Virus record (IMG/VR): IMGVR_UViG_3300048881_000780
Length of the DNA stretch: 64,000 nt
DNA from: a virus
Taxonomy: Duplodnaviria > Caudoviricetes
Direction: 5' to 3' (one strand)
This document shows positions 1 to 64,000 of this stretch, one piece after another. Each line of letters begins with the position of its first letter. The first letter of the stretch is position 1. The notes below the pieces were generated by a model. The model was given only the letters and a program-made list of their open reading frames with translations, made no database searches and was not told where the DNA came from. The position numbers and the translations under genes are program-made.

Positions 1-149
1 GAGTGGAACCCGAGAAAGGGCCGAGTGGAACCCGAGAAAGGGCCGAGTGGAACCCGAGAAAGGGCCGAGTGGAACCCGAGAAAGGGCCGAGTGGAACCCG
101 AGAAAGGGCCGAGTGGAACCCGAGAAAGGGCCGAGTGGAACCCGAGAAA
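1..149. repeat. 22-bp GC-rich perfect tandem repeat GAGTGGAACCCGAGAAAGGGCC (6 full copies + 17-bp partial, truncated by window edge); iteron-like
   Basis: Units start at 1, 23, 45, 67, 89, 111 and 133; no spacers. Confidence 0.95.
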
Positions 150-341
150 AAAAGCTGTAGGAACAACTAAGTTAGAAAAAGATACCTTTATTAAAGGTAC
201 TTTAAATAGATACTTTTAGAAGTACTATTTAAGGGGACTTTATGTAATTACAGCTAGTTAGAGCATTGTTTTATATACTTATTACCTAATTGAAACTTAG
301 TTTCATTCTTTGTTTTTGTGTTATTTTTACTAATTTAGCAC

Positions 342-374
342 AAAAAAAGGAAGCAACTAAGGCTTCCTTTTTTT
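342..374. terminator. Bidirectional rho-independent terminator
   Basis: A7-GGAAGC-aactaag-GCTTCC-T7. Confidence 0.8.
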
Positions 375-637
375 AGATAATTTCATCAGCATTTAACGGT
401 AACAGTAACTCTAGCTTCAACAGCAACTTTTTAACAACTTCTACTTCAGCAACAACAAGATCATTAGCTACAACTCATTATCTGATATATCTATAATAAC
501 TCAGTCAAGAGTTATTTCGAGTTATTTTTTGCATCACAGCAAAGTTTTTTTCGGATTTTATTTGATTACAGTAACTTGAGTACTTAAATATTAACACCAG
601 TCGTCATCCCATAAAATAGCTTCCATTAATTTATAAT

Positions 638-1297
638 ATGAGCATGAAAAATTATTTTGAAAAGTTTAATGAGTTCGATTTAAGTTCGCTAGTTTCAAGT
701 CAGATGAAAGTTTTCTCATCTATTGACATGTATAAATCTCAAGACTGTGAACTGCAAAGAAAGGTACTAGCCTATCACACATTTAATAATATAGTTAAGT
801 TCTTCAATATTAATACATATGAATCAAGCCTGGACTTTACGGCGTTCTATAAGTCAGAAATTAAAAAGATCTGTATCTTCATACCTAACCCAAAAGTAAA
901 AGATGTATCTATTCACAAAAAGTGTGAATTTTCATTTCTTGGGAAAACATTTCAAGTTGAAAGAAGTATGATTTCTGTTGGTTGGGTTCCATTCTCAAAT
1001 GAGACTCCTGTAGGCCCTATGATTGGATCTTCTCCTTTTATGATTGTTTCCCTGGATGTATCAGTTAAAGAGTCTGAAAAAGGCTCTCAGGAGCTTAAAG
1101 ATATTGTTTCTAAGTTGAGTGTGGGTGATTTTGACAAAGACATACATTTAATGGATAAGATGACATCTCCCGTTAATTTCTTATCTGCTTACAATGTTCA
1201 GGTAATTAAAGAGAGTCTTCAGCTACACTATAAAAATAATAAAGAAGCCGAAGCCGAAATTGAAGATCTCGTAAAAAAGATGGTTCGAAGCCTCTAG
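638..1297 (+). CDS. Hypothetical protein (probable leaderless start at ATG 644)
   Basis: 219-aa ORF; TATAAT lies 6 nt before the second ATG. Confidence 0.75.
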   Translation: MSMKNYFEKFNEFDLSSLVSSQMKVFSSIDMYKSQDCELQRKVLAYHTFNNIVKFFNINTYESSLDFTAFYKSEIKKICIFIPNPKVKDVSIHKKCEFSFLGKTFQVERSMISVGWVPFSNETPVGPMIGSSPFMIVSLDVSVKESEKGSQELKDIVSKLSVGDFDKDIHLMDKMTSPVNFLSAYNVQVIKESLQLHYKNNKEAEAEIEDLVKKMVRSL

Positions 1298-1306
1298 ATA
1301 TTTAAA

Positions 1307-2137
1307 TTACTGCTGATCATCAAGATTATTCTCAATCGTAGTAACATCCCAGAAAGTTGAAATATCCCCATCACTGTCATCTAGATAAGAAGCAATAAGT
1401 TCTAATCTATTATCCAGTCTAGTAATATTTGATTGAATCTTTGGTAAAGAATCCCATTGAGCATCTTTTGGAGTTAGAGGACACATGAAGTCTGTACTAT
1501 TTGCATTACAGTCCACATATGGCTCACCTACCATTCTGGAAAAAGTTCTGGCAACTAGAGCTCTTGTTCCTTTTGTTGATGTGTACTCCTCGCTAGCATT
1601 TGATGTACATGCCTCATGACCAGAGTCACCATTAAGAAAACACTCCATTCTGAATATAATCCAAAACTGTCTCTTGTTGGCCTTATTAATTACAAAAATA
1701 GAATTTGGATCACTAGGATTGATATCGTTATCTTCAATATACTGATTGAATCTAGTTGAATTCCAAAAAAGTACAAAACTATTAAACTCTGAAGCCCTAA
1801 CATCTAGAGATGTGATTGGGTTCATTAGACGCTCATCTGTTTCAGGATACTCGAAATAATTAGACCCAAGATATATAGACTCAGTAGAAATGGCATTAAG
1901 AGCTTCCTTAAAGTTGTCCTTTGCGAACTCCAGGTCTACAGATTCTTGACTATTGTAAGATCTCGGTAGATATATCTTTCTATCCATGAATCTACTACAT
2001 TCCTTATTTTTCATTTTTTCAATATCACAGACAACATAGACGATCTTCTCTTCATCTTTATTTTCATCAAGGACGTCTTCTCCACAACCAAATAGAGAAA
2101 AAAGAAATAATACTGTAAGAATTTTAGAAATTTTCAT
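1307..2137 (-). CDS. Lipoprotein of unknown function
   Basis: Signal peptide with lipobox LFGC; GGAG RBS. Confidence 0.8.
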   Translation of the reverse strand: MKISKILTVLFLFSLFGCGEDVLDENKDEEKIVYVVCDIEKMKNKECSRFMDRKIYLPRSYNSQESVDLEFAKDNFKEALNAISTESIYLGSNYFEYPETDERLMNPITSLDVRASEFNSFVLFWNSTRFNQYIEDNDINPSDPNSIFVINKANKRQFWIIFRMECFLNGDSGHEACTSNASEEYTSTKGTRALVARTFSRMVGEPYVDCNANSTDFMCPLTPKDAQWDSLPKIQSNITRLDNRLELIASYLDDSDGDISTFWDVTTIENNLDDQQ

Positions 2138-2238
2138 TATTAGCTCCTGTGTATATTTTAATTCTTTTACACCGCTACCTAAGTAGTTGTTATCTCAAAA
2201 AGAGAATTCCGCTCATATTTTTTTATAATTAAAGTAAT

Positions 2239-2586
2239 ATGGGATTACTAAATAACAAAAAGCGTTTTAAGAGAAAGTTACTAGAAATACTAAGAGAAGG
2301 TCGAGAAGAGTACTTCACTTCTTGTGACATCTATGAAGTTGATAAGATTTCTCCTTTAGACTCTTATATCCTGAAAGTTGAAGCATTAGAAAAGATCAAA
2401 TCACTATACAAAAAGGGCGATATTATTCAAAAGAGTAACTCCAGTCCTACGCTACAGTTTAAGTGGTCAGAATTAAGTCTTGCTAGGATTGAAGATGGTG
2501 AATTTATCACCTATTTCAATTTTTTACCAAAAGGTCATAAAAAATACATAAAAGTTCCTATCTTCCTAAAATTTTACGATAAATAA
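2239..2586 (+). CDS. Hypothetical protein
   Basis: 115-aa ORF; TATAAT 9 nt upstream. Confidence 0.65.
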   Translation: MGLLNNKKRFKRKLLEILREGREEYFTSCDIYEVDKISPLDSYILKVEALEKIKSLYKKGDIIQKSNSSPTLQFKWSELSLARIEDGEFITYFNFLPKGHKKYIKVPIFLKFYDK

Positions 2587-2600
2587 GTAAAGGAAGTATT

Positions 2601-4181
2601 ATGTTAAAAATGTATTTTGATTTTAGAATCGCAAATGTAAAGAAGGTGATCAACTTGTCACCATCAAGTTTTCAACTAATTGATGCCAGAATCGTCAATA
2701 AGTCTGTTTTTGATAAATCTCAAATTGCAGATAGTAAAAAGCTATTGGATCCGAATGTTCAGGAGATCTCTAAAATGTTCCCTGAAGCGCAAAAGAAAAT
2801 CAAAAGTCATCTTAAACAAGGTCTTGATGGAAACGTTAGACAAAATGTTGTGGAAGAGATTAACGCTGCATTAGATGACTACCAGAAAAATGTAGATCAG
2901 GCCATTATGCTTTTTAGTGAAATTACTGGTGTAAGTGATGATATCGAAAGAGAGCAGGCCGCATGGTCAAAAATGCTTGTTACAATTAAAGGTCTCTTAG
3001 ATAAAGTTCTAACTGATTCTAACCCAGCTGAAGCTCTATATACTGCGGCGAAGATGTTCTTTGATAAAAGTACGGAAATGTCGGAGTTTTTAAATAAAGA
3101 GATTAAGCAGATTGAAAACCTTCTTGGTTATAAGAATAATGAGCGTGGACTACTTGCTAGTTTTACTGTTGATCTAGAAAGTCACGAACTTGTTCCAACA
3201 ATTAGAGATATTAAAGTTGCTGGTTGGGATGCTCATACATCTAACAGCGAATACGAAGGACTTGTTCTAAATAGAGCACTTGAAGCTTCTATTGCTGATA
3301 AAATCGATAAAGTTGTACAAATTGAAAAGCAAGTTAGTAAGATTTCCAAAGATGAGAACGAATTTAATCTTGGTGAGTATTGTGACATCTTTCATGAGAA
3401 CTCAAAAATTTGGGCAGAGTCGATTCTTTCTTTAGATACATGGACACGTCATATTTTAAGAGCTCGTATTGGTGCCGAGAAATATGCCAATGTATTTAAG
3501 AATCTTGAGAAATCAGGAAATAATATTTTAAAGATTAATCAAAAGATGGCAGATATCCTAAAAGAAGAGAATGTTACTCCTGAAACGTTTAATAAAGTAT
3601 TTACTGGTTTTAGAAACTTTTCTCCAATTAAGAAGTTTATTGAAGATGATTTTTCATTAGATGACTGGATCAAGAGAGGAGATGACTCTCTAAGAATGAT
3701 TAGTGATAGCTCGACTCATGTGAATGTGATTCCTCTAGTAAGTCTTCCAGAGGTTTATAAGGTATTAACTAGTAAGGAGATCCCGTCTCAAGATGTGGCA
3801 AGATTGTATACTGAATCATCTGATGCTGTAATGAGCAATCTTATGGAAGATATGGGTATCCAAAAACAAAGACAAGATATGGCCATTTATGGAACTAAAG
3901 ATAATGTTTACGGTGTAATTAAAAGACGCAAGCATTTAGATAAAACTGGTAAGAATGTATTCGAATTTGTAACTTTCTCTTGTGACAAAAGAGAAGCTCG
4001 TGATCTAGCTGGGAAAAAGGTTAAATCTGCACTTGAAGAAAAATTTAGAAATAAGAAGAGTTTTAACTCTAAAAACAGTTCTTTCTCTGTTGGTCAAAAG
4101 TACAAGATTAATGGAAGAGAGTTTTTAGTGACTATTCCTTTTTTCGTAAAGCAGGGATTTTGCCAGATCGATACTATCTAA
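2601..4181 (+). CDS. Hypothetical alpha-helical protein (526 aa)
   Basis: Long ORF, AAGGA RBS, upstream TACGATAA box; no motif recognised. Confidence 0.8.
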   Translation: MLKMYFDFRIANVKKVINLSPSSFQLIDARIVNKSVFDKSQIADSKKLLDPNVQEISKMFPEAQKKIKSHLKQGLDGNVRQNVVEEINAALDDYQKNVDQAIMLFSEITGVSDDIEREQAAWSKMLVTIKGLLDKVLTDSNPAEALYTAAKMFFDKSTEMSEFLNKEIKQIENLLGYKNNERGLLASFTVDLESHELVPTIRDIKVAGWDAHTSNSEYEGLVLNRALEASIADKIDKVVQIEKQVSKISKDENEFNLGEYCDIFHENSKIWAESILSLDTWTRHILRARIGAEKYANVFKNLEKSGNNILKINQKMADILKEENVTPETFNKVFTGFRNFSPIKKFIEDDFSLDDWIKRGDDSLRMISDSSTHVNVIPLVSLPEVYKVLTSKEIPSQDVARLYTESSDAVMSNLMEDMGIQKQRQDMAIYGTKDNVYGVIKRRKHLDKTGKNVFEFVTFSCDKREARDLAGKKVKSALEEKFRNKKSFNSKNSSFSVGQKYKINGREFLVTIPFFVKQGFCQIDTI

Positions 4182-4196
4182 TAAATTGAGGTATTA

Positions 4197-4451
4197 ATGT
4201 ACGACAAAAGACTTACTCTTAAAGAGATACTAGAAAATAAAGATCTATTATCCGAAATGGATGATACTGAAGTATATCAGGTTACTAGAGGTGGAACTGA
4301 ACCAAAAGTAATTATGACTCAAGAGCATTACTTCTATCTATTGACTAAAATAGAGCAATTAGGTGGAACCAATAAGAGAACTCCTTTTGAAGAAGTAGAA
4401 TTAATGGAAAAAGTGAATAAGATATTAGAGGAAATCAAATCTTCTAGATAG
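4197..4451 (+). CDS. Phd/YefM-like antitoxin-fold protein
   Basis: LTLKEILEN...VYQVTRGGTEPKVIMTQEHY follows the Phd/YefM N-terminal pattern; GAGG RBS. Confidence 0.5.
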   Translation: MYDKRLTLKEILENKDLLSEMDDTEVYQVTRGGTEPKVIMTQEHYFYLLTKIEQLGGTNKRTPFEEVELMEKVNKILEEIKSSR

Positions 4452-4452
4452 T

Positions 4453-4659
4453 CTATATTCGATGTCTCAAGTATTCTAATAAGTGATTAAAGAGTCTTTC
4501 ATAATTTTGATACATGATTACAGATGTGGCCCCAATATAAGTACTTTTAACTACTGTTTGGTAGTGAATATCGGTTATCCAATAAGTGGAAAAATTCGCA
4601 AATAATGAATTGATCACGATTAGAATAAAGAAAAATAAATACTTCAAAAAATACTCCAA
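4453..4659 (-). CDS. Small membrane protein
   Basis: 68 aa with hydrophobic segments; TTG start. Confidence 0.45.
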   Translation of the reverse strand: MEYFLKYLFFFILIVINSLFANFSTYWITDIHYQTVVKSTYIGATSVIMYQNYERLFNHLLEYLRHRI

Positions 4660-4900
4660 TTGAGTGGTGTTTATTTAATATTCTTATAACTTTCTTTCAA
4701 TGTAAAGATATGGAATTATGCATAGATTCTACCTCAAAGTCGGAAATCCTTTACCCCTATAAGATTACTAAAATAAGCGATAAACTATTGTTTTATTGGG
4801 AACTTTATAAAAAAGTAACGACCTATTCTTTTGTGTGTTAAAATTAATCTATTACATCACGAATGTTGTTAGTTGTATAAAGTTGCTGTGGAGGTTATTC

Positions 4901-5602
4901 GTGTTACAAGGTAAAAAAAGGCCTGGGGCCAATCTAAGGCCATCCCCATCCCTGGATTATTTAAGGATATCAAAGTTCGATCCCTACTGGGACTACAAGA
5001 CTCGAGAAGAGCGGAAATCTTCTATTCGGTCATCCTACTTTAATTATATAAATGATACGACCTGGAGTTCAAAAAGTGGCGATATTGTAATGGAGATTAC
5101 AGTAAGCACAATAAAGTCTTCAAACTTCTATATTGATAGGATTAAAACTATTAATGGAAGAAAGTCTCCTCAAGTAAAAATCAAAACGATGTTTCGAAAA
5201 AAGGGAAAGCTAAGTGCTCCTTTTCATAAGTTTTACACAAGTGTCCTGAATACCAAATATAAAGAAGCTCTTATTCAAGAGTTAACTGATCAAGATAATT
5301 GGCCAAAAGAGAATTTAACAAAAGAACAAAGAATAGATTTCTTAAAGGCCATTAAGGGAATCCCTGATCTATTTAAGTTAGAACCTCCATATTCTAGGTA
5401 CACTAGGGAAGTTTTGGAAAATGCTATTCCAGACGATTTAAAAGGTTTATATGACTTTAATAAGTACCCTGTATTAGACGTGGTTCCTATTGAGAACTTG
5501 AACTTTTGTTCTAGTGACTATTTAACATTTTTAAAGGGTGACGATAAATCACATTTAAGCGACGGAAGTAGGGCCTTTTTAGACCTACTAGAAGACGACT
5601 AA
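4901..5602 (+). CDS. Hypothetical basic protein
   Basis: ORF 4835..5602; GGAGG RBS supports GTG start at 4901. Confidence 0.7.
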   Translation: MLQGKKRPGANLRPSPSLDYLRISKFDPYWDYKTREERKSSIRSSYFNYINDTTWSSKSGDIVMEITVSTIKSSNFYIDRIKTINGRKSPQVKIKTMFRKKGKLSAPFHKFYTSVLNTKYKEALIQELTDQDNWPKENLTKEQRIDFLKAIKGIPDLFKLEPPYSRYTREVLENAIPDDLKGLYDFNKYPVLDVVPIENLNFCSSDYLTFLKGDDKSHLSDGSRAFLDLLEDD

Positions 5603-5654
5603 ATCCCATAACCATTATCGGTCTTTTTTTAATCCGAATTGAATAGTTCGCTAA

Positions 5655-6539
5655 TTAGAAAGAGATCGATAATCCCATTAGTAAATTAAAATCCATTTCA
5701 AGGGGTGTTGTAGAATCCTCATGAGAAGTATTAAAGCTTTTTACCTGACCACCAATCTTTAGATCCCAATTTTCTGTAAATTGATAATTCAAGAAACCTA
5801 AGTGTGAAACTGATACAAAATCTTTATCATCTATTGAATATGGAGAAATAGAAACTTCATACTCTAGATTATATTTACCTATTTCGTATTTTACACCTAA
5901 TCCTTGTTCGAAAACACCAAAACTTCTTGTGTCTGATTTACCAGTAGTCCTTCCAATAAATGTATCCAGGTATTCATTTAGTTTAAAATAAACTCTTTGT
6001 TCATTAAATACTGTATCGCCATATGAGTATCGACTAAGCGATAAACTTACTTGATCCTTAATAAACCAATAGTTTCCCCTTAGATAAACGCCTCCACCCT
6101 TTTGAGGATTTAGTATATTCAGTACGGTTAAGTCAATTCCTACGGCCTCATCTTGAGCTACTGTATCCTCTTTGGATTCTGGGTTTTCTTCTTGGTACAG
6201 ATTTGCCTTTGAGATTTCATCATCTAGCTTCAGATCTAAATCAGAGAAGTCTAAATCTGAATTGAATTCACTTTCTACGGCCTCATAATTAGAATCTTTT
6301 TTTCTTCTATCTCTTCTTGTTTTTTTCTTTTTGTTGGATTTTACTTTATTCTCTTTTTTAACAATCTCTTTTTCTTTATTTGTAATAGTCTTTTCTTCCT
6401 TTTTTGGAATCTTTAAACCTAGATCATCACTACAGCAATCTTTAGGTTGACAAAAGTGCGCGATAGCTAAAATTAGTCCAATTGTTAGAATAACAAATAG
6501 AGACGCTTTTATTGAAAACTTCTTTTTATATTCTTTCAT
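5655..6539 (-). CDS. Putative outer-membrane beta-barrel protein with N-terminal anchor and charged linker
   Basis: N-terminal hydrophobic helix, amphipathic beta-strands, C-terminal LMGLSISF; TATAAT-N6-ATG supports start at 6539. Confidence 0.6.
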   Translation of the reverse strand: MKEYKKKFSIKASLFVILTIGLILAIAHFCQPKDCCSDDLGLKIPKKEEKTITNKEKEIVKKENKVKSNKKKKTRRDRRKKDSNYEAVESEFNSDLDFSDLDLKLDDEISKANLYQEENPESKEDTVAQDEAVGIDLTVLNILNPQKGGGVYLRGNYWFIKDQVSLSLSRYSYGDTVFNEQRVYFKLNEYLDTFIGRTTGKSDTRSFGVFEQGLGVKYEIGKYNLEYEVSISPYSIDDKDFVSVSHLGFLNYQFTENWDLKIGGQVKSFNTSHEDSTTPLEMDFNLLMGLSISF

Positions 6540-6652
6540 ATCATTATTATAAAGTTTCTCTAGGTACTCGATCTCGAGGTAAAATATAGACACCAAGTGT
6601 TATAATATAAATATAAACAAGTAGACGAGCCAATTATTTCAAGGGGTTACAA

Positions 6653-6973
6653 GTGACAAAAAATACTCCAAATTTTCCTCCTAAACTAACAGTCAACCAG
6701 GTTGTTAAGATTTTTGATAATTATTCAAGGAAGGATCTCGATGTAGTGTTTCTATTACTTAAGAACTGCCCATATTTTGTTAGATTCTTGGATGTCCTTT
6801 ATTTTATTTTCGACTCTAACCTTGAATCAGTCGCTCAGTGGTTAAATTCACCACTAGAGCCTATTTTGGGTCTTACTCCCATGGAGTATCTATTAGATGA
6901 TCCAGAAGAAAATCTTCCTTTATTGATGCGGTATATGAATAGATATTACGGTTCAGAGATGATGGGGTCATAA
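6653..6973 (+). CDS. Xre/MbcA/ParS C-terminal (DUF2384-like) domain protein
   Basis: FDSNLESVAQWLNSPLEPILGLTPMEYLL fits the W-x3-P-x4-G-x2-P pattern. Confidence 0.65.
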   Translation: MTKNTPNFPPKLTVNQVVKIFDNYSRKDLDVVFLLLKNCPYFVRFLDVLYFIFDSNLESVAQWLNSPLEPILGLTPMEYLLDDPEENLPLLMRYMNRYYGSEMMGS

Positions 6974-7548
6974 TGAATTACTTTAGATATTTTATCATAA
7001 TTTCAATTTTATTAATCACCTCTTGCTCCGAGAAGAAAAAAGAGGAAGTTACACTATTTGGAAATAGTTTTAAGTATACCCATTTTAGATTAGTTAGTGA
7101 TCATGACTGGATAGAAGTGACGGGAAATAGAGTTCTCTCATTTTCAGAAGATGAGTCTTACATGACTGAAACTATTTCTGGGTATAGAGATACTGAAAGT
7201 GGTCTTTGTAATGCTAATTTTCACTGGCTACTAGATCAATCAGAAGGCGACTCGTATTTTTCAGATTTAATTGAAAAGAAAGAAGAGGTAGATGATTTCG
7301 ATCTATTTGCACCCTACTTTAATAGTGATTTTGAATCATCTACAGACATTGAATTAAATTCAGAAAATATTGATTTTGGCCCATTTAACTTCGTACTCTT
7401 TCTTGAAAATAACGATAAGAATTATGATTGCTTTCTTTATCAAGGACAAGTGGAAAGACCTATTTCTATAAGTCTATTGTCTTCCTCTGATATGGAAATT
7501 TTAGAACCGGAAAGAAGCATCGTTTATAAATTAGTTAAAGTTAAATAG
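6973..7548 (+). CDS. Lipoprotein of unknown function
   Basis: Lipobox ITSC; coupled to upstream ORF (TAATG). Confidence 0.75.
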   Translation: MNYFRYFIIISILLITSCSEKKKEEVTLFGNSFKYTHFRLVSDHDWIEVTGNRVLSFSEDESYMTETISGYRDTESGLCNANFHWLLDQSEGDSYFSDLIEKKEEVDDFDLFAPYFNSDFESSTDIELNSENIDFGPFNFVLFLENNDKNYDCFLYQGQVERPISISLLSSSDMEILEPERSIVYKLVKVK

Positions 7549-7555
7549 AGGTATC

Positions 7556-9967
7556 ATGAAAAAACGTTCTGTAATTAAAAGAGACGGAAGTCAAGAAGAG
7601 ATTAAATTATCCAAAATTATTGAAAGGGTTGAGGCATTAAGTGAAGGACTTGATGTTCAGACTGATATTGTTGCTCAGAAAGTTATTGAAAAGGTAATCG
7701 ATGGTATCACTTCTAAGCAAATTGACCAAGAGATTGCTTTAACTGCGTTCTCTATGGTTTCGGAACATAATCACTACTCATACCTAGCTAGTAAAATTCT
7801 AGCTAGCTCTCTTCACAAGGAAACACCTGGTTTTTATCAAGGTATGAAAATTTTAATCAAAAATGAAGTTGTAGATAAGAAGTATGAACCCGTAATTAAA
7901 AAAATTGGAAAGAAGCTTGAAAAAGCTATTCAATACGACAGAGATCTTACTAATTTTGATTTTATTGGTTTAAAAACATTGGTAGACAATAGTTATCTAC
8001 TAAGGTTAGAAAAAGGTGATTCTAAAGTAATTATCGAAAGACCTCAAGATATGTATATGAGAGTTGCTATTCAAATTCACTGCGACTTTGATAAGAAGGA
8101 TTTTGGAGTTAACGAGATTATCGAGGAGTACAACTTTATTTCTCAAAAAGCTGGTACATACGCTACTCCTACCTTATTTAATAGTTGTACCAAGAGGCCA
8201 CAACTTTCATCTTGTTTCCTCCTTCAAACGGACGATGATTCTATCGAAGGAATTTATAAGACAATGAGTGATACAGCTAAAATTTCTCAATCTTCAGGTG
8301 GTGTGGGACTTGCTGTTCATAATATTAGATCTAAAGGTTCTCGTATTGTTGCATCTAATGGTGTTTCTAACGGTATTGTGCCTATGCTTAGAGTGTTTCA
8401 AGAGACTGCTCGTTATGTAGATCAAGGTGGAGGAAAAAGAAAAGGTAGTTTTGCTATTTACTTAGAACCTTGGCATAAAGATATTGTAGACTTTATAGAC
8501 TGTTCTAATAAACATCTTCCAACTAAAGCTTGTCCAGATTTGTTTACTGCTATCTGGGCTAATGACTTATTTATGGAGAGAGTTGAAAAAGATCAAGAAT
8601 GGACTTTGTTTTGTCCAAATGAACTAAAAAAGAATCATAATGTAGATTTATCTGAGTTATATGACTCACCTGACTCTAAAGACTTTTCAGAAGCATATCT
8701 AAAACTAGAAGAACTAGGTTTTGGTACAAAAATTATGGCAAGAGAGATTTGGGCCAAATTTTTAGAAGCAAATGCAACTTCTGGTCGTCCATATGTAGTA
8801 TTTAAAGACTCTTGTAATCATAAATCAAACCAAAAGAATCTAGGAACAATTAAGAGTTCTAATCTTTGTGCTGAAATTATCGAATATATTTCTCCTGAAG
8901 AGGTGGCGGTGTGTAATTTAGCTTCTATTTCTCTAGTTAAGTATATTACTGGTGAAGGAATTGAGGCAAAAGTAGATAAGGAAGCTCTTGGTAAGGCTGT
9001 AAAGAGATTTACTAAAGGACTTAATAAAATTATTGATATTAACTACTACCCTCTTCCTGAGATGGTTAAAAGTAATAAGAAGAATCGACCAATTGGACTT
9101 GGTGTTCAAGGACTAGCAGATGTATTTTTAATGTGTCATGCTCCATGGGGAAGCGAAAGATCTAGAGTTATTCAAAGAGATATTTTTGAAACTATTTATT
9201 ATTACGCACTTGAAGCATCTATGGAAGTTTCAAAAGTTGATGGTGCCTATGAAACTTTTGAAGGTTCTCCAGCCTCTAGAGGAGAGCTTCAGTTTGACTT
9301 CTATGATCATCAAAATGACAGCAAGATGTATCAATTTATTGGTAAATCAAATGACTTCGACTGGAACGCTCTTAAAGAAAAAATCAAGAAGCATGGATTA
9401 AGAAACAGTCTACTAGTTGCTTGTATGCCAACAGGATCTACTTCGCAAATGCTAGGTAATTTTGAAGGAATCAACCCTTTTCAAGAGAATATTTTTACAA
9501 GAACGCTTCTCAATGGAGAATACCAAGTCGTAAATAGACATCTAATTAGAGATCTACAAAAATTAAATATTTGGAGCTCTTCTGTTAAAAATTCTATTAT
9601 TAGAAATGGTGGTTCAGTTCAAGGAATTGAAGATATCCCAGCTCACTTACGTGAGATTTATAAAACATCATATGAAATTGGTAATAAGAATTTGCTTACA
9701 CTTGCGGCAGATAGGCAAAGATTTATTTGTCAGTCTCAATCAATGAATTTATTTACTTCTGATAATGATGGTAAGAAGTTAACAAAGGCCATACTCTACG
9801 CATGGAAAACAGGTCTTAAAACGGGTAAATACTATCTATATCAAAAAGCTCGAGTCCAAGCTGCGATTATCAATACTGAAGTTAAAGAAAGTCTAACTGA
9901 TGAAATATTAAGTGGCAAGAATGATCCTAATGAGGATCTTGATGATTGCTTAATGTGCGGAGCTTAG
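7556..9967 (+). CDS. nrdA: Class Ia ribonucleotide reductase alpha subunit with ATP cone
   Basis: VIKRDG ATP cone, ATPTLFN, QLSSCFL, SSNLCAEI, AVCNLAS, MPTGSTSQ, KTGKYY, C-terminal CLMCGA. Confidence 0.98.
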   Translation: MKKRSVIKRDGSQEEIKLSKIIERVEALSEGLDVQTDIVAQKVIEKVIDGITSKQIDQEIALTAFSMVSEHNHYSYLASKILASSLHKETPGFYQGMKILIKNEVVDKKYEPVIKKIGKKLEKAIQYDRDLTNFDFIGLKTLVDNSYLLRLEKGDSKVIIERPQDMYMRVAIQIHCDFDKKDFGVNEIIEEYNFISQKAGTYATPTLFNSCTKRPQLSSCFLLQTDDDSIEGIYKTMSDTAKISQSSGGVGLAVHNIRSKGSRIVASNGVSNGIVPMLRVFQETARYVDQGGGKRKGSFAIYLEPWHKDIVDFIDCSNKHLPTKACPDLFTAIWANDLFMERVEKDQEWTLFCPNELKKNHNVDLSELYDSPDSKDFSEAYLKLEELGFGTKIMAREIWAKFLEANATSGRPYVVFKDSCNHKSNQKNLGTIKSSNLCAEIIEYISPEEVAVCNLASISLVKYITGEGIEAKVDKEALGKAVKRFTKGLNKIIDINYYPLPEMVKSNKKNRPIGLGVQGLADVFLMCHAPWGSERSRVIQRDIFETIYYYALEASMEVSKVDGAYETFEGSPASRGELQFDFYDHQNDSKMYQFIGKSNDFDWNALKEKIKKHGLRNSLLVACMPTGSTSQMLGNFEGINPFQENIFTRTLLNGEYQVVNRHLIRDLQKLNIWSSSVKNSIIRNGGSVQGIEDIPAHLREIYKTSYEIGNKNLLTLAADRQRFICQSQSMNLFTSDNDGKKLTKAILYAWKTGLKTGKYYLYQKARVQAAIINTEVKESLTDEILSGKNDPNEDLDDCLMCGA

Positions 9968-9968
9968 T

Positions 9969-11234
9969 ATGACTGTATCAGTTAATTGCTTTGAGTTATT
10001 ACGTGTAACTGTTGAGAATAGAGAACAAGATATACTCGAAAAGAGGGCCAGTTTTGAATACTATTGGGATGAAAAAGAAGTATATAATAAAATTTTGATG
10101 GATTATATTGACCATAAAGATAGTGAGATTTTTGAAAGGTTATCTTCTAGTTTATTATCTCGCTTTCTAAATAGTTACACTGATTTAATTATTAACGATT
10201 CTATAAAGACATTAAATCAAAATGTTACTCTATTAAAAGATAGAGGCTTTATTATTATTTCTGAAAATGAATCTGAAGAAGCGCTCTCTTTTATTAGTTC
10301 ACTTTCTATTCTACTTTATAGTTGGATAACTAGCTCCCTAAATAACGACAGATCGATTAAACAGGACTTCTCACCTATCAATAAGTTTATACATAAGGCC
10401 TTTGAGGAGAAGCCTATTTTGAACTTTCACTCTGATAAGAACACATATTCTATTGATCAAGTTAGTGGTGAATGCTTTTCTATGAATAGATCTAAGTTTT
10501 CATTCAATATACATAGTATTGGTATTAGTGGAGATAAAATCACCTTCAATACCAATAGACCAATGAAAATTATCCAAGATGACTATGTTAAAGTAACTAT
10601 TGATGAAATTAAGAAATTAATGGATCGCTATAATGATGAAATATTTGAAGGAAAATTAGTTTTTAACTTTCCAATTAAACTAGGTAAATCTTCTTCGTAT
10701 ATTGGTAAAGTTAGTACTCTAGATGGAAAGATTTCTAAACTGACAATGAATTCAGGTGCTAAACTTGGTAGTGTATTATTTAATTCTACTATAATTCATG
10801 AGTTAATTCATGTATGGCAAGTTCAAAATATGGACTATCATACACTAAAAGTTGTTGAAGGTTTTCATGGTAAAACTTTTCAGGAATGGTGTAAGAAAAT
10901 TGAATCTATGGGATATAATAACCCTGGTCTAACAGAAAGTGGATTAAAAGTTGATAAAGTTAAGAAATCCTATGTTATAGGCTTTTTATCTAATCACATA
11001 AATAAGGCCTGTTTCTTTAGTAAGGAGCCAAATCAAGAAACAAAAGAAAGAGCTCGAAGATTTCTATCTATCCCCGAAGAAGCTAAAGAATTTGAAGGTC
11101 AAATCACAACAAAGAATCTAAATAATGGAATTACAGTAAGACGAGTTGGCAAAGATGGTGAGTCTAAAATTAGGGCCACTGAAATAAGTAATCACTTAGT
11201 ATTTTCAGACATTAGGGATCAATTAGTTAATTAG
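9969..11234 (+). CDS. SprT-like zinc metalloprotease domain protein with long N-terminal extension
   Basis: TIIHELIHVWQ...FHGKTFQEW (HExxH...HG-x2-F). Confidence 0.75.
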   Translation: MTVSVNCFELLRVTVENREQDILEKRASFEYYWDEKEVYNKILMDYIDHKDSEIFERLSSSLLSRFLNSYTDLIINDSIKTLNQNVTLLKDRGFIIISENESEEALSFISSLSILLYSWITSSLNNDRSIKQDFSPINKFIHKAFEEKPILNFHSDKNTYSIDQVSGECFSMNRSKFSFNIHSIGISGDKITFNTNRPMKIIQDDYVKVTIDEIKKLMDRYNDEIFEGKLVFNFPIKLGKSSSYIGKVSTLDGKISKLTMNSGAKLGSVLFNSTIIHELIHVWQVQNMDYHTLKVVEGFHGKTFQEWCKKIESMGYNNPGLTESGLKVDKVKKSYVIGFLSNHINKACFFSKEPNQETKERARRFLSIPEEAKEFEGQITTKNLNNGITVRRVGKDGESKIRATEISNHLVFSDIRDQLVN

Positions 11235-11243
11235 GAGTCATAT

Positions 11244-11552
11244 ATGTACTTGATAAAGGTTGAATCAGGGCGTTTATACTTAAATAGACCTGGATCAGGT
11301 GACTTTTTAGATGTAAATAGAATTGTCTCAATGGAAAAATCAGTTGAATCATTAATGAGAGAATTCATTAGCTGGATCGAAGAATCTGATTTGAAAGTTG
11401 AGAAGTGTGAAATTCTGTCTGATCAAATTTGCATAGAATTAGGTACTCCGATACTTAGATTAAAGTGCACGATTCACAGAACAGATAAGAGTTACGATAG
11501 TGAAGTAGTTCTTAAGTATATTCAAGATAATTACGAGCAATTTAAGATCTAG
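11244..11552 (+). CDS. Hypothetical protein
   Basis: 102 aa; AGGAG RBS. Confidence 0.7.
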   Translation: MYLIKVESGRLYLNRPGSGDFLDVNRIVSMEKSVESLMREFISWIEESDLKVEKCEILSDQICIELGTPILRLKCTIHRTDKSYDSEVVLKYIQDNYEQFKI

Positions 11553-11607
11553 TTATATTTCCAATATCTTGTATTACAGTTATTTTAAAATTAAATAGTA
11601 GAAAATA

Positions 11608-11634
11608 ATAAGGCCCTCAAAAAGAGGGCCTTAT
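11608..11634. terminator. Hairpin between convergent genes
   Basis: ATAAGGCCCTC-aaaaa-GAGGGCCTTAT. Confidence 0.75.
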
Positions 11635-11656
11635 AAAAGATAGGTTATGATTGTTA

Positions 11657-12265
11657 TTAGTTCATAATAACTTCAATTGTAATTACATCTTGGTAAAGTC
11701 CTGAGAACTTTACTGCCTTGTCTGCCGCATCCATTACTGTTTGAAAAGATGCTACATAGTTTCTTCCTTCAACATATCCGTAACCAGAAGCAAGGTCACC
11801 TTGCGCTTGAATACTTGAAGATGTTTGAATTGGTGCTACTTTTGCTAAAGTAGAGCTCGCATCAACAATTCTTCTGTCTGCAACTAGTGATACGTCTGGC
11901 ATATCACTTCCAATTTCACCAGACTTCTCTTTAATGTCTAGTTGATAATCGATCATAGACTTTCTCTGAGACTCTAGGTCAACTTGTGAAGCGTAAGCTG
12001 TATGAACTAATGTTCCGTTAGCAGAGCTAAGTTGAATAGAGTGCGACTTAGCATTTGTTTTAATATTGATATCTAAAATATCTACTACACTATTGTCGTT
12101 TGCTAGTTGATCTTCAAGATCTTTCAACGCAGACTTATCTGTTGCAGTTACTTTTAAATATTGTCCTACTGTTAACTCTGGGTTTACTCCAGCTGATTCA
12201 GTTAGAATTGCTTGAGCTGGATTCATCATTGTTAATAGTGCTACTAGTGATAATACTTTTTTCAT
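11657..12265 (-). CDS. Secreted chaperone-usher-type (Csu/SCPU or CS1-like) pilin subunit
   Basis: Signal peptide (AQA); C-terminal SGLYQDVITIEV matches the G-x-Y-x-D-x-I-T terminal strand. Confidence 0.6.
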   Translation of the reverse strand: MKKVLSLVALLTMMNPAQAILTESAGVNPELTVGQYLKVTATDKSALKDLEDQLANDNSVVDILDINIKTNAKSHSIQLSSANGTLVHTAYASQVDLESQRKSMIDYQLDIKEKSGEIGSDMPDVSLVADRRIVDASSTLAKVAPIQTSSSIQAQGDLASGYGYVEGRNYVASFQTVMDAADKAVKFSGLYQDVITIEVIMN

Positions 12266-12297
12266 AGTTATATTCCTTATTCCTTATTTCTTTCTAA

Positions 12298-12969
12298 TTA
12301 AAGCAAAGTTGAAATTGTTACAGTTACAACTTGCTCAAATAAACCTTCAGCTAGATCTTCTTCAGATACTTGTTGAGGGATTAAAGAGAACTTGCGAACT
12401 TCTTCAAAGTTAGATCCGGCCTTTAAACCTGATGCATCTTCTAGTCTTACAATTTCTTGAGGACCTGAAGCAACTACTGAACAGTCATTTTCAACGATTT
12501 CATCTTCGATGTGACCAGTAGAAGATAGTAGTAAACCAGTCTTATCTGCCGCAGGAGCTAGAAATGATCCTGCACTCCAAAGACTTGACTCAACTCTAAC
12601 TGGGAATTGAGTTGCAGAACATCTTTGAGATGAAGCAACTACGTTCCCATCACCTACTGAAGAGTTATGTGAAGCTGATTGCTTCATCAGAAAGTCAGTG
12701 CTTGAAGCGACTTCTAATTTGTAACCTTCTGCTACATTACTTGAATATTTAACACAAAAATCAAAACTTGGTACACCAGAACCAGCGTCAGCAATCGCTG
12801 CCATTGATTTTTGAATTGAAGCTTGTGCGTGTGGCGCTGAGTGATCTGAACAATCAACTGCTGCCATTGTAACAGCGGCGTCAACACTTGTTCTTAATAC
12901 GATATCTTGCGAATCGGCGAATACCGAAGTCGTTGCAAGTAGTAATCCTAAAATTAAATGTTTTTTCAT
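12298..12969 (-). CDS. Secreted chaperone-usher-type pilin subunit (paralog)
   Basis: Signal peptide (VFA); YSSNVAEGYKL; C-terminal EGLFEQVVTVTIS; four Cys. Confidence 0.6.
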   Translation of the reverse strand: MKKHLILGLLLATTSVFADSQDIVLRTSVDAAVTMAAVDCSDHSAPHAQASIQKSMAAIADAGSGVPSFDFCVKYSSNVAEGYKLEVASSTDFLMKQSASHNSSVGDGNVVASSQRCSATQFPVRVESSLWSAGSFLAPAADKTGLLLSSTGHIEDEIVENDCSVVASGPQEIVRLEDASGLKAGSNFEEVRKFSLIPQQVSEEDLAEGLFEQVVTVTISTLL

Positions 12970-13071
12970 TTCATAACCTCTTTTGTTGAATAACATCCTT
13001 TCTTTGGCTCTATTATATGTTTTTTTAAAAAAAATTATAAAAAGAGTTTTAATTATGAAATTTGAGTAATT

Positions 13072-13710
13072 TTAATTGGTTAATTGACTAAAAGAACAAC
13101 ATCTTGAGAGAAAAGCGCTCGTTATTCCTAATCTACTGGATGACTCTTTTATAGGTTTATTTCGATAATCCCTAATTTTTGTAGATTTATTCCACTCATT
13201 TCTCCACTTTGTTAAGAGATTGAATAGAGATCTATTTAATAGTGATGAATTTCCGGCCTTAAGATCTACAATGAATTGGTACAAAGTTTGTCCTCTAAGG
13301 GTGTTATCAAGTAAATCTTCATTTTCACTAATCCACTTCTTGATTTTTTCATTATCTTGAAAGTTTCGATCATCAATTATTGAAGAGACAAGGGTCTTGA
13401 ACTCATCCTTTAGTATATCTCTCAGTTCAGAGATAGCACCGTTTAAAAGAATGTTTAAGGTTACTAATGATACAGGTAAGCTTCCAGTTGTAGAATTAAT
13501 GATTGAAACCAGTTCTGATTCAGACCAATTATTATCCAAGAAGGCTTTATGAATTTCACATTCTAAATTGTATATTGATAAAAGTGAGTTTTTAAAGGAG
13601 TTATAATCTTGTCCTTGCCATGATATCCATTGATTATTTTTCTTAAATTCAATATCTTTATCATTGATTTTTATTGCTTCAAAAGTTGAAGGTATAATTT
13701 CGTAAATCAA
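13072..13710 (-). CDS. Hypothetical protein
   Basis: 212 aa; AGGAG RBS before TTG. Confidence 0.7.
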   Translation of the reverse strand: MIYEIIPSTFEAIKINDKDIEFKKNNQWISWQGQDYNSFKNSLLSIYNLECEIHKAFLDNNWSESELVSIINSTTGSLPVSLVTLNILLNGAISELRDILKDEFKTLVSSIIDDRNFQDNEKIKKWISENEDLLDNTLRGQTLYQFIVDLKAGNSSLLNRSLFNLLTKWRNEWNKSTKIRDYRNKPIKESSSRLGITSAFLSRCCSFSQLTN

Positions 13711-13718
13711 ATTTTCTC

Positions 13719-15392
13719 CTAATAGAAATGTTCAGTGAACGAATCTTCATTTAACGGGATTGATTCTATTGTTTTTCGCGCGGCCTTACCTAGGTTTTGA
13801 ATGTCTCTTGTTAGTTCTAGGTTTGAGGCATACTCATTTACATAATTGAAGATTGAATCTTTCTTGTGGATTCTAATAAAGGCCCATCCTTCTTCACCAG
13901 TAAAAGTACACTCTTCATCCGTTTGAGTCTTTACTGACCAATCTAGTGTTCCTGTCTCTCTTGATTGAACCTTTACGCATCCTTCAAATAAAATAGAAAC
14001 TTCTTGAATTCCTAAGAAATGTCCCCAGTTTACAACTGATAATTGTTCCGTATCTTGTATCACTGAATAATTTTGATAAGAAAAGAAATCATACCATGTA
14101 TCAGTAATCCTTTGATCACCCCTAGCGATCTCTTCATTTGTAAAAAGTTTTGAATCTGCAAAATCAGGGTGGCAAATAGAATAATATCTACCTGTTAATG
14201 TTGCTTGTTCTCGTTGATTTGCTTCAAGAGTAGGAAAAAATTCTTTATTTCTAGCAATGTGACACTCGGGCTTCAAAGGAGTTAATAATTTCTTTCCACT
14301 TGTGTAACTATCATGACTTCTAAAATCTATAGCAAATCCGATATTCCAACTCTTTGATGCATCAATGTTCTCAACTAATAACTCTGTTTGATTAAGAGTG
14401 GCCTCTTCTCCAGATAGTGTAAACTTCAAATTAAAATGCTTTGAGCTATCAAGGATAACATCTTTCGAGAAGAAATTCTCACCCCTTCTGAAAACCTTTA
14501 GACCTGTAATTTTATAAAATTCTAAGTCAAAAATTTCTTGAACAAAAATACTTTGCGAAATTCTCGCAACAGGAATATCCCTAAAGTTAACTCTTAGATC
14601 ATAATTAAATCCTTCAATCTCATTGCCAGCATTAACTGTTGCCAATTTAAAATTTTGATTAGGGATGCCTTCTGTAGAGTAATAATTTTGCCATCTATTC
14701 TTAAGAGTAAAGTCTATAGTTTCTTGGTCAAGAATTGTATTTAATGAACTCTTTTTAGATTCTGGGTAGATCTTAAATTTAACCATATTTGTTTCGACTT
14801 TACCGCCAGGTCCAACTCCTTTGATACTTATAGAGTGAGATATATCTTCAATTGCAACACCATTGTTCTCACTAAAGAATGAGCCATTAAAAAATTGATC
14901 ATGTAGTGGTATATAACCTCTTCCGTCGTTAATAATAACACTCTTGGTGAACTCACCTTTTTGCCCCAAAATACGTCCACCTTGATCTAGTTTTTGGTAC
15001 GATAATTTATACTCGTAATCATTTTTTACATTAAATTGAACAAATACAATTGTATTTACTAACTCATAGTCTCTTTCAGATTCAAGAGCTGGGTTTACAG
15101 TAGGGTTTTTGAATAAGTAACCCAAGTAATCACTAGCTTCAGTAATTGAGTAGGGAATATTGAAATGTGGAATTGTTCCTAAGTTATGGCTATTGGCCTG
15201 CTCAGATGTCACAGTCACCCATCGATTATCATTTAAGTGAAAATATTTCGTGTCCTGAAAGCTTAAAACGCTTGAAGTCGTGTCGATATGAGTGAACCCA
15301 CAATCTTGTCCGGTACATTTATCTTCCTCTGTGGTTTCACCACAACCTACTAAAAAAACTGAAAAAAACAACAGCAATAAAGATAATTTCAT
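13719..15392 (-). CDS. Large beta-rich lipoprotein
   Basis: Lipobox LVGC; GAGGTG RBS supports ATG 15392. Confidence 0.8.
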   Translation of the reverse strand: MKLSLLLLFFSVFLVGCGETTEEDKCTGQDCGFTHIDTTSSVLSFQDTKYFHLNDNRWVTVTSEQANSHNLGTIPHFNIPYSITEASDYLGYLFKNPTVNPALESERDYELVNTIVFVQFNVKNDYEYKLSYQKLDQGGRILGQKGEFTKSVIINDGRGYIPLHDQFFNGSFFSENNGVAIEDISHSISIKGVGPGGKVETNMVKFKIYPESKKSSLNTILDQETIDFTLKNRWQNYYSTEGIPNQNFKLATVNAGNEIEGFNYDLRVNFRDIPVARISQSIFVQEIFDLEFYKITGLKVFRRGENFFSKDVILDSSKHFNLKFTLSGEEATLNQTELLVENIDASKSWNIGFAIDFRSHDSYTSGKKLLTPLKPECHIARNKEFFPTLEANQREQATLTGRYYSICHPDFADSKLFTNEEIARGDQRITDTWYDFFSYQNYSVIQDTEQLSVVNWGHFLGIQEVSILFEGCVKVQSRETGTLDWSVKTQTDEECTFTGEEGWAFIRIHKKDSIFNYVNEYASNLELTRDIQNLGKAARKTIESIPLNEDSFTEHFY

Positions 15393-15483
15393 TATTAACA
15401 CCTCATGTTATATATTTTAACATATTTACGACTAAGCTCCCGAAATTATTTTTCACTACGATAAATAAAACAAGGAGCATTTA

Positions 15484-16155
15484 ATGAAAAAAATATTATT
15501 ACTAATTACGCTTATAACTGCTTGGAATTCTGTTGCGAGCGATATATATCAATGTTCTCTCAAGAGTAAATCTAAGCAAATGATATATATCCAGGGAAAA
15601 AAGATCGGCTCTCACAATAAGAAGTACATAATCTCTGTTTTCGCTGAGATGATTGATTCTAACTATATTGAACTTGAGAAAAGATCTATTATTGCTGTTA
15701 ACTCTAGTGCGTGCGTAAATATTGAAAGCGTGGATTCTAGGGAGTGGATTGAAGTTGATGAAAACCTTAATCCTATTGCAGTGGATAGTAAGAAAAGTGA
15801 AAAGAAGAATGCTTCACAAGTAGGAACTACAAGCAAAAAGAAGGAAACTCAAATTTCTAATTGGGATGATATCAGAAAGGACTTTAATGTAGTTTCAAAG
15901 AAAACTAAAGAACAAGTAAAAAAGACTGTTGATGTAGTTAAAAGAAAAACTACTTCTAAAAAGGATCAAAATGTAGCTAAAGAAAAGAATGATGTAAAGA
16001 AGAGTAATAACGTAGGATCTATATCTCCTAAAAATAATAAGATTAAAAAAGTAACCAGTAGAGAGAAACAGAAAAACATACTAATTTTAATAGTTATATT
16101 TAGCTCTTTCTTGTTGCTTTTTTTGAATTATAAGAAGAAGAAGGAGAAGTTCTAA
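15484..16155 (+). CDS. Exported protein with Lys-rich stalk and C-terminal membrane anchor
   Basis: Signal peptide, C-terminal hydrophobic helix followed by KKKK; AAGGAG RBS. Confidence 0.75.
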   Translation: MKKILLLITLITAWNSVASDIYQCSLKSKSKQMIYIQGKKIGSHNKKYIISVFAEMIDSNYIELEKRSIIAVNSSACVNIESVDSREWIEVDENLNPIAVDSKKSEKKNASQVGTTSKKKETQISNWDDIRKDFNVVSKKTKEQVKKTVDVVKRKTTSKKDQNVAKEKNDVKKSNNVGSISPKNNKIKKVTSREKQKNILILIVIFSSFLLLFLNYKKKKEKF

Positions 16156-16667
16156 TGATCGATCATTACAAGTTAGAATCCCTTCTAATTAAAGACTACG
16201 AATCTAATAGAATAAGTCTTCTTGAAAGATCCGCTAAGGGGTTGGCCTCACTGTCATCAATGAGAGGAAAGTATAAAAATAAAGATATTTATCAAACCTT
16301 TTTTCAATATAATTGTCTTTTGAAAAGACGGGGGATTGAAGAAATATTTATGCAACAAGGTGTTAGTGCTAAAAACTATTATTGTGAAATAGCTAATTTC
16401 TACCTAAAGAATATTAGAGAACATGTATTAAGTGCTTATAAGAGTGGTCACTTAGAAATTGATAAAATATCAATTGTAAGAAATGTAAATGATTCATACT
16501 GCGCAAAGGTAGTGTTAACTGAAGAATATTATAATAGTAGCATAATAATGATGTTTCATGAGGAAGATATAACTAACTTTGAAGAATGCTTTATTGATTC
16601 CCTTCCTAGTGATCAAGACATCAATGAGATATTTAATATTACAGGATTAACTAATGTCAAAAAATGA
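16155..16667 (+). CDS. Hypothetical protein
   Basis: 170 aa; overlaps both neighbouring ORFs. Confidence 0.7.
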   Translation: MIDHYKLESLLIKDYESNRISLLERSAKGLASLSSMRGKYKNKDIYQTFFQYNCLLKRRGIEEIFMQQGVSAKNYYCEIANFYLKNIREHVLSAYKSGHLEIDKISIVRNVNDSYCAKVVLTEEYYNSSIIMMFHEEDITNFEECFIDSLPSDQDINEIFNITGLTNVKK

Positions 16668-17376
16668 AGAAAAAAAGAGTAAAGGTTTATTAAATATATT
16701 ATTCCATATTTATATTCCAACATATTTAAATGGAAAAATTTCTCTTTTAAATCGCCACTCGAGATTAATAAAGGATTGTAGCTCTTATGTTAGAGGTCGA
16801 ATTCTTGCTATCACAATGTTGTTTAATGGATATATCCTGGCATTCCTCTCTATTGGGTACTTAACGATAGAGGAGTTATTGAGGTCAATTTCTAATACTA
16901 ACTTTTCTGGATTTGATTCGGATAGCGCTATAACTGGAGGCCTCGATGTATCATTTCTTGAATACTATAAGCTTTTATATGGTCAAGATTTTGGACAATC
17001 ATTTTTACCTCTGTCTCCAAACTTGGAATTAAATCTAAATATCGGAAATATATACTTGTTTATTTTTCTAGTTATGTTCCCAATTCTAAACAGAACAATG
17101 GCCAAGCTTCACTACATAGTTGATAAGACTGGTGATGCAGAGGTACTACTTAGAAGAAGTGGATACATTAACGAAAATTCAGAAAGAAAATGCCTTCTTA
17201 CTAAAGTTGGACTCTACGTATACCTGGATAAAGGTGACGGTAAGGCCGTTAAAGAAAATAAAGACATTTGGATGATCTTAAATTTAAGGCCTGGTCAAGT
17301 AATATCAAACCCTGATGATATGAGGGAATTTATCATTACCTCAGGTTTTGAATTGCCAGATAGAATCATATATTAA
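16654..17376 (+). CDS. Membrane protein (2 TM helices)
   Basis: Two hydrophobic segments then a soluble C-terminal domain. Confidence 0.7.
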   Translation: MSKNEEKKSKGLLNILFHIYIPTYLNGKISLLNRHSRLIKDCSSYVRGRILAITMLFNGYILAFLSIGYLTIEELLRSISNTNFSGFDSDSAITGGLDVSFLEYYKLLYGQDFGQSFLPLSPNLELNLNIGNIYLFIFLVMFPILNRTMAKLHYIVDKTGDAEVLLRRSGYINENSERKCLLTKVGLYVYLDKGDGKAVKENKDIWMILNLRPGQVISNPDDMREFIITSGFELPDRIIY

Positions 17377-17418
17377 TTATTACGATATATTATTTATAAT
17401 ATATCAAAAGGAGCTAAT

Positions 17419-17853
17419 ATGAAATCTATCGCAATCTTAACACTATTTGTAATCAGTGGATATGCAAATGCAGATTTATCTACACTTTTAAAGAAAAAGA
17501 ATCCTTTTAAGTCTTTACTAATGTCTAGACACAAAATAAACCTCAATCGAAATATGGTTAAAAATAACAAATTATTAAACTCTAAAAGCACTGAACTTTT
17601 CAAGTGGCGTATGGCAAAACTATTTAATACTTCTGAATCTAATATTCAAAATATTTTAAATAAGAATAGTAAGGCCATAGTTAAACAAAATGAAATAGTT
17701 CCTCCTAAGTCAAGAGTTGCGTCTGTTAATAAAATTGACACTCATAAAGAAACAAAAAGAGAAAGCTCTCCTGCTAGTACATCTGTACCTGTTAAAAGCA
17801 GTATCTTTTCGAAAGAATCAGGGTTTAGGATCTTAAACAGACCAAAATATTAA
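17419..17853 (+). CDS. Secreted basic protein
   Basis: Signal peptide (ANA); AAGGAG RBS. Confidence 0.7.
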   Translation: MKSIAILTLFVISGYANADLSTLLKKKNPFKSLLMSRHKINLNRNMVKNNKLLNSKSTELFKWRMAKLFNTSESNIQNILNKNSKAIVKQNEIVPPKSRVASVNKIDTHKETKRESSPASTSVPVKSSIFSKESGFRILNRPKY

Positions 17854-17941
17854 TAGATCTCTAGCACTCTCTTTCCTGCTATAATCAAACTTAACACTAA
17901 ATGTTAAAGTTAAAGCGCCTTAGGGCAAAGTTGAGGTTAAA

Positions 17942-19285
17942 GTGGGTGAGCATACAAAAGAATATTTATCAAAAGAAGAAATCTTAGATATATTTAAAGA
18001 AATTAGTGAATATAACCATAAAAATATGGTTAAACTTTTTCAAAGTCCTTATATTCAAAGAGAAATAAAAGAATTAGCAGAGACGTTTAATAAAAATAGA
18101 AAAATTATGGGTGGTTACTTTAGAGGCATAGAAACTCGAAGAATCACGAATGAAACACTATTGTTTTTAGAAAATCTTCATAAATTCATAAAAAGTATCG
18201 AAAGAAAACAAGGCGAAAATACGAAATTAAAGAAAATTGAAGCGTTCTTTCATGAATACCCGGTTGCAGATGGTATATATGATCTCTTTAAAGAGTCGAT
18301 TAATAGAGATTTAGAGCAATTAAGTTTTTATAGTGACGAAAAGAAAGCTATTGAGTCAGCAATTGAGTCAAAGTTAACTAAGAAAACTCTAGCTCTTATT
18401 ATTGATACTGGTGCTTTTAATTCACGTCCTCTATCTAATGATTTATTAAGAAGGGCCAAAGTACTCAATGAAAACTATCACTTTGTATCTAATCCAAAAA
18501 AGGTTATTCATGTTACTAAAGCTCAATTAGTTGCAATCGACTCTAAAGTGAGTGGAATACAAACAAAATTATTTCTTATGAAAGAAAAAATTATTATGAC
18601 ACATATGAGACTAGTTGAAGATTGCGTTAAGAAGTTCAAAGACAGAGGTATAGATTTAGATGATATAAGACAAGAAGCTCTTATGGGAGTACTTAAGGCA
18701 TCTAAAAGATTTGACCATAGAATGAATTGGACCTTCTCTACTTATGCTACCCAATGGATAAACCAAAAAATATATGCGATATGTAGATCAACACTTATAG
18801 TAAATCACCCTGTCGATAGAACGAATAAAGCTAAAAAGCTAAACTTTGATATCGATGAATTCATCCAAAAGCACTCGAGAAAACCATCATTTGAAGAGAT
18901 TATGAAGCTCGTTAAATCTAAAGATGAGGCCATGGTAATGGAGATTCTTAATTTAACTCAAAAGGATGTCTCCCTACAGTATTCAAACACGGATTATACA
19001 GGCGAAAGAAATTCGTTAATGGCAACATTGTTTGATGACTCCGCAGATGAAGAGCTCGTTAATTATTACAAAGTTGTAATCAGGGATTCTCTAAATGAAT
19101 TGCCGGATATTGAAGCAAGGGCCCTTAAGCTTCTTTATGGGATTGAAACAGAGCAAGAATTATCTAGAAAGATGATTTGCGAAAAACTTGGTGTTTCAAA
19201 CGTTAATTTAAAAATTATTATCGAACAAGGACTAGAGAGAATTCGACAAAGAATTACCTCATTTGAAGAGATTAATAATGTTTAA
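17942..19285 (+). CDS. Divergent RpoD/RpoS-like sigma-70 family factor
   Basis: Region 2 THMRLV...RGIDLDDIRQEALMGVLKASKRFD...FSTYATQWINQKI; region 3 SRKPSFEEI; region 4 LNELPDIEARALKLLYGI. Confidence 0.9.
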   Translation: MGEHTKEYLSKEEILDIFKEISEYNHKNMVKLFQSPYIQREIKELAETFNKNRKIMGGYFRGIETRRITNETLLFLENLHKFIKSIERKQGENTKLKKIEAFFHEYPVADGIYDLFKESINRDLEQLSFYSDEKKAIESAIESKLTKKTLALIIDTGAFNSRPLSNDLLRRAKVLNENYHFVSNPKKVIHVTKAQLVAIDSKVSGIQTKLFLMKEKIIMTHMRLVEDCVKKFKDRGIDLDDIRQEALMGVLKASKRFDHRMNWTFSTYATQWINQKIYAICRSTLIVNHPVDRTNKAKKLNFDIDEFIQKHSRKPSFEEIMKLVKSKDEAMVMEILNLTQKDVSLQYSNTDYTGERNSLMATLFDDSADEELVNYYKVVIRDSLNELPDIEARALKLLYGIETEQELSRKMICEKLGVSNVNLKIIIEQGLERIRQRITSFEEINNV

Positions 19286-19326
19286 TTACGATAATGATTA
19301 ATAGAACTTAAAAAAAAGGATAACTC

Positions 19327-20274
19327 ATGGAAAAAAGATATACAATCTTCCCGTTAAAGAATGAAGATACTTACGAATTCTATAAAAAAGCTCGAGAAGT
19401 ATATTGGAACCCTGAGGAGATCGATCTTTCAAAGGATCTAGATGACTTTAAGAAACTTGATCAACAAGAGCAAGAATTTATATTAAAGATTTTAGCTTTC
19501 TTTGCTCCAAGTGATGGGTTAATTAATGAAAACTTATCTACAAGGTTTAAAAAAGATATTGAGGCCCTATCAAGAGAGGCGGTTGTTTTCTATAACTTCC
19601 AAGAGATGATTGAAGATATTCATAACGAAACTTATTCTCTAATGATTGAGGCCTATGTTGAGAATATTGAAGAAAGAGAAAAGCTATTTAACTCACTAGA
19701 GTTTTTTCCTCTGATTGCGAAAAAGGCAAAATGGATTCAAAAATGGATAGCATCACAAGATATATTTGAAAAAAGACTCCTCGCAATGGCATTGGTAGAG
19801 GGTGTTTTCTTTTCGGGCTCTTTTTGTGCAATTTACTGGTTCAAAGAAAGAGGTATCCTTCCAGGCTTAACTCAATCTAATGAACTAATTTCCAAAGATG
19901 AAACGCTACATTGGGAATTCGCCGCTCACCTATTTAATAAGTATCAAATGAAGTTAAAAATAAGTGAAGAAGAAGTCATTGAAATTGTAAAAGAAGCAGT
20001 GGCTATTGAAGCTGAATTCGTAAAAGATATCCTTCCTGTCGAAATGATTGGAATGAATAGTGATAAGATGATTCAATATATCGAACATGTTGCAGATATG
20101 GTTATTGGAGCTATGGGATATAAGCCCGTTTTTGATTCTTCATGTCCATTTATGTTTATGGAGAATATGGGACTCTCAAAGAAAGTCAATTTTTTCGAAA
20201 GACAAGGTTCAGAATACTCTAAAATGAACAATGTAAAATTTAACGGTGATATTGATTTAGATGATGATTTTTAA
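19327..20274 (+). CDS. nrdB: Class Ia ribonucleotide reductase beta subunit
   Basis: YWNPEEID, FFAPSDG, EDIHNETY, VEGVFFSGSF, DETLH, NFFERQGSEY. Confidence 0.98.
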   Translation: MEKRYTIFPLKNEDTYEFYKKAREVYWNPEEIDLSKDLDDFKKLDQQEQEFILKILAFFAPSDGLINENLSTRFKKDIEALSREAVVFYNFQEMIEDIHNETYSLMIEAYVENIEEREKLFNSLEFFPLIAKKAKWIQKWIASQDIFEKRLLAMALVEGVFFSGSFCAIYWFKERGILPGLTQSNELISKDETLHWEFAAHLFNKYQMKLKISEEEVIEIVKEAVAIEAEFVKDILPVEMIGMNSDKMIQYIEHVADMVIGAMGYKPVFDSSCPFMFMENMGLSKKVNFFERQGSEYSKMNNVKFNGDIDLDDDF

Positions 20275-20311
20275 AAGATAGAATCACTCAACTAAAGTTT
20301 ATAATATAAGT

Positions 20312-23300
20312 ATGAAATATATATTAATATTAGTACTTATTTTAATCGCTTCATGTAGTAAGAAAGACCAAAAAGAAGTCGCTCTTTCGAATGTATCATA
20401 TGAGAAATTTTCTCTTAATGAAGATAGTATTAAACAATTCACTCTACCTGTTAGCGTAAATAACAATACTGCTAAAGTTAGTATTGTTAACTTTCCTTTA
20501 AATGGTGAACTTTCTTGTGATCAATTGGAATGTACATTTACTCCAAATGAAAATTATTATGGAGTTGATACTTTTACAGTATCAATTACAGATGAGGCAA
20601 ATAAAGAACAAATTAAAGAATATCGCTTAGAAGTTTTGCCAATAAATGATCCGCCAGAATCACAAGATATTTCTTTTAATATTCAAGAAGATAAAAATTT
20701 AACATTTGAATTAATTAAACTTGATCATGATACAAAGTTTGAAGACATTGAAATTGACTGGATTGATTCTCCTGATGGAGCTTTTGGAAGAATTCAGTGT
20801 CAAGATCATAATTGCGAATTGATTTTAAATGAAAACTATGATGAAAGCTTTACACTTAGGTATAAACTGAGTGATGGTGAGTTTGACTCTCAAGAGCATC
20901 AAGTATCTTTTAATATGCAACCTGTTAATGATGCTCCTAGTTTATCTGAAGATCTTAATGTTTTAGCAATTAAAGATACTGTTAGAAATTTTAATATTCC
21001 AAGCTTGGTAGATCCAGAAGGTGACGACGCTAACTGGTATATCTATAGCGCTCCCCGTAATGGAACTCTTGCATGTTCTGGGAACAATTGCAATTATGTT
21101 CCTAATCCTACATTCTCTGGTGATGATTTTTTTGTTATAGATCTAATTGATAATCTAGGGGCAAAAAAGAGACAAGTTATTGAGGTTTTTGTTGATAGTG
21201 GAAATGAGCCTCCAGTTGTACCATATTTTCAAAATATTTCGGCCATTGAAGATATTCCAATTAGGTTTGACATAGCAAGTGGAGCAGACCCAGAAGGATC
21301 ACTGCTAAATTACTATTTTTCAAGCTTATCAGATAACGGGAACGTAAGTTGTGATTTTTCGTCACTAAGTTGTCTATTCACACCTCATCAAGATTTTAAT
21401 GGTAGCACAACCTTTTCATATATAGTTAGAGATGACTTTGCCCAAGAGAGTGTTACCTCTGTAGTCCTCGATTTTGCTCCTGTTAACGATCCTCCTGAAT
21501 ACTCTGGAGATATTTCGTTTACATCGAACGAAGACGAAGATCTTATATTTAACTTACCAAGCTTTAGTGATGTCGATGGAGATAATATCAATATTGTACA
21601 ATCCAGTAATCCTAGTAATGGTATTTTGATTTGCGAAATATCAAATGGAGAAATTTGTACTTTTAGACCAAACTCAAATTTTTATGGACAAGACTCCTTT
21701 TCTCTCAATTATAGTGACGGGGCCTCTAGTCATTCCATTGAAATTAATTTTGATATCCAAAATGTTGTAGATACGCCTCGATTTGCAGATTTAAATATTT
21801 CGTTAACTACACTTGAAGATAATCAAAAGAGTTTTATTATTCCGGAAGCGACATCCCCTGAGAGTGAATCAATTTTATATTCAATATCAAGAGTACCTGT
21901 TAATGGTAATTTAATTTGCACGGAGCGGTCTTGTACTTACACCCCTAGTGAAAATTATAATGGCCCTGACAGTTTTGAAGTTTCTTCAGAAGTTTTAGGT
22001 ACTGTTGGAGATAAGATTAATTACGTGGTAAATGTTACTCCTGTAGAAGACGCCCCTTCTGTGATTGTTGAGTCAATAACAACAAATGAAGATGAAGTAT
22101 TGTCTTTTCGATTGCCTTTAGCAACAGAGCCAGATGGTGATGGATTAATATATGAATTAATTGGTAGTGTGTCTAATGGTGAAATTAGTTGTAATAATGA
22201 CCTACCACCAGGATGTCTTTACTCACCTGACGCAAACTTTAATGGAACCGATAAACTTAAATTTAAAGTCTCGGATACAAAGGGCCAGTACATTGTAGCT
22301 GAACAGGACATTGTCGTAACGCCAGTTAATGACCCTCCTTTACTTACTCAAGGAAATATTCAGGTTTTAAATGGTTTGGAAGATCAGGTTTTAGTTTTCA
22401 ATTTAAATCAAGGAATTGATGTTGATGGCGACTTATTAACTTGTTCTCATAATGGAGATAATCTCAATGGTGATTTAGTTTGTGATAATTGCGCTTGCGT
22501 CTACACTCCAGGTTCAAACTTCTTCGGAGAGGACTTTGTTACATATAAAGTAAGTGATGGAGTATTTGAAACGAGTTATGTTGTACAGAATATTAATATC
22601 GAGGAAGTAAATGATTTACCAGTCTACGATAATCTACTTGAAGTAAATGCTCTTAGAAATACTACTACTAACTTTCTACTTCCAAATGCTTTTGATGAAG
22701 ATGGCATTAATGATAGTCTAACTTATGAAATTGTAAAATATCCAAGCGAAGGATCTCTTGTTTGCACTCAGAGAAATTGCAACTATACAGCATTAATAAA
22801 TATCGGAACTTTTAATTTTGAATATAGAGTGTACGATAAAAGCGGTAGTGATGGAGGGATTGGTACAGGACAAATTAATGTAATTAGAGATAATAATGCA
22901 CCTGAATTAAAGCAAGTCGATCCAATATCACTAGTTGGCGCTGAAGATAATAATATCGACTTTCAATTTATTAAATCTTACGATCCTGATTTTGACCAAA
23001 CAACTACACTGATTGGAGAGGTGAATGCTCAATACGGACAAGTTGTTTGTGAGGCACTTGAGTCAAATAGATGTACATATATACCTAATGAGAATTTTAA
23101 TGGATCAGATTCGTTTACATTAAAATCATTCGATGGTGAACTTTATTCAGAAGAAGAGATTCAAGTTAGTGTTTTAATAACTCCAGTTAATGATGCCCCA
23201 GTTTTTAATTCTACTGATATTCAATACTGGATTAATGACAATACTAGAATTGAAGTTAGTATTCCAACAGCATTTGATGTGGATGGTGATAGTTTACAAT

Positions 23301-26300
23301 ATAAGCTTTTAAACCCTACAACTCTTGGAGTAATTGATTGTATAAACGAGAGTACTCTCGGTGACATTAGTAACTGTAATTATGACTCTTTTGTTAACTC
23401 TCATGGTGATGAAATCATGGAAGTCGTTGCTTTTGATGGAGAACTATACACTCAAGCACCAGTGACAGTTACAGTATCTATTACTGATGTTACCCCACCT
23501 GAATTACCTATCGTTTCCCCTAATAACTTTATTTTAGGTGAAAAGATAAATTTATTTGATCTACTTTTTGATATTAGTGATTGTAGTGATGGAGTTGAAG
23601 TCTTTTTCTCTGAGTCAATCGAGAGTCCTGAGTCTAGCAATCCGGGGTGGCATAATTGTACCCAAGTAGCCTCAAATCACGTATTTAATCCTAGGCTAAC
23701 TAATCAGCAGGGAAACAGAGAATTATACTTCTTTTTTAGAGACGTAAATGGAAATATAAATCCAACTCCAGTTATGAATAATTTCTTCTATGATTCAATA
23801 TTACCAGAGATTACATTTCTGGATATTAGAGAATTAAATAGTGGCGCGAAACATAAGATTAATATTAATCTAGATGAATTGAATGTAAATGAAGATTCGG
23901 ATATTAACTTACAGATATCTTACAATAATGGGATTAGTTGGGAAGACATAGCTTCTGTGAAGGTTGGAGATCGAACTGGGCTAACTTCATTTGATCATAC
24001 AATAGAGATTGATCTTCCTAACGCAGTACAGGCCCCTTTATCAGCACTCAAAGCTATTGTAGAAGATGAAGCTGGAAATCTTGCCGAAGTCGAATCGTTA
24101 AGGTTTGAAATATATCACGATACAACTATACCTGAAATCACAATTGATTCTTTTGAATACAATGAAGTTTTAGCGGGAGAATTTCCTAAGGAAATATTTC
24201 TAACTTTTCATGCTACAGATGATAGATCCGGCGTTTCTGGATATTGCTTAAAGAATACAAGTAATACTCCTCTCTTGACTGATAAATGTTGGTCGCTTCT
24301 AGATGAACCGATGAGAGATAAACTTATCAATAACCTAAGCTGGCCACTGAATTATGACTCTGGTGAAACAGAGTTATATCTATTTGTTAGAGACTACTCT
24401 GGAAATGTTTCTAATAATAGTGATCTCTTTATTGCTAGAGATTTAATTACTTTAGACTTTTTAAATTTATACCCAAGGGTAAGTTCAGGGAAAGAGCATT
24501 TCTGTAGAATAACTAATGAAAAGTTAAAGTGTTTTGGGAGAAATAACCTAAATCAAATTGGATTAGAGAGTTTATATGATGACTCTAGAGCTAATGAAAA
24601 TGAAATATATCAAGGTGTTTCCTTTAAATCTATTTCAAGCGCCGGGGATGGAAGTTGTGCTGTTTCCAATGATAATCAACTATATTGTTTTGGAGATAAT
24701 AACTTAGGTCAGCTTAATGGTAAGCCAGCTCAACCAACTATCATTCTTCCAAGCACTGGTCCATTGGCCCAAGAAATGAGAAGTGTCTACAAAGGAGTAA
24801 ATTCTACTATCTTCTTTGATGTTAATGATCAAGCATTCGCAATGGGGTATCAAGAGTTTGGCAACCTTGGACTATCTTCAGATATAAACCAACTAGATCG
24901 CATCACTATATCAGGTACTTTATCAGGACTTGGTATAATTGATTTATCTATCAATCAAGACTCTACTTGCTTTATCTCAAAAGATTTTCAAATTGGATGT
25001 ATGGGAAATAATTCAAATGGACAACTAGGTGTTATTTCAGCTCCGCTACTTTTTTCAGAACCATTTTCTGGTCTTGATTTAAAGTTTATTGATATTGAGT
25101 CCAATGGTAAGGATTCTTATTGTGCTATAACAACAGATAGAGATCTCTATTGTTGGGGGTCAAATGAAAATCAAGTTCTAGGTCTTGATGATCCGGCCAT
25201 AAAGATTGAGATTCCCGAGTTAGTTAGTGGAATCTCTCCTCAGAAAATGTCTATGAATGAAAGAATGTCATGTGTGATTCTAGATGATGATTCAACTCAT
25301 TGTTGGGGACTTAATTATTCAAATACAATTATTCCTTCTTATCATCATATGGACTCTCATAGGGATGCCAATGTGATCTCTTTAGCTGTTAATAATGATC
25401 AAACTTGTGGATCGGACAGAGATAATCACGATGTTATAAAGTGCTGGGGGAATCAATATCTAGATAATTTTAATTCAACTTTAGATGAAAGTAATATTTT
25501 TACATTACCTACAGCTAAATTTGAAAAGATTTTATCAAACTTTCCACATTCAGATATTACCGAAACAAGTCCCCTGCCTGGAAGTAAATATTCGGAATAT
25601 TCTTTTGATTTAGAAATTGAAACAGGTATTGATAACTTTGATGTAAATTGCTCTATATCTGGGACTACTGGAAATTGTAGTTATGATTCAAATACAAATA
25701 AGGTCACTTTTGAAACTGGGCCAGGTAATGGTGAGATAAAATTATCATATATAGATAATAGTAAACAAACTCTAGCTCAAGACGCTACCCTATCTTTTCA
25801 TGCCAAAGAAGCACCAAAGCTTTATTGTAGAACGTACGGTAATTTAATGTTTACAACATCTTCATCTAGATTCCCAGAGACGAATAGAACTGAATATCTA
25901 TTATCTAAAAGATCCGCTAATGGTAGTAATCACTTCATGTGGTACGCTCTTCCAGATATGAGTGGTTTTGTTTGGGGTGAAGTTTTCCAAAATAAAACAA
26001 CTCCTAGATACTTTAGTAATCCACCCGTTACTGGATACACGATGGATGGGTATAACTTCCCTCTTCTTGATTATAGTCACCCTTCGATGTCTAAGTACAA
26101 TAGAAACTTAAATCAAACCGATATGTGGGTTCAAAATAGTATCAAGAAGTTTAACAATGCTGATTCGATGTCGGCAGCGAAATGTAATGGTTCTGCAACA
26201 TCTGATAGATATGGGATAAATTACTGTGGTTCTGACTATAGTTTATTTGTAAAGTCAGAATATGATAATCGCAATAGAAGGTATGAACACTCGTTCTATG

Positions 26301-26500
26301 AATTTGAGTGGCAGAGTTTTTCACTGCAAGACACATATTGTTCATCTTCATGCCCAGCAACAACTCTGCATGTTGGAAGTATGCACCCACCGACATCAAC
26401 GGACTTCTTAATCTGCCACGGAGACTGGTGGACTAATGGATGTACTCAGATGTATCTAACGAGTGGTGGAGGATGTTTTACAAAATTTCTAGATTACTAG
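20312..26500 (+). CDS. Giant surface lipoprotein/adhesin: about 11 cadherin-like/tandem-95 Ig repeats, RCC1-like beta-propeller, Cys-rich tip
   Basis: Lipobox IASC; repeated ED...DxDGD...C-x3-6-CxYxP.NFNG.D...VND.P; repeated CFGxNxxGQLG/CWG. Confidence 0.9.
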   Translation: MKYILILVLILIASCSKKDQKEVALSNVSYEKFSLNEDSIKQFTLPVSVNNNTAKVSIVNFPLNGELSCDQLECTFTPNENYYGVDTFTVSITDEANKEQIKEYRLEVLPINDPPESQDISFNIQEDKNLTFELIKLDHDTKFEDIEIDWIDSPDGAFGRIQCQDHNCELILNENYDESFTLRYKLSDGEFDSQEHQVSFNMQPVNDAPSLSEDLNVLAIKDTVRNFNIPSLVDPEGDDANWYIYSAPRNGTLACSGNNCNYVPNPTFSGDDFFVIDLIDNLGAKKRQVIEVFVDSGNEPPVVPYFQNISAIEDIPIRFDIASGADPEGSLLNYYFSSLSDNGNVSCDFSSLSCLFTPHQDFNGSTTFSYIVRDDFAQESVTSVVLDFAPVNDPPEYSGDISFTSNEDEDLIFNLPSFSDVDGDNINIVQSSNPSNGILICEISNGEICTFRPNSNFYGQDSFSLNYSDGASSHSIEINFDIQNVVDTPRFADLNISLTTLEDNQKSFIIPEATSPESESILYSISRVPVNGNLICTERSCTYTPSENYNGPDSFEVSSEVLGTVGDKINYVVNVTPVEDAPSVIVESITTNEDEVLSFRLPLATEPDGDGLIYELIGSVSNGEISCNNDLPPGCLYSPDANFNGTDKLKFKVSDTKGQYIVAEQDIVVTPVNDPPLLTQGNIQVLNGLEDQVLVFNLNQGIDVDGDLLTCSHNGDNLNGDLVCDNCACVYTPGSNFFGEDFVTYKVSDGVFETSYVVQNINIEEVNDLPVYDNLLEVNALRNTTTNFLLPNAFDEDGINDSLTYEIVKYPSEGSLVCTQRNCNYTALINIGTFNFEYRVYDKSGSDGGIGTGQINVIRDNNAPELKQVDPISLVGAEDNNIDFQFIKSYDPDFDQTTTLIGEVNAQYGQVVCEALESNRCTYIPNENFNGSDSFTLKSFDGELYSEEEIQVSVLITPVNDAPVFNSTDIQYWINDNTRIEVSIPTAFDVDGDSLQYKLLNPTTLGVIDCINESTLGDISNCNYDSFVNSHGDEIMEVVAFDGELYTQAPVTVTVSITDVTPPELPIVSPNNFILGEKINLFDLLFDISDCSDGVEVFFSESIESPESSNPGWHNCTQVASNHVFNPRLTNQQGNRELYFFFRDVNGNINPTPVMNNFFYDSILPEITFLDIRELNSGAKHKININLDELNVNEDSDINLQISYNNGISWEDIASVKVGDRTGLTSFDHTIEIDLPNAVQAPLSALKAIVEDEAGNLAEVESLRFEIYHDTTIPEITIDSFEYNEVLAGEFPKEIFLTFHATDDRSGVSGYCLKNTSNTPLLTDKCWSLLDEPMRDKLINNLSWPLNYDSGETELYLFVRDYSGNVSNNSDLFIARDLITLDFLNLYPRVSSGKEHFCRITNEKLKCFGRNNLNQIGLESLYDDSRANENEIYQGVSFKSISSAGDGSCAVSNDNQLYCFGDNNLGQLNGKPAQPTIILPSTGPLAQEMRSVYKGVNSTIFFDVNDQAFAMGYQEFGNLGLSSDINQLDRITISGTLSGLGIIDLSINQDSTCFISKDFQIGCMGNNSNGQLGVISAPLLFSEPFSGLDLKFIDIESNGKDSYCAITTDRDLYCWGSNENQVLGLDDPAIKIEIPELVSGISPQKMSMNERMSCVILDDDSTHCWGLNYSNTIIPSYHHMDSHRDANVISLAVNNDQTCGSDRDNHDVIKCWGNQYLDNFNSTLDESNIFTLPTAKFEKILSNFPHSDITETSPLPGSKYSEYSFDLEIETGIDNFDVNCSISGTTGNCSYDSNTNKVTFETGPGNGEIKLSYIDNSKQTLAQDATLSFHAKEAPKLYCRTYGNLMFTTSSSRFPETNRTEYLLSKRSANGSNHFMWYALPDMSGFVWGEVFQNKTTPRYFSNPPVTGYTMDGYNFPLLDYSHPSMSKYNRNLNQTDMWVQNSIKKFNNADSMSAAKCNGSATSDRYGINYCGSDYSLFVKSEYDNRNRRYEHSFYEFEWQSFSLQDTYCSSSCPATTLHVGSMHPPTSTDFLICHGDWWTNGCTQMYLTSGGGCFTKFLDY

Positions 26501-27195
26501 ATATAACTCTCTTTAAGGGGAGTTATATTTTTAAGTGCGGCAAACGTGTACTTTGGAACTTCATTATTAACTAAAAAGAAGCCGTGAAAGTAGTTTGGTT
26601 CTTTTTGATAGTTATACATTGTTAAATATGCAGAAAATGACAATTTATCTAATTGGTAAATCTGTGACCACATTAATGATCCATACTTATCTTGAAATAG
26701 TGATTCGCTATCGCATGTACTATAGTTTTCGTAAGAGAGATCTCTCATTATACGTGGATTTAGAATCGTCTTTTTTTGAGAAAAATAACTTAGACCGCAA
26801 TTTGAGTTCTTTTTAATGCCTAATATATAGTCACCAATAATATCTTTATTGTTAATATGTTCTTTTAAGTTATGTAACTGACTTAAACTATCTTTTGAAT
26901 GTAGAGTCATGAATTTAGAGTTGTTTTCTGTAAACTGAAGCGGTCTTTTTTTATTCTGTAACTTACTTTCTAAGGATTCGTTTCTAAATAGTTCGCTAAT
27001 TGCTATATTAAAGCGATTTGAAAAGAAATATAGATGCTTAAGATTTGTTTCACCAATAGTGTCCTTTTCCATTTCTCTAACTAACCTACTAGAGACTCCT
27101 ATTAATTTTGCAAGTTGATCTTGAGTTAATCCAAGTTCTTTTCTAACTGCTCTAACGTTGGATGATAAATTTTTAAACAAACCTAATTTTCCCAT
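26497..27195 (-). CDS. XRE-family HTH transcriptional regulator
   Basis: VRAVRKELGLTQDQLAKLIGVSSRLVREMEK. Confidence 0.85.
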   Translation of the reverse strand: MGKLGLFKNLSSNVRAVRKELGLTQDQLAKLIGVSSRLVREMEKDTIGETNLKHLYFFSNRFNIAISELFRNESLESKLQNKKRPLQFTENNSKFMTLHSKDSLSQLHNLKEHINNKDIIGDYILGIKKNSNCGLSYFSQKKTILNPRIMRDLSYENYSTCDSESLFQDKYGSLMWSQIYQLDKLSFSAYLTMYNYQKEPNYFHGFFLVNNEVPKYTFAALKNITPLKESYI

Positions 27196-27197
27196 AT

Positions 27198-28811
27198 TTA
27201 ATTTAGCAGTAAGCTCGTTTGTGATTCGAGCTCTTTATTAAGAGCTCTCAAAGATAATGTTTTACTATTATTTTTAGACATCCTAGAAAATGCTATTCCA
27301 TTTAGAAATTCTTCTTTTGTGATATTTCTAAAAATTCTATCAACATCAATTTTCCTAACTGCCTCGCTAATCTCAGGTGCAGGGTCATCTTCAGATATTG
27401 GAGCAACCATTTTATCTGCTCTTGTCATTAACTCTTTATAGTATTTTGGATCGTCTTTTTCAAAAGTTGCAAAAAACTTCTTAAATATCTCTTCCATTTT
27501 ATCAGCTTCAAGCTTGTCTATTTCTTCCTGTCTCTTCTTTTTTTCTTTGGCCTTCTCGGATTCGAGCTCTTTGCATCTTCTAATATACCTTTCATCAGTG
27601 AAATATCTATAACCACTAGGCACTTCAAAGTCTCCATTTAGGACACTTTTTAATATTGATTTATAGAGCCCTTTTAGTCCTGTTACTTTATAGTTACAGT
27701 TAATTACTTGCCAGAGAGTTAAGTCAATTGCAAAAAGTACTGGAGAGATTTCATTCTTGTTGTAAGAGATCTTCTCTTTTTCATGTTTTTTATTCTCTCT
27801 TATGAAATTCTCTAGGTCCAAGCTGTTGAAATTAGCCGTCTTGAGCGCATCTGCTCCATATAAAAATTCTAATTTTTCAAAAAATGTAATGCTCTTTGGT
27901 GAATCTAGCAGAGTTTTTGTAAATGCAATTGATACTTGTAACTCTTTTGTTACATCATCCTTTATATATGAGAATGTAAAATTCCCTAACTTCTTTTGTA
28001 CAGCTGTAAGCCTTTTAGTTATCATCTCTCTTGTTCTGCTTTTATCAGTAACTCGCAAGAGTAATCTTAATTCTTCAGCAGGGAAAACGAAATCGTCACC
28101 ATAACAAGATCTTTTTGTTGCAATGTATTTATGTGTCCTTCTTTCTGGACCACTCTTAAGGGCCACGAAATCTTTTCGATCTACTTCAGAATAGAATTCT
28201 TCTCTAATGCTTTTGGCGATTGCGGGATGAATTTTAGCGTATTTAACATCTTTAAACTCTAAAACACCCTTATCGTTTCTAATGGCCCTTTGATACTTAC
28301 CTAAGAAGGTTAACATATCACCTTCACCTAGTTCACCGGCCAACTTATCAGATCCAATAGTTTTATATTCAAATTCTTTTACATTTATAGAGTGATTTCT
28401 AAGGGCCTTTATTGCTTTAGATACTTTATTTCTAGAACCCTCTTGTAATTCAAGTGAATCACATATTTCTAGTTCGCTATAAAAGACATCGTTTTCTTTT
28501 TCTGTTCCAAGTAGTTCTGGATATTTCATAATCTGTTCAGCGTAAAAAGTGCAAAGAACATTAAATACGTCATCTTCAAAAGCAAGGAGAGGTCCTACTT
28601 TTGATTGAGTTTCAATTCTGATAATTCTAATTGAACCCGCTTCGGTCACGGTTTGAGAACATGCCGTATATATGGTTCCAGGGACAAAGTCTTTTGGCTT
28701 TCTAAAATGAACAGGAGTCGCCATACCTAGATACTTATGTATTTTTAAATTATTAAAATACCCGTCAACACTTTTAATAATGTTGCCATTTGGCAAATTA
28801 TCTAAATCCAT
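27198..28811 (-). CDS. Putative plasmid replication initiator (winged-helix Rep)
   Basis: Adjacent to iteron array and par operon; FEDDVFNVL...FYSELEICDSLEL...KVSKAIKAL and later FPAEELRLLL are wHTH-like. Confidence 0.75.
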   Translation of the reverse strand: MDLDNLPNGNIIKSVDGYFNNLKIHKYLGMATPVHFRKPKDFVPGTIYTACSQTVTEAGSIRIIRIETQSKVGPLLAFEDDVFNVLCTFYAEQIMKYPELLGTEKENDVFYSELEICDSLELQEGSRNKVSKAIKALRNHSINVKEFEYKTIGSDKLAGELGEGDMLTFLGKYQRAIRNDKGVLEFKDVKYAKIHPAIAKSIREEFYSEVDRKDFVALKSGPERRTHKYIATKRSCYGDDFVFPAEELRLLLRVTDKSRTREMITKRLTAVQKKLGNFTFSYIKDDVTKELQVSIAFTKTLLDSPKSITFFEKLEFLYGADALKTANFNSLDLENFIRENKKHEKEKISYNKNEISPVLFAIDLTLWQVINCNYKVTGLKGLYKSILKSVLNGDFEVPSGYRYFTDERYIRRCKELESEKAKEKKKRQEEIDKLEADKMEEIFKKFFATFEKDDPKYYKELMTRADKMVAPISEDDPAPEISEAVRKIDVDRIFRNITKEEFLNGIAFSRMSKNNSKTLSLRALNKELESQTSLLLN

Positions 28812-28834
28812 AAAAAGTCCCTTTAAAATTTACA

Positions 28835-30133
28835 CACTAAAAGTATAAGTACAAACCTCTCACATTAAAAGTATAAAATTAAAAATAAAACTTCAAAAGT
28901 CTCTCTTTATATCTCCAACATTAAATGTATATTGATGTAGATATTAAACTTTAAAAGTACCTTCACAATATCTGAGTTCGGAGATTCACTTTATAAAAAT
29001 ATTTTTCCCATTAAAAGTACCAAACAATATTTTAATTCCCACTAAAAGTACCGTTATTCGTAGATATTTTCAATTAATCCCACTAAAAGTACCAAATACT
29101 AATGTGTCAAATTTCAAACATCTTAAAATCTGTTTTAAAAACTACTCATGATTAATATTTGGGTACTTTTAGTGTTTAATTCCTTTTAACATTTATCTTT
29201 TCTGGTACTTTTAATGGGAATCTCTCTAAATATTGGTACTTATAGTGTTTGAAATTTAAGTAACGGTACCTTTAGTGGTGCCAGGTACTTTTAATGTTAA
29301 CGGTGCGTTAAATCTGAGCTTTTTAATGTATTTTGGTACTTTTAACGCGGGGCCGTTACTTATAGTGTTTGAGAATCGGTACTTTTGGTGTTTCTCGGTA
29401 CTTTTAACGCATGGCCATACTTTCTAAGTATTTATTAATATTAAAAACACCCAGTATAAGTACCGCCTATAAATATATAAATAAATAATTATATATATTA
29501 TATCTTTTTTTATTTCTTATGATTAAGGTCTAAACTATCAATTAAAAATCTATTGAAGGATTAAGTAGAACCATTGGTACTTTTAATGGGAAGATTCTTA
29601 TATGTTGGTACTTTTAAAGTTAACTTGTTCTTTTAATGTGATCATGGTTTTTATGATGTGTAGTTATTGGTACTTTTAATGTGCTAAGTTTCTTTAGATG
29701 TACGTTATTTTTCACTAAGATATTAATTTTATATAAATACACATTAAAAGTACCGCGTATAAGTATATAAATATATATATCTTTATTTATATATGTAGAG
29801 AATAGAACACTAAAAGTACCGTAACAGGGACATTAAACACTATAAGTAACGAGATATTTTTTTGGTACTTTTGATGTTGAACCAATGTCGATACGAAATA
29901 TTAGTTGTATTCCTAATCGCTTTAAATCAATGGATAATAATTTATAATATAGCCATACAACCATTAAAAGTACCGACATTGGTTAAAACCACTCTAGTAC
30001 ACTTTTAAATATAATGTCACGTATAAGCTTAGATCTTAGCTTTAAATTAAACTGGGGCCATTTTCGAGGCCCTCACAATAGACTATAGATTTGATCAAAC
30101 GAAAGTAATTGAGGCCCACACATTAAAAGTACC
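28835..30133. repeat. Replication origin: about 25 dispersed iterons, consensus CAYTAAAAGTACC, both orientations, with two AT-rich tracts
   Basis: Examples at about 29009, 29040, 29081, 29742, 29808, 29962, 30121 (+) and 29162, 29204, 29284, 29335, 29397, 29576, 29669 (-); AT tracts near 29468-29520 and 29757-29795. Confidence 0.9.
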
Positions 30134-30154
30134 GTTTAGGTCTCTTTCTTGAGA

Positions 30155-30214
30155 TATATCAACCGAGAGACTCATATGGATTCGTATAATTTCGAGTCTC
30201 TCAGCGTTGATATA
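30155..30214. other. Imperfect inverted repeat between origin and par operon
   Basis: TATATCAAC-C-GAGAGACTC ... GAGTCTCTC-AGC-GTTGATATA. Confidence 0.6.
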
Positions 30215-30296
30215 AGAATATAGTTACATAACTTAAAATCTGAAACAAGTTGGGAACTATTTAGCTAATTCGTAGAACCAAATGGCCTGGTTCTAC

Positions 30297-30878
30297 CTAG
30301 AGTTCAATAAATATCTTACTTAGAACATCCTCTATATCTTCCTCATAATCGTAATCGTAATAATCAATATGATCCATTCTCGCAAGAAAATGTCTTATTA
30401 ACCCTCTGACGATTACTGATTTTGTTATTGGATCCCTTTCTTTAAGTGGGACTGTGGTATTGGCCTTTGATTCGTCATTTGCTCTTTTAACTTCGTCTTC
30501 TAGGGTGTTTAAATATTCTGAAAGCTCTCTTATTTCAAACCTTTTAACATCGCTATCTTTAAGCCATTCAATCTTTTCAAACCTCCTGGCTTTCTTTGGA
30601 GTTACGTTAACTTCTTTCTTTAATTTTGAATTTTCTTTTTGAAGCTCTTCGGCCTGCATTTTTAGTTTTTCAATTTCCTTTTGCTTCTCTTCTAATTCTT
30701 TATTCGTTACGTCTGGTGTTGGACTTGGCTGATGATCTATTTCAGTGTCACTTGAAGCTTCTATTTGATTTTCATCACTCTCGTCAATCTGTGGATCTAC
30801 TCCAATAGGTGTAAATCCTTTAAAAGCAGATGAAACATTTCCATTCTTTGAGTCTCTCTGTGCGAATCCATTTGCCAT
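30297..30878 (-). CDS. Putative centromere-binding partition adaptor (type Ib-like)
   Basis: 1 nt downstream of parA; disordered N-terminus, coiled coil, C-terminal ITKSVIVRGLIRHFL helix; no ParB Arg patch. Confidence 0.65.
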   Translation of the reverse strand: MANGFAQRDSKNGNVSSAFKGFTPIGVDPQIDESDENQIEASSDTEIDHQPSPTPDVTNKELEEKQKEIEKLKMQAEELQKENSKLKKEVNVTPKKARRFEKIEWLKDSDVKRFEIRELSEYLNTLEDEVKRANDESKANTTVPLKERDPITKSVIVRGLIRHFLARMDHIDYYDYDYEEDIEDVLSKIFIEL

Positions 30879-30879
30879 A

Positions 30880-31818
30880 TTAAAGCTCTCTATTCATTGA
30901 AGGTTTACTAGTTTCGCTAATTCTACTCTGAATTAACATATTAGCTCTCTCTAGGATTTGATCTGTTATTTTTGAATATGCATCTGCAACGTCCTTACAT
31001 CTCCCCTTCTTGTTTTTAAAATCTAAGAAAGACTGATCATTTTGAATCATTGTGTTAATTGCTTCATAAGTTGGAACGACTGGTTTTATCAGTAGATCAC
31101 CATACTTACCTTCAAGGTATTCCAAGCACTCTTTCGATCCTCTTGTTCTCTTGTCGTATTTAGGGATTACTAAACCAATGCAGTCTAACCTATTATTATA
31201 TGCAGAAACGCCTTCATTGATTTCAACAATTAAATCAAATGTATCATTAACACCATCGACCCCATAATCAGATGAAGCAACTGGCATTAAAACACCAAGG
31301 CCCATTGAAGGTCCCTTGTTAAAAGGATTATATGTGGCCGCTATCATTGAATTGTAAATTACTGAGTTATCATTAGATGGCGGTAGATCAATGATTGTAT
31401 AATCAAAATTTTCAAAAACCTTATCGTTTAAAAACTTTGTAATTCTTTGTTGAGAATTTGATAACCCACTTAGAATGTCACTTAGTGAGTACTTATCTCC
31501 ATCTACCCTTTTTTCATTTGGGATAAAGAATAAATTTTCGTGAATTTCTGATTGATAAATTACATCAGATGGAACCATCTCTCTGTTTTTACCAGTTTCA
31601 GGGTCAGTAAAATTATTTTTTGCAAAGTATCTTAATATACCAACATCGACAGTATTACCCTTTGCTAGTGATGATGAAGCATTTCCTTGGATATCTAAAT
31701 CCAATAAGAGAGTTTTTTTTCCTTTATTTGCTAAATTTTGTGCTAGAGCTAAAGCAAAAGATGTTTTTCCAACCCCACCTTTACCCATTGTTACTGATAT
31801 AACTTTATTTTTCTTCAT
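30880..31818 (-). CDS. parA: ParA/Soj-family partition ATPase
   Basis: KGGVGKTS deviant Walker A, LLLDLDIQGNAS, FDYTIIDLPPS. Confidence 0.95.
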   Translation of the reverse strand: MKKNKVISVTMGKGGVGKTSFALALAQNLANKGKKTLLLDLDIQGNASSSLAKGNTVDVGILRYFAKNNFTDPETGKNREMVPSDVIYQSEIHENLFFIPNEKRVDGDKYSLSDILSGLSNSQQRITKFLNDKVFENFDYTIIDLPPSNDNSVIYNSMIAATYNPFNKGPSMGLGVLMPVASSDYGVDGVNDTFDLIVEINEGVSAYNNRLDCIGLVIPKYDKRTRGSKECLEYLEGKYGDLLIKPVVPTYEAINTMIQNDQSFLDFKNKKGRCKDVADAYSKITDQILERANMLIQSRISETSKPSMNREL

Positions 31819-31835
31819 TTTGAAATCCCTCTCAT

Positions 31836-32322
31836 TTACGAAGTTAGTTTTAATGGTCTTCGTAACTTAAAATCCATCTAATTACGAATCTGTATATTTC
31901 TATTTTACTGATTCGTAATTTCTTTGCAAACGAAATCGTAATTACAAATATTAATATATACGAATTCGTGTTTACGGATAACGGTTTACGGGTTCGTGAT
32001 TCGTATGGGTGGAAATCTGTGGTTACGAAGGAGCTTTTATGTAATTACGTATTCGTAAATGCTTTGGTCTGTATTTCGTGTTTTGTGATTCGGGTTTATT
32101 TCTGTCTCGTGATTCGTGATTCGTAATTACGTTGTTTTCGTGATTCGTAATTGTTCGTCTGGGCCTTTGTTATTGATGATAGGGGAGGGGGGTTACGAAT
32201 ATTGACTTCGTAATTGCGCGAAAGCGATAAACAAAAAAATAATCTTGCTTAATTAAAAAATCAAATCTCTTATTTTGTAAGTTGTTAATCACTAAATATT
32301 AAAAGTGTGATTACGAATTACG
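31836..32322. repeat. Putative parS/centromere: many ATTCGTR / YACGAAT heptamers upstream of parA
   Basis: e.g. CTCGTGATTCGTGATTCGTAATTACG near 32106, TTCGTGATTCGTAATT near 32137, GTAATTACGTATTCGTAA at 32041. Confidence 0.75.
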
Positions 32323-32451
32323 TTAAAAAGTCATTTTGACCTATGTTATGGCATTGCTTGTAGTTGATAGCGCCACAGACCGTAAATTGGATCTAAATTT
32401 ATAAATTATCACTTCTTTTAAATACGATAAGTATATTAATAGGAGATATGT

Positions 32452-32754
32452 ATGAAATTAGATAATTTTACTGAAAATGAAATTGTAGATAATGTAGTTA
32501 AGATATGCTCAATGTACATTGATCAATTAGACTATGACTGTGACCAGGATGGATACTTTCCCAGTTGTAAAAGTATTCACGAGATTATTGAAAAATATGT
32601 AGAGAAGAATTTCTCTAATATTAGCGACAATGATTATAAAGTTATCGAGACTGTTTCAGAGTATCAACTTGAACAAAATTTTTCTTGGCCTATGCCTAAA
32701 GATGAGGCCCTAGTTGAGCTAATTAGAGACTCGAGAAAGAGGCTAGCAAAATAA
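32452..32754 (+). CDS. Hypothetical protein
   Basis: 100 aa; AGGAG RBS; TACGATAA box upstream. Confidence 0.75.
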   Translation: MKLDNFTENEIVDNVVKICSMYIDQLDYDCDQDGYFPSCKSIHEIIEKYVEKNFSNISDNDYKVIETVSEYQLEQNFSWPMPKDEALVELIRDSRKRLAK

Positions 32755-32909
32755 CTATTTAATTTTAATAGAATAGATAGTATAATATAACTACCTGTTA
32801 TTACTTAGTTTTTCTTCATATGAAAACCTTAGGGGTATCAATTCTAGGTGATTATATAGGTGCTTTAGTCTCTATGCGTTGGGCCCTTCATATTTCTTAT
32901 AATAGATAT

Positions 32910-33461
32910 ATGAAAACGTTATTCAAATTAGTAACTTTAATTTTATTTTTTACATTCCTGTCTCTTTCATACGTAAAGTATCAAAAAACTAAAGAGCAAT
33001 TATCTGATTACCAGAAAAGAGTGGAGTACTCAAAGTCAAAGGAAATCAACTCGTCTAACTCTAAGTCAAAAAATGATAAAGAAGAGTTAGAAAAGAGTAG
33101 GGTAGTTAAGCAAAGTACAACTTTGCCATCACTTGTTCCACCTGGCTTTAGATCAAAGAAAACTATTCCAGATGCTAATATTAGAGATTTTAAATCAGAA
33201 GAGGAGTTCTCACTTGATGCCACTGATCTAGAGGTTTTATATCCTCTAGATACGGATGATACAGATTTTACAGTGAGTTGTTACTTTCAAAATATGCATT
33301 CAGTGAAACTGGTTAGTTGTACTACCACATCCATGAATTATGGTGAATATAGAGATGACGAAAGAGAGATCTTATTTTCATACTCTCTAAATGGAGATAC
33401 CTTTGATTCAGTTATGGTTGTCACGCCTTATTCCAAAAAGGAATCTCTGGATTCTTTTTGA
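32910..33461 (+). CDS. Membrane-anchored exported protein
   Basis: N-terminal TM from ATG 32910; TATAAT-N6-ATG. Confidence 0.7.
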   Translation: MKTLFKLVTLILFFTFLSLSYVKYQKTKEQLSDYQKRVEYSKSKEINSSNSKSKNDKEELEKSRVVKQSTTLPSLVPPGFRSKKTIPDANIRDFKSEEEFSLDATDLEVLYPLDTDDTDFTVSCYFQNMHSVKLVSCTTTSMNYGEYRDDEREILFSYSLNGDTFDSVMVVTPYSKKESLDSF

Positions 33462-33469
33462 TTTACTAG

Positions 33470-33676
33470 CTATGGCTTTTTCTTATTTGAGGGAAGTGTT
33501 TCTATTGATATTTGAATATTTTTATCAAGATCTTGTACGAACTCTTTAGGCGAGAGGTCCTTATATTCTTTAAGTGAATTTAAAATTGTTAGACATACAT
33601 AGTCGTCAGCATCTTCTATCGACATTTGCTTGCGGGCCTTTAAGTATAAAAAGTGTAGTGACTCAAGTGTATCCAT
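33470..33676 (-). CDS. Small hypothetical protein (paralog of 48779..48985)
   Basis: AAGGAG RBS; MDxxxxxHxLYxKxRxxM shared with the paralog. Confidence 0.7.
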   Translation of the reverse strand: MDTLESLHFLYLKARKQMSIEDADDYVCLTILNSLKEYKDLSPKEFVQDLDKNIQISIETLPSNKKKP

Positions 33677-33927
33677 AAAAACTCCTTTTACTAATTGTAC
33701 TATAGAGTTCTATTTCTCTGTAATTAAGCCGTTGTAAGTATCCATTTCAATGTACTTAGTCAGTCTTCTTATGGGTGGTTCGTAGATTCCTCGATTCAGA
33801 AAGAGTGGTAAAATGTCTTTTAACTATTGGAAATTGTTAATAATTACATAAACATGTCGTACTGCGCTATATTTTGTAGTAAAATAGATATTATAGATGT
33901 TACTGTTGTACCAAGTTGAGGTTGTAA

Positions 33928-34770
33928 ATGTTGTTTCTTAAAGTCTGTTTTTTTATTATTTCTGTTAATTTAATTCTTACTGGAGCCGTTAGCGCTCTTT
34001 TTCTAATTACGCCACTTGCAGGACTAATCAAGAATAGTTACGAAATTGTAGTGCCAATACTTTTTTCATTTTTCGCTACTTCTAATATGTTTCACTTAAA
34101 TAGGGAATCTAGAGATTATAAGAAAAATTACATTGAAGGGAGCTCCAATCAATTTAACGAGAATACTAAGAATAAGAGACTTAGAGATGTTGCAAAAATT
34201 GTAAAGAGAACTGCAAATATGTATAGAATTAAAATGCCTATATTATCGTACACAAAATGCGAAGAAGTGAACGCCTGGGCGTCAAGTCAATTATTTAAAA
34301 GAGATCTACTACACTTCTCATCTGGGGCCTTAGCTGATTTACCTTTGGATAAAATCGAAGGACTTATAGCTCATGAACTATCTCATTTACGTCATGGAGA
34401 TTCATTTAAAACACTCGTTCTCGAGGGCTTTTTTTCAAATTTAAGCTTCATGATTACAATTGCCACTTTTCCAGTGTCGATTATTATGTTTGTAGTAAAC
34501 CTTCTGAGGAATCCATTCTCTAAGAATAAATACCTTGATTTAAAGGTTATTTCATTTGATCACTTATTTGTTCAATATGTATGTTCTGTACAAAGAAAGA
34601 TGGAGTTTAGAGCAGATAAGGACGCAGTCAAGAAGGTTGGTTACGATAGGGTAGTTAGCATCTTAGAATTTTTAAAGGAAAATAATAAGTCTAATTATAC
34701 TTTAACTGAACAGGATCTAAAGATATCTACTCATCCCGACCCAAATCTTAGAATTCTAAATATTTCTTAG
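33928..34770 (+). CDS. HtpX-like M48 membrane zinc metalloprotease
   Basis: VNAWA, AHELSHLRHGD, EFRAD, STHP; TM segments. Confidence 0.9.
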   Translation: MLFLKVCFFIISVNLILTGAVSALFLITPLAGLIKNSYEIVVPILFSFFATSNMFHLNRESRDYKKNYIEGSSNQFNENTKNKRLRDVAKIVKRTANMYRIKMPILSYTKCEEVNAWASSQLFKRDLLHFSSGALADLPLDKIEGLIAHELSHLRHGDSFKTLVLEGFFSNLSFMITIATFPVSIIMFVVNLLRNPFSKNKYLDLKVISFDHLFVQYVCSVQRKMEFRADKDAVKKVGYDRVVSILEFLKENNKSNYTLTEQDLKISTHPDPNLRILNIS

Positions 34771-34771
34771 T

Positions 34772-34800
34772 AAAAAAGGCCTATCGATCGATAGGCTTTA
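34772..34800. terminator. Palindromic terminator between convergent genes
   Basis: AAAAAAGGCCTATCGATCGATAGGCTTT. Confidence 0.7.
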
Positions 34801-35055
34801 AGCTAAAACTAATACAGCGATAATTGAATGATGAAGTTTTACATCTCGTGGACACAGCTCTAGAACTTCTTTTAGTGACTCTATTAACTTTGAAGAAATC
34901 GGCATATAGATTGATAATTCCGTCGCTGATAAATGTTCTTTAAAATAGTATGAGGCATACAGAATAGGCTTCATTTCGTTAGAAGAAAATAACTCAATAT
35001 TGTTAAAAATAAACTCGGTATCAGATTTGTGTACAGTTAAATTAAATTTTTCCAT
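34798..35055 (-). CDS. Hypothetical protein
   Basis: 85 aa; AAGGAG RBS. Confidence 0.65.
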   Translation of the reverse strand: MEKFNLTVHKSDTEFIFNNIELFSSNEMKPILYASYYFKEHLSATELSIYMPISSKLIESLKEVLELCPRDVKLHHSIIAVLVLA

Positions 35056-35172
35056 AAAAACTCCTTGTCTATATTATATCAAGGGTTTTAGTGGTTTTAT
35101 TATTTAACGTAGTGTGTTTTATTTTGAATTCAGTGCTCCTGTGTACGTTATAATGTATATAGGAGGTGTCTC

Positions 35173-35481
35173 TTGTCTTTAAATAACAGAAAAGCCGTTT
35201 ATCTTCAAAATTACGGTAACTTAAACACTATAAAGAGAAAAGTACCTCAATTACAAAATAGAGGACTTGATAGATTTGAAAAAGATATTGATAAATTATT
35301 AATTATGCTTTGGTATATTACGAGAGGAAACCAAGAGAAAATGAGCTTTTGGTTAACTTATCCTTTCAGATCATACTGGGGAATTTCTCCAATCGAGTTC
35401 ATCCTGATTGATCCTCAACTACATATCGCATACGTCATTAGAGATTTAAATAAGTACGTCATAAAAGGAGTCACTCTTTGA
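35173..35481 (+). CDS. DUF2384-like (Xre/MbcA/ParS C-terminal) domain protein
   Basis: GNQEKMSFWLTYPFRSYWGISPIEFILIDP; AGGAGG RBS. Confidence 0.6.
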   Translation: MSLNNRKAVYLQNYGNLNTIKRKVPQLQNRGLDRFEKDIDKLLIMLWYITRGNQEKMSFWLTYPFRSYWGISPIEFILIDPQLHIAYVIRDLNKYVIKGVTL

Positions 35482-36164
35482 TTATTTTATTTAAATCTAA
35501 TTATAAAATCATTAAGAGGTTACCTTTAATGAGTGCTTCAATAGCGGAGCTAGAAAAAGAGGTCTCCATGTATTCGGCAAGTGTCGACTTCTTAAGAAAG
35601 AACGGTGGACCAATAGCCAATATGATTCTATCTTCAATTCCAAAATCTTTTTTCGATGAAGCCAAATCTCTTGGTCTTCATCCTAATATTAGTATTAGAG
35701 TACACAGATTAAACCCTGGTGATTATCCAGCTTATCCAGGTTGGCATTGTGATGGACATCATAGAGAAGGGTATGACTCACAACCTAACGCTTCAAATGT
35801 AACAAATGGGAAGCATATTATTTGCACTATTTCATCTTGTGAAAATGGAGTTTCGAATCCCGAATTTATTGATAGTGATGTAGAGCTTTCGATAAATAAG
35901 AGTAGCAGTGAAAATATATGGGGTCAGGTTCACAAGCAAGTTAGTGATTTAATAAATAATGACAAAATACGAACTTCAGTTTTAAAAGATGGCCAATTAA
36001 CTCAATTTGACAATTGGACTATACATAGAGCCACGTCCACTAAGAGTAGGGGTTGGCGTCTATTCTTTAGAATAAGTATGTGGAATAAAGAAGGTCTTGG
36101 TGATGGTGGGATGATTTCAAAACAAGAGCAGATCTACAAAGTTCTAGAATCTTCAGGATGGTAA
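35478..36164 (+). CDS. 2OG-Fe(II) dioxygenase-like protein
   Basis: YPAYPGWHCDG (HxD), TIHRA (H), GWRLFFR (R). Confidence 0.75.
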   Translation: MIILFKSNYKIIKRLPLMSASIAELEKEVSMYSASVDFLRKNGGPIANMILSSIPKSFFDEAKSLGLHPNISIRVHRLNPGDYPAYPGWHCDGHHREGYDSQPNASNVTNGKHIICTISSCENGVSNPEFIDSDVELSINKSSSENIWGQVHKQVSDLINNDKIRTSVLKDGQLTQFDNWTIHRATSTKSRGWRLFFRISMWNKEGLGDGGMISKQEQIYKVLESSGW

Positions 36165-36245
36165 TTAACCAATACTTTCAGTACGTTAAAAGACACATTG
36201 ATTTTATCTTTACATATGTATATAATATATATACATGGGTTAAAA

Positions 36246-36773
36246 ATGAAAGATGTAATAATTAAATTCGACAACTTTTTAACTGAGAAGAATTTTAGCT
36301 TTGACGTTATAGTAATAGGTGGTGCAGCTCTTAATATTATGGGTGTCACAAATCGTGTAACTAGGGATGTTGATTGTATCGACCCTGAATTATCAGTTAA
36401 AATAAAAGAACTCTCTTATATATTTGCAACAGAAAATTACAACTTAGGACTTGATCCAAATAATTGGTTTAATAATGGCCCTATCTCGATATTAAATGAT
36501 TTAGATAAAGGATGGGAGTCTAGAGTAGTTTTAATATTTGAAGGGAGTTCTTTGAATATATCTACTCTAGGTAGAATTGATTTACTGAAAACCAAGTTAT
36601 TTGCATATTGTGATAGAGATATTGATTATGATGATTGCGTAAAATTAAATCCAACTATTCAGGAATTAAATGAATGTCAAAAATGGGTAAAAGATCGAGA
36701 CGCAAATGATCTATGGCCCAGTCACGTTGATAACTGTTTTAAGCTTATAGCCAAGGGGTTAGGGTATGAGTAA
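36246..36773 (+). CDS. Nucleotidyltransferase-fold protein (DUF6036/AbiEii-like)
   Basis: VIGGAAL...RVTRDVD, KTKLFA, DRDIDYDD; TTGATT-N17-TATAAT upstream supports ATG 36246. Confidence 0.75.
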   Translation: MKDVIIKFDNFLTEKNFSFDVIVIGGAALNIMGVTNRVTRDVDCIDPELSVKIKELSYIFATENYNLGLDPNNWFNNGPISILNDLDKGWESRVVLIFEGSSLNISTLGRIDLLKTKLFAYCDRDIDYDDCVKLNPTIQELNECQKWVKDRDANDLWPSHVDNCFKLIAKGLGYE

Positions 36774-37410
36774 GTTCAATCTATACGAAGATTTATCTAA
36801 AATAGGATTCAGAGTCAATGCTAATTCAAATAAGTCTGAAGATGTTGATATTGAAACAACTTTATTAAAAGCTATTGGTGAGTTTGACAATGACTCAAGA
36901 ATGATTAGCTTAGTTTTTTCTTGGTTAACCGTTCACCATAAACAACTTCTAGCAGATAAGTTATTTAGAAATTTTAAATCAATTGAAAATAAAGAGAAAT
37001 ATAGATGGTTTCCAGCGGTTTGCTCTTTTTTGGTTCACCTTAAAGATTTCAGATTTAGTAAAGGTGTATCTAAAGCTAAAAAACCTATTTACATTGGAGA
37101 TAGAAATAATTCCTTATCTATTAAACGTAAGGGTAATTATGAATTCCTAGAAGGGTTAAATTTCTTTATTCCTATTGGAAATGTTCGAATAAGAGAAAAA
37201 GATATTCTTAATTCTAAAGACTTATCCACCTTAAATTTACAATATAGAAATAGATTAATATTTGGCCCCAACTGGAGATCTGACATTATAACCAGCTTCC
37301 AACAAGGATATAAGAATGCTAACCAGATATCTGTTCATTTGGGTTTAAATAGATCAAGAGTGGGAGAGGTGTTAAAAAGCTATAAATTGATTGAAGAATA
37401 TATAGTATAA
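36766..37410 (+). CDS. Partner of the nucleotidyltransferase with C-terminal HTH
   Basis: Overlapping start; YRNRLIFGPNWRSDI...NANQISVHLGLNRSRV. Confidence 0.65.
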   Translation: MSKFNLYEDLSKIGFRVNANSNKSEDVDIETTLLKAIGEFDNDSRMISLVFSWLTVHHKQLLADKLFRNFKSIENKEKYRWFPAVCSFLVHLKDFRFSKGVSKAKKPIYIGDRNNSLSIKRKGNYEFLEGLNFFIPIGNVRIREKDILNSKDLSTLNLQYRNRLIFGPNWRSDIITSFQQGYKNANQISVHLGLNRSRVGEVLKSYKLIEEYIV

Positions 37411-37439
37411 AACTGTCGTAGCATAAAACTACGACAGTT
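37411..37439. terminator. Hairpin between convergent genes
   Basis: AACTGTCGTAG-cataaaa-CTACGACAGTT. Confidence 0.75.
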
Positions 37440-37444
37440 CTAAA

Positions 37445-38458
37445 TTATTTAATTTCTCTAGGTCCTTCTACAGTGATTGAAGCTATCAGAAAACTTCCAT
37501 ACGAAGTGAGGTGTCTCGTTCCGATCGAACTAACTTCACTATTAGCGACAAATTGAAAAACGATTGTTCCAGAGTCGAGCATACTTCCTGAACCAAGTTC
37601 TTGATTAACATCAAATTCTACTCTAGTAGTTAAGACTCCATCGTGAGCCATAACTTTTAGCTCTCCTAATGGCCCAGCATTTTTTACAAACGGTACAGTA
37701 ACCGTATATGTTTCACCTGGAACAGTTGGAAACCCTTCTGAAATAGTGAAGGGAACTTGTCCTGATATTGTATATGAAACTTGCATACCGTCTATGCTAT
37801 GAAAGGCGTCACCATTTGGTCCAACCTTGCTAAATTGTCCCATACTTGAATCGAACCCTTCAGCAAAAACAGTATCGTGAACTAAATTTCTAATGTATGC
37901 AATTCTTTGAGATCTCTCAATTGAAAATGATCCAATAACACTGCTATTAACTTTTACTTCTACTTGACCGCTTTGATTTTGACCAATTAGAGCATGTTGT
38001 CCAATAACGACAAGAGGAGATGAATCTATACTCGCTTCTACATTTGAAGTATTACCATTAATTGGAAGCTTTACCCAACTTGAAATTCCATCAGCTAAGT
38101 CAAGACTTAGATCACCACCAGCTAGACTTGCACTTTGACCAGCAAAAGAAAAAGCGAATACCTTTCCATTAAACTTTTCATACATAATTAAAGATCTATT
38201 AGGAGGAGAAATAATATCTACAACGTGATCATCACCAACAATAGAGAAATTTAAATAAGTGGATAATCTACTTGAAGATAATGCCGTTTCTCCTAATTCT
38301 TCTTTTGTTCCTATTATAAAGCTACCAGAGTCAGGTAGTTGAACTTCATATACAACTGGGACTTCATAATTTGCAACAGTATTGTCTTGGTTTAAATTCG
38401 AACCAGGCTTTGAACACCCAATTAAAATCAACATTAAAAATAACGAAAGAATTTTCAT
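37445..38458 (-). CDS. Surface lipoprotein: shared N-terminal domain plus one beta-sandwich passenger
   Basis: Lipobox LIGC from ATG 38458 with AGGAG RBS; clear paralog of 39785..41200. Confidence 0.8.
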   Translation of the reverse strand: MKILSLFLMLILIGCSKPGSNLNQDNTVANYEVPVVYEVQLPDSGSFIIGTKEELGETALSSSRLSTYLNFSIVGDDHVVDIISPPNRSLIMYEKFNGKVFAFSFAGQSASLAGGDLSLDLADGISSWVKLPINGNTSNVEASIDSSPLVVIGQHALIGQNQSGQVEVKVNSSVIGSFSIERSQRIAYIRNLVHDTVFAEGFDSSMGQFSKVGPNGDAFHSIDGMQVSYTISGQVPFTISEGFPTVPGETYTVTVPFVKNAGPLGELKVMAHDGVLTTRVEFDVNQELGSGSMLDSGTIVFQFVANSEVSSIGTRHLTSYGSFLIASITVEGPREIK

Positions 38459-38545
38459 ACATATAACTCCTATATAGTTATTTGTATTATAATTTTTTTC
38501 CAAATAATATTAACGAGACAATGTTTCCTGCCTAAGTGTATGAAT

Positions 38546-38833
38546 TTACTTATTTTTCTTTAGTGATAATAACTTCCCTCTAAGTATCTTTTTACGTTCT
38601 TCTTTGTCGTAAGTGTAGATATATACTGACAACTTAACAGGACCATAATCAACGTTATCAGTGGTTGGGTATATATGTGCAAAAATGGATTTTGCATTTT
38701 TGATATTTTTTTTGTTTATTACAGACATAATTAATTCAAATGCTTTATTTGCATCACAATCCATTTCAATTGGAAGACTAAATATGTATGTTTCATTTTG
38801 ATATGATATAGATAAATCCGTAGGTGGATTCAT
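38546..38833 (-). CDS. Hypothetical protein
   Basis: 95-aa ORF. Confidence 0.5.
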   Translation of the reverse strand: MNPPTDLSISYQNETYIFSLPIEMDCDANKAFELIMSVINKKNIKNAKSIFAHIYPTTDNVDYGPVKLSVYIYTYDKEERKKILRGKLLSLKKNK

Positions 38834-38909
38834 ATACCTAGTGATCTTGAAATCCTTTTTTTCTTCAGATAACTTGTTTGATAGATATTTTGAAATTCAT
38901 AATCTATTT

Positions 38910-39194
38910 TCAAAAAACACCTTCTTGATAATTTTCAAAAATTAACTCTATCTCTCCAGGGTCATTTTTTATTAGTATCGGAAACTTTAAATCTTCATCT
39001 CTTTTATTATTTAGATCTTCTGCAACGAAACCTTCAACGAGGTATAATCTATGTTGGTGTTTCTTATATTCCTCTAGTGAATTTATAATCATTTTGTGCT
39101 TAAAGACAGATTTTCTAATTACTAGTCGATTCTTAACTAAATAACCAATTAACTGATTATTTTCAGTATCAATCTCGTAGAATATTTGGGCCAT
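38910..39194 (-). CDS. Hypothetical protein
   Basis: 94 aa; AAGGAG RBS. Confidence 0.7.
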   Translation of the reverse strand: MAQIFYEIDTENNQLIGYLVKNRLVIRKSVFKHKMIINSLEEYKKHQHRLYLVEGFVAEDLNNKRDEDLKFPILIKNDPGEIELIFENYQEGVF

Positions 39195-39237
39195 AGAAAC
39201 TCCTTTATTTAATTATAAATCAAAACCTAGTGGTTTC

Positions 39238-39510
39238 TTACTTTTCTAATTGCATAGTTTTTAAATGGTGGATAATATCTCTGGTTGCACCTGGCTCTTC
39301 GATGGCATACTCTTTTAAGGATAGTCCCAAAAATTCATCACTTGGCACATGAATGAATTCATTTAATTCTCTATTGCTAAGGTTAAAAGTAAGTAGAATA
39401 TTATAGATTTTAATTAGATCTCTTTTAAGATTAATGCTTCTATTTACAACTCTAGTTTCTTTGCTTGTTAGTTTATAAACTATCGATAAGTCTATCATTT
39501 CTGTACTCAC
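39238..39510 (-). CDS. Hypothetical protein, divergent DUF2384-like
   Basis: LNEFIHVPSDEFLGLSLKEYAIEEP resembles the 6653 and 35173 ORFs. Confidence 0.5.
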   Translation of the reverse strand: MSTEMIDLSIVYKLTSKETRVVNRSINLKRDLIKIYNILLTFNLSNRELNEFIHVPSDEFLGLSLKEYAIEEPGATRDIIHHLKTMQLEK

Positions 39511-39569
39511 TAATTAGATTTATATCTATTATAAATTTTTACGATAATAGATATAGACAAGGAGTTACG

Positions 39570-39764
39570 ATGAACAAGAAACAAAAAGAAGAATTAATAA
39601 ATGTAATAGCAGAGGTTTATCCTGAGGCAATTCAATCGATGGCCAAAACGATTTCAATAATTACTCTTACTATTTATGAAGAAGATGATGCCATTGGGGA
39701 TTTGAATACTATTTCGAGTGAAATATTAGAGATGATCAAGAAAAAGGTTGATAAGTCCTTTTAA
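39570..39764 (+). CDS. Small hypothetical protein
   Basis: AAGGAG RBS and TACGATAA box before ATG 39570. Confidence 0.7.
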   Translation: MNKKQKEELINVIAEVYPEAIQSMAKTISIITLTIYEEDDAIGDLNTISSEILEMIKKKVDKSF

Positions 39765-39784
39765 TTAAATCATCTCTATTAGAA

Positions 39785-41200
39785 TTACTCAATCTCTCTG
39801 ATTGAAATATTATCGTAGAATCTATCTTGAGCAAATCCAGTAAAGTTAACACTCATTACTAAGTTGTGGCTTGTCGACTCAGCAACAAACACTCCAGATT
39901 TACCAGATGCGCTTATATAAATAAGAGGAGTTCCTGTGATACAATCCGTCTCATCTGTAATACAAGCTAAAACTCCGCCTACAGAATCAAGAACATCAAA
40001 TTCAACATAGTATGATTTATTAACTTCTAATCCAGTAATTGTTTGATGAATCCTACCATAGTTAGATGTAGCAGGATTTGATAACATTAAAACTCCAGAT
40101 GAAACAGAAGGTGTTCCCGTTCCAACTGAATTATCTTGCCATCCAACGAGGTTGTTAGAAAAATCTCCGTTGCTAACTAGGTTTGGCCCCACTAACTGCG
40201 AGCTCATATCTTTAATCGACACATTATCATAGAATAGAGTAGTTGCCCCATTAGTAGCACTTAGTGGCCCTAGTGATAATCTAATCGTACTAAGATCACC
40301 AGTATTAAATATTGCCTTATGAAAACCTCTCGCAGAATCAGCGATTCCACCGATGTATTCCATTTTTACATTCTCATAATTTATATCAGAGATAGCAACA
40401 TAGTGATCTACTACAAGAGTAGAATCAAAACTAAAAGTAATTACATAATCAGTATTTGGCTCTACTGTCATATCTTGATAAGTTCTAGCAAAGTCAGCGT
40501 TACTTACTATTGGTAGTTCAATTCTACCGTTATTAAATATGGCCATTGAAGGTCCTACAGAACTATCAATCCATCCATTTAAATCTTCTTCGAATCCACC
40601 GTTAATTACTAATTCACCAATAACCTCTTCACCTATAACAGCACTGCTCTCAGAGCGACCAACACTAAAAGAGCCGATTATATTACTATCTGCTTTAATT
40701 TCAATTTCTCCGACTTGAGAAGGGGACATAAATACATATCCACTGTTAACAACTAGGGGAGACTGATTAACACTTGCTTCTAGAACTCCATAGTTACCAC
40801 TAACTGGAATTCTTACCCAAGAAGAAATACCCATTGGAAGGTCGATATATGTTTGACCGCTCTCTAGAGATGCACTTTGACCAGCAAAAGAAAAAGCATA
40901 TACTTTACCATTTAATCTTTCATAAATTATTAGAGCTCTACTTGGTGAGTTTGATATCTCTGCAAAGTGATCATCTCCTGAAATTGAAAAATTTAAATAT
41001 GGTGATAACCTTACTGAACTAATTATATTTTCACCAAGATCTTCTTTTGATCCAATTGAAATACTTCCTGACTCAGGAATGACAACTTCATGAATTAACT
41101 TAGTTTGAACTTCATTGTAATTATCTAGTTCTTTTAAATCTGATCCAGGCTTGGAACAACCAACTAGTAATAGAATTAACAATAATGACAAAAATTTCAT
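39785..41200 (-). CDS. Surface lipoprotein: shared N-terminal domain plus two CBM4/9-like carbohydrate-binding modules
   Basis: Lipobox LVGC; ELVINGGFEEDLNGW...FYDNVSIK and NLVSNGDFSNNLVGW...FYDNISIR. Confidence 0.8.
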   Translation of the reverse strand: MKFLSLLLILLLVGCSKPGSDLKELDNYNEVQTKLIHEVVIPESGSISIGSKEDLGENIISSVRLSPYLNFSISGDDHFAEISNSPSRALIIYERLNGKVYAFSFAGQSASLESGQTYIDLPMGISSWVRIPVSGNYGVLEASVNQSPLVVNSGYVFMSPSQVGEIEIKADSNIIGSFSVGRSESSAVIGEEVIGELVINGGFEEDLNGWIDSSVGPSMAIFNNGRIELPIVSNADFARTYQDMTVEPNTDYVITFSFDSTLVVDHYVAISDINYENVKMEYIGGIADSARGFHKAIFNTGDLSTIRLSLGPLSATNGATTLFYDNVSIKDMSSQLVGPNLVSNGDFSNNLVGWQDNSVGTGTPSVSSGVLMLSNPATSNYGRIHQTITGLEVNKSYYVEFDVLDSVGGVLACITDETDCITGTPLIYISASGKSGVFVAESTSHNLVMSVNFTGFAQDRFYDNISIREIE

Positions 41201-41271
41201 AATAACTCCTATGATAGTTATAGTTATTATAGTTTTTTTATCAATAATATTAACAAGTTAGTGTTACTAGT

Positions 41272-42438
41272 TTAAGTACTTAATATTACGCTACTTTCTT
41301 TTTGATTAGCTTCAGTCTTTTTTACGAAATATAAAATAATTATCATAATGAAAAGTCCAAAAATAGACAAGCCAAGTAAAACATTCATTAATTCAAAATA
41401 ACTATTCAAAACTCCAATGATACAGGTACAAATCCCCACCGTTACTCCTGTGACAAGATGAAAGAAAGATTGACCTGTCGCGGAGTACTTTGAATCTATC
41501 TTCTTCGTGAAATCCTCGAAGTAAAAGTACACGAAGGATCTTGGAATTATTGCAATAAACAAAAGTAGATAGGCGTAATCAGAAGCGAAATAGCAGGCGA
41601 TTCCAATTACACAATGAGAGAGTGCGCTTAGATACCTGGGATATGGTAACACTTTTAGAAAAAAGGACACTTTCTTAATGCATAAAGAAAGTAATATATT
41701 GTATACACCAAAAATAATTGCAAATTTAGATAGAGGAATATCAGAGTTCTCTAACAGAGGTTGTAAAAAGGTAAATAATGTTAAAAAAGATCCTGAAGAA
41801 ATACTTCCTTCCAATAGCAATCCTAGAATATACCTATCTTTAAATAAGTGCTTTATAGTTCTTGTAATACCGAGACGTTCCTTCTTTTCTAAATATGTTG
41901 TGCATTTATTATTTATAGAAAATCCCAAGATTAGTACACTCAATGAGATAAGTAACTGCGTAAAAATAATAAAATCAAAACCGAAAAAAGTAAGGGCCGA
42001 TGCTAGAAATGCCGAAGCGAATACCCCAACTCTTTTGTAAAAAAATAAACCCGAAATCAATCCTTCGTCACTTTGTATTTTATTTATTATCGCAACATCG
42101 CTTCCTGATAAAAATGCAAAGCTTAAAGCTGAAAGGATTTGATATATTATAAATGACCAAAATGATATTGATATAAATAGACAAAATGAAGCAGCTGCGA
42201 ATAACACTCCAGAGAATATTATCGCGTTCCTGGAACCCCAGTGATCAGAAAAATACCCACTAGGCACTTCAGCTATTAATGAAGTGAATCTAAATACAGC
42301 TGTAAAATAAAAAAGATCAGCCGTTGTAAGTCCATTATGAAGAAGTAAAGGTAATAGTATTGCTTCTATTAAAACGAAGCCCCTGAAGAATGATATCGCG
42401 TATATTTTCTTTACTTCTCTATGTATTTTGCCTTTCAT
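41272..42438 (-). CDS. MFS transporter
   Basis: EVPSGYFSDHWGSR motif A, AFLSGSDVA, about 12 TM segments. Confidence 0.9.
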   Translation of the reverse strand: MKGKIHREVKKIYAISFFRGFVLIEAILLPLLLHNGLTTADLFYFTAVFRFTSLIAEVPSGYFSDHWGSRNAIIFSGVLFAAASFCLFISISFWSFIIYQILSALSFAFLSGSDVAIINKIQSDEGLISGLFFYKRVGVFASAFLASALTFFGFDFIIFTQLLISLSVLILGFSINNKCTTYLEKKERLGITRTIKHLFKDRYILGLLLEGSISSGSFLTLFTFLQPLLENSDIPLSKFAIIFGVYNILLSLCIKKVSFFLKVLPYPRYLSALSHCVIGIACYFASDYAYLLLFIAIIPRSFVYFYFEDFTKKIDSKYSATGQSFFHLVTGVTVGICTCIIGVLNSYFELMNVLLGLSIFGLFIMIIILYFVKKTEANQKESSVILST

Positions 42439-42568
42439 GAAGTTATTATAAGAAAGAGAAGGTGATTTATTATTACCTTAAATTAATACATAATAACGTC
42501 TTTATTTTGAATAACTAGATACCTTAGTGTTATCTATTTAATTATTTTTATATTGGTGATTATTAACT

Positions 42569-42868
42569 CTATCTATATGGTAAGTATTCTCGTATATCAC
42601 TAGAGTCAGAGAGATCTTCATTGATCATAATTTCATCACCAACTTTAATCCCTAAATCTTTTAATTTCTGTATAAACATAGGTGCATCACAATCTTCTTC
42701 CAAAAATACGCATCCACCTCTTTGTTTTGAGCTTTTGGATATTTCACTGTGAATACCAAGCACATCAAGAACACATTTATCAACTTTCAGCCATCCATGT
42801 CCACCAGTGTAGAAAGTTAGTCCTTGTGGGTGAAGTTCATTTATTAAATCTAGTACTCTCTGTTTCAT
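42569..42868 (-). CDS. Small conserved mobile-element protein (GHGWL...LEEDCDA type)
   Basis: GGHGWLKV...EISKSS...VFLEEDCDA; AAGGAG RBS. Confidence 0.7.
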   Translation of the reverse strand: MKQRVLDLINELHPQGLTFYTGGHGWLKVDKCVLDVLGIHSEISKSSKQRGGCVFLEEDCDAPMFIQKLKDLGIKVGDEIMINEDLSDSSDIREYLPYR

Positions 42869-43018
42869 TACTATCTCCTTTAAAGACTTATCGTAATTTA
42901 CGAGAAAGTGGCACTAGACAGATTCTCAATCTTTAGTAAGTTACCCAAGTTACTGTCATTAATGACCATTCTCGAAACTGACATTCCTTTGTGCTAATAT
43001 AAATTTAGAGAGGCTAAT

Positions 43019-43231
43019 ATGAAATCTGAGCTAGAGCTAGTTTTTGAATTATTAAAGGAATCGACAAAGAGAGCAGAAAGAAAAGAGGCTTTCGAATTCT
43101 TAAGTGATAATATACGTCATGCTTTCATGAAACACCCTGATAATGCTGGTGTGTTTGCTAGTTTTCTTAAGAAAGAACTCATTGATTGTCGAGAGGTGTT
43201 AAAGTCAGATCCATACTTAAATAAGAAATAG
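43019..43231 (+). CDS. Small hypothetical protein
   Basis: 70 aa; GAGG RBS. Confidence 0.65.
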   Translation: MKSELELVFELLKESTKRAERKEAFEFLSDNIRHAFMKHPDNAGVFASFLKKELIDCREVLKSDPYLNKK

Positions 43232-43322
43232 TCCTATCTTTAAATATCATTTGCATTTTAAGACCCTAGATCGTTAGAGGATGGCACTTTATTTTCTTTA
43301 TAATATTGTAAAGGGAGTTATT

Positions 43323-43505
43323 ATGAAAATGTATATTATTAAGTATTATTCAAAAAGTTCGCAAACTTACCATTGGCTTGAAAATATCCACCAAAGTGAA
43401 TTAGATAATAAAATAATGAGTCTTCATACGGGGCTAAATATCCTACTTACTGATATTGTTGTATATGAGGCAAAAGCTGTTAAGTTAAAGATTAAAGCAA
43501 CTTAA
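43323..43505 (+). CDS. Small hypothetical protein
   Basis: GGGAG RBS before ATG 43323. Confidence 0.6.
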   Translation: MKMYIIKYYSKSSQTYHWLENIHQSELDNKIMSLHTGLNILLTDIVVYEAKAVKLKIKAT

Positions 43506-43509
43506 TGGA

Positions 43510-43824
43510 TTATCTAATATTAAATTTACTGCGAATCTCTTTTACAGATAGACCTTGATTAGTGAGCTTTTTACAGCTTTTACAAATAGCAGAGAGACCA
43601 TCTTTTCGTCGACTCTCTTTTGCAAAATTCTTATTAGATTTTAATAGCGACTTCTTACATGTGGAACAATTCTTATATTCTGAGCCAATAGGAGTGTCTC
43701 GTTCTAGCAACACATAACCTAGGTGAATATTGGTTAGTCCACTTTTTTTAATAAGTTCCAAGAGTCTAGCCTTATCTTCTGGATTTTTAATTATAAAATC
43801 ATATCTTTCAATCTTGTAGCTCAT
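43510..43824 (-). CDS. Zinc-finger protein (CxxC...F...KDGL..CxxC)
   Basis: CSTCKK...FAKESRRKDGLSAICKSC. Confidence 0.7.
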   Translation of the reverse strand: MSYKIERYDFIIKNPEDKARLLELIKKSGLTNIHLGYVLLERDTPIGSEYKNCSTCKKSLLKSNKNFAKESRRKDGLSAICKSCKKLTNQGLSVKEIRSKFNIR

Positions 43825-44006
43825 AGATTAAGTACTACCTCAATAGTCGAAAGTACTCAATAAACTTTAACTCAGTTATCATATTTACCTTGTAATTTAT
43901 CGATAAAATCTGAATATGCAATCCTTTGAAATTATTCACTTAAACTTTAGGGTTATATCATTTGCAGATCTAGTGATAAAATCTATTATCACATGGAGAA
44001 ACCATT

Positions 44007-45290
44007 ATGTATCTGACTCATAATAAAATAGAACTAGTTAGTAAATTTGAAGAAGGAAATACATCTCAAATAAATAACTTTTTAAATAGCTATAACTTAA
44101 CGGAACTGGAGAGACTGGAAAAGTATTTCAATCAAAATTTAAAAAAGTTTTTAACGAAGAGAGTATATCCAGAAGATGGTGAAAATTTTGATGCTATAAT
44201 GCCATTTAATTTATTAAGATATTTAACTCTTAAGGAGTTAATATCAAATAAAAGAGATAATAAAGATTTTAAGCTTGAGACATTTTTAATAGAATTTTAT
44301 GACAGCTTGGAAAATAAGAATATTATTCCTGATCACTTCGAAATCCCGAGAGTGATTACTTCTATATTCAATTCAAACAAGTGGGGGAAATCCGAAGATC
44401 CCTTTAAGTCCTGGAAGAAAGATAATAGAAAAATATTATATGACCTAATAATTAGACCATGGGAAAAGGATCTAATTAACTCAGAGATTGAAAATCTAGG
44501 ACGAAGATTACAAAGAAGACTTAAGTATGGTGAATATCAAGTAAAACCTGTATCAACATGGGGTTCACAAAATAATAGCTTTAATGATCACTGTTGGGTG
44601 GCCCTTATACCAATAGGACAAACACTAAAGAATTCTGTTCATTTAGGAATCAGGATTTATAAAGATAAATATATTTGTATGATTAGAGTTGGTGATGACA
44701 GATTAAAGAAAAATAAGAATATACCAACTCGAATACATACTTATTCATCAGATAACTTCGATGATATTATAGAACATTTAGTTAAGATAGAAAAACATTG
44801 TATCTATTTGAATGACAAAACCAACAAAGATAACCTTCAAAATGAAATCGAAGATACTATAACTCCAGTAGACATTACATCTAATTTTAGAGAAATGAAT
44901 TTTAAAAATAACTCTAAAAAAGATAGTCGATCTCTTCAAAATAAAAAGACATCATATGAAATTATGATTGAATCATATTTAAAATATAAAACTCTATACT
45001 TAATAAAGATAAAAGGAGTTAGCTTTGGAAATTCAAATAAGTCACTATATAAAGTAGGTGTCACAAATAGCACAAGAGTAGAGAAGAGATTTTCTGAAAT
45101 AGCATCAGGCTTCGGAATGAAGTCCCATATAAGCATAATTCCATTATTAGTATATACAAACAAGGGAGACTCTGAAGAAATGATTAAAGAGTGGCTCATT
45201 GATTCCAAAGAATTTGAGTATTGTAATGAATATTTTTATTCAGATATAAACACTGAATCCCTGGTACAGAAAATCAAAGAAATTATCTGA
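44007..45290 (+). CDS. GIY-YIG/T5orf172-like endonuclease domain protein with long N-terminal region
   Basis: C-terminal LYLIK...YKVGVTNSTRVEKRF...E...NEYF. Confidence 0.7.
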   Translation: MYLTHNKIELVSKFEEGNTSQINNFLNSYNLTELERLEKYFNQNLKKFLTKRVYPEDGENFDAIMPFNLLRYLTLKELISNKRDNKDFKLETFLIEFYDSLENKNIIPDHFEIPRVITSIFNSNKWGKSEDPFKSWKKDNRKILYDLIIRPWEKDLINSEIENLGRRLQRRLKYGEYQVKPVSTWGSQNNSFNDHCWVALIPIGQTLKNSVHLGIRIYKDKYICMIRVGDDRLKKNKNIPTRIHTYSSDNFDDIIEHLVKIEKHCIYLNDKTNKDNLQNEIEDTITPVDITSNFREMNFKNNSKKDSRSLQNKKTSYEIMIESYLKYKTLYLIKIKGVSFGNSNKSLYKVGVTNSTRVEKRFSEIASGFGMKSHISIIPLLVYTNKGDSEEMIKEWLIDSKEFEYCNEYFYSDINTESLVQKIKEII

Positions 45291-45378
45291 TTTGTTAAAA
45301 GCGATTTATCCTGTCGATCCAAATAATTCTCCCTGAATAAATAGTAAGTAGTTGTTATTACGATAAGGTTATAGAAAT

Positions 45379-45408
45379 CTTGTAGAATACTACAAGGTGC
45401 GTTATAAT
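45379..45408 (+). promoter_or_regulatory. Sigma-70 promoter with palindromic operator over -35
   Basis: TTGTAG-N17-TATAAT; CTTGTAG-aata-CTACAAG. Confidence 0.7.
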
Positions 45409-45421
45409 GTAGGTGAGAGAT

Positions 45422-45721
45422 ATGAACGAATTAATAGAATTGGAGAAAGAAGAATTTATTGTTGTTAGGAGTAGGTTAGTTAAGAGAATTGAAATTCTGG
45501 ATAGAGCAAAGTTAAATGTTAACATGTCAAATGATAGAATTATAAATATTTTCTTAAATTATTACTCATATAAAGACATAGAACCAGTATACGAAGACAA
45601 TGATCACGGATACTTTGAAGATTCCCTCTCTGTTAATCTATTTGAGTATGAAATAAACTTTATATTCAGTTACAGGTCTTCAACTATCTCAATAGAAAAA
45701 ATAAGTCTAATTAAGGATTAG
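45422..45721 (+). CDS. Putative toxin of toxin-first TA module 1
   Basis: About 100 aa upstream of an XRE HTH gene; paralog of 49407. Confidence 0.55.
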   Translation: MNELIELEKEEFIVVRSRLVKRIEILDRAKLNVNMSNDRIINIFLNYYSYKDIEPVYEDNDHGYFEDSLSVNLFEYEINFIFSYRSSTISIEKISLIKD

Positions 45722-45723
45722 CT

Positions 45724-46050
45724 ATGGATAAGAAAGGAAGAGAATTTTTAAAGAGAGCAAAAGATTTTGTAAATAAAAACGGAAGCATTAGATCGCAGTC
45801 GGGGATGCATTTAAACACTCTAAATGGAAGAATTAAAACATCTATTATATCCCAGTTGATTACCTATAAGAGAGAGAACGAATTAACTAACGTGGCCCTA
45901 TCTAAAAAACTCGAAATATCGGAGTCTCAAGTTTCTAAAATATTAGCCTATCATGTAGGAGGTATATCTCTAGACTACCTTGTAAACTGTATTGAAAAAC
46001 TAGGTTTCGACAATGATAAAAATATTTTAATTTTTAACCAAAAAGCCTGA
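45724..46050 (+). CDS. XRE/HigA-like HTH antitoxin 1
   Basis: LTNVALSKKLEISESQVSKILAYHVGGISLDYL. Confidence 0.75.
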   Translation: MDKKGREFLKRAKDFVNKNGSIRSQSGMHLNTLNGRIKTSIISQLITYKRENELTNVALSKKLEISESQVSKILAYHVGGISLDYLVNCIEKLGFDNDKNILIFNQKA

Positions 46051-46071
46051 TAGTCCTTAATATATATACAA

Positions 46072-46701
46072 TTAAGCAACTAGGTCCAATTGTCTTTCTG
46101 TATTATATATTGATATTCCATTTCTTTTGATATCAATAAGTTCTAATTCTGATCCTTCAAGTACTTGAATCTCGGCTTCATCTTCTCCAAGACTGGGGCA
46201 TAGATTTTTTAGAACACTTGTTTTTAGATCTATATTCCTTAAATGAAATTTTGCAATTATTTCAATTTCAATACCAGCATTCCCCCAGTGCGCCTCTGCC
46301 TTATCATGATCCCATGACCAAAACACTCCTAAGCCAGTGTAACCTTTAATGTAATTACCATTTTTAATTTTATCTATGAATGATGAAATAGATGGAACAG
46401 TTATAGCTCTTGATAATATGATATGGTCAGATTGAACTATAGCTTTATCCTCGAAATTATTATCAAAAGTAGATAATGCATCCTCAAACCAATTAAGACA
46501 GAACTCCTTGAATATCTCTTCGTATTCTTTGTCATATTTTTCTTTTGAAATTATATTTTGATCAAGGTCATCATTCAATTCTCTTAATTCAGTTGAATCA
46601 GAAAAATAAATATATTCCTCGATATTGTCGGCACTTTCGTACCATTCGAACCATTCTTTAAATAAGTCATTATCAGATATATTAAGTAGTTTCAGTATCA
46701 T
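46072..46701 (-). CDS. Putative R-S-E-type ADP-ribosyltransferase-fold protein
   Basis: IILSRAI (R), GLGVFWSWD (S), EDEAEIQV (ExE). Confidence 0.55.
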   Translation of the reverse strand: MILKLLNISDNDLFKEWFEWYESADNIEEYIYFSDSTELRELNDDLDQNIISKEKYDKEYEEIFKEFCLNWFEDALSTFDNNFEDKAIVQSDHIILSRAITVPSISSFIDKIKNGNYIKGYTGLGVFWSWDHDKAEAHWGNAGIEIEIIAKFHLRNIDLKTSVLKNLCPSLGEDEAEIQVLEGSELELIDIKRNGISIYNTERQLDLVA

Positions 46702-47129
46702 TTTTCACCTCATATTTATTATCGTAATCAATACAAGAGAAACTATGATTTTCTTAATATGGAGCCATCATTAATGTAGAGTCTTAGTCAGGTTTATGGG
46801 GTGATGTAATATTCTTTAATATAGGTGGTTTTGTAGGTAGTTTAATGTTTGGGAATAAAGGATCGCATATAGGGACTATGCGGTCTTAGTGTTATTTTGT
46901 AACGCTCTGGGTTGTCGCTAGAACTTTTTCTGGCATTTTTGGGTATATCTAGGCCTACTTAAAATTTACTCCAGTAACTATTAATAGTTCGTAGTTACTG
47001 GATAAAAAATGGTTAAATTCTCTCCGTAGTTGGCACAGTATAAATTTACAAAAATGGACTTAATACTGTTACTAGAATTTAGTAACACCTAGTAACGTTA
47101 CAACAATTAAGTAACGCTATTGTTTTACT

Positions 47130-47212
47130 AAAAACTGGGATTTATGAACTGATCGAATAATCCAAGTTTTTTTTCAAAAACTGGGATTTATGAATTGATC
47201 GAATAATCCAAG
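47130..47212. repeat. Two direct copies of a 37-bp semi-palindromic unit (46-bp period)
   Basis: AAAAACTGGGATTTATGAAYTGATCGAATAATCCAAG at 47130 and 47176. Confidence 0.9.
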
Positions 47213-47273
47213 GTTTTAGAATTTCAGACATTGTTACTGATATAAATACGATAAATATCATAGGAGATATCTT

Positions 47274-47807
47274 ATGATCATTTATCACGGTTCTAATACA
47301 CCAGGTTTATCAGAGTTTAACTACGACATCTCAAGATCTTCAAACCCTGGAGCTTTAGAGAGATTTGAAGGCCCTGGATGGTACTGTGCCCTTAATAAAG
47401 AAATCTCTAGGAATTTTGGATGTTTTCTATACACACTTGAATTTAATTCTGAAAACTATTTTGATTCTACTGATAGAAAAAATATATTAAAAATGCTCAA
47501 GGAATGTGCAATTAGATCCAAAAGAGTTGATTATCTAAATGAAGTTCTAGAAAGCGGAATTATTAATGAATTAATAGATAAAACTCAAAAAGGTAAATCA
47601 TCTTCTTATAGACTCTATGAGCTCTTGAATCAGATACTTGGAAACGATGAATATTTTTGGGATGGAAGCGATGAATTCGTCGAAGAAGTTGAAAGGTATT
47701 TATCTTCAGTAGACGCTATACTGTCAAATTTTGATACATATGGAATCTGCCTTGTTGTGAAGAATGGAAAATCTCTTAAATTAGTTTCTGAAGAAAAACT
47801 TGCTTAG
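47274..47807 (+). CDS. Putative H-Y-type (PARP/DUF3990-like) ADP-ribosyltransferase-fold protein
   Basis: MIIYHGS...FEGPGWY...ISRNFG..LY; AGGAG RBS. Confidence 0.6.
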   Translation: MIIYHGSNTPGLSEFNYDISRSSNPGALERFEGPGWYCALNKEISRNFGCFLYTLEFNSENYFDSTDRKNILKMLKECAIRSKRVDYLNEVLESGIINELIDKTQKGKSSSYRLYELLNQILGNDEYFWDGSDEFVEEVERYLSSVDAILSNFDTYGICLVVKNGKSLKLVSEEKLA

Positions 47808-47829
47808 TACAGACCGTCCATTGTATTTT

Positions 47830-47906
47830 GGGAACCAAGCGGGAACCAAGCGGGAACCAAGCGGGAACCAAGCGGGAACCAAGCGGGAACCATGCGGGGA
47901 ACCAAG
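47830..47906. repeat. 11-bp GC-rich tandem repeat GGGAACCAAGC, about 7 copies
   Basis: 5 perfect copies, one GGGAACCATGC variant, one partial. Confidence 0.95.
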
Positions 47907-48076
47907 AATTATACCCCTATCCTAACTAGTGTTTCCACTCTTCAAAATGTGCCACAAACAGTAGTCATGATAATTTTAAAAAGTTTTTGTATATCTCTGT
48001 ATTTATTGGCTTCTCTACCCGAGTTATCAACTATTTATTAATAATGATATGATAAGTTGTAATTGATGAGGTCAAA

Positions 48077-48266
48077 ATGGATACATTAAAAAAAGAATTT
48101 TCTTAAAATTATGTCTATCAGATTTGGTAAAGAGCAGGCTCAAGAACTACTCGATGCTGTTATCTATAATTCAAAATATCGCGGAGATGGAAGCGATAAG
48201 GTTACTAAGAAAACTCTTAAATGGTATATTGATTGTGTAAAGAGTGAACTTAATCTAAAAGGCTAA
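48077..48266 (+). pseudogene. Small frameshifted gene (one extra base in an A7/T4 run)
   Basis: GAGG RBS + ATG GAT ACA TTA AAA AAA GAA TTT TCT TAA; removing one base gives about 62 aa ending ELNLKG. Confidence 0.45.
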
Positions 48267-48284
48267 TTATATCCAACAGGTGTT

Positions 48285-48413
48285 TCACTTAAGAACTCTC
48301 TTAGTCTTTGTATTAAAATATCCAAAGATCTCGCCTGAATTTTCTATGCATCTTTCATACTCATATTCAGCTTCCATAATGGCCTTTTTAATAATATCTC
48401 TAGGTGTTTTCAT
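48285..48413 (-). CDS. 42-aa small protein MKTPRDIIKKAIMEAEYEYERCIENSGEIFGYFNTKTKRVLK (not in ORF track)
   Basis: GGAGG RBS and TACGATAA box 19 nt upstream. Confidence 0.65.
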   Translation of the reverse strand: MKTPRDIIKKAIMEAEYEYERCIENSGEIFGYFNTKTKRVLK

Positions 48414-48549
48414 TTAACCTCCATTTCTTTAATTATCGTAAATTAAAAACTTTCAAGACTTACCCCTCTTAGCGTTTACATATTTAATAACGTTAGCAAG
48501 CGTTTATAAAACCACTAACGCTTTTTACGATAATCTAATTGAGGTTTTT

Positions 48550-48699
48550 ATGAAAAAGTCAGTTAGAGAATTGTTAAGATTACTAATATTGGAAATTGAT
48601 CAACAAATTGAGGTGGCCAAAGAGACACACGATTTATTTCATTTAAAACAAATGAAAAGGCTACGAAGACACATAATAGAACTTATGGATTCCACGTAA
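48550..48699 (+). CDS. 49-aa small helical protein MKKSVRELLRLLILEIDQQIEVAKETHDLFHLKQMKRLRRHIIELMDST (not in ORF track)
   Basis: GAGG RBS and TACGATAA box 16 nt upstream. Confidence 0.65.
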   Translation: MKKSVRELLRLLILEIDQQIEVAKETHDLFHLKQMKRLRRHIIELMDST

Positions 48700-48778
48700 A
48701 GTACTCTAATTACTGACAATGGCGCCTAGATTACATGATTTCTTAGTTTCGTGATAAAATATATTTAAGGGAGTATTT

Positions 48779-48985
48779 ATGGATGTCGCTGATAAAATTC
48801 ATGAATTATACAGGAAGTCTAGACTAGAAATGAATGCTAAAGATACTAATTCATTTATTGCTTCAATAATTTCAAATTGCCTATACGATAATAAACACAA
48901 TTCCGAGCAGTTTAAAATAGATCTACTCAAAGAGATCGAGGATTCTATAAAAGTGATTGAAAAAACCTATAAGAACGGTTCTTGA
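48779..48985 (+). CDS. Small hypothetical protein (paralog of 33470..33676)
   Basis: GGGAG RBS; sequence similarity to the paralog. Confidence 0.7.
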   Translation: MDVADKIHELYRKSRLEMNAKDTNSFIASIISNCLYDNKHNSEQFKIDLLKEIEDSIKVIEKTYKNGS

Positions 48986-49364
48986 TTTTGATAGGTATTT
49001 GTATTGACCAGAAAAAGAAGCAAAATCTCATTTAGAAATAACATTACAAAACTTTCTTTAAAAAGAATTTTGAATCTCACCAAGACTTTTCATTAGCCCT
49101 AAAAAAAGAGCTTTCAAGTATGATTTTTATTGTAAAAAACGATCCCAAGTTCAATGGGGACAAATCTTTATATACATATTTTCAAATGAAGCTACTAGGA
49201 ATAATAAAAATCCAAAAGACTTCAGTGATAACTTACTCCGTAAAATTTATGATTCCTATAATGCTGATGATTCAAATATCAAATGCTCAGAAAACCATAA
49301 TAGATCAAATATGAGCATTTAAACTCGCTCAAGTGTCTAAAATTACGATAATTATATAAGTAAT

Positions 49365-49394
49365 CTTGCAAGCTGTTGCAAGGTGCGTTATAAT
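49365..49394 (+). promoter_or_regulatory. Sigma-70 promoter with palindromic operator over -35
   Basis: TTGCAA-N17-TATAAT; CTTGCA-agctgt-TGCAAG. Confidence 0.7.
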
Positions 49395-49406
49395 TAAGGA
49401 GTTGTA

Positions 49407-49703
49407 ATGAATGATGTAATAGAACTAGAAAGAGATGATTTTGTTCTAATTAAAAATAAGCTTGTTAAGAGAATAGAGATTTCCGACGAGTCTAAAAAGA
49501 ATATCAGAATCTCAAATGACAAAATTGTTTCAATGTTTGTGAGTTACTATAATTATAAAAGCATTGAACCTATAGGAGAAATTGATTCTGTTGGTTACTT
49601 CGTTGATACTATTAATTTTCAAGAAAGATCTTATACTCTTTCTTTTATTTTTAGATACCAATCAGGAACGATTATTATAGAAGAGATATTTTTGGAGATT
49701 TAA
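49407..49703 (+). CDS. Putative toxin of toxin-first TA module 2
   Basis: Paralog of 45422 (IELE..F....LVKRIEI.D...SND.I...GYF.D...FIF.Y.S.TI.IE). Confidence 0.55.
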   Translation: MNDVIELERDDFVLIKNKLVKRIEISDESKKNIRISNDKIVSMFVSYYNYKSIEPIGEIDSVGYFVDTINFQERSYTLSFIFRYQSGTIIIEEIFLEI

Positions 49704-49704
49704 T

Positions 49705-50040
49705 ATGTTTACAAAGGAAGAAGAGAGCCTCATCAAGAAATGTAAAGGGAAAATAAAGAAAGGAGAAGCTCTTGCCTCTCAGTCTGGAATGCATATGGAT
49801 ACTCTTAATGGCAGATTTAAAACATCTATTGTCAGTATGTTAATTGGTTATAAACATGAAAATAACTTAACAAATGTAGAGCTATCAAAGAAAATGAAGA
49901 TCTCAGAATCTCAAGTATCTAGAATATTGGCCTATCATCTAAAAAGTATATCTCTTGATTACTTAGTTGATTGCATTGATCGACTAGGAATGAATGAGAC
50001 TCACCTACTCTCTCTAAAAATCAAAAAGTCTGTCGCTTAA
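49705..50040 (+). CDS. XRE/HigA-like HTH antitoxin 2
   Basis: LTNVELSKKMKISESQVSRILAYHLKSISLDYL. Confidence 0.75.
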   Translation: MFTKEEESLIKKCKGKIKKGEALASQSGMHMDTLNGRFKTSIVSMLIGYKHENNLTNVELSKKMKISESQVSRILAYHLKSISLDYLVDCIDRLGMNETHLLSLKIKKSVA

Positions 50041-50068
50041 ATACTCAGATTGTAGAAGTCAGATGATG

Positions 50069-50437
50069 CTAGCTTTTAACCTTCCATACTCGAACAGGCT
50101 TTCTAAAATTTATTGCCTGATCTACTCCAGGTAAATTACTACCCCATGACCAAAATGGAGCTTCCTTCATTTCTGTTAGTAACACCAGCTTATTTGTCAT
50201 CTCTGATTTGTCACATCCACCGCTAGTTAGAGATATACTACGCTCTCTTAAAATATATTCTCCATTGCTGGTTTGATATTCATCTCCGTCTTCCCAAAAG
50301 TGCATAATTCTAGAAACGGAACCATCTTCCTTTATGACATACTCCCCTATCATTGGTTCACTATCCTCACACCTATCTAGATAGTTTTGATAGTGCTTAT
50401 CGATTATCTCTTGGTCGTATTTACTCATTTTTTTCAT
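50069..50437 (-). CDS. Hypothetical plasmid-type protein
   Basis: 122 aa; GGGAG RBS; TACGATAA box. Confidence 0.7.
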   Translation of the reverse strand: MKKMSKYDQEIIDKHYQNYLDRCEDSEPMIGEYVIKEDGSVSRIMHFWEDGDEYQTSNGEYILRERSISLTSGGCDKSEMTNKLVLLTEMKEAPFWSWGSNLPGVDQAINFRKPVRVWKVKS

Positions 50438-50496
50438 TAAGAATCTCCCTTGAGTTACTTATCGTAACTTTACGATAAGATAGAAAAGGAGGCTTG

Positions 50497-51015
50497 ATGA
50501 GCTTTATAAAATATAATGATTTTTTTAGAAAATTTAACCTAGTAAAAGATTTATCAGATTTACCAAGAGAGCTTTCTGATAAAATAAAGTCGGAAGATAT
50601 AAGATGTGAGATCGAATATAGAGATAATTATATTTCCTTTCAGTTTAAATCAAAAAGTTTAAAACATGTCGAAGATTGGATATCTAAAAACCCTGGCAGT
50701 ATGCATATAGGATGTCTAACTATCGAAGATAGAGTATTTAGCTATCACAACCATCAGAGAACAGCCAATAGAGAGTATGCATTTATTATTCTTGGAGAGG
50801 TTGATAAATTTTTAAGCACTTGTCAGCTAGATGAAGACCTAATTGATGAAATAGATATCTTAGAAAGTGAACTTGATGTAGCTTCCACTAACAGTGAAGA
50901 AAAAGAGTTGATCAACGAGATATTATCAAAATCTCGAGACATTTTAAAATGGGAGCATAGCTCAGATGAAAATATGGGTTATGCCAGAAAATATATATCT
51001 AAATACGAAAGTTAA
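50497..51015 (+). CDS. Hypothetical protein
   Basis: AGGAGG RBS; TACGATAA box. Confidence 0.75.
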   Translation: MSFIKYNDFFRKFNLVKDLSDLPRELSDKIKSEDIRCEIEYRDNYISFQFKSKSLKHVEDWISKNPGSMHIGCLTIEDRVFSYHNHQRTANREYAFIILGEVDKFLSTCQLDEDLIDEIDILESELDVASTNSEEKELINEILSKSRDILKWEHSSDENMGYARKYISKYES

Positions 51016-51121
51016 TTATACATACATACGCGATAGGTTCTCTTTTTTAATTCATGTATATGTATGTATATTTTAAATTTATTAGATATTTAAGCTCTCT
51101 AAATATACATTAAAAAGAAAA

Positions 51122-51703
51122 TCATACTTCTATCTTTTTATTTTCATGTATATTTGTATTGATTTTATTTTCGGCCTCTTCTCTTGATATATTTAGATTA
51201 TCCATGAGAACTTTAATTTCTTTATTCTTAATTCGCTCAACCCTTTTAAGTTTGTCACAATCTTTACAAGAGGATCTTCTGTTTTTTAATCCATGGCTAT
51301 CAATAACAAAATCATCAATATGTTTTGGTAAATTACAAACGGAGCATATTTTCTTATCTGTTTGCAAATTACTTAATGCAACTTTTCTAGCGTCACCTAT
51401 AGATAAATTTCTTTCACTTGCTATTGATTTTACTAAAGACTCTAGAGAAGAATTAATTCTCTTTTTCTTATCGCATTCTTTACAGGATGACCTTCTACCT
51501 TTCTTACCATTTTTATCGACGACAAAATCATTTAGATTTAGTATTTGCTGACAAGATGAGCACTTCTTTGCACCTAAGATCTCTTGCTTAGTTATTGAGC
51601 TTGATGATTCGTGATGAAAGATCTTATTGTTATTTATAAAAGACATTAAATCTTCGAACTCTTTATCACTTTTAAACATGAATGAAATAGTCTTATTAAT
51701 CAT
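51122..51703 (-). CDS. Tandem zinc-finger protein (two CxxC...DF..D..G...RRSSCKxC modules)
   Basis: Internal duplication; finger similar to 43510..43824. Confidence 0.75.
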   Translation of the reverse strand: MINKTISFMFKSDKEFEDLMSFINNNKIFHHESSSSITKQEILGAKKCSSCQQILNLNDFVVDKNGKKGRRSSCKECDKKKRINSSLESLVKSIASERNLSIGDARKVALSNLQTDKKICSVCNLPKHIDDFVIDSHGLKNRRSSCKDCDKLKRVERIKNKEIKVLMDNLNISREEAENKINTNIHENKKIEV

Positions 51704-51803
51704 TCGTTAGAAATAGCGTGAAACGAATATAATGGCAATTAGTACTGTAGTATTTTCAATAAATTAGTTCTAGCTTATTAAATTATAACGAGTTAAATGA
51801 CAT

Positions 51804-52526
51804 TTATTCGTCATCAAAGAAGAGTTTTTCAAACTCTTTGTAGGCCGAAATATCTCTGTGGACCCAGATTCCTTCGGAGTTTTCAGCATCCTTTTTACAG
51901 TAAATAACTTCCATATTGTACTTGTTTCCATTTAAATTATATTCACAATTCGTTATTAAAACTTTACCAGACATTGAAGTCCCTTCTTTCCACATCGTTT
52001 TTGCAGTTTCCTTTCCTACCAAATAACCACTTGGAACAACTTGTTGATCAACACCAAGTAAGTCCATTAAACTTTGAGAAAGTCTTGTCTCATCGGGATT
52101 TGAGAAGTTTAAGTCATATCTATTAAAAGAGGGATCTTTAATTATTGATTTAATAGAAGAGTTTTGAAACTCCATCTGCTCCATCATCTCAACACAGTGA
52201 AAGAAGTTGTAAATATCCGACTCTGAGTACTGATTAATTGAAAAGAATTCCTTGGCCTCACTTTTTGAAATTGAATAGATTTCATAATTTTTTAAAATAC
52301 TCTCACCTTTGCAAATTTCAGAAAGAGAGAGATTTAATACTTTGCAAATATCGGATAGTACTTTTATCTTAGGCGCAATTTCTCCGTTTTCAATTCTTTG
52401 ATAACTTCTGAGGCTAATATTGACCTGAAAGGCCACTTCCTCTTGAGTGAGTCTGTGAAATTTTCGACTTCCAGATAATCTAATCGCTATCGATTTTAAA
52501 AAACTATTTATTGCGGCCTTGTTCAT
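51804..52526 (-). CDS. XRE HTH regulator with PAS-like C-terminal domain
   Basis: LTQEEVAFQVNISLRSYQRIENGE; C-terminal GIWVHRDIS. Confidence 0.8.
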   Translation of the reverse strand: MNKAAINSFLKSIAIRLSGSRKFHRLTQEEVAFQVNISLRSYQRIENGEIAPKIKVLSDICKVLNLSLSEICKGESILKNYEIYSISKSEAKEFFSINQYSESDIYNFFHCVEMMEQMEFQNSSIKSIIKDPSFNRYDLNFSNPDETRLSQSLMDLLGVDQQVVPSGYLVGKETAKTMWKEGTSMSGKVLITNCEYNLNGNKYNMEVIYCKKDAENSEGIWVHRDISAYKEFEKLFFDDE

Positions 52527-52583
52527 GTATTGTCTATATCTCAAAATATAGACTATTCTACAAGGAATAAAGATCAAACGGGC

Positions 52584-52979
52584 TTATTCATCAGGTTCTT
52601 CATCGCTGTTATCAATAACTGTAGTTGGAATATTCAATAAAATATCCGAATCGCTCTTTAAATTTTCTTCAGCCTCTTTGATTTTAAATAAGAAATGATG
52701 AAGATCTCGAATAGATCCATTTAGATGTTGTGAATACTGCTCGAACTCTCTCGTTTCTACATTTTTTAATAAATCCTCTATTGAGTAATTTAGAATATTG
52801 CAAAGTTTATTTAATGTTTTTAACTTGGGAGAAAAGCTTCCCTGCTCTAAAAGTTTTAGATTTTTAACTGAAATTCCAACTTCTTTAGAAACGTACTCTT
52901 CAGTTAAATTTAATTCCAATCTTCTCTCTTTTAACTGAGAGGAAAGTAACTCCAGAAGTTCACTATAAGACTCTTCCAT
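52584..52979 (-). CDS. XRE HTH regulator
   Basis: LKERRLELNLTEEYVSKEVGISVKNLKLLEQG; AGGAGG RBS before ATG 52979. Confidence 0.8.
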   Translation of the reverse strand: MEESYSELLELLSSQLKERRLELNLTEEYVSKEVGISVKNLKLLEQGSFSPKLKTLNKLCNILNYSIEDLLKNVETREFEQYSQHLNGSIRDLHHFLFKIKEAEENLKSDSDILLNIPTTVIDNSDEEPDE

Positions 52980-53083
52980 ATGATCCTCCTTCAATAGAGT
53001 ACCTATGTAGTAATTATCGAGGTAAACAGAGGTAGACACAAGGAATAATAAAGTTTCCACACCTAAATATTTCTAAAGTTTTG

Positions 53084-54268
53084 TTAGTATTTAATATCTT
53101 TAGTTATTGAAGTTTTGGAGTCCCTATCCGTGTCAACGTATTTTATTGTCTGATTTGATGATTGTGTATGAAAAGTGCTAGAAAGAGTTGGCATATCACA
53201 AGTTTTACTAAGCTCTGTGATTACTAACGTTCTTAGAGAGTGAGGCCTTTGGTACGTCTTATCTATCTTGTCACAAAATGCGGAGATCGCCTTTCTTAAG
53301 TAACCCGTTGTTATTCTCTTATAGTTTCCGTTCTTTGATCTTCTATGTAGCGTCTGCAAGAAGCTTTCATAGATCCTAGTCTTTCTTTGTTTTAATCCAT
53401 TACAATCCGGACACTGATGAGAATCAAAACTTTCAAACTCACATAGCTCACAAATGAATCCATTAATATAATGTCTTGCTGATAATATCTCTTCTTTACT
53501 TCTGGCCACATATCCCTTATATCTCGCTCGAGAGACTAATCTTTTTTCAAATAGTTCTAACTGATCTAAGTATTGATCGAGTGCTTCTAAGGCGCTGTCT
53601 GAAAGAGTGAAGATTCTTTCTAGGTTAGTTTTCTTTTCTTTGAACTTAAAATAGAAGTCACCTTCTTCAGAATATTTTAAATCATTAAAACTCATTCTAA
53701 CCAAGTCGATAGATCGCATACCAGTATAGGATAGAAAGAGAATTGCAAATCTTCCGAACATTTCTTTATACGTTAATATATCTAAATCTTTAAATTCAAT
53801 AATCTCTGTAATGACATCTTTATCGGCCTTAGCAGTTAAAATCCTACCAACATCTCTAATATCTTTAACTTTTTTTACAACTTTAACTGGATTGGATTTT
53901 ACGATATCTAAATCTTCAGCAATTTGATAAAACGATTTAATTATATTTATCTCAAGATTTCTCGTTGTAGGTGCCCCACTTCTTGTTTCAAAATAAAGAA
54001 GTGCCTGCTCCTTAGTAACCATATCAAATTTAACTTCATGGCATTCAAAAAAATCTAACCATCTAGAAATTGCTCGATCATAATTTCTTCTAGAGTTTTT
54101 ATTTTTAAGTCTATTAAAGATATGAACTAAGACTGTTGCTAACCTTGGTTGATTTTTTAAGAAGGAAAGTGATGACAAATCACTAAGTTCTCTTTGTGTG
54201 CTTATCTCTAATTTTTTAACAACTTGATTCATGGTAAAAAGATCCAGGTAGATAAGTTGCATCCCCAT
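53084..54268 (-). CDS. XerC/D-like tyrosine recombinase with Zn-ribbon insertion
   Basis: YTGMRSID (R), KEKKT (K), PHSLR (HxxR), terminal TIKY (Y); CELC...CPDC insert. Confidence 0.9.
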   Translation of the reverse strand: MGMQLIYLDLFTMNQVVKKLEISTQRELSDLSSLSFLKNQPRLATVLVHIFNRLKNKNSRRNYDRAISRWLDFFECHEVKFDMVTKEQALLYFETRSGAPTTRNLEINIIKSFYQIAEDLDIVKSNPVKVVKKVKDIRDVGRILTAKADKDVITEIIEFKDLDILTYKEMFGRFAILFLSYTGMRSIDLVRMSFNDLKYSEEGDFYFKFKEKKTNLERIFTLSDSALEALDQYLDQLELFEKRLVSRARYKGYVARSKEEILSARHYINGFICELCEFESFDSHQCPDCNGLKQRKTRIYESFLQTLHRRSKNGNYKRITTGYLRKAISAFCDKIDKTYQRPHSLRTLVITELSKTCDMPTLSSTFHTQSSNQTIKYVDTDRDSKTSITKDIKY

Positions 54269-54704
54269 GACTAGATAGTATCTTAACTAACTTCCATTTT
54301 AATTCGTGATTTTTGAAATCTTCTAAAGGGGAACCTGACTCGAGATAATGAAGTATTTCTAAAACAGTAAAAAGAGATGAATAAGACTCTCTAATTTCCT
54401 CTTGATCACCTTTTTTTAAAGATTGCTCATATATTGAAATACGTAATTTTATTTCTTCTAATTGTTTTATCTCAAGTTCTTTGGCCTTTTTAGCGTAATT
54501 ACTTAAATATTTAATGATTGAGCCATCCCCAGCATTTTTTCTAAAAACTCTTGGATCCAATTCTTTTTTAAAGCTTTTAAAATTACTATAGACGCTTTGC
54601 GACAATTGAGCATGAAGAGAGTATGTTTTATGTAACTTGCTGTTTTTAGGCTTTTTAATGGATTTAAGATCACTCAATAGTTCTGAAATTTGTACTTCAT
54701 TCAT
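54216..54704 (-). CDS. Hypothetical protein overlapping the recombinase start
   Basis: 162 aa; TAGAAT-N7-ATG. Confidence 0.65.
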   Translation of the reverse strand: MNEVQISELLSDLKSIKKPKNSKLHKTYSLHAQLSQSVYSNFKSFKKELDPRVFRKNAGDGSIIKYLSNYAKKAKELEIKQLEEIKLRISIYEQSLKKGDQEEIRESYSSLFTVLEILHYLESGSPLEDFKNHELKWKLVKILSSHGDATYLPGSFYHESSC

Positions 54705-54797
54705 AAGTAATATTCTATCTCCAATTCTCTATAAGTCCAAATGCCTTTTTAAAATTTTTGTCTCCAAAAAATTATAATAATCAAAATAGGAGTAAAT

Positions 54798-57700
54798 ATG
54801 TTCACTAAAAGATTATTATCAATCATTTTAACCTCATTCCTTCTTACAGGATGTGTAAAACCCACAAATAACAATAAAGGTCCAAGCGTATTAAACGAAA
54901 TTGAAGAAACTAAATCAGAGCAATATATCTCTGTTATTGTTAATTCTAATTACAAAGTTATAGATTCAATAGCTAACTTGGGTTCCAATATCGGTTGGTC
55001 ATCTAGAGTCCTTGATATTTGTGAGATCAGAGAAAATGCTGGTAATTATGAAGTTAGATTAAAGGACGGACTCAGCTTTACGAAAGATACAATCATTTTC
55101 GCAAACGCAAACGATAAACTTGTTGGTTTTATGTTTGAAGGTGTTGAAGATGTTGGAGGCACTTTAAATGGAGTTATTGTAGATATCGCTCCAGAAATTA
55201 GTCAGATTATCAGTATTCCTATCGTTAGCGAAAGTGCTCCATCTGTTAACTTAAGATCTCCAAAAATAAAAATCATTTTAGATGGAGAAACAGTTCCTCA
55301 AACGTACACAGGCTTATCAATTACTTCAAGAGGTAGAATCAGTGTCCCAAAAGATATAGGTGGAGAAGTAATTATTGAATCAAACCGTAGAGAATACGGG
55401 AGATTTACTTTAACTAGGTTTGGACCAGGTTCTCTAGTTATGCCTGATCTTATTCCGGAATTCAATCCAACGGCCATAACATTATCAACAGATGAAGATG
55501 TAACTGAAGCATTTCAAATTCCTGAGGCATCTTTTCCAGCCGTCGGAGTACAGGAGTATGAAGTTAGAGATAATCCAACTAATGGAACACTAGCTTGTAC
55601 AAATAGAGATTGTTCTTACACTCCAAACCCTGGATTTGTGGGGGTGGATACTTTTTCAGTAAGAGCGTTTTTAGATAGATCACCTAGTGAGCCACTAGTG
55701 TACACAATGAATGTTCTAGACACTCCAGATAATCCGATCCTTGAGGATGCAAATCTTGTTGTTACTGATGAAAATACTCCTGTAGCTTTTAATTTAGCTA
55801 ATGCAACTGATCCAGATGGTGATGTAAATTTAACATACACAATTGTTTCTCCACTTGGAGCGGGAGACGGAACTCTTACATGTTCTGTAATGCCAGCTTG
55901 TAATTATACTCCAGTGAATGGATTTGTTGGCGAAGTAAGTTTCACATTAAAAGTAACTGACTCGACAGGCTTAGATTCTCAAACTAAGATTCAAAGAATT
56001 CAAGTTAACAATGTTAATGATGCTCCTGTTTTAGATGACCCTGTATTAGTTGAAACAAATCAAGCAACACCTGTTACATTTAATCTACCATCAGCAAGTG
56101 ATGCTGATGGTGATGCAATAACATATTTCAAAGAGAGTGATCCTTCTAATGGCGGAATAAGCTGTAATTTATCAGCTAATCCAAAGACTTGTACTTATTC
56201 TCCAAATATTTCATTTGTTGGTGATGACTCTTTTTCTATTTACGTTGAAGATTCAAATTCTGCTAGATCTGCATCTAAAACTATAACAATAAGAGTTCAT
56301 GACGTTAACGAGGCTCCAACAATCGCAGCTCAAAGCGTTGCCTACTCTACGAATGAAGATACTACTCTAACTGGAATGCAATTACCTCTAGGTAGTGACC
56401 CAGACGGAGATGCTGTTAGACATGTAGTTGTCACTAATCCAGCAAACGGATCAATAACTTGTTCAAATTCAGGGCTATGTAATTATACTCCATCTCTAAA
56501 CTTCAATGGTACAGACACTTTGCAAGTAAAGGTAACTGACGAATCACTTGATTCAGAAATTAGAGATATCACAATTACTGTAAACCCAATTAATGATGCT
56601 CCTGAGTTATCTATTGCGTCGGGACCTGTTACAACTCCTGAAAACACTCCAGTCACATTTACAATCCCAATGACCGCTTCTGATGTAGATAACACTCAAG
56701 GTGAATTAACATGGAATGTTTCGGCCCCAGTAAATGGATCGATTGACTGCTCAAGTGCTCCAAGTTGTACTTATACTCCAAATAACTCATTTATAGGAAG
56801 TGAATCTTTAGATATTTATGTTTCTGATTTAGAGCCACTATCTTCAATAACAAGATCTCTAACGATTGATATTACAAATGTAAATGATGCCCCAGTGCTA
56901 GAGGAAATGGCCGGAGCAGTTATAACTAACGAAGATACTTTAGTTAATTTTCAACTACCAAATGCAAGTGATGCAGATGGAGACTCTCTTACATGGTTAG
57001 CTCACACTCAACCAGCTAACGGGACTCTATCTTGTAATGCTTCTGGAAATTGTGATTATACTCCATCTCTAAATTTTAACGGAGCAGACACATTTAAAGC
57101 AAAGGTTAATGATGGTTCACTAGATTCAAATATTGTTGATGTATCCATTACTGTTAATCCAATTAATGATGCCCCTGAATTATCTGTAGCCTCAAATGCA
57201 ATCAATACTCCTGAAGATACGCCGATTACTTTTACAATTCCAATGACTGCTACAGATGTAGATAATGCTCAAGGTGAATTAATATGGAGTGTTTCGGCCC
57301 CAGCGAATGGATCGATTGACTGTTCAAGTGCTCCAAGTTGTACGTACACTCCGAATTTAAACTTTGTGGGATCAGAAAGTTTATCTATTTCAATTTCAGA
57401 TCTTGAACCACTATCTTCTTCAGTTAGAACTCTAGAGATCAACGTTTCAAACTCAAATGATGCTCCAGTTCTGGCCTCTGTTTCAGATTTATCAACTGAT
57501 GAAGATCAGTCGGTTGATTTCACATTATCTGCAACTGACGCCGATGGAGACGCAATTAGTTATCTAGTTGAGTCACAAGGTGGTAACGGTTCAGTTTCTT
57601 GTGTAGATGAAAACTGTACATATACTCCAAACCTTAACTTTAATGGATCTGACTCTTTCCAGATGAAAGCAAATGATTCAACTGTGGATTCAAATATTAT

Positions 57701-60137
57701 CACTATTAATGTTACAGTTAACCCTGTTAACGATGCTCCTACAATGGAAGTAATGGCATCTACAGTTGTAACTGACGAAGACGTTGCAGTAGGATTTCAG
57801 CTACCTAATGGAAGTGATATTGATGGCGATGCTCTAGCTTGGACAATCGTTACTCAACCAACGAACGGTTCAGTTGTTTGTAGTGTTAGAGATTGTACAT
57901 ATACTCCAGACTCAGGATTCAGTGGTTCTGATTCTCTACAAGCAGTAGTAAATGACGGGACAATCAATTCAAATATTATTGACGTTGATTTTACAGTTAA
58001 TAATGTTAACTCAGCTCCAACTCTATCAGCAGTTGCTCCACTCTACACAGATATTAATACGCCTTTAGACTTCTCACTTTCTGCAAATGATATTGATGGG
58101 GATAGCTTAAGCTACATTGTTTCTTTTGCACCATCAAATGGAGTGACAAATTGTATATCAAATAATTGTACTTATACACCTAGTAACGACTTCAATGGAA
58201 GCGATTCTTTTCAAATGAAAGTAAATGATGGTGAAGTTGATTCAAATATCATTACTATAAATGTGCAAGTTGGACCGCCTCCAGCGACAGCTTTTCAGGT
58301 AGAAGAAGAGAAATCTAGAATGTTATTAACTCTTAATAATGATAAGGTCTCTTATATAGATGAATTAAATGTTTACAATGATGTTTTTATCTCTCCTCTT
58401 GGCCTAACTAGTAATTCTAGACTTGATTCTCTTAGAAATTTATCTGGAGGTTTTTTAGCCGATGTAGGTCCAATTAAAACTAGATACGGAATGGGTCATA
58501 TGTTAAATAACTATTTATCTGAGATGTATATAGTACCATTCATTCAACCAGTTAAGATAACCGATAGAGTCGCTTCTAGACAGACTGATTCAGAATCATG
58601 TTTTTTTCTTGGGGACGATAACGATAATGCTTATCTTCAATGTAACGGAAGTGCCAGTGGCTCTTACGCTAGTCTTGATACATGTGGATTTAATTTTAGT
58701 GAAATTATTGCCACTGATAAGTTTAGTAATATGATTGCAAAGAAAGGATCACTTGACTCGTCTAGTGGAAGTGATGTTTACACTTACCATAGGTATACAT
58801 GTGACGGAACTCAACAATGGGCCCCAATACCACTTGAAATTGAAGAGCCTCTAGGGTTTATAGCTCCAGGTCACGTTTACTATGAGAAATCTCCAGGGCT
58901 TTATGGGTTAATTAGTTTAATTGACTATACTGAAAAAACTGAGTTCACTAACTTTGGTGATATTTCTAAGAAATACAACATTAGAAATAGAACTACTGAA
59001 GACGTATTTGGTGCAGATAACGCTGGTGCAATAGGAAACCACCCGTCACTATATGGAGCTCCTCATGCCGTTATGGTTCCAATGGACTCTGGAGGAGAAG
59101 ATTATAAATTCTTTTTTAGAAGTGAAGATGGATCTACATATGCTTCAGGATTTACTTATCTTAATACTCATAGAAATGACGCAATATCTGATCATGTAGC
59201 AGTAAAGGTTTACTCTAATTATGGATTCGCAATTCCATTAAATGCAGCGGGAAAGATGACTCATATTGGAACACTTCACCCGGATTTTTTATCAATTAAG
59301 ACGGATACAATTCACGATATACTTGTTCATCCTCATGACATGATGGTTATCTCAACTAGCGGTAATTTTGTTATGATCCGTACGGGAGTTGGAAGTTCGA
59401 ACTTATTTCACGCATCTAACGTGAGAAAACTTGATGTTGATTTTGATATTACGAAAGCAGTAGACTTTACGATTATCGATAATACCGAAACTGGCGGTGA
59501 AGACGTTATCCTTGTCACAGATAGTGATTTAAATAGAGCTCTATATGCTGATTCTTATGCTAGTGGAAGTATTAACCCTGTTATTCACAAGAGAGCAGAT
59601 TTTACGTTTACAGCTGACGAGGAAGTAATGACAGAGTTCACTCTACCTGCGGCGGGTAGCGACCATTATATAGTATCTCAAGGGACTCAAAATGGGACAC
59701 TCGCCTGTGTATCTGGGGTGTGTCAGTATCATGGTAATCTAGACTTTAGAGGATCTGAATTCTTCTCTATAGTACCTTCTCTTGGTGGAGAAGAGAAATT
59801 GGTAGAGCTTGCAATTTTAGATACTCCTGATGCTCCAAAGTTAGGTACGGTGTCACCTCTTAGTGCTCCAAGTAATGGTGGATACTCTTATCTAGATATT
59901 CCAATCATTTCTAATCAAAGAGCAAGTGATTTAACAGTTGAAATCCTAGTTCAGCCAGCGAACGCAAGTGTACAGTGGTGTTCAGCGAGTCATGAGTATA
60001 ATAAGGATGAGGGCCTATTGAGATGTAGAGTTCTTGTTCCAAATATAGCGCCTTCTGGACCAGATACAATTAAGGTTAGAGTTACTGACTCAAAGGGACT
60101 GTCAGTTGAGATAGATATTAACTTTGATATATACTAA
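54798..60137 (+). CDS. Giant surface lipoprotein/adhesin: shared N-terminal domain, 10 tandem-95/cadherin-like repeats, unique domain, 2 degenerate repeats
   Basis: Lipobox LTGC; repeated T.ED...D.DGD...NG...C-x3-7-C.YTP..NF.G.D...VNDAP. Confidence 0.9.
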   Translation: MFTKRLLSIILTSFLLTGCVKPTNNNKGPSVLNEIEETKSEQYISVIVNSNYKVIDSIANLGSNIGWSSRVLDICEIRENAGNYEVRLKDGLSFTKDTIIFANANDKLVGFMFEGVEDVGGTLNGVIVDIAPEISQIISIPIVSESAPSVNLRSPKIKIILDGETVPQTYTGLSITSRGRISVPKDIGGEVIIESNRREYGRFTLTRFGPGSLVMPDLIPEFNPTAITLSTDEDVTEAFQIPEASFPAVGVQEYEVRDNPTNGTLACTNRDCSYTPNPGFVGVDTFSVRAFLDRSPSEPLVYTMNVLDTPDNPILEDANLVVTDENTPVAFNLANATDPDGDVNLTYTIVSPLGAGDGTLTCSVMPACNYTPVNGFVGEVSFTLKVTDSTGLDSQTKIQRIQVNNVNDAPVLDDPVLVETNQATPVTFNLPSASDADGDAITYFKESDPSNGGISCNLSANPKTCTYSPNISFVGDDSFSIYVEDSNSARSASKTITIRVHDVNEAPTIAAQSVAYSTNEDTTLTGMQLPLGSDPDGDAVRHVVVTNPANGSITCSNSGLCNYTPSLNFNGTDTLQVKVTDESLDSEIRDITITVNPINDAPELSIASGPVTTPENTPVTFTIPMTASDVDNTQGELTWNVSAPVNGSIDCSSAPSCTYTPNNSFIGSESLDIYVSDLEPLSSITRSLTIDITNVNDAPVLEEMAGAVITNEDTLVNFQLPNASDADGDSLTWLAHTQPANGTLSCNASGNCDYTPSLNFNGADTFKAKVNDGSLDSNIVDVSITVNPINDAPELSVASNAINTPEDTPITFTIPMTATDVDNAQGELIWSVSAPANGSIDCSSAPSCTYTPNLNFVGSESLSISISDLEPLSSSVRTLEINVSNSNDAPVLASVSDLSTDEDQSVDFTLSATDADGDAISYLVESQGGNGSVSCVDENCTYTPNLNFNGSDSFQMKANDSTVDSNIITINVTVNPVNDAPTMEVMASTVVTDEDVAVGFQLPNGSDIDGDALAWTIVTQPTNGSVVCSVRDCTYTPDSGFSGSDSLQAVVNDGTINSNIIDVDFTVNNVNSAPTLSAVAPLYTDINTPLDFSLSANDIDGDSLSYIVSFAPSNGVTNCISNNCTYTPSNDFNGSDSFQMKVNDGEVDSNIITINVQVGPPPATAFQVEEEKSRMLLTLNNDKVSYIDELNVYNDVFISPLGLTSNSRLDSLRNLSGGFLADVGPIKTRYGMGHMLNNYLSEMYIVPFIQPVKITDRVASRQTDSESCFFLGDDNDNAYLQCNGSASGSYASLDTCGFNFSEIIATDKFSNMIAKKGSLDSSSGSDVYTYHRYTCDGTQQWAPIPLEIEEPLGFIAPGHVYYEKSPGLYGLISLIDYTEKTEFTNFGDISKKYNIRNRTTEDVFGADNAGAIGNHPSLYGAPHAVMVPMDSGGEDYKFFFRSEDGSTYASGFTYLNTHRNDAISDHVAVKVYSNYGFAIPLNAAGKMTHIGTLHPDFLSIKTDTIHDILVHPHDMMVISTSGNFVMIRTGVGSSNLFHASNVRKLDVDFDITKAVDFTIIDNTETGGEDVILVTDSDLNRALYADSYASGSINPVIHKRADFTFTADEEVMTEFTLPAAGSDHYIVSQGTQNGTLACVSGVCQYHGNLDFRGSEFFSIVPSLGGEEKLVELAILDTPDAPKLGTVSPLSAPSNGGYSYLDIPIISNQRASDLTVEILVQPANASVQWCSASHEYNKDEGLLRCRVLVPNIAPSGPDTIKVRVTDSKGLSVEIDINFDIY

Positions 60138-60143
60138 TAATTT

Positions 60144-60169
60144 GAAGACTGGGGTTAATCCCAGTCTTC
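60144..60169. terminator. Hairpin between convergent genes, overlapping the FtsK stop
   Basis: GAAGACTGGG-gttaat-CCCAGTCTTC. Confidence 0.65.
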
Positions 60170-63100
60170 TTCATTGTCGTCATCAATATCACCGAACTCA
60201 TCTTCTTCATCTTCAGTAAATTGGTTAAAATCTAATGGAATATTTTCCTCTTTATTATTTAGATATTCTTCATGATCTACATCAAAATCATCGTCAGAAT
60301 TTTTCTTCTTCTTGTATCCCATCATTGTAGCAAGATCATCAGATGAAATCTCTTCGCTATCATTCTCTTCTTCAAATAAGCTATCAAATCCAACAGGTGA
60401 AGAATTCTTATGTTCCGCTTCAGTTATAAAATCATTAATATCTTCGTGTTCGATTATTTCAATATAGTCGATTTTATCCGCTTCATGTCTTAATTGAACA
60501 GTCATTCCACCCATTAAATAAACTACAATCTTTCTAAACTCGAACCCGTCATCAAGATGTTGTCTTCTTAAATAAACCAAATGATCTACAAACTTGGTAT
60601 CTAATTTTGAGGCCCCATCTAGATCTAGACATATAATGCCATCGCACATCTTCGTTTCAGCAGATACCCATCTAATCAAATCAACATCTTTTTGAAATGA
60701 CTTTTTTCCACTTAGATCCTTAAGGTTTCCTTTACTTCTTTCATTTTTAGCAAACTCAGTATTAAAACCTCTTAAATCTTCTAATCTCTTAACCCATGCA
60801 GGAAAATACTTTCCTCTTTTCATTGGCCTTATTTTTTCTGGAATTTCATAGATATCATCTACAAATGTTCTATTAAAATTGTAAATATCTTCTTTTATAT
60901 TTGAATCACTTAGAATTATAATCCCTTTACTGTTTGCGTACTCAATAGCATCTTTTTGAAATTTTCCAGTTGTTACAAAAATAAATCTTTCAAATTCAAT
61001 GCCACACATATCCCTATATAGATCAATGGTCTTTAGAACCTTTTTTAAGTCATCTTTGTTGCTGGCGCTAGTAGGTCTATTTTTACACTGAATTCCAACT
61101 GCTTTCTTGTTTTTTCTATCTGTCCAGTACAGTAGATCTAGACCGGAATCTCGACCACCTTTATGAACTTTAGAGCTTAATATTCCTCTAGATTTTAACT
61201 CATCGGTTGACTCGACATCCTTCCCTTGTTTTCTTAAGAATGAAGCATACCACTTCTCAAAAAGAGGGCCTTTATCTTTAGTCTTAGTTGTTTTTAACTT
61301 TTCATATTCTTTTAAATTGATTTGATCATCAACTTTTTCATCACTTTGTTGAATAGCGATAATGTCTGAAGACTTTTGTTGTGGCTCTATTAATCCCCAA
61401 AAAATTGGTTCCTTTATTTGGTCACCTTGATTTTTAATGGCCTTAAGTAGTGGCTTATTGTAATCAAGAGGTGTTAAAACTTCACACGAGTTTGCAGTCG
61501 TATCTATTAGATCTAGGGCCGACTTTACTTGGGAGTTTTTAAGAGTTTTAAACATATAGATAATTTTATGATCACTAACAAGCTTTCCTTCTGAGTCTTT
61601 ATCTATTTCAATATAACCTTCCTTAATGACTCTATCGTTAAACCTAATGTCAACTTCATCTCCATTTAAGATTGCCAGAGCATACTTTTTGCCAGTTTTT
61701 TCATTTTTAAAGAATAGACTAAATGAGTAGTACTGAGGGTTATAAGTCTTTAATACTTTATAATCCTCATGCTTAATGAATGCACTCAGAACCATATTAA
61801 AAAATTTCTTGATATCCATTTTTTGAAAATCGATACCATCAAAACCTTTCTCAATAACAACCATGGCCCTATCGTAATCAGGAGTCTTAGCCATATCAAC
61901 TTTGCTCTCAATTCGATCTAGAGTCAGATTCATATTCTCACCTAAGTAAGGTTGATAAGCTGGAATAAGAGGCGATCTAGTTACTTTACACGTTAAATGG
62001 GGGCATTCTATGAGAGCTTCACCTGTCTTTAATTTCCCAGGTTCAAAACCAGAGAAGTCTACCTGAAGAACTTCCTTCATATATTTAATATCCCTACCAG
62101 TAATTCTCATAATAATACGTGTAGATAAGTTTGTAGCTAGTCTAGATGGAAATGTGGCCGCTCTAGCTTCCTGAGATGCTAAAATAGCACTTATTCCAAC
62201 TTTACGATATTGAGACAGGAATTCATGAAGTAATTGTGCTGGAGAACCGGGAGATTTAGAATTTGAATCAAACTGAAGAAATTCTGATAATCCTGCAAAT
62301 TCGTCAATAGCAACGATTATATGAGGCAACTTTTTTCCGGTAATTCTCTTGTAGTCTTGAATATTGGCACATGTAGTTCCGGTTTCAATTGAAACTTCTC
62401 TAAAAAGTGCAATCCTCTCTCTTTGTCTCTTTTGAACATATTTTAAAACATTTTGTACTTCCACAAGAGGATGAGAGGTGTCAGATCCTATGACTTTCCT
62501 AAATGATGTATGTCCAAATTTAGAAAATTTTTGGTGAATCGGATCGAATTCTTCTGAATCTGAACCGTTCCCGCAAATAATTTCAACTTCGGAACCATAT
62601 ACCTGTGCATGAAAAAGTAGCATACTTTTAAGATATTCAGACTTTCCCGAACCAGTAGTTCCTACTATCATTAAGTGAGGTGATAAATCTGAACTCACAA
62701 AAATTTCACCAGATGCGCTTCCGATATCAATAGAGCCATCGCGAACACCTCCAAAGTACCAGTGAAACTGATTTGTCTCTTTATAAAGTTTTTGAAGTTC
62801 TTTAACCGGCCCGTTAATCCAGTTGTCAAATTCTTCAGCAACAGTTGTTTCAACACACTTTTTTACATCTTTTTTAGTATGCAAAATATATGTATCTGGA
62901 TTATCTTGAGATTGACTCGCAAATGTATACTCAAATCTCTTTTCTTTTGTAGAGTATTCAATACTGAATTGTTCCATTGCTTTTTGTAGATCATCAATTT
63001 TAATACCTAAATTTCTACAGTCTAAATGAAGATCTCCATTGCTTTTTAATTCAATTGTTGGATATTTTCTATTGTATATTTCACCAAGAACTTCGTCATA

Positions 63101-63805
63101 AAAGAGTTTAAAGTCATCACATATTTTATGAAATCTTCTCTCTCTTTGGTCTTTTAGAGTTAAAAACTCTACTTCTAATTGTCCGTTCTTATTTGGTTTA
63201 ACTACACCATATTGAGATTTTCCAATCCTTAAATCATAAAGTCCTTGAATTAGAGTAGCATTATAGTTTTTTTCATTTTTTCTAAACTGTTGCATGGCCT
63301 CTTTTCTAATATTGAAAATAATTACCTTTTTACCTTGAACTTCAAATTGCGGATAATAGTCTCTTGTTTTTTTAATTGGTTTTCCAGTTTGATCAACCTT
63401 TGGTCTCTTAAAGAACCACCAACCTTCGAGAACATATCTGTCGGTCGTTTCTGAATATACGAGGGCCACAGAATTCATTAATTCAAAATATTGATCTAGA
63501 AAAGTCTTTTCTTTACTTGGAGCAAGCTTTATTAAAATTATACCGAGTAAAATAACTGCAAAAATTACTAAAAAAATAGGTCTCTCTTGAATTAATTTTA
63601 CAACTGGGAAATCCATGAAAATAACGACGTACTTCTTTAGAAGTTTAAAAAATGGTTTCATTATTGATGGAGATAGAAAGTGCTCTAACAAATCGCTGTC
63701 TACATATTTTACAAGAATCTTTCTGAAGCTCCTGTTAAATATATAGTTATAACAGAGACTAATATATCCAATAAATAGTGCTAAATAAAACTTAAAATAA
63801 TTCAT
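60155..63805 (-). CDS. Membrane-anchored FtsK/SpoIIIE-family ATPase fused to Mrr-like PD-(D/E)xK nuclease domain(s)
   Basis: TM helix; PHLMIVGTTGSGKS, IIVAIDEFA, ILASQ, TRI; FEKW...DSGLDLL...GIQCKN...IFVTTGKF..DAIEYA; acidic tail. Confidence 0.85.
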   Translation of the reverse strand: MNYFKFYLALFIGYISLCYNYIFNRSFRKILVKYVDSDLLEHFLSPSIMKPFFKLLKKYVVIFMDFPVVKLIQERPIFLVIFAVILLGIILIKLAPSKEKTFLDQYFELMNSVALVYSETTDRYVLEGWWFFKRPKVDQTGKPIKKTRDYYPQFEVQGKKVIIFNIRKEAMQQFRKNEKNYNATLIQGLYDLRIGKSQYGVVKPNKNGQLEVEFLTLKDQRERRFHKICDDFKLFYDEVLGEIYNRKYPTIELKSNGDLHLDCRNLGIKIDDLQKAMEQFSIEYSTKEKRFEYTFASQSQDNPDTYILHTKKDVKKCVETTVAEEFDNWINGPVKELQKLYKETNQFHWYFGGVRDGSIDIGSASGEIFVSSDLSPHLMIVGTTGSGKSEYLKSMLLFHAQVYGSEVEIICGNGSDSEEFDPIHQKFSKFGHTSFRKVIGSDTSHPLVEVQNVLKYVQKRQRERIALFREVSIETGTTCANIQDYKRITGKKLPHIIVAIDEFAGLSEFLQFDSNSKSPGSPAQLLHEFLSQYRKVGISAILASQEARAATFPSRLATNLSTRIIMRITGRDIKYMKEVLQVDFSGFEPGKLKTGEALIECPHLTCKVTRSPLIPAYQPYLGENMNLTLDRIESKVDMAKTPDYDRAMVVIEKGFDGIDFQKMDIKKFFNMVLSAFIKHEDYKVLKTYNPQYYSFSLFFKNEKTGKKYALAILNGDEVDIRFNDRVIKEGYIEIDKDSEGKLVSDHKIIYMFKTLKNSQVKSALDLIDTTANSCEVLTPLDYNKPLLKAIKNQGDQIKEPIFWGLIEPQQKSSDIIAIQQSDEKVDDQINLKEYEKLKTTKTKDKGPLFEKWYASFLRKQGKDVESTDELKSRGILSSKVHKGGRDSGLDLLYWTDRKNKKAVGIQCKNRPTSASNKDDLKKVLKTIDLYRDMCGIEFERFIFVTTGKFQKDAIEYANSKGIIILSDSNIKEDIYNFNRTFVDDIYEIPEKIRPMKRGKYFPAWVKRLEDLRGFNTEFAKNERSKGNLKDLSGKKSFQKDVDLIRWVSAETKMCDGIICLDLDGASKLDTKFVDHLVYLRRQHLDDGFEFRKIVVYLMGGMTVQLRHEADKIDYIEIIEHEDINDFITEAEHKNSSPVGFDSLFEEENDSEEISSDDLATMMGYKKKKNSDDDFDVDHEEYLNNKEENIPLDFNQFTEDEEDEFGDIDDDNEEDWD

Positions 63806-63838
63806 TAATTCCTCAGTGCTTATAATTCTCTTATCGTA

Positions 63839-64000
63839 TTAGGACAGTTTATGTAACTGAGGTAATTCAACCTTCGTTAAGTCATAGACCTTGATGCCCT
63901 TTTCCGCTAAGGAGATTTTAAATAAATTAATCTTTCTGGAAGTAATTGGATCTAGGTTAGAAAATAGATTTGCACATTCTATTGATCTGGTTAATCCATA
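63839..64000 (-). CDS. 3' end of a gene running off the window (...KGIKVYDLTKVELPQLHKLS)
   Basis: Open frame from the window edge to a TAA at 63839. Confidence 0.55.
   Translation of the reverse strand, partial: YGLTRSIECANLFSNLDPITSRKINLFKISLAEKGIKVYDLTKVELPQLHKLS

Follow-up and report, generated by a model that had tools for sequence, protein, structure and literature searches.

Occurrence of the box

The question raised by this locus is whether a short DNA word that recurs ahead of start codons marks a promoter class of its own and, if so, which sigma factor reads it. The word is the 8-bp box TACGATAA, and the analysis covers one 64-kb window, by which we mean the whole stretch of DNA analysed (64,000 nucleotides), of a 361-kb orphan giant plasmid-like element from a hydrothermal vent. 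The window contains 21 exact copies of the box; shuffled sequences predict 2.56, and no shuffle out of 100 gave as many as 21. Fifteen of these copies are on the sense strand, just 5′ of start codons. The upstream zones, defined as the 70 nt 5′ of 80 gene starts, make up 4.3% of strand space. A first-order Markov model predicts 0.24 sense copies in them, where 15 are observed (Poisson P ~3e-22; binomial P ~1.5e-16). TACGATAA is also the commonest 8-mer in the zone from -45 to -8, where it is found ahead of 13 genes; the runner-up, TTTATAAT, is found ahead of 5. Approximately 30% of the transcription units in the window carry a box.

The initial annotation of this DNA had listed 15 boxes, and all of its coordinates and strands are correct. 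The positional and strand enrichment that it proposed as a test is borne out, for this window, by the figures above. It had also described a fixed distance from 12 start codons, which we measure as 15–25 nt on the same strand, in each case ahead of a start codon preceded by a Shine-Dalgarno (SD) sequence, and three more distant boxes, which lie 32 nt from nrdB and 55 nt from each of two TA-like operons. The coding-region copies that it noted near 22625, 22832 and 48884 are present, but the non-promoter copies number six rather than three (14998+, 22625+, 22832+, 48884+, 34243- and 39810-), and four of the six are in-frame Tyr-Asp-Asn/Lys codons. One-mismatch variants of TACGATAA in the window are almost all intragenic, and we therefore regard the box as exact rather than degenerate. 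None of these variants is convincing as a further promoter, with the possible exception of TACGATAT at 17381.

Genes led by the box

Most of the boxes lie close to the start of a single gene. On the plus strand, the box at 2575..2582 lies inside the upstream gene, at its 3′ end, and a 526-aa orphan gene (2601-4181) follows with its ATG at 18 nt. The box at 15457..15464 is 19 nt from the ATG of a 223-aa gene (15484-16155) whose product has a signal-peptide-like N-terminus; the boxes at 32423..32430 and 39540..39547 are 21 nt and 22 nt from a 100-aa gene (32452-32754) and a 64-aa ORF (39570-39764), respectively; and the box at 47247..47254 is 19 nt from a 177-aa gene (47274-47807). On the minus strand, a 99-aa gene (42569-42868) follows its box (42888..42895) at 19 nt, and a 209-aa gene (46072-46701) follows its box (46719..46726) at 17 nt; the latter gene, previously termed ART-like, has no Pfam match. 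The box at 63831..63838 (-) is 25 nt from the ATG of a 1216-aa FtsK/Mrr_cat protein (60155-63805, minus strand).

Two boxes had been used in the initial annotation to predict small genes missing from its ORF track. The box at 48433..48440 (-) is 19 nt from a 42-aa ORF (48285-48413, minus strand), and the box at 48526..48533 (+), which has a hairpin and T-run directly upstream, is 16 nt from a 49-aa ORF (48550-48699). Both ORFs do exist and have SD sequences, starting at 48413 (-) and 48550 (+), but as genes they are putative. A further two boxes are arranged back to back, as claimed, in a divergent gap of 56–59 bp: that at 50459..50466 (-) is 21 nt from the ATG of a 122-aa gene (50069-50437, minus strand), and that at 50471..50478 (+), only 4 bp away, is 18 nt from the ATG of a 172-aa gene (50497-51015).

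The three more distant boxes are all on the plus strand. The nrdB box (19287..19294) begins 2 nt past the stop codon of the sigma gene discussed below and precedes the nrdB ATG (19327-20274). The boxes of the TA-like operons, at 45359..45366 for operon 1 (45422-46050) and 49344..49351 for operon 2 (49407-50040), have leaders of the same layout, in which the box is followed by a palindrome (45379-45396 and 49365-49382) and then by a TATAAT, which in operon 1 is the operon's own (45403-45408 and 49389-49394, respectively). The box-led genes thus comprise nrdB, the FtsK-Mrr gene, the HTH_37 pairs that make up the TA-like operons, and approximately 10 orphan genes. There are no flagellar or chemotaxis family matches among them, and no functional theme was found using PADLOC and PHROGs.

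The box as a probable -10 element

Other genes in the window are preceded by ordinary TA[TA]AAT hexamers, which peak 15–19 nt 5′ of the ATG. The box has the same distance from SD and ATG as these hexamers, and we therefore assign it to the -10 position. The spacing from the box to the GG of the SD sequence is exactly 9 nt in seven of the 12 close sites. Directly 3′ of the box, 3 sites have A, 6 have G and 6 have T. Fourteen of the 15 sites have a purine 8 nt past the box; a purine at this predicted +1 is confounded by the SD sequence.

Upstream of the box there is no conserved column among the 15 sites. Matches to TTGACA are at the null level, and TAAA or TAAR at a spacing of N14-16 is found only once among the 15 sites, the null mean being 0.6–0.8. 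Classical -35/-10 pairs are likewise not enriched in the region (68 found, 86.7 expected). A -35 of either the TTGACA or the TAAA-N15 type is thus absent. These results agree with the earlier statement that there is no consistent -35, and with the description of the box as behaving like a -10-only promoter: it is specific in strand and position, co-located with TATAAT boxes, and has no -35. Moreover, the divergent boxes are 4 bp apart in a 56-bp gap, and there is therefore no space for other promoters. We consider it likely that TACGATAA is the promoter element of a distinct, second class on this plasmid-like element, which functions with no -35. The fuller statement, that this second class is read by the element's own 447-aa sigma, has in our judgment an even chance of being right.

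Two registers were considered for the box. If it is placed at -15 to -8, its median distances to the ATG (18 vs. 18 nt) and to the GG of the SD sequence (8 vs. 8.5 nt) agree with the medians for the TATAAT class. If TACGAT is placed at -12 to -7, the medians become 21 nt to the ATG and 11 nt to the GG, and differ from the TATAAT class (Mann-Whitney p = 0.04 and 0.02, respectively). Two genes have the arrangement TATAAT-N6-ATG, which fits a start 7 nt past the hexamer in this host. Most likely, the box spans -15 to -8 in sigma-28 numbering, and in this register it would therefore be a rewired extended -10, with TACGATAAn corresponding to TGnTATAAT. The resemblance to the sigma-28/FliA -10 pointed out in the initial annotation is thus more than cosmetic, as the geometry fits the sigma-28 register; its alternative reading of TACGAT as a TAnnnT hexamer is right in that T-12, A-11 and T-7 are kept, but the geometry fits it less well. 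The other register, TACGAT, has in its favour that the apparent sigma-1.2/NCR-like N-terminal part of the encoded sigma would suit a conserved T at -7.

The encoded sigma factor

The candidate reader is a 447-aa protein of the sigma-70 family, encoded at 17942..19285 (+). It is an orphan, and is predicted to have an RpoD-like fold over its whole length. In a homolog search the best relative is 29% identical, over half the length; a tblastn search of plasmids and phages gave only distant rpoD-like genes, and no relatives of the sigma or of the Rep proteins were found in viral contigs. The protein scores 82 bits against sigma-70 and 38 bits against E. coli FliA. Pfam identifies regions 2 and 4, with region 3 seen only within full-length RpoD alignments, and the structural model aligns over its full length to sigma-70 chains. 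Its architecture is that of group 1, apparently with a sigma-1.2/NCR-like N-terminal part in the model.

In the alignment, the protein keeps the FSTYAT sequence (Y430, the A-11 pocket), while residues that contact other bases are replaced: W433Q, R436N and T440Y in region 2.4; H455D and E458N in region 3.0; and R584N, E585V, R586N, R588K and Q589I in region 4.2. The replaced residues are the readers of -12/-13, -14/-15 and -35. The box departs from TGnTATAAT at -14, -13 and -12, which are among the positions read by these residues. Because the base-reading residues are replaced, the 447-aa sigma is plausible as the reader of the box. Two features expected of a sigma class belonging to a mobile element are found here, namely divergent DNA-reading residues in the encoded sigma and a uniform word at -10, in 15 exact oriented copies counted within the window. 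What points to a link between sigma and box is their co-location together with these residue changes.

The sigma gene has a promoter region at 17877..17907 (+), which consists of an extended -10, TGcTATAAT (17877-17885), and, 5 nt further on, the 17-bp operator-like palindrome TTAACACTAAATGTTAA (17891-17907), which overlaps the promoter. There is no exact box ahead of the sigma gene, only the TACGATAT variant at 17381, one gene upstream. The palindromic operator on the sigma promoter suggests a cascade in which a repressor controls the sigma, and the sigma in turn controls the box regulon.

Proposed mechanism

From these observations we infer that transcription starts at the box, that the 447-aa sigma reads it, and that the cascade operates. 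RNA polymerase with an alternative sigma would bind the 8-bp word, with DNA melting at the A of GATAA, and would start approximately 8 nt downstream of the box, on a purine directly ahead of the SD sequence; leaders would therefore be only some 10–13 nt long. The most likely reader would be the element's RpoD-like sigma (17942-19285), its gene transcribed from a host-type TGnTATAAT promoter under the element's palindromic operator. Release of the repressor would allow the sigma to be made and the box genes (nrdB, FtsK-Mrr, the two TA-like operons and the approximately 10 orphans) to be switched on. The most complete form of this proposal is of an orthogonal module, in which a group-1-like sigma that does not read a -35 has regions 2.4/3.0 re-specified from TGnT to TACG, reads an exact 8-bp word that converges on the sigma-28 -10, acts downstream of a global repressor, and produces mRNAs that begin on the SD sequence. 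We put this forward tentatively, as somewhat short of an even chance.

Alternative explanations

The box could instead be a -10 read by a host sigma of the FliA/sigma-28 type, so that the plasmid genes ride a host regulon, for example that of the late flagellar genes. The ordinary promoters of the window (TGnTATAAT, with no -35) resemble the Campylobacterota style, and this phylum is common at vents. The geometry favours exactly the sigma-28 register, and the CGATAA of the box matches six of the eight positions of the sigma-28 -10, (-15)GCCGATAA(-8), in which -7 is also unconserved (PMC12784957). Campylobacter sigma-28 promoters are moreover recognised by CGATwt alone (PMC4626219). However, the TAAA-N14-16 element is absent (one of 15 sites, null 0.6), the TA at -15/-14 and the AA at -9/-8 do not vary among the 15 sites, in contrast to the degeneracy of natural FliA regulons, and the box leads no flagellar or chemotactic gene. 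We consider reading by host FliA possible but unlikely.

In a second alternative, recognition of the box still takes place on the DNA, but the 447-aa sigma is not its sole reader: host sigma-70 might use TACGAT as a weak TAnnnT hexamer, helped by an activator or appropriator of the element that contacts CGA/AA, or the reader might be a second sigma-like protein, encoded elsewhere on the element. TACGAT does keep T-12, A-11 and T-7, three key sigma-70 positions. Against this, the geometry of the TACGAT register differs from that of the TATAAT class, there is no conserved activator site upstream of the box, and no candidate factor was found in the window, which together make the idea rather improbable.

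It is also conceivable that the word acts in the RNA, as a 5′-UTR signal 9 nt ahead of the SD sequence (a translation enhancer, or a site for a nuclease or RNA-binding protein), with the transcription start further upstream. The very tight SD spacing (9 nt in seven of 12 sites) and the strand specificity of the box would suit such a signal, for which there is a parallel in the epsilon enhancer of T7 gene 10, located just upstream of the SD sequence. But the TATAAT boxes of other genes hold the same place, which indicates a -10 position, and no conserved promoter motif is present upstream. For the divergent pair, with its 56-bp gap, any promoter further upstream would fall within the opposite gene, where there is no -10-like hexamer. 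Finally, the boxes of nrdB and the TA-like operons, at 32–55 nt from the ATG, have no fixed SD spacing, so that they fit a promoter and not an SD-linked RNA signal. We therefore regard an RNA signal as very unlikely. A chance or compositional artefact of AT-rich intergenic DNA, for which the six clearly non-functional intragenic copies (four of them Tyr-Asp-Asn/Lys codons) might speak, is refuted by the shuffles, by the excess over the Markov expectation and by the constant orientation of upstream copies towards the gene, and its probability is negligible.

Searches for related elements

No related element in which sigma and box might co-vary was found in searches of plasmids, phages, and viral and metagenome contigs. 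There was no match to 24 kb of the window in a Megablast search of plasmids and phages, nor to an exact 34-mer in viral and metagenome contigs. The pattern of box plus TA leader had three matches in metagenome contigs, all of which were rejected as chance: two have a GC content of 55–56%, and the third (GC 34%) has only one box and is not similar to the window. The best match of NrdA in genome contigs, at 32% identity, gave no clue to the host. Two DNA sequencing runs contain this DNA, with contigs identical to the window and no variation; no RNA runs containing it are listed. In the full-text literature, TACGATAA was found only in primers and unrelated sequences.

Implications

For a giant plasmid that is otherwise unannotatable, the box allows transcription units and their regulation to be mapped concretely, and it flags orphan genes as candidates for co-expression, including those of the TA-like pairs, of FtsK-Mrr and of small proteins. 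It also pinpoints a candidate pair of sigma and promoter. If the pairing is true, it would illustrate how the reading of the upstream part of the -10 by a housekeeping-type sigma can be re-specified, and it would offer a compact 8-bp orthogonal promoter. As judged from the sequence, what appears to be new here is the positional equivalence of the box to a -10, its probable sigma-28-like register, the predicted SD-adjacent leaders, the altered sigma residues, and the operator on the sigma promoter.

Comparison with known systems

One comparison is with the sigma-70 extended -10 (TGnTATAAT). Like this, the box is a 9-bp element of the -10 region with no -35 and has, in this window, the same SD and ATG distances, and the two have T-15, A-11, T-10, A-9 and A-8 in common. 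The box differs in having ACG rather than GnT at -14/-13/-12, and hence TA instead of the TG at -15/-14 that defines the extended -10 together with T-7; in the box, -7 is not conserved.

The sigma-28/FliA -10 is GCCGATAA at -15 to -8 (PMC12784957), with CGATwt in Campylobacter (PMC4626219). The box is similar in its CGATAA core (15 of 15 sites), its probable register and its unconserved -7. It is unlike sigma-28 promoters in having TA in place of the GC extended -10, in having no TAAA -35, and in the non-flagellar nature of its genes; in addition, the encoded sigma does not resemble FliA (38 bits, vs. 82 bits for sigma-70).

The late promoters of phage T4 carry TATAAATA at -13 to -6, read by gp55 (PMC1524935). 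As in T4, we find a short, near-invariant 8-bp word in the -10 region and no -35; the word would define a temporal or functional class of genes, with a mobile-element sigma as the reader (here a candidate). The T4 late word differs from TACGATAA, and gp55, a minimal sigma, depends on gp33 and the sliding clamp, whereas the candidate here is full-length and RpoD-like, with homology over regions 2–4.

Finally, SigN (ZpdN) of Bacillus subtilis pBS32 is a sigma of a large plasmid that drives a plasmid-confined regulon (PMC6751061). SigN promoters have both a -35 and a -10, unlike the single 8-bp box. SigN is controlled by LexA and activates its own expression, whereas here the control would be through the operator of a putative element repressor, with no exact box at the sigma gene. 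In both systems, the sigma (here a candidate) is plasmid-encoded, its gene lies behind a host-sigma promoter with a repressor site, and genes of nucleotide metabolism, here nrdB, belong to the regulon.

Occurrence and position of the box

Every copy of the 8-mer TACGATAA (the box) was extracted with its flanks, and its distance to the next start codon preceded by an SD was measured. The window contains 21 copies, compared to 2.56 expected from dinucleotide-preserving shuffles, the highest of which gave 7. Twelve of the 21 lie on the same strand as a start codon and 15–25 nt upstream of it, at 2575, 15457, 32423, 39540, 47247, 48526 and 50471 (plus strand) and at 42888, 46719, 48433, 50459 and 63831 (minus strand). 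Three more lie farther upstream: one at 19287, 32 nt before nrdB, and those at 45359 and 49344, each 55 nt before a TA-like operon (45422–46050 and 49407–50040). The distribution is uneven: the first 32 kb hold three of these sites, the other half holds 12, and nine fall within 42.8–50.5 kb.

The 70-nt zones upstream of the 80 gene starts occupy 4.3% of strand space. Fifteen sense boxes fall in them, where a first-order Markov model predicts 0.24 (P about 3e-22; binomial P about 1.5e-16). In the −45 to −8 zone the box is the most frequent 8-mer, found before 13 genes, followed by TTTATAAT before five. The initial annotation proposed a box at a fixed distance from start codons, and its description was correct in all checkable details: coordinates and strands were confirmed for the copies it listed before start codons, and enrichment by position and strand over coding copies is clear. 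It named three coding-region copies, which are present, but the count was too low, as we found six non-promoter copies (14998, 22625, 22832 and 48884, plus strand; 34243 and 39810, minus strand). In-frame Tyr-Asp-Asn/Lys codons account for four of these six. The copies at 22625 and 22832 lie inside a 2062-residue Big_9/cadherin adhesin (window 22625–22839), where both encode Val-Tyr-Asp-Asn/Lys in frame within repeated Ig-like domains; coding repeats therefore inflate the background count. One-mismatch variants number 68 in the window and are nearly all intragenic, which indicates that the box is used in its exact form.

The box in the −10 position

The upstream regions of all genes were printed, and many genes without a box have TATAAT or TAAAAT, often as TGnTATAAT, near the start. 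The distance from TA[TA]AAT to ATG peaks sharply at 15–19 nt; this 5-nt bin holds nine cases, compared with a background near 1.5 per bin. In this class (12 promoters) the ATG lies a median 18 nt away and the GG of the SD 8.5 nt. When the base after the box is set to −7, following the numbering of the sigma-28 −10 element, (−15)GCCGATAA(−8) (PMC12784957), the box medians are 18 and 8 nt and cannot be told apart from those of the TATAAT class (p = 0.95 and 0.88). With TACGAT at −12 to −7 they become 21 and 11 nt, and the classes differ (p = 0.04 and 0.02). The resemblance to the sigma-28/FliA −10 element noted in the initial annotation goes beyond the superficial: the CGATAA core is present in all 15 sites, with TA in place of GC at −15/−14, and the sigma-28 register reproduces TATAAT-class geometry. 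Its other suggestion, that TACGAT is a sigma-70 TAnnnT hexamer, fits in sequence but less well in geometry. The box-to-GG spacing is exactly 9 nt in seven of 12 sites; a purine occurs 8 nt past the box in 14 of 15, a count that the SD confounds. In the favored register TACGATAAn aligns with the extended −10 TGnTATAAT, having T-15, A-11, T-10, A-9 and A-8 in common, differing at −14, −13 and −12, and relaxing T-7. In both classes we infer a start on the A preceding AGGAG, which would give leaders of about 10–13 nt.

Upstream of the box, no position is conserved across the 15 sites apart from a weak T immediately before it. TAAA/TAAR at N14–16 occurs in one of 15 sites (null 0.6–0.8), and TTGACA at a spacing of 16–18 bp is matched no more often than background in either register, in agreement with the earlier failure to find a consistent −35. 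TTGACA-N16–18-TATAAT pairs within window 38000–55000 number 68, below shuffles (86.7 ± 8.8); classical pairs are thus not enriched, and promoters lacking a −35, apparently the local norm, seem to be the rule on the element. Among about 49 transcription-unit starts (simple operon rule), 14 have a box and 17 have only TA[TA]AAT within 40 nt; both precede each of the two TA-like operons. TATAAT-N6-ATG without an SD is found before the 2062-residue adhesin (start 20312; window 20295–20314) and before an MFS transporter (41272–42460, minus strand; start 42438), a geometry that would suit leaderless mRNAs starting 7 nt past the hexamer.

The 447-residue sigma factor

The one sigma-70-family gene annotated in the window (17942–19285) is followed after 2 nt by the box at 19287. 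Its 447-residue product contains Pfam regions 2 and 4. Its C-terminal part gives full-length alignments with the models for RpoD, SigB/F/G and, less strongly, FliA, none of them close to the family cut-off. No relative above 29% identity was found among 5.8 billion proteins, and the bit score of the protein is 82 with E. coli sigma-70 and 38 with FliA. Its AlphaFold model (pLDDT 71) aligns over approximately 450–470 columns to sigma-70 chains of holoenzyme structures; on this basis the N-terminal 210 residues resemble a sigma-1.2/NCR-type part that lacks region 1.1.

The sequence was aligned with E. coli sigma-70 and FliA, the sigma-28 counterparts of DNA-reading residues being taken from PMC12784957. 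Replacements are found in region 2.4 (W433Q, R436N, A438K, T440Y and a gap at R441), region 3.0 (H455D, E458N) and region 4.2 (R584N, E585V, R586N, R588K, Q589I), and the FSTYAT motif (Y430) is retained. In sigma-70, Y430 of this motif forms the A-11 pocket, region 2.4 reads −12/−13, region 3.0 reads TG at −15/−14, and region 4.2 reads the −35. The positions at which the box departs from the host-type extended −10 (−14, −13 and −12) are among those read by replaced residues. Reading of the −35 appears to have been abandoned. From sequence comparison we infer a pairing of sigma and box: the altered residues are consistent with box-only promoters, and this orphan RpoD-like sigma is the likely partner.

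The sigma gene itself has the promoter ccTGcTATAAT (17877–17885), with a 17-bp operator-like palindrome, TTAACACTAAATGTTAA (17891–17907), 5 nt past the TATAAT. Similar sites occur at 6587, 15395 and 17437. In the printed upstream regions the palindrome is absent from all box promoters. Its presence at the sigma promoter and absence from box promoters suggests a cascade in which a repressor would control the sigma gene and the sigma would then serve the box regulon. Directly upstream of the sigma gene is a gene for a secreted 144-residue protein; TACGATAT (17381–17388), one mismatch from the box, lies 13 nt upstream of its TATAAT and could represent weak feedback on sigma expression, or chance.

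Alternative readings of the box

Host FliA, also offered as a reader by the initial annotation, is an unlikely but credible candidate. The box has the CGATAA core and the register of the sigma-28 element, in Campylobacter CGATwt is the sole element that defines sigma-28 promoters (PMC4626219), and TGnTATAAT without a −35 would suit a putative Campylobacterota host; however, TAAA is absent, none of the eight box positions varies among the 15 sites, and the box genes are not flagellar. There is a slim prospect that another element-encoded factor, or sigma-70 with an activator, reads the box. A role in RNA, such as that of an enhancer lying ahead of the SD, is kept alive at low probability by the very tight box–SD spacing, and we regard it as quite improbable. 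Positional evidence argues instead for a promoter element: the box occupies the same position as the −10 of neighboring genes, and at nrdB and the TA-like operons it lies 32–55 nt from the ATG without fixed SD spacing. At 50459–50478, two boxes reported as back to back are indeed present, 4 bp apart, in a gap of 56–59 bp between divergent genes. For either gene, a promoter farther upstream would be forced inside the opposite gene, where no −10-like hexamer is found. Chance can be dismissed, and the box is a real feature.

A hairpin (AGCGTT, 12-nt loop, AACGCT) followed by TTTT (48497–48525) ends directly before the 48526 box, and resembles a terminator or insulator placed right against the promoter. 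Directly upstream of the box of a 177-residue gene is a 46-nt repeat present 1.9 times (47130–47217), and just 3′ of this gene is an 11-nt tandem repeat, GGGAACCAAGC, present 6.9 times (47830–47906).

Genes of the window

Annotation with Pfam, NCBIfam, PADLOC and PHROGs identified a replicon block with ParA, a class I RNR (nrdA 7556–9967, nrdB 19327–20274), two giant Big_9/cadherin adhesins, a XerD-like recombinase, XRE regulators, two paralogous TA-like pairs (each an orphan protein and an HTH_37 protein) and many orphan genes. A 1216-residue protein (60155–63805, minus strand), predicted to be box-driven, joins an FtsK/HerA-type ATPase, with PADLOC matches to mad8 and SspH-like models, to an Mrr_cat nuclease domain, a defence-like architecture. 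The leaders of both TA-like operons (45359–45421 and 49344–49406) have the same order of box, palindrome with 7-bp arms, and GGTGCGTTATAAT, implying two predicted tandem promoters per operon with an operator-like palindrome between them; the arms differ between copies on both sides (CTTGTAG/CTACAAG and CTTGCAA/TTGCAAG). The stretch was found in two DNA runs, both vent metagenomes, and no relative of its DNA or key proteins was found in plasmid, phage, viral-contig, metagenome or genome collections.

Comparison with known promoter classes

The box probably falls outside the sigma-28 promoter family, since a TAAA −35 is no commoner than background, the gene content is not flagellar and the candidate sigma is closer to RpoD than to FliA. 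Nor does it qualify as an extended −10 sigma-70 promoter, having neither TG nor T-7. The new features are the word and its reading as a rewired form of the extended −10, an orphan, RpoD-like sigma as its likely partner, and the predicted ultrashort leaders. By analogy, the box is in kind a familiar device, a uniform mobile-element promoter word served by an alternative sigma. T4 gp55, with the late promoter word TATAAATA (PMC1524935), likewise combines an element-specific uniform word with an alternative sigma, and SigN of pBS32 serves a mobile-element promoter class. The regulatory logic of LexA and SigN in pBS32 (PMC6751061) is also that of the cascade proposed here, from repressor to sigma to box regulon.

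What the first reader, a model, noticed from the sequence alone, without database searches (positions are those of the whole stretch)
17942..19285. Element-encoded sigma factor with rewired promoter-recognition residues
Seen: region 2.3/2.4 reads FSTYATQWINQKI where group 1 sigmas have FSTYATWWIRQAI. The region 4.2 helix reads ICEKLGVSNVNLKIIIEQGL where the usual form is VGxxFxVTRERIRQIExKAL. Known: the WW pair and neighbouring residues melt and read the -10 element, and RERxRQ reads -35. Inference: this sigma has lost -35 reading and has an altered -10 specificity, which is what a -35-less TACGATAA promoter would need (compare T4 gp55). A box follows its stop codon directly (19287). Sigma plus box could be an undescribed self-contained transcription programme on a megaplasmid.
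Basis: partly seen in the sequence, partly recalled or inferred. Interest (0 to 1): 0.8.

Follow-up and report, generated by a model that had tools for sequence, protein, structure and literature searches.

The report
Orphan plasmid sigma factor, rewired DNA-reading residues
A giant plasmid-like element from an uncultured bacterium encodes a complete but relative-less sigma factor whose promoter-reading residues are almost all changed. It is the best candidate reader of the element's private 8-base promoter word TACGATAA, but that link is only circumstantial.

Summary
ORF 17942-19285 (+) is an intact 447-aa sigma-70-family protein. Regions 2, 3 and 4 fold confidently; the helical N-terminal 190 residues match nothing.

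It has no orthologue: the best of 1.84 billion representative proteins is 29% identical.

Compared with its 63 nearest relatives:
- **-10 and extended -10 readers:** almost all changed (W433Q, R436N, R441 deleted, R448L, R451N, H455D, E458N).
- **Region 4.2 readers:** all five changed (R584N, E585V, R586N, R588K, Q589I).
- **Melting residues:** F427, Y430, W434 and Q437 are kept.

TACGATAA occurs 21 times against 2.6 expected. Fifteen copies sit co-oriented just upstream of start codons, are invariant, and have no -35 partner.

New here: the sigma gene has no exact box of its own. It sits behind a CACT-N11-TATAAT promoter overlapped by the element's palindromic operator. That suggests a repressor-gated cascade like SigN of plasmid pBS32.

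The sigma-to-box link is still inference. The one catalogued relative, pBdHM1, lacks both sigma and box, and no sister element was found for a co-occurrence test.

The scan had already noted the box on this same element, not on other DNA.

Verdict: a new variant of a known kind, of moderate interest.

The parts
17942..19285 (+). Orphan sigma-70-family gene, 447 aa. Residues 1-190 are a helical region with no relatives; about 190-445 are sigma-2, sigma-3, the 3.2 linker and sigma-4.
18734..18772 (+). Codons for FSTYATQWINQKI (region 2.3/2.4). Q replaces W433, N replaces R436, K replaces A438.
19175..19234 (+). Codons for the region 4.2 helix-turn-helix ICEKLGVSNVNLKIIIEQGL. All five -35-contact positions are changed.
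17865..17885 (+). The sigma gene's own promoter-like site: CACT-N11-TATAAT, which also reads TGCTATAAT.
   Evidence: the pattern occurs 4 times against 0.34 expected
17892..17906 (+). Palindromic operator TAACACTAAATGTTA, 6 nt downstream of the TATAAT.
   Evidence: 2 sites against 0.06 expected
17933..17936 (+). Shine-Dalgarno GAGG, 5 nt before the GTG start.
19287..19294 (+). TACGATAA box one base after the sigma stop codon and 32 nt before the nrdB ATG (19327).
15457..15464 (+). TACGATAA box heading the four orphan genes 15484-17853 that run into the sigma gene. No terminator-like site lies between them.
17381..17388 (+). One-mismatch variant TACGATAT before ORF 17419-17853, the gene just upstream of sigma. 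Its reading is ambiguous because a TATAAT follows it.
2575..2582 (+). Box, 18 nt before the ATG of a 526-aa orphan.
32423..32430 (+). Box, 21 nt before the ATG at 32452.
39540..39547 (+). Box, 22 nt before the ATG at 39570.
42888..42895 (-). Box, 19 nt before the ATG at 42868.
45359..45366 (+). Box upstream of an inverted repeat plus TATAAT, then a two-gene module whose second gene is an HTH_37 protein.
46719..46726 (-). Box, 17 nt before the ATG at 46701.
47247..47254 (+). Box, 19 nt before the ATG at 47274.
48433..48440 (-). Box before a small ORF; divergent partner of the box at 48526.
48526..48533 (+). Box before a small ORF.
49344..49351 (+). Box upstream of an inverted repeat plus TATAAT, then a second two-gene module ending in an HTH_37 protein.
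50459..50466 (-). Box of a back-to-back pair, 4 nt from its partner, in an intergenic gap of about 59 bp.
50471..50478 (+). Partner box of the back-to-back pair.
63831..63838 (-). Box, 25 nt before the ATG of the 1216-aa FtsK/Mrr-domain gene.

Best explanation
The gene encodes a working alternative sigma factor of the element. It descends from the RpoD (group 1/2) lineage and binds the host core RNA polymerase.

Its region 2.4/3.0 surface has been rebuilt, and its region 4.2 recognition helix has lost the contacts that read TTGACA. It would therefore start transcription at promoters made of a single, highly specific -10-type box with no -35 element. The invariant TACGATAA boxes in front of about 15 transcription units in this window are the best candidates for those promoters.

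The sigma gene itself is transcribed from a different kind of promoter, CACT-N11-TATAAT, which carries a canonical -10 element that a housekeeping sigma could use. That promoter is overlapped by the element-wide palindromic operator. The proposed cascade is therefore: repressor release, then sigma synthesis, then the TACGATAA regulon. Read-through from the box-headed operon just upstream may add positive feedback.

**Shown:** family membership, an intact fold, the residue changes, orphan status, box enrichment and placement, absence of a -35 element, and the architecture of the sigma gene's promoter and operator.

**Inferred:** core binding, the altered specificity, the pairing of sigma with the box, the cascade and the feedback.
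For: **The protein**
- It keeps the melting and -12-reading residues but changes the -10, extended -10 and -35 readers.
- It is the only sigma ORF in the window.

**The box**
- It occurs 21 times against 2.56 expected. Fifteen copies are co-oriented 15-55 nt before start codons.
- No position from -50 to -1 exceeds 0.6 bit of information.
- One-mismatch variants almost never sit next to genes. This points to a very specific reader.
- Two back-to-back boxes fill an intergenic gap of about 59 bp, leaving no room for another promoter.

**The box does not fit sigma-28**
- It departs invariably from the sigma-28 consensus at -15/-14 (TA instead of GC). Changing both of those bases severely damages sigma-28 promoters (PMC12784957).
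- It lacks the TTAAG/TAAA -35 element (PMC3627812).

**The sigma gene's own control**
- CACT-N11-TATAAT occurs 4 times against 0.34 expected.
- The operator occurs 2 times against 0.06 expected, and one copy lies on this promoter.
- No terminator-like site lies between the box at 15457 and the sigma gene, or between sigma and nrdB.

**Outside evidence**
- pBdHM1 has no Sigma70_r2 match and no box excess: 3 copies against 5 for the control word.
- A repressor-gated, self-activating plasmid sigma already exists: SigN of pBS32 (PMC6751061).
Against: - No experiment or cross-genome co-occurrence ties this sigma to the box. No orthologue exists to test with.
- Most of the 361-kb element could not be read.
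- Another agent reports a second sigma-like orphan elsewhere on the element (e1-5758111). I did not check it.
- The box core CGATAA is the sigma-28 core, and in Bdellovibrio FliA is a global regulator (PMC3627812). This sigma has W, not R, at the position that reads -12G in sigma-28 (PMC12784957). The residues therefore do not explain how CGA would be read.
- Only 3 of the 15 gene-proximal boxes lie in the half of the window that holds the sigma gene.
- The pBdHM1 control is weak: its relation to this element is distant (nrdA 37% identical).
Confidence: 0.5

Rival explanations
1. The sigma is functional but reads another promoter set, either the CACT-N10/11-TAWAAT class, which includes its own promoter, or a motif not yet recognised. 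TACGATAA is then read by a different factor, for example the 300-aa sigma-like orphan in the secretion operon.
For: - Its own gene carries CACT-N11-TATAAT, and many alternative sigmas activate their own genes.
- It keeps Q437, Y430 and W434, which serve TATAAT-type reading.
- A second sigma-like gene is reported on the element (e1-5758111, unchecked).
Against: - The CACT box lies only 11 bp from the -10 element, about 6 bp too close for a flap-bound sigma-4. The 3.2 linker is of normal length. This is an inference from holoenzyme geometry.
- A near-perfect TATAAT suits a housekeeping sigma. This sigma has lost R441, R448, R451, H455 and E458.
- The earlier agent could not show that the other orphan is a sigma.
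Confidence: 0.2
2. The boxes are read by a host FliA/sigma-28-type factor, tying cargo genes to a motile or attack phase. The element's sigma has an unrelated role.
For: - The core CGATAA equals the sigma-28 -10 core (PMC12784957).
- The Bdellovibrio attack-phase consensus is TTAAG-N16-CCGATA, found in 66% of such promoters (PMC3627812).
- The only catalogued relative of the element is a Bdellovibrio plasmid.
Against: - There is no TTAAG or TAAA at N15-16.
- TA replaces GC at -15/-14 in all 15 boxes, a double change that is severely defective for sigma-28 (PMC12784957).
- The host is unknown.
- pBdHM1, in a real Bdellovibrio, shows no box excess.
Confidence: 0.15
3. TACGATAA is not a promoter core. 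It is an operator for a DNA-binding regulator, or an RNA leader element placed at a fixed distance from the ribosome-binding site.
For: - The spacing from box to Shine-Dalgarno is tight; the SD signal sits at +15 to +19 from the box start.
- An invariant 8-mer is more typical of an operator than of a -10 element.
Against: - The back-to-back pair sits in a gap of about 59 bp, leaving no space for separate promoters.
- Three boxes lie 32-55 nt from the start codon, two of them upstream of a second promoter.
- The box is asymmetric and strictly co-oriented with genes.
- No sigma-70-type promoters above chance occur nearby.
Confidence: 0.08
4. The protein no longer directs promoter recognition. 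It acts as a core-binding competitor or decoy that damps host transcription.
For: - It has lost many DNA-contact arginines.
- SigN of pBS32 is reported to be intrinsically toxic (PMC10601692; I read only the title and the start of the abstract).
Against:
- The 1344-nt ORF is intact in 31% GC DNA.
- Sigma-3, the finger and sigma-4 are all kept.
Confidence: 0.07

Closest known systems
SigN (ZpdN) of Bacillus subtilis plasmid pBS32 (PMC6751061)
   Same: A plasmid-encoded sigma-70-family factor with a regulon on its own plasmid. Its gene is driven by a housekeeping-type promoter under a repressor (LexA) plus a self-dependent promoter. Here the parallels are a TATAAT promoter with an operator, and box-headed genes upstream.
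   Different: There is no detectable orthology. SigN's promoter consensus and regulon were determined experimentally; here everything is inferred. This protein is larger, with an unmatched 190-residue N-terminus. The element is 361 kb and its host is unknown and uncultured.
Group 1/2 sigma factors (RpoD/SigA, RpoS)
   Same: They are the best sequence and fold matches. The layout of regions 1.2 (degenerate), 2, 3, 3.2 and 4 is the same, and F427, Y430, W434 and Q437 are kept.
   Different: All NCBIfam cut-offs are missed by far (100 bits against 384.5). The WW pair, R436, R441, R448, R451, H455, E458 and RERxRQ are all changed.
Sigma-28 (FliA/WhiG) and its GCCGATAA promoters (PMC12784957, PMC3627812)
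   Same: The box shares the CGATAA core and the idea of a composite 8-bp -10 region. Q at the W433 position also occurs in E. coli FliA; this last point is from my own memory of the sequence and was not tested.
   Different: The FliA model scores 62.6 bits against a cut-off of 189.6. W, not R, sits at the -12G-reading position. There is V, not R, after the conserved proline, where R91/R97 reads the GC. The boxes have TA instead of GC and no -35 element.
Phage T4 gp55 and late promoters TATAAATA
   Same: A mobile-element sigma paired with an invariant 8-bp single-box promoter without a -35 element. This is a functional analogy drawn from my own knowledge.
   Different: gp55 is a minimal region-2-like sigma without region 4, and it needs gp33 and the sliding clamp. 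[quoted passage not shown] No homology to gp55 was tested.
MzaA, the sigma-like component of the MZA anti-phage system
   Same: A generic sigma-domain match: NCBIfam 89.5 bits and PADLOC 57.4 bits.
   Different: The cut-off is 800 bits. None of the five neighbouring genes scanned matched any defence-system model.

Membership tests
Sigma-70 family | Region 2 (core binding and -10 melting) matches above the curated cut-off | tested here: met
   PF04542 scores 43.3 bits against a cut-off of 24. A profile of 63 relatives built without the query scores 175 bits.
Sigma-70 family | Region 4 helix-turn-helix domain is present | tested here: inconclusive
   PF04545 scores 18.7 bits, below its cut-off of 24.1. 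The AF2 model gives pLDDT 94-98 for residues 380-440 with a sigma-4-like helix pattern. Foldseek aligns the model to full-length SigA chains.
Sigma-70 family | Binds core RNA polymerase and directs initiation | not testable with these tools
   This needs biochemistry. Region 2.2 keeps D, Q, E and G/L at most conserved positions.
Group 1/2 sigma (RpoD/SigA/RpoS) | Score above the NCBIfam subfamily or equivalog cut-offs | tested here: not met
   TIGR02997 scores 100.1 bits against 384.5, and RpoD_Cterm 93.9 against 354.
Group 1/2 sigma (RpoD/SigA/RpoS) | Conserved WWIRQ in region 2.4 and TRERxRQIE in region 4.2 | tested here: not met
   The protein has QWINQ and SNVNLKIII. 55-63 of 63 relatives carry the canonical residues.
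Sigma-28 (FliA/WhiG) | Score above the TIGR02479 cut-off | tested here: not met
   62.6 bits against 189.6. No FliA chain is among the 60 best of the 67 solved-structure sequence matches.
Sigma-28 (FliA/WhiG) | Arg at the W434-equivalent position (reads -12G), and Arg after the conserved Pro (reads the GC at -15/-14) | tested here: not met
   W272 and V291 occupy these positions. The roles of the residues are taken from PMC12784957.
Sigma-28-type promoter | A TAAA/TTAAG -35 element at N15-16, and GC at -15/-14 | tested here: not met
   No upstream position exceeds 0.6 bit of information. TA is invariant at -15/-14.
SigN-like plasmid sigma programme | The sigma is encoded on the plasmid, and a shared promoter motif lies on plasmid genes | tested here: met
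   The gene is present and there are 15 gene-proximal boxes. That the element is plasmid-like comes from earlier notes and was not re-tested.
SigN-like plasmid sigma programme | The sigma gene is under a repressor-controlled housekeeping promoter plus a self-dependent promoter | tested here: inconclusive
   Motifs only. TATAAT with the operator lies at 17865-17906. The boxes at 15457 and 17381 (variant) lie upstream with no terminator between them and the sigma gene.
MZA defence system (MzaA) | Score above the cut-off, and partner genes adjacent | tested here: not met
   89.5 bits against 800. The neighbours have no PADLOC hits.

The most novel reading that the evidence does not exclude
A full-length sigma-70-family factor has given up -35 reading and recognises promoters only through one invariant 8-bp box. 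It would be a functional counterpart of T4 gp55 built on a complete sigma-2 to sigma-4 scaffold. Under a master repressor, it would switch on a large share of the cargo genes of a 361-kb deep-sea plasmid-like element.
Probability: 0.4. Interest if true: 0.6.

Novelty: new variant of a known kind. Interest (0 to 1): 0.45.

Why it matters
If the pairing is real, it offers a compact and possibly orthogonal sigma/promoter pair: one protein and one 8-bp word with no -35 element. It would also be a natural example of how the -10 and -35 reading surfaces of an RpoD-type sigma can be rebuilt. And it would give a first handle on how an orphan giant plasmid from an uncultured vent bacterium orders its gene expression: repressor, then sigma, then cargo. 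The general idea of a mobile element carrying its own sigma and regulon is already established by SigN of pBS32 and by phage sigmas.

Tried and rejected
**Searches for orthologues or sister elements (none found)**
- The 5.8-billion-protein word search gave at best 88 bits and 29% identity.
- The exhaustive 1.84-billion HMMER search gave at best 114.6 bits, with nothing below E = 1e-30.
- Plasmid and phage tblastn gave nothing above 31% identity.
- The metagenome scan returned only an ordinary 263-aa phage-type sigma (L001) with no significant box excess.
- A genome-contig scan with nrdB returned only a 40% identical Verrucomicrobiales gene.

**Attempts to read the rest of the element (all failed)**
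- No whole genome is held.
- Exact-match scans of viral and genome contigs found nothing.

**Other leads that went nowhere**
- The N-terminal 190 residues have no Pfam or PHROG match. The protein atlas gave only weak leads, scores 0.88-0.90, to region 1.2 and the non-essential region.
- A literature search for TACGATAA returned only primers.
- A second weak sigma-profile hit at 49681-50037 is an HTH_37 protein, not a sigma.
- The MzaA defence reading was rejected.
- Direct orthology with sigma-28 was rejected.

Full report
**What is there.** ORF 17942-19285 (+) starts at GTG, with GAGG 5 nt upstream, and encodes 447 aa. Pfam finds Sigma70_r2 at 43.3 bits (cut-off 24) and Sigma70_r4 at 18.7 bits, below its cut-off of 24.1. 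NCBIfam ranks RpoD/SigA-type models first, at 100 bits, far below every curated cut-off. SigB/F/G models score 96 bits and FliA 62.6. A profile built from 63 relatives without the query scores the ORF at 175 bits. The only other hit in six-frame ORFs of the window is an HTH_37 protein at 49705-50040. The window therefore holds exactly one sigma gene.

**Fold.** AF2 with a 64-row alignment gives pLDDT 87-98 for residues 190-345 and 380-440. [quoted passage not shown] Residues 1-190 are helical but poorly predicted. Foldseek and sequence searches against solved structures return group 1 sigmas first; no FliA chain is among the 60 listed. Some RpoD alignments reach back to residue about 103. The protein atlas gives weak leads (0.88-0.90) to region 1.2 and the non-essential region. 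The N-terminus may therefore be a diverged 1.2/NCR segment, but this is only a lead.

**Orphan status.** The best of 1.84 billion representative proteins scores 114.6 bits at 29% identity, and none has E below 1e-30. The 5.8-billion-protein word search gives at best 88 bits. Plasmid and phage records give nothing above 31% identity. No hit covers the N-terminal half.

**The 'rewired' residues.** I counted columns against the 63 nearest relatives, using E. coli sigma-70 numbering from my own alignment.
- **Changed in regions 2.3 to 3.0:** W433Q (0 of 63 relatives have Q, 55 have W), R436N, A438K, T440Y, R441 deleted, R448L (R in 55), R451N (R in 61), H455D (H in 49) and E458N.
- **Changed in region 4.2:** R584N, E585V, R586N, R588K and Q589I. 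Relatives carry the canonical residue in 55-59 of 63 cases.
- **Kept:** F427, Y430, W434 (63/63), Q437 and P453, as well as most of the core-binding region 2.2.

Among 269 fetched relatives, only one other has QW, and two or three have an arginine-poor 4.2 helix.

**The box.** TACGATAA occurs 21 times against 2.56 expected.
- Fifteen copies are co-oriented 15-55 nt upstream of start codons. Thirteen precede ORFs of 64 aa or more, and two precede smaller ORFs.
- Aligned on the box, no position from -50 to -1 exceeds 0.6 bit of information. There is no -35 partner, including no TAAA or TTAAG at N15-16. The Shine-Dalgarno signal appears at +15 to +19 from the box start.
- One-mismatch variants are scattered in coding DNA. 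Only one, TACGATAT at 17381, sits before a gene.
- Two boxes 4 nt apart, back to back, serve divergent genes in a gap of about 59 bp. That leaves no room for other promoters.

I read the box as a -10-type core promoter that gives very short leaders. Two registers are possible, and I could not choose between them:
- TACGAT as -12 to -7, which keeps T-12, A-11 and T-7.
- The sigma-28-like register, -15 TACGATAA -8.

**New here: the sigma gene's own control region.** The gene has no exact box immediately upstream of its own start. It lies behind CACT-N11-TATAAT at 17865-17885, which also reads TGCTATAAT. Six nt further on is the palindrome TAACACTAAATGTTA at 17892-17906. CACT-N11-TATAAT occurs 4 times against 0.34 expected, and the palindrome pattern 2 times against 0.06. 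Earlier agents on neighbouring windows described both motifs as an element-wide promoter class and a repressor operator (e1-5762663, e1-5758106). I confirmed only their presence and their excess here.

No terminator-like site separates the box-headed operon (15457, genes 15484-17853) from the sigma gene, or the sigma gene from nrdB. The layout is a housekeeping-type, repressible promoter with possible self-driven read-through. That parallels SigN of pBS32, which has a LexA-repressed SigA-dependent promoter and a SigN-dependent one (PMC6751061).

**Does this sigma read the box?**

For:
- It is the only sigma in the window.
- Its changes fit a class with an unusual -10 element and no -35.
- The other promoter class carries a canonical TATAAT that suits a housekeeping sigma. 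Its CACT box lies too close, at 11 bp, for a flap-bound sigma-4 to reach. This last point is an inference.
- The box departs invariably from the sigma-28 consensus at -15/-14, and the double change there is severely defective for sigma-28 (PMC12784957).
- pBdHM1 (AP029175.1, nrdA 37% identical) has neither a Sigma70_r2 match nor a box excess: 3 copies against 5 for the control word.

Against:
- There is no functional or comparative test.
- The core CGATAA is sigma-28-like, and FliA is a global regulator in Bdellovibrio (TTAAG-N16-CCGATA; PMC3627812).
- This sigma has W where sigma-28 uses R to read -12G. The residues therefore give no mechanistic account of how CGA is read.
- A second sigma-like orphan is reported elsewhere on the element (e1-5758111, unchecked).
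- Most of the element could not be read.

I put the pairing at about 0.5.

**Novelty.** Mobile-element sigmas with private regulons are known: SigN, and the SPO1 and T4 sigmas (the last two from my own knowledge). This one is an orphan with an unmatched N-terminal half, a rebuilt reading surface, and a probable single-box promoter class. I call it a new variant of a known kind. The scan had already noted the box on this same element, not on other DNA.

Noticed in passing
window 28900-30200: A non-coding stretch holds about 20 copies, in both orientations, of an iteron-like word (C/A)CA(C/T)TAAAAGTACC. AAAGTACC occurs 22 times against 2.75 expected. It lies beside ORFs 30297-30878 and 30880-31818 on the minus strand. 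It looks like an origin or centromere repeat field.
   Followed up: no
window 1-165: At least seven tandem copies of a 22-bp unit, GGGTTCCACTCGGCCCTTTCTC on the minus strand, run off the start of the window.
   Followed up: no
window 20285-20312: A CACT-N11-TATAAT site ends 6 nt before the ATG of the 2062-aa adhesin-like gene. Its transcript would be leaderless or nearly so.
   Followed up: partly
window 15396-15410: The second copy of the palindromic operator, TAACACCTCATGTTA, overlaps the start codon region of the 560-aa minus-strand gene 13719-15401. It lies 47 nt upstream of the box at 15457.
   Followed up: partly
window 45359-45420 and 49344-49410: Two paralogous control regions share one layout: a TACGATAA box, then a roughly 18-bp inverted repeat, then GTGCGTTATAAT, then a two-gene module whose second gene is an HTH_37 protein. 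These look like tandem promoters on toxin-antitoxin-like pairs.
   Followed up: partly
window 39540-51015: Ten of the 15 gene-proximal boxes cluster in about 12 kb of small, mostly orphan genes. Only three lie in the first 32 kb of the window.
   Followed up: partly
window 7556-9967 and 19327-20274: nrdA and nrdB lie 9.4 kb apart in different units, and only nrdB has a box. The best plasmid match of nrdA is 49% identical (Fulvitalea), and the best GTDB match of nrdB is 40% (a Verrucomicrobiales MAG).
   Followed up: partly
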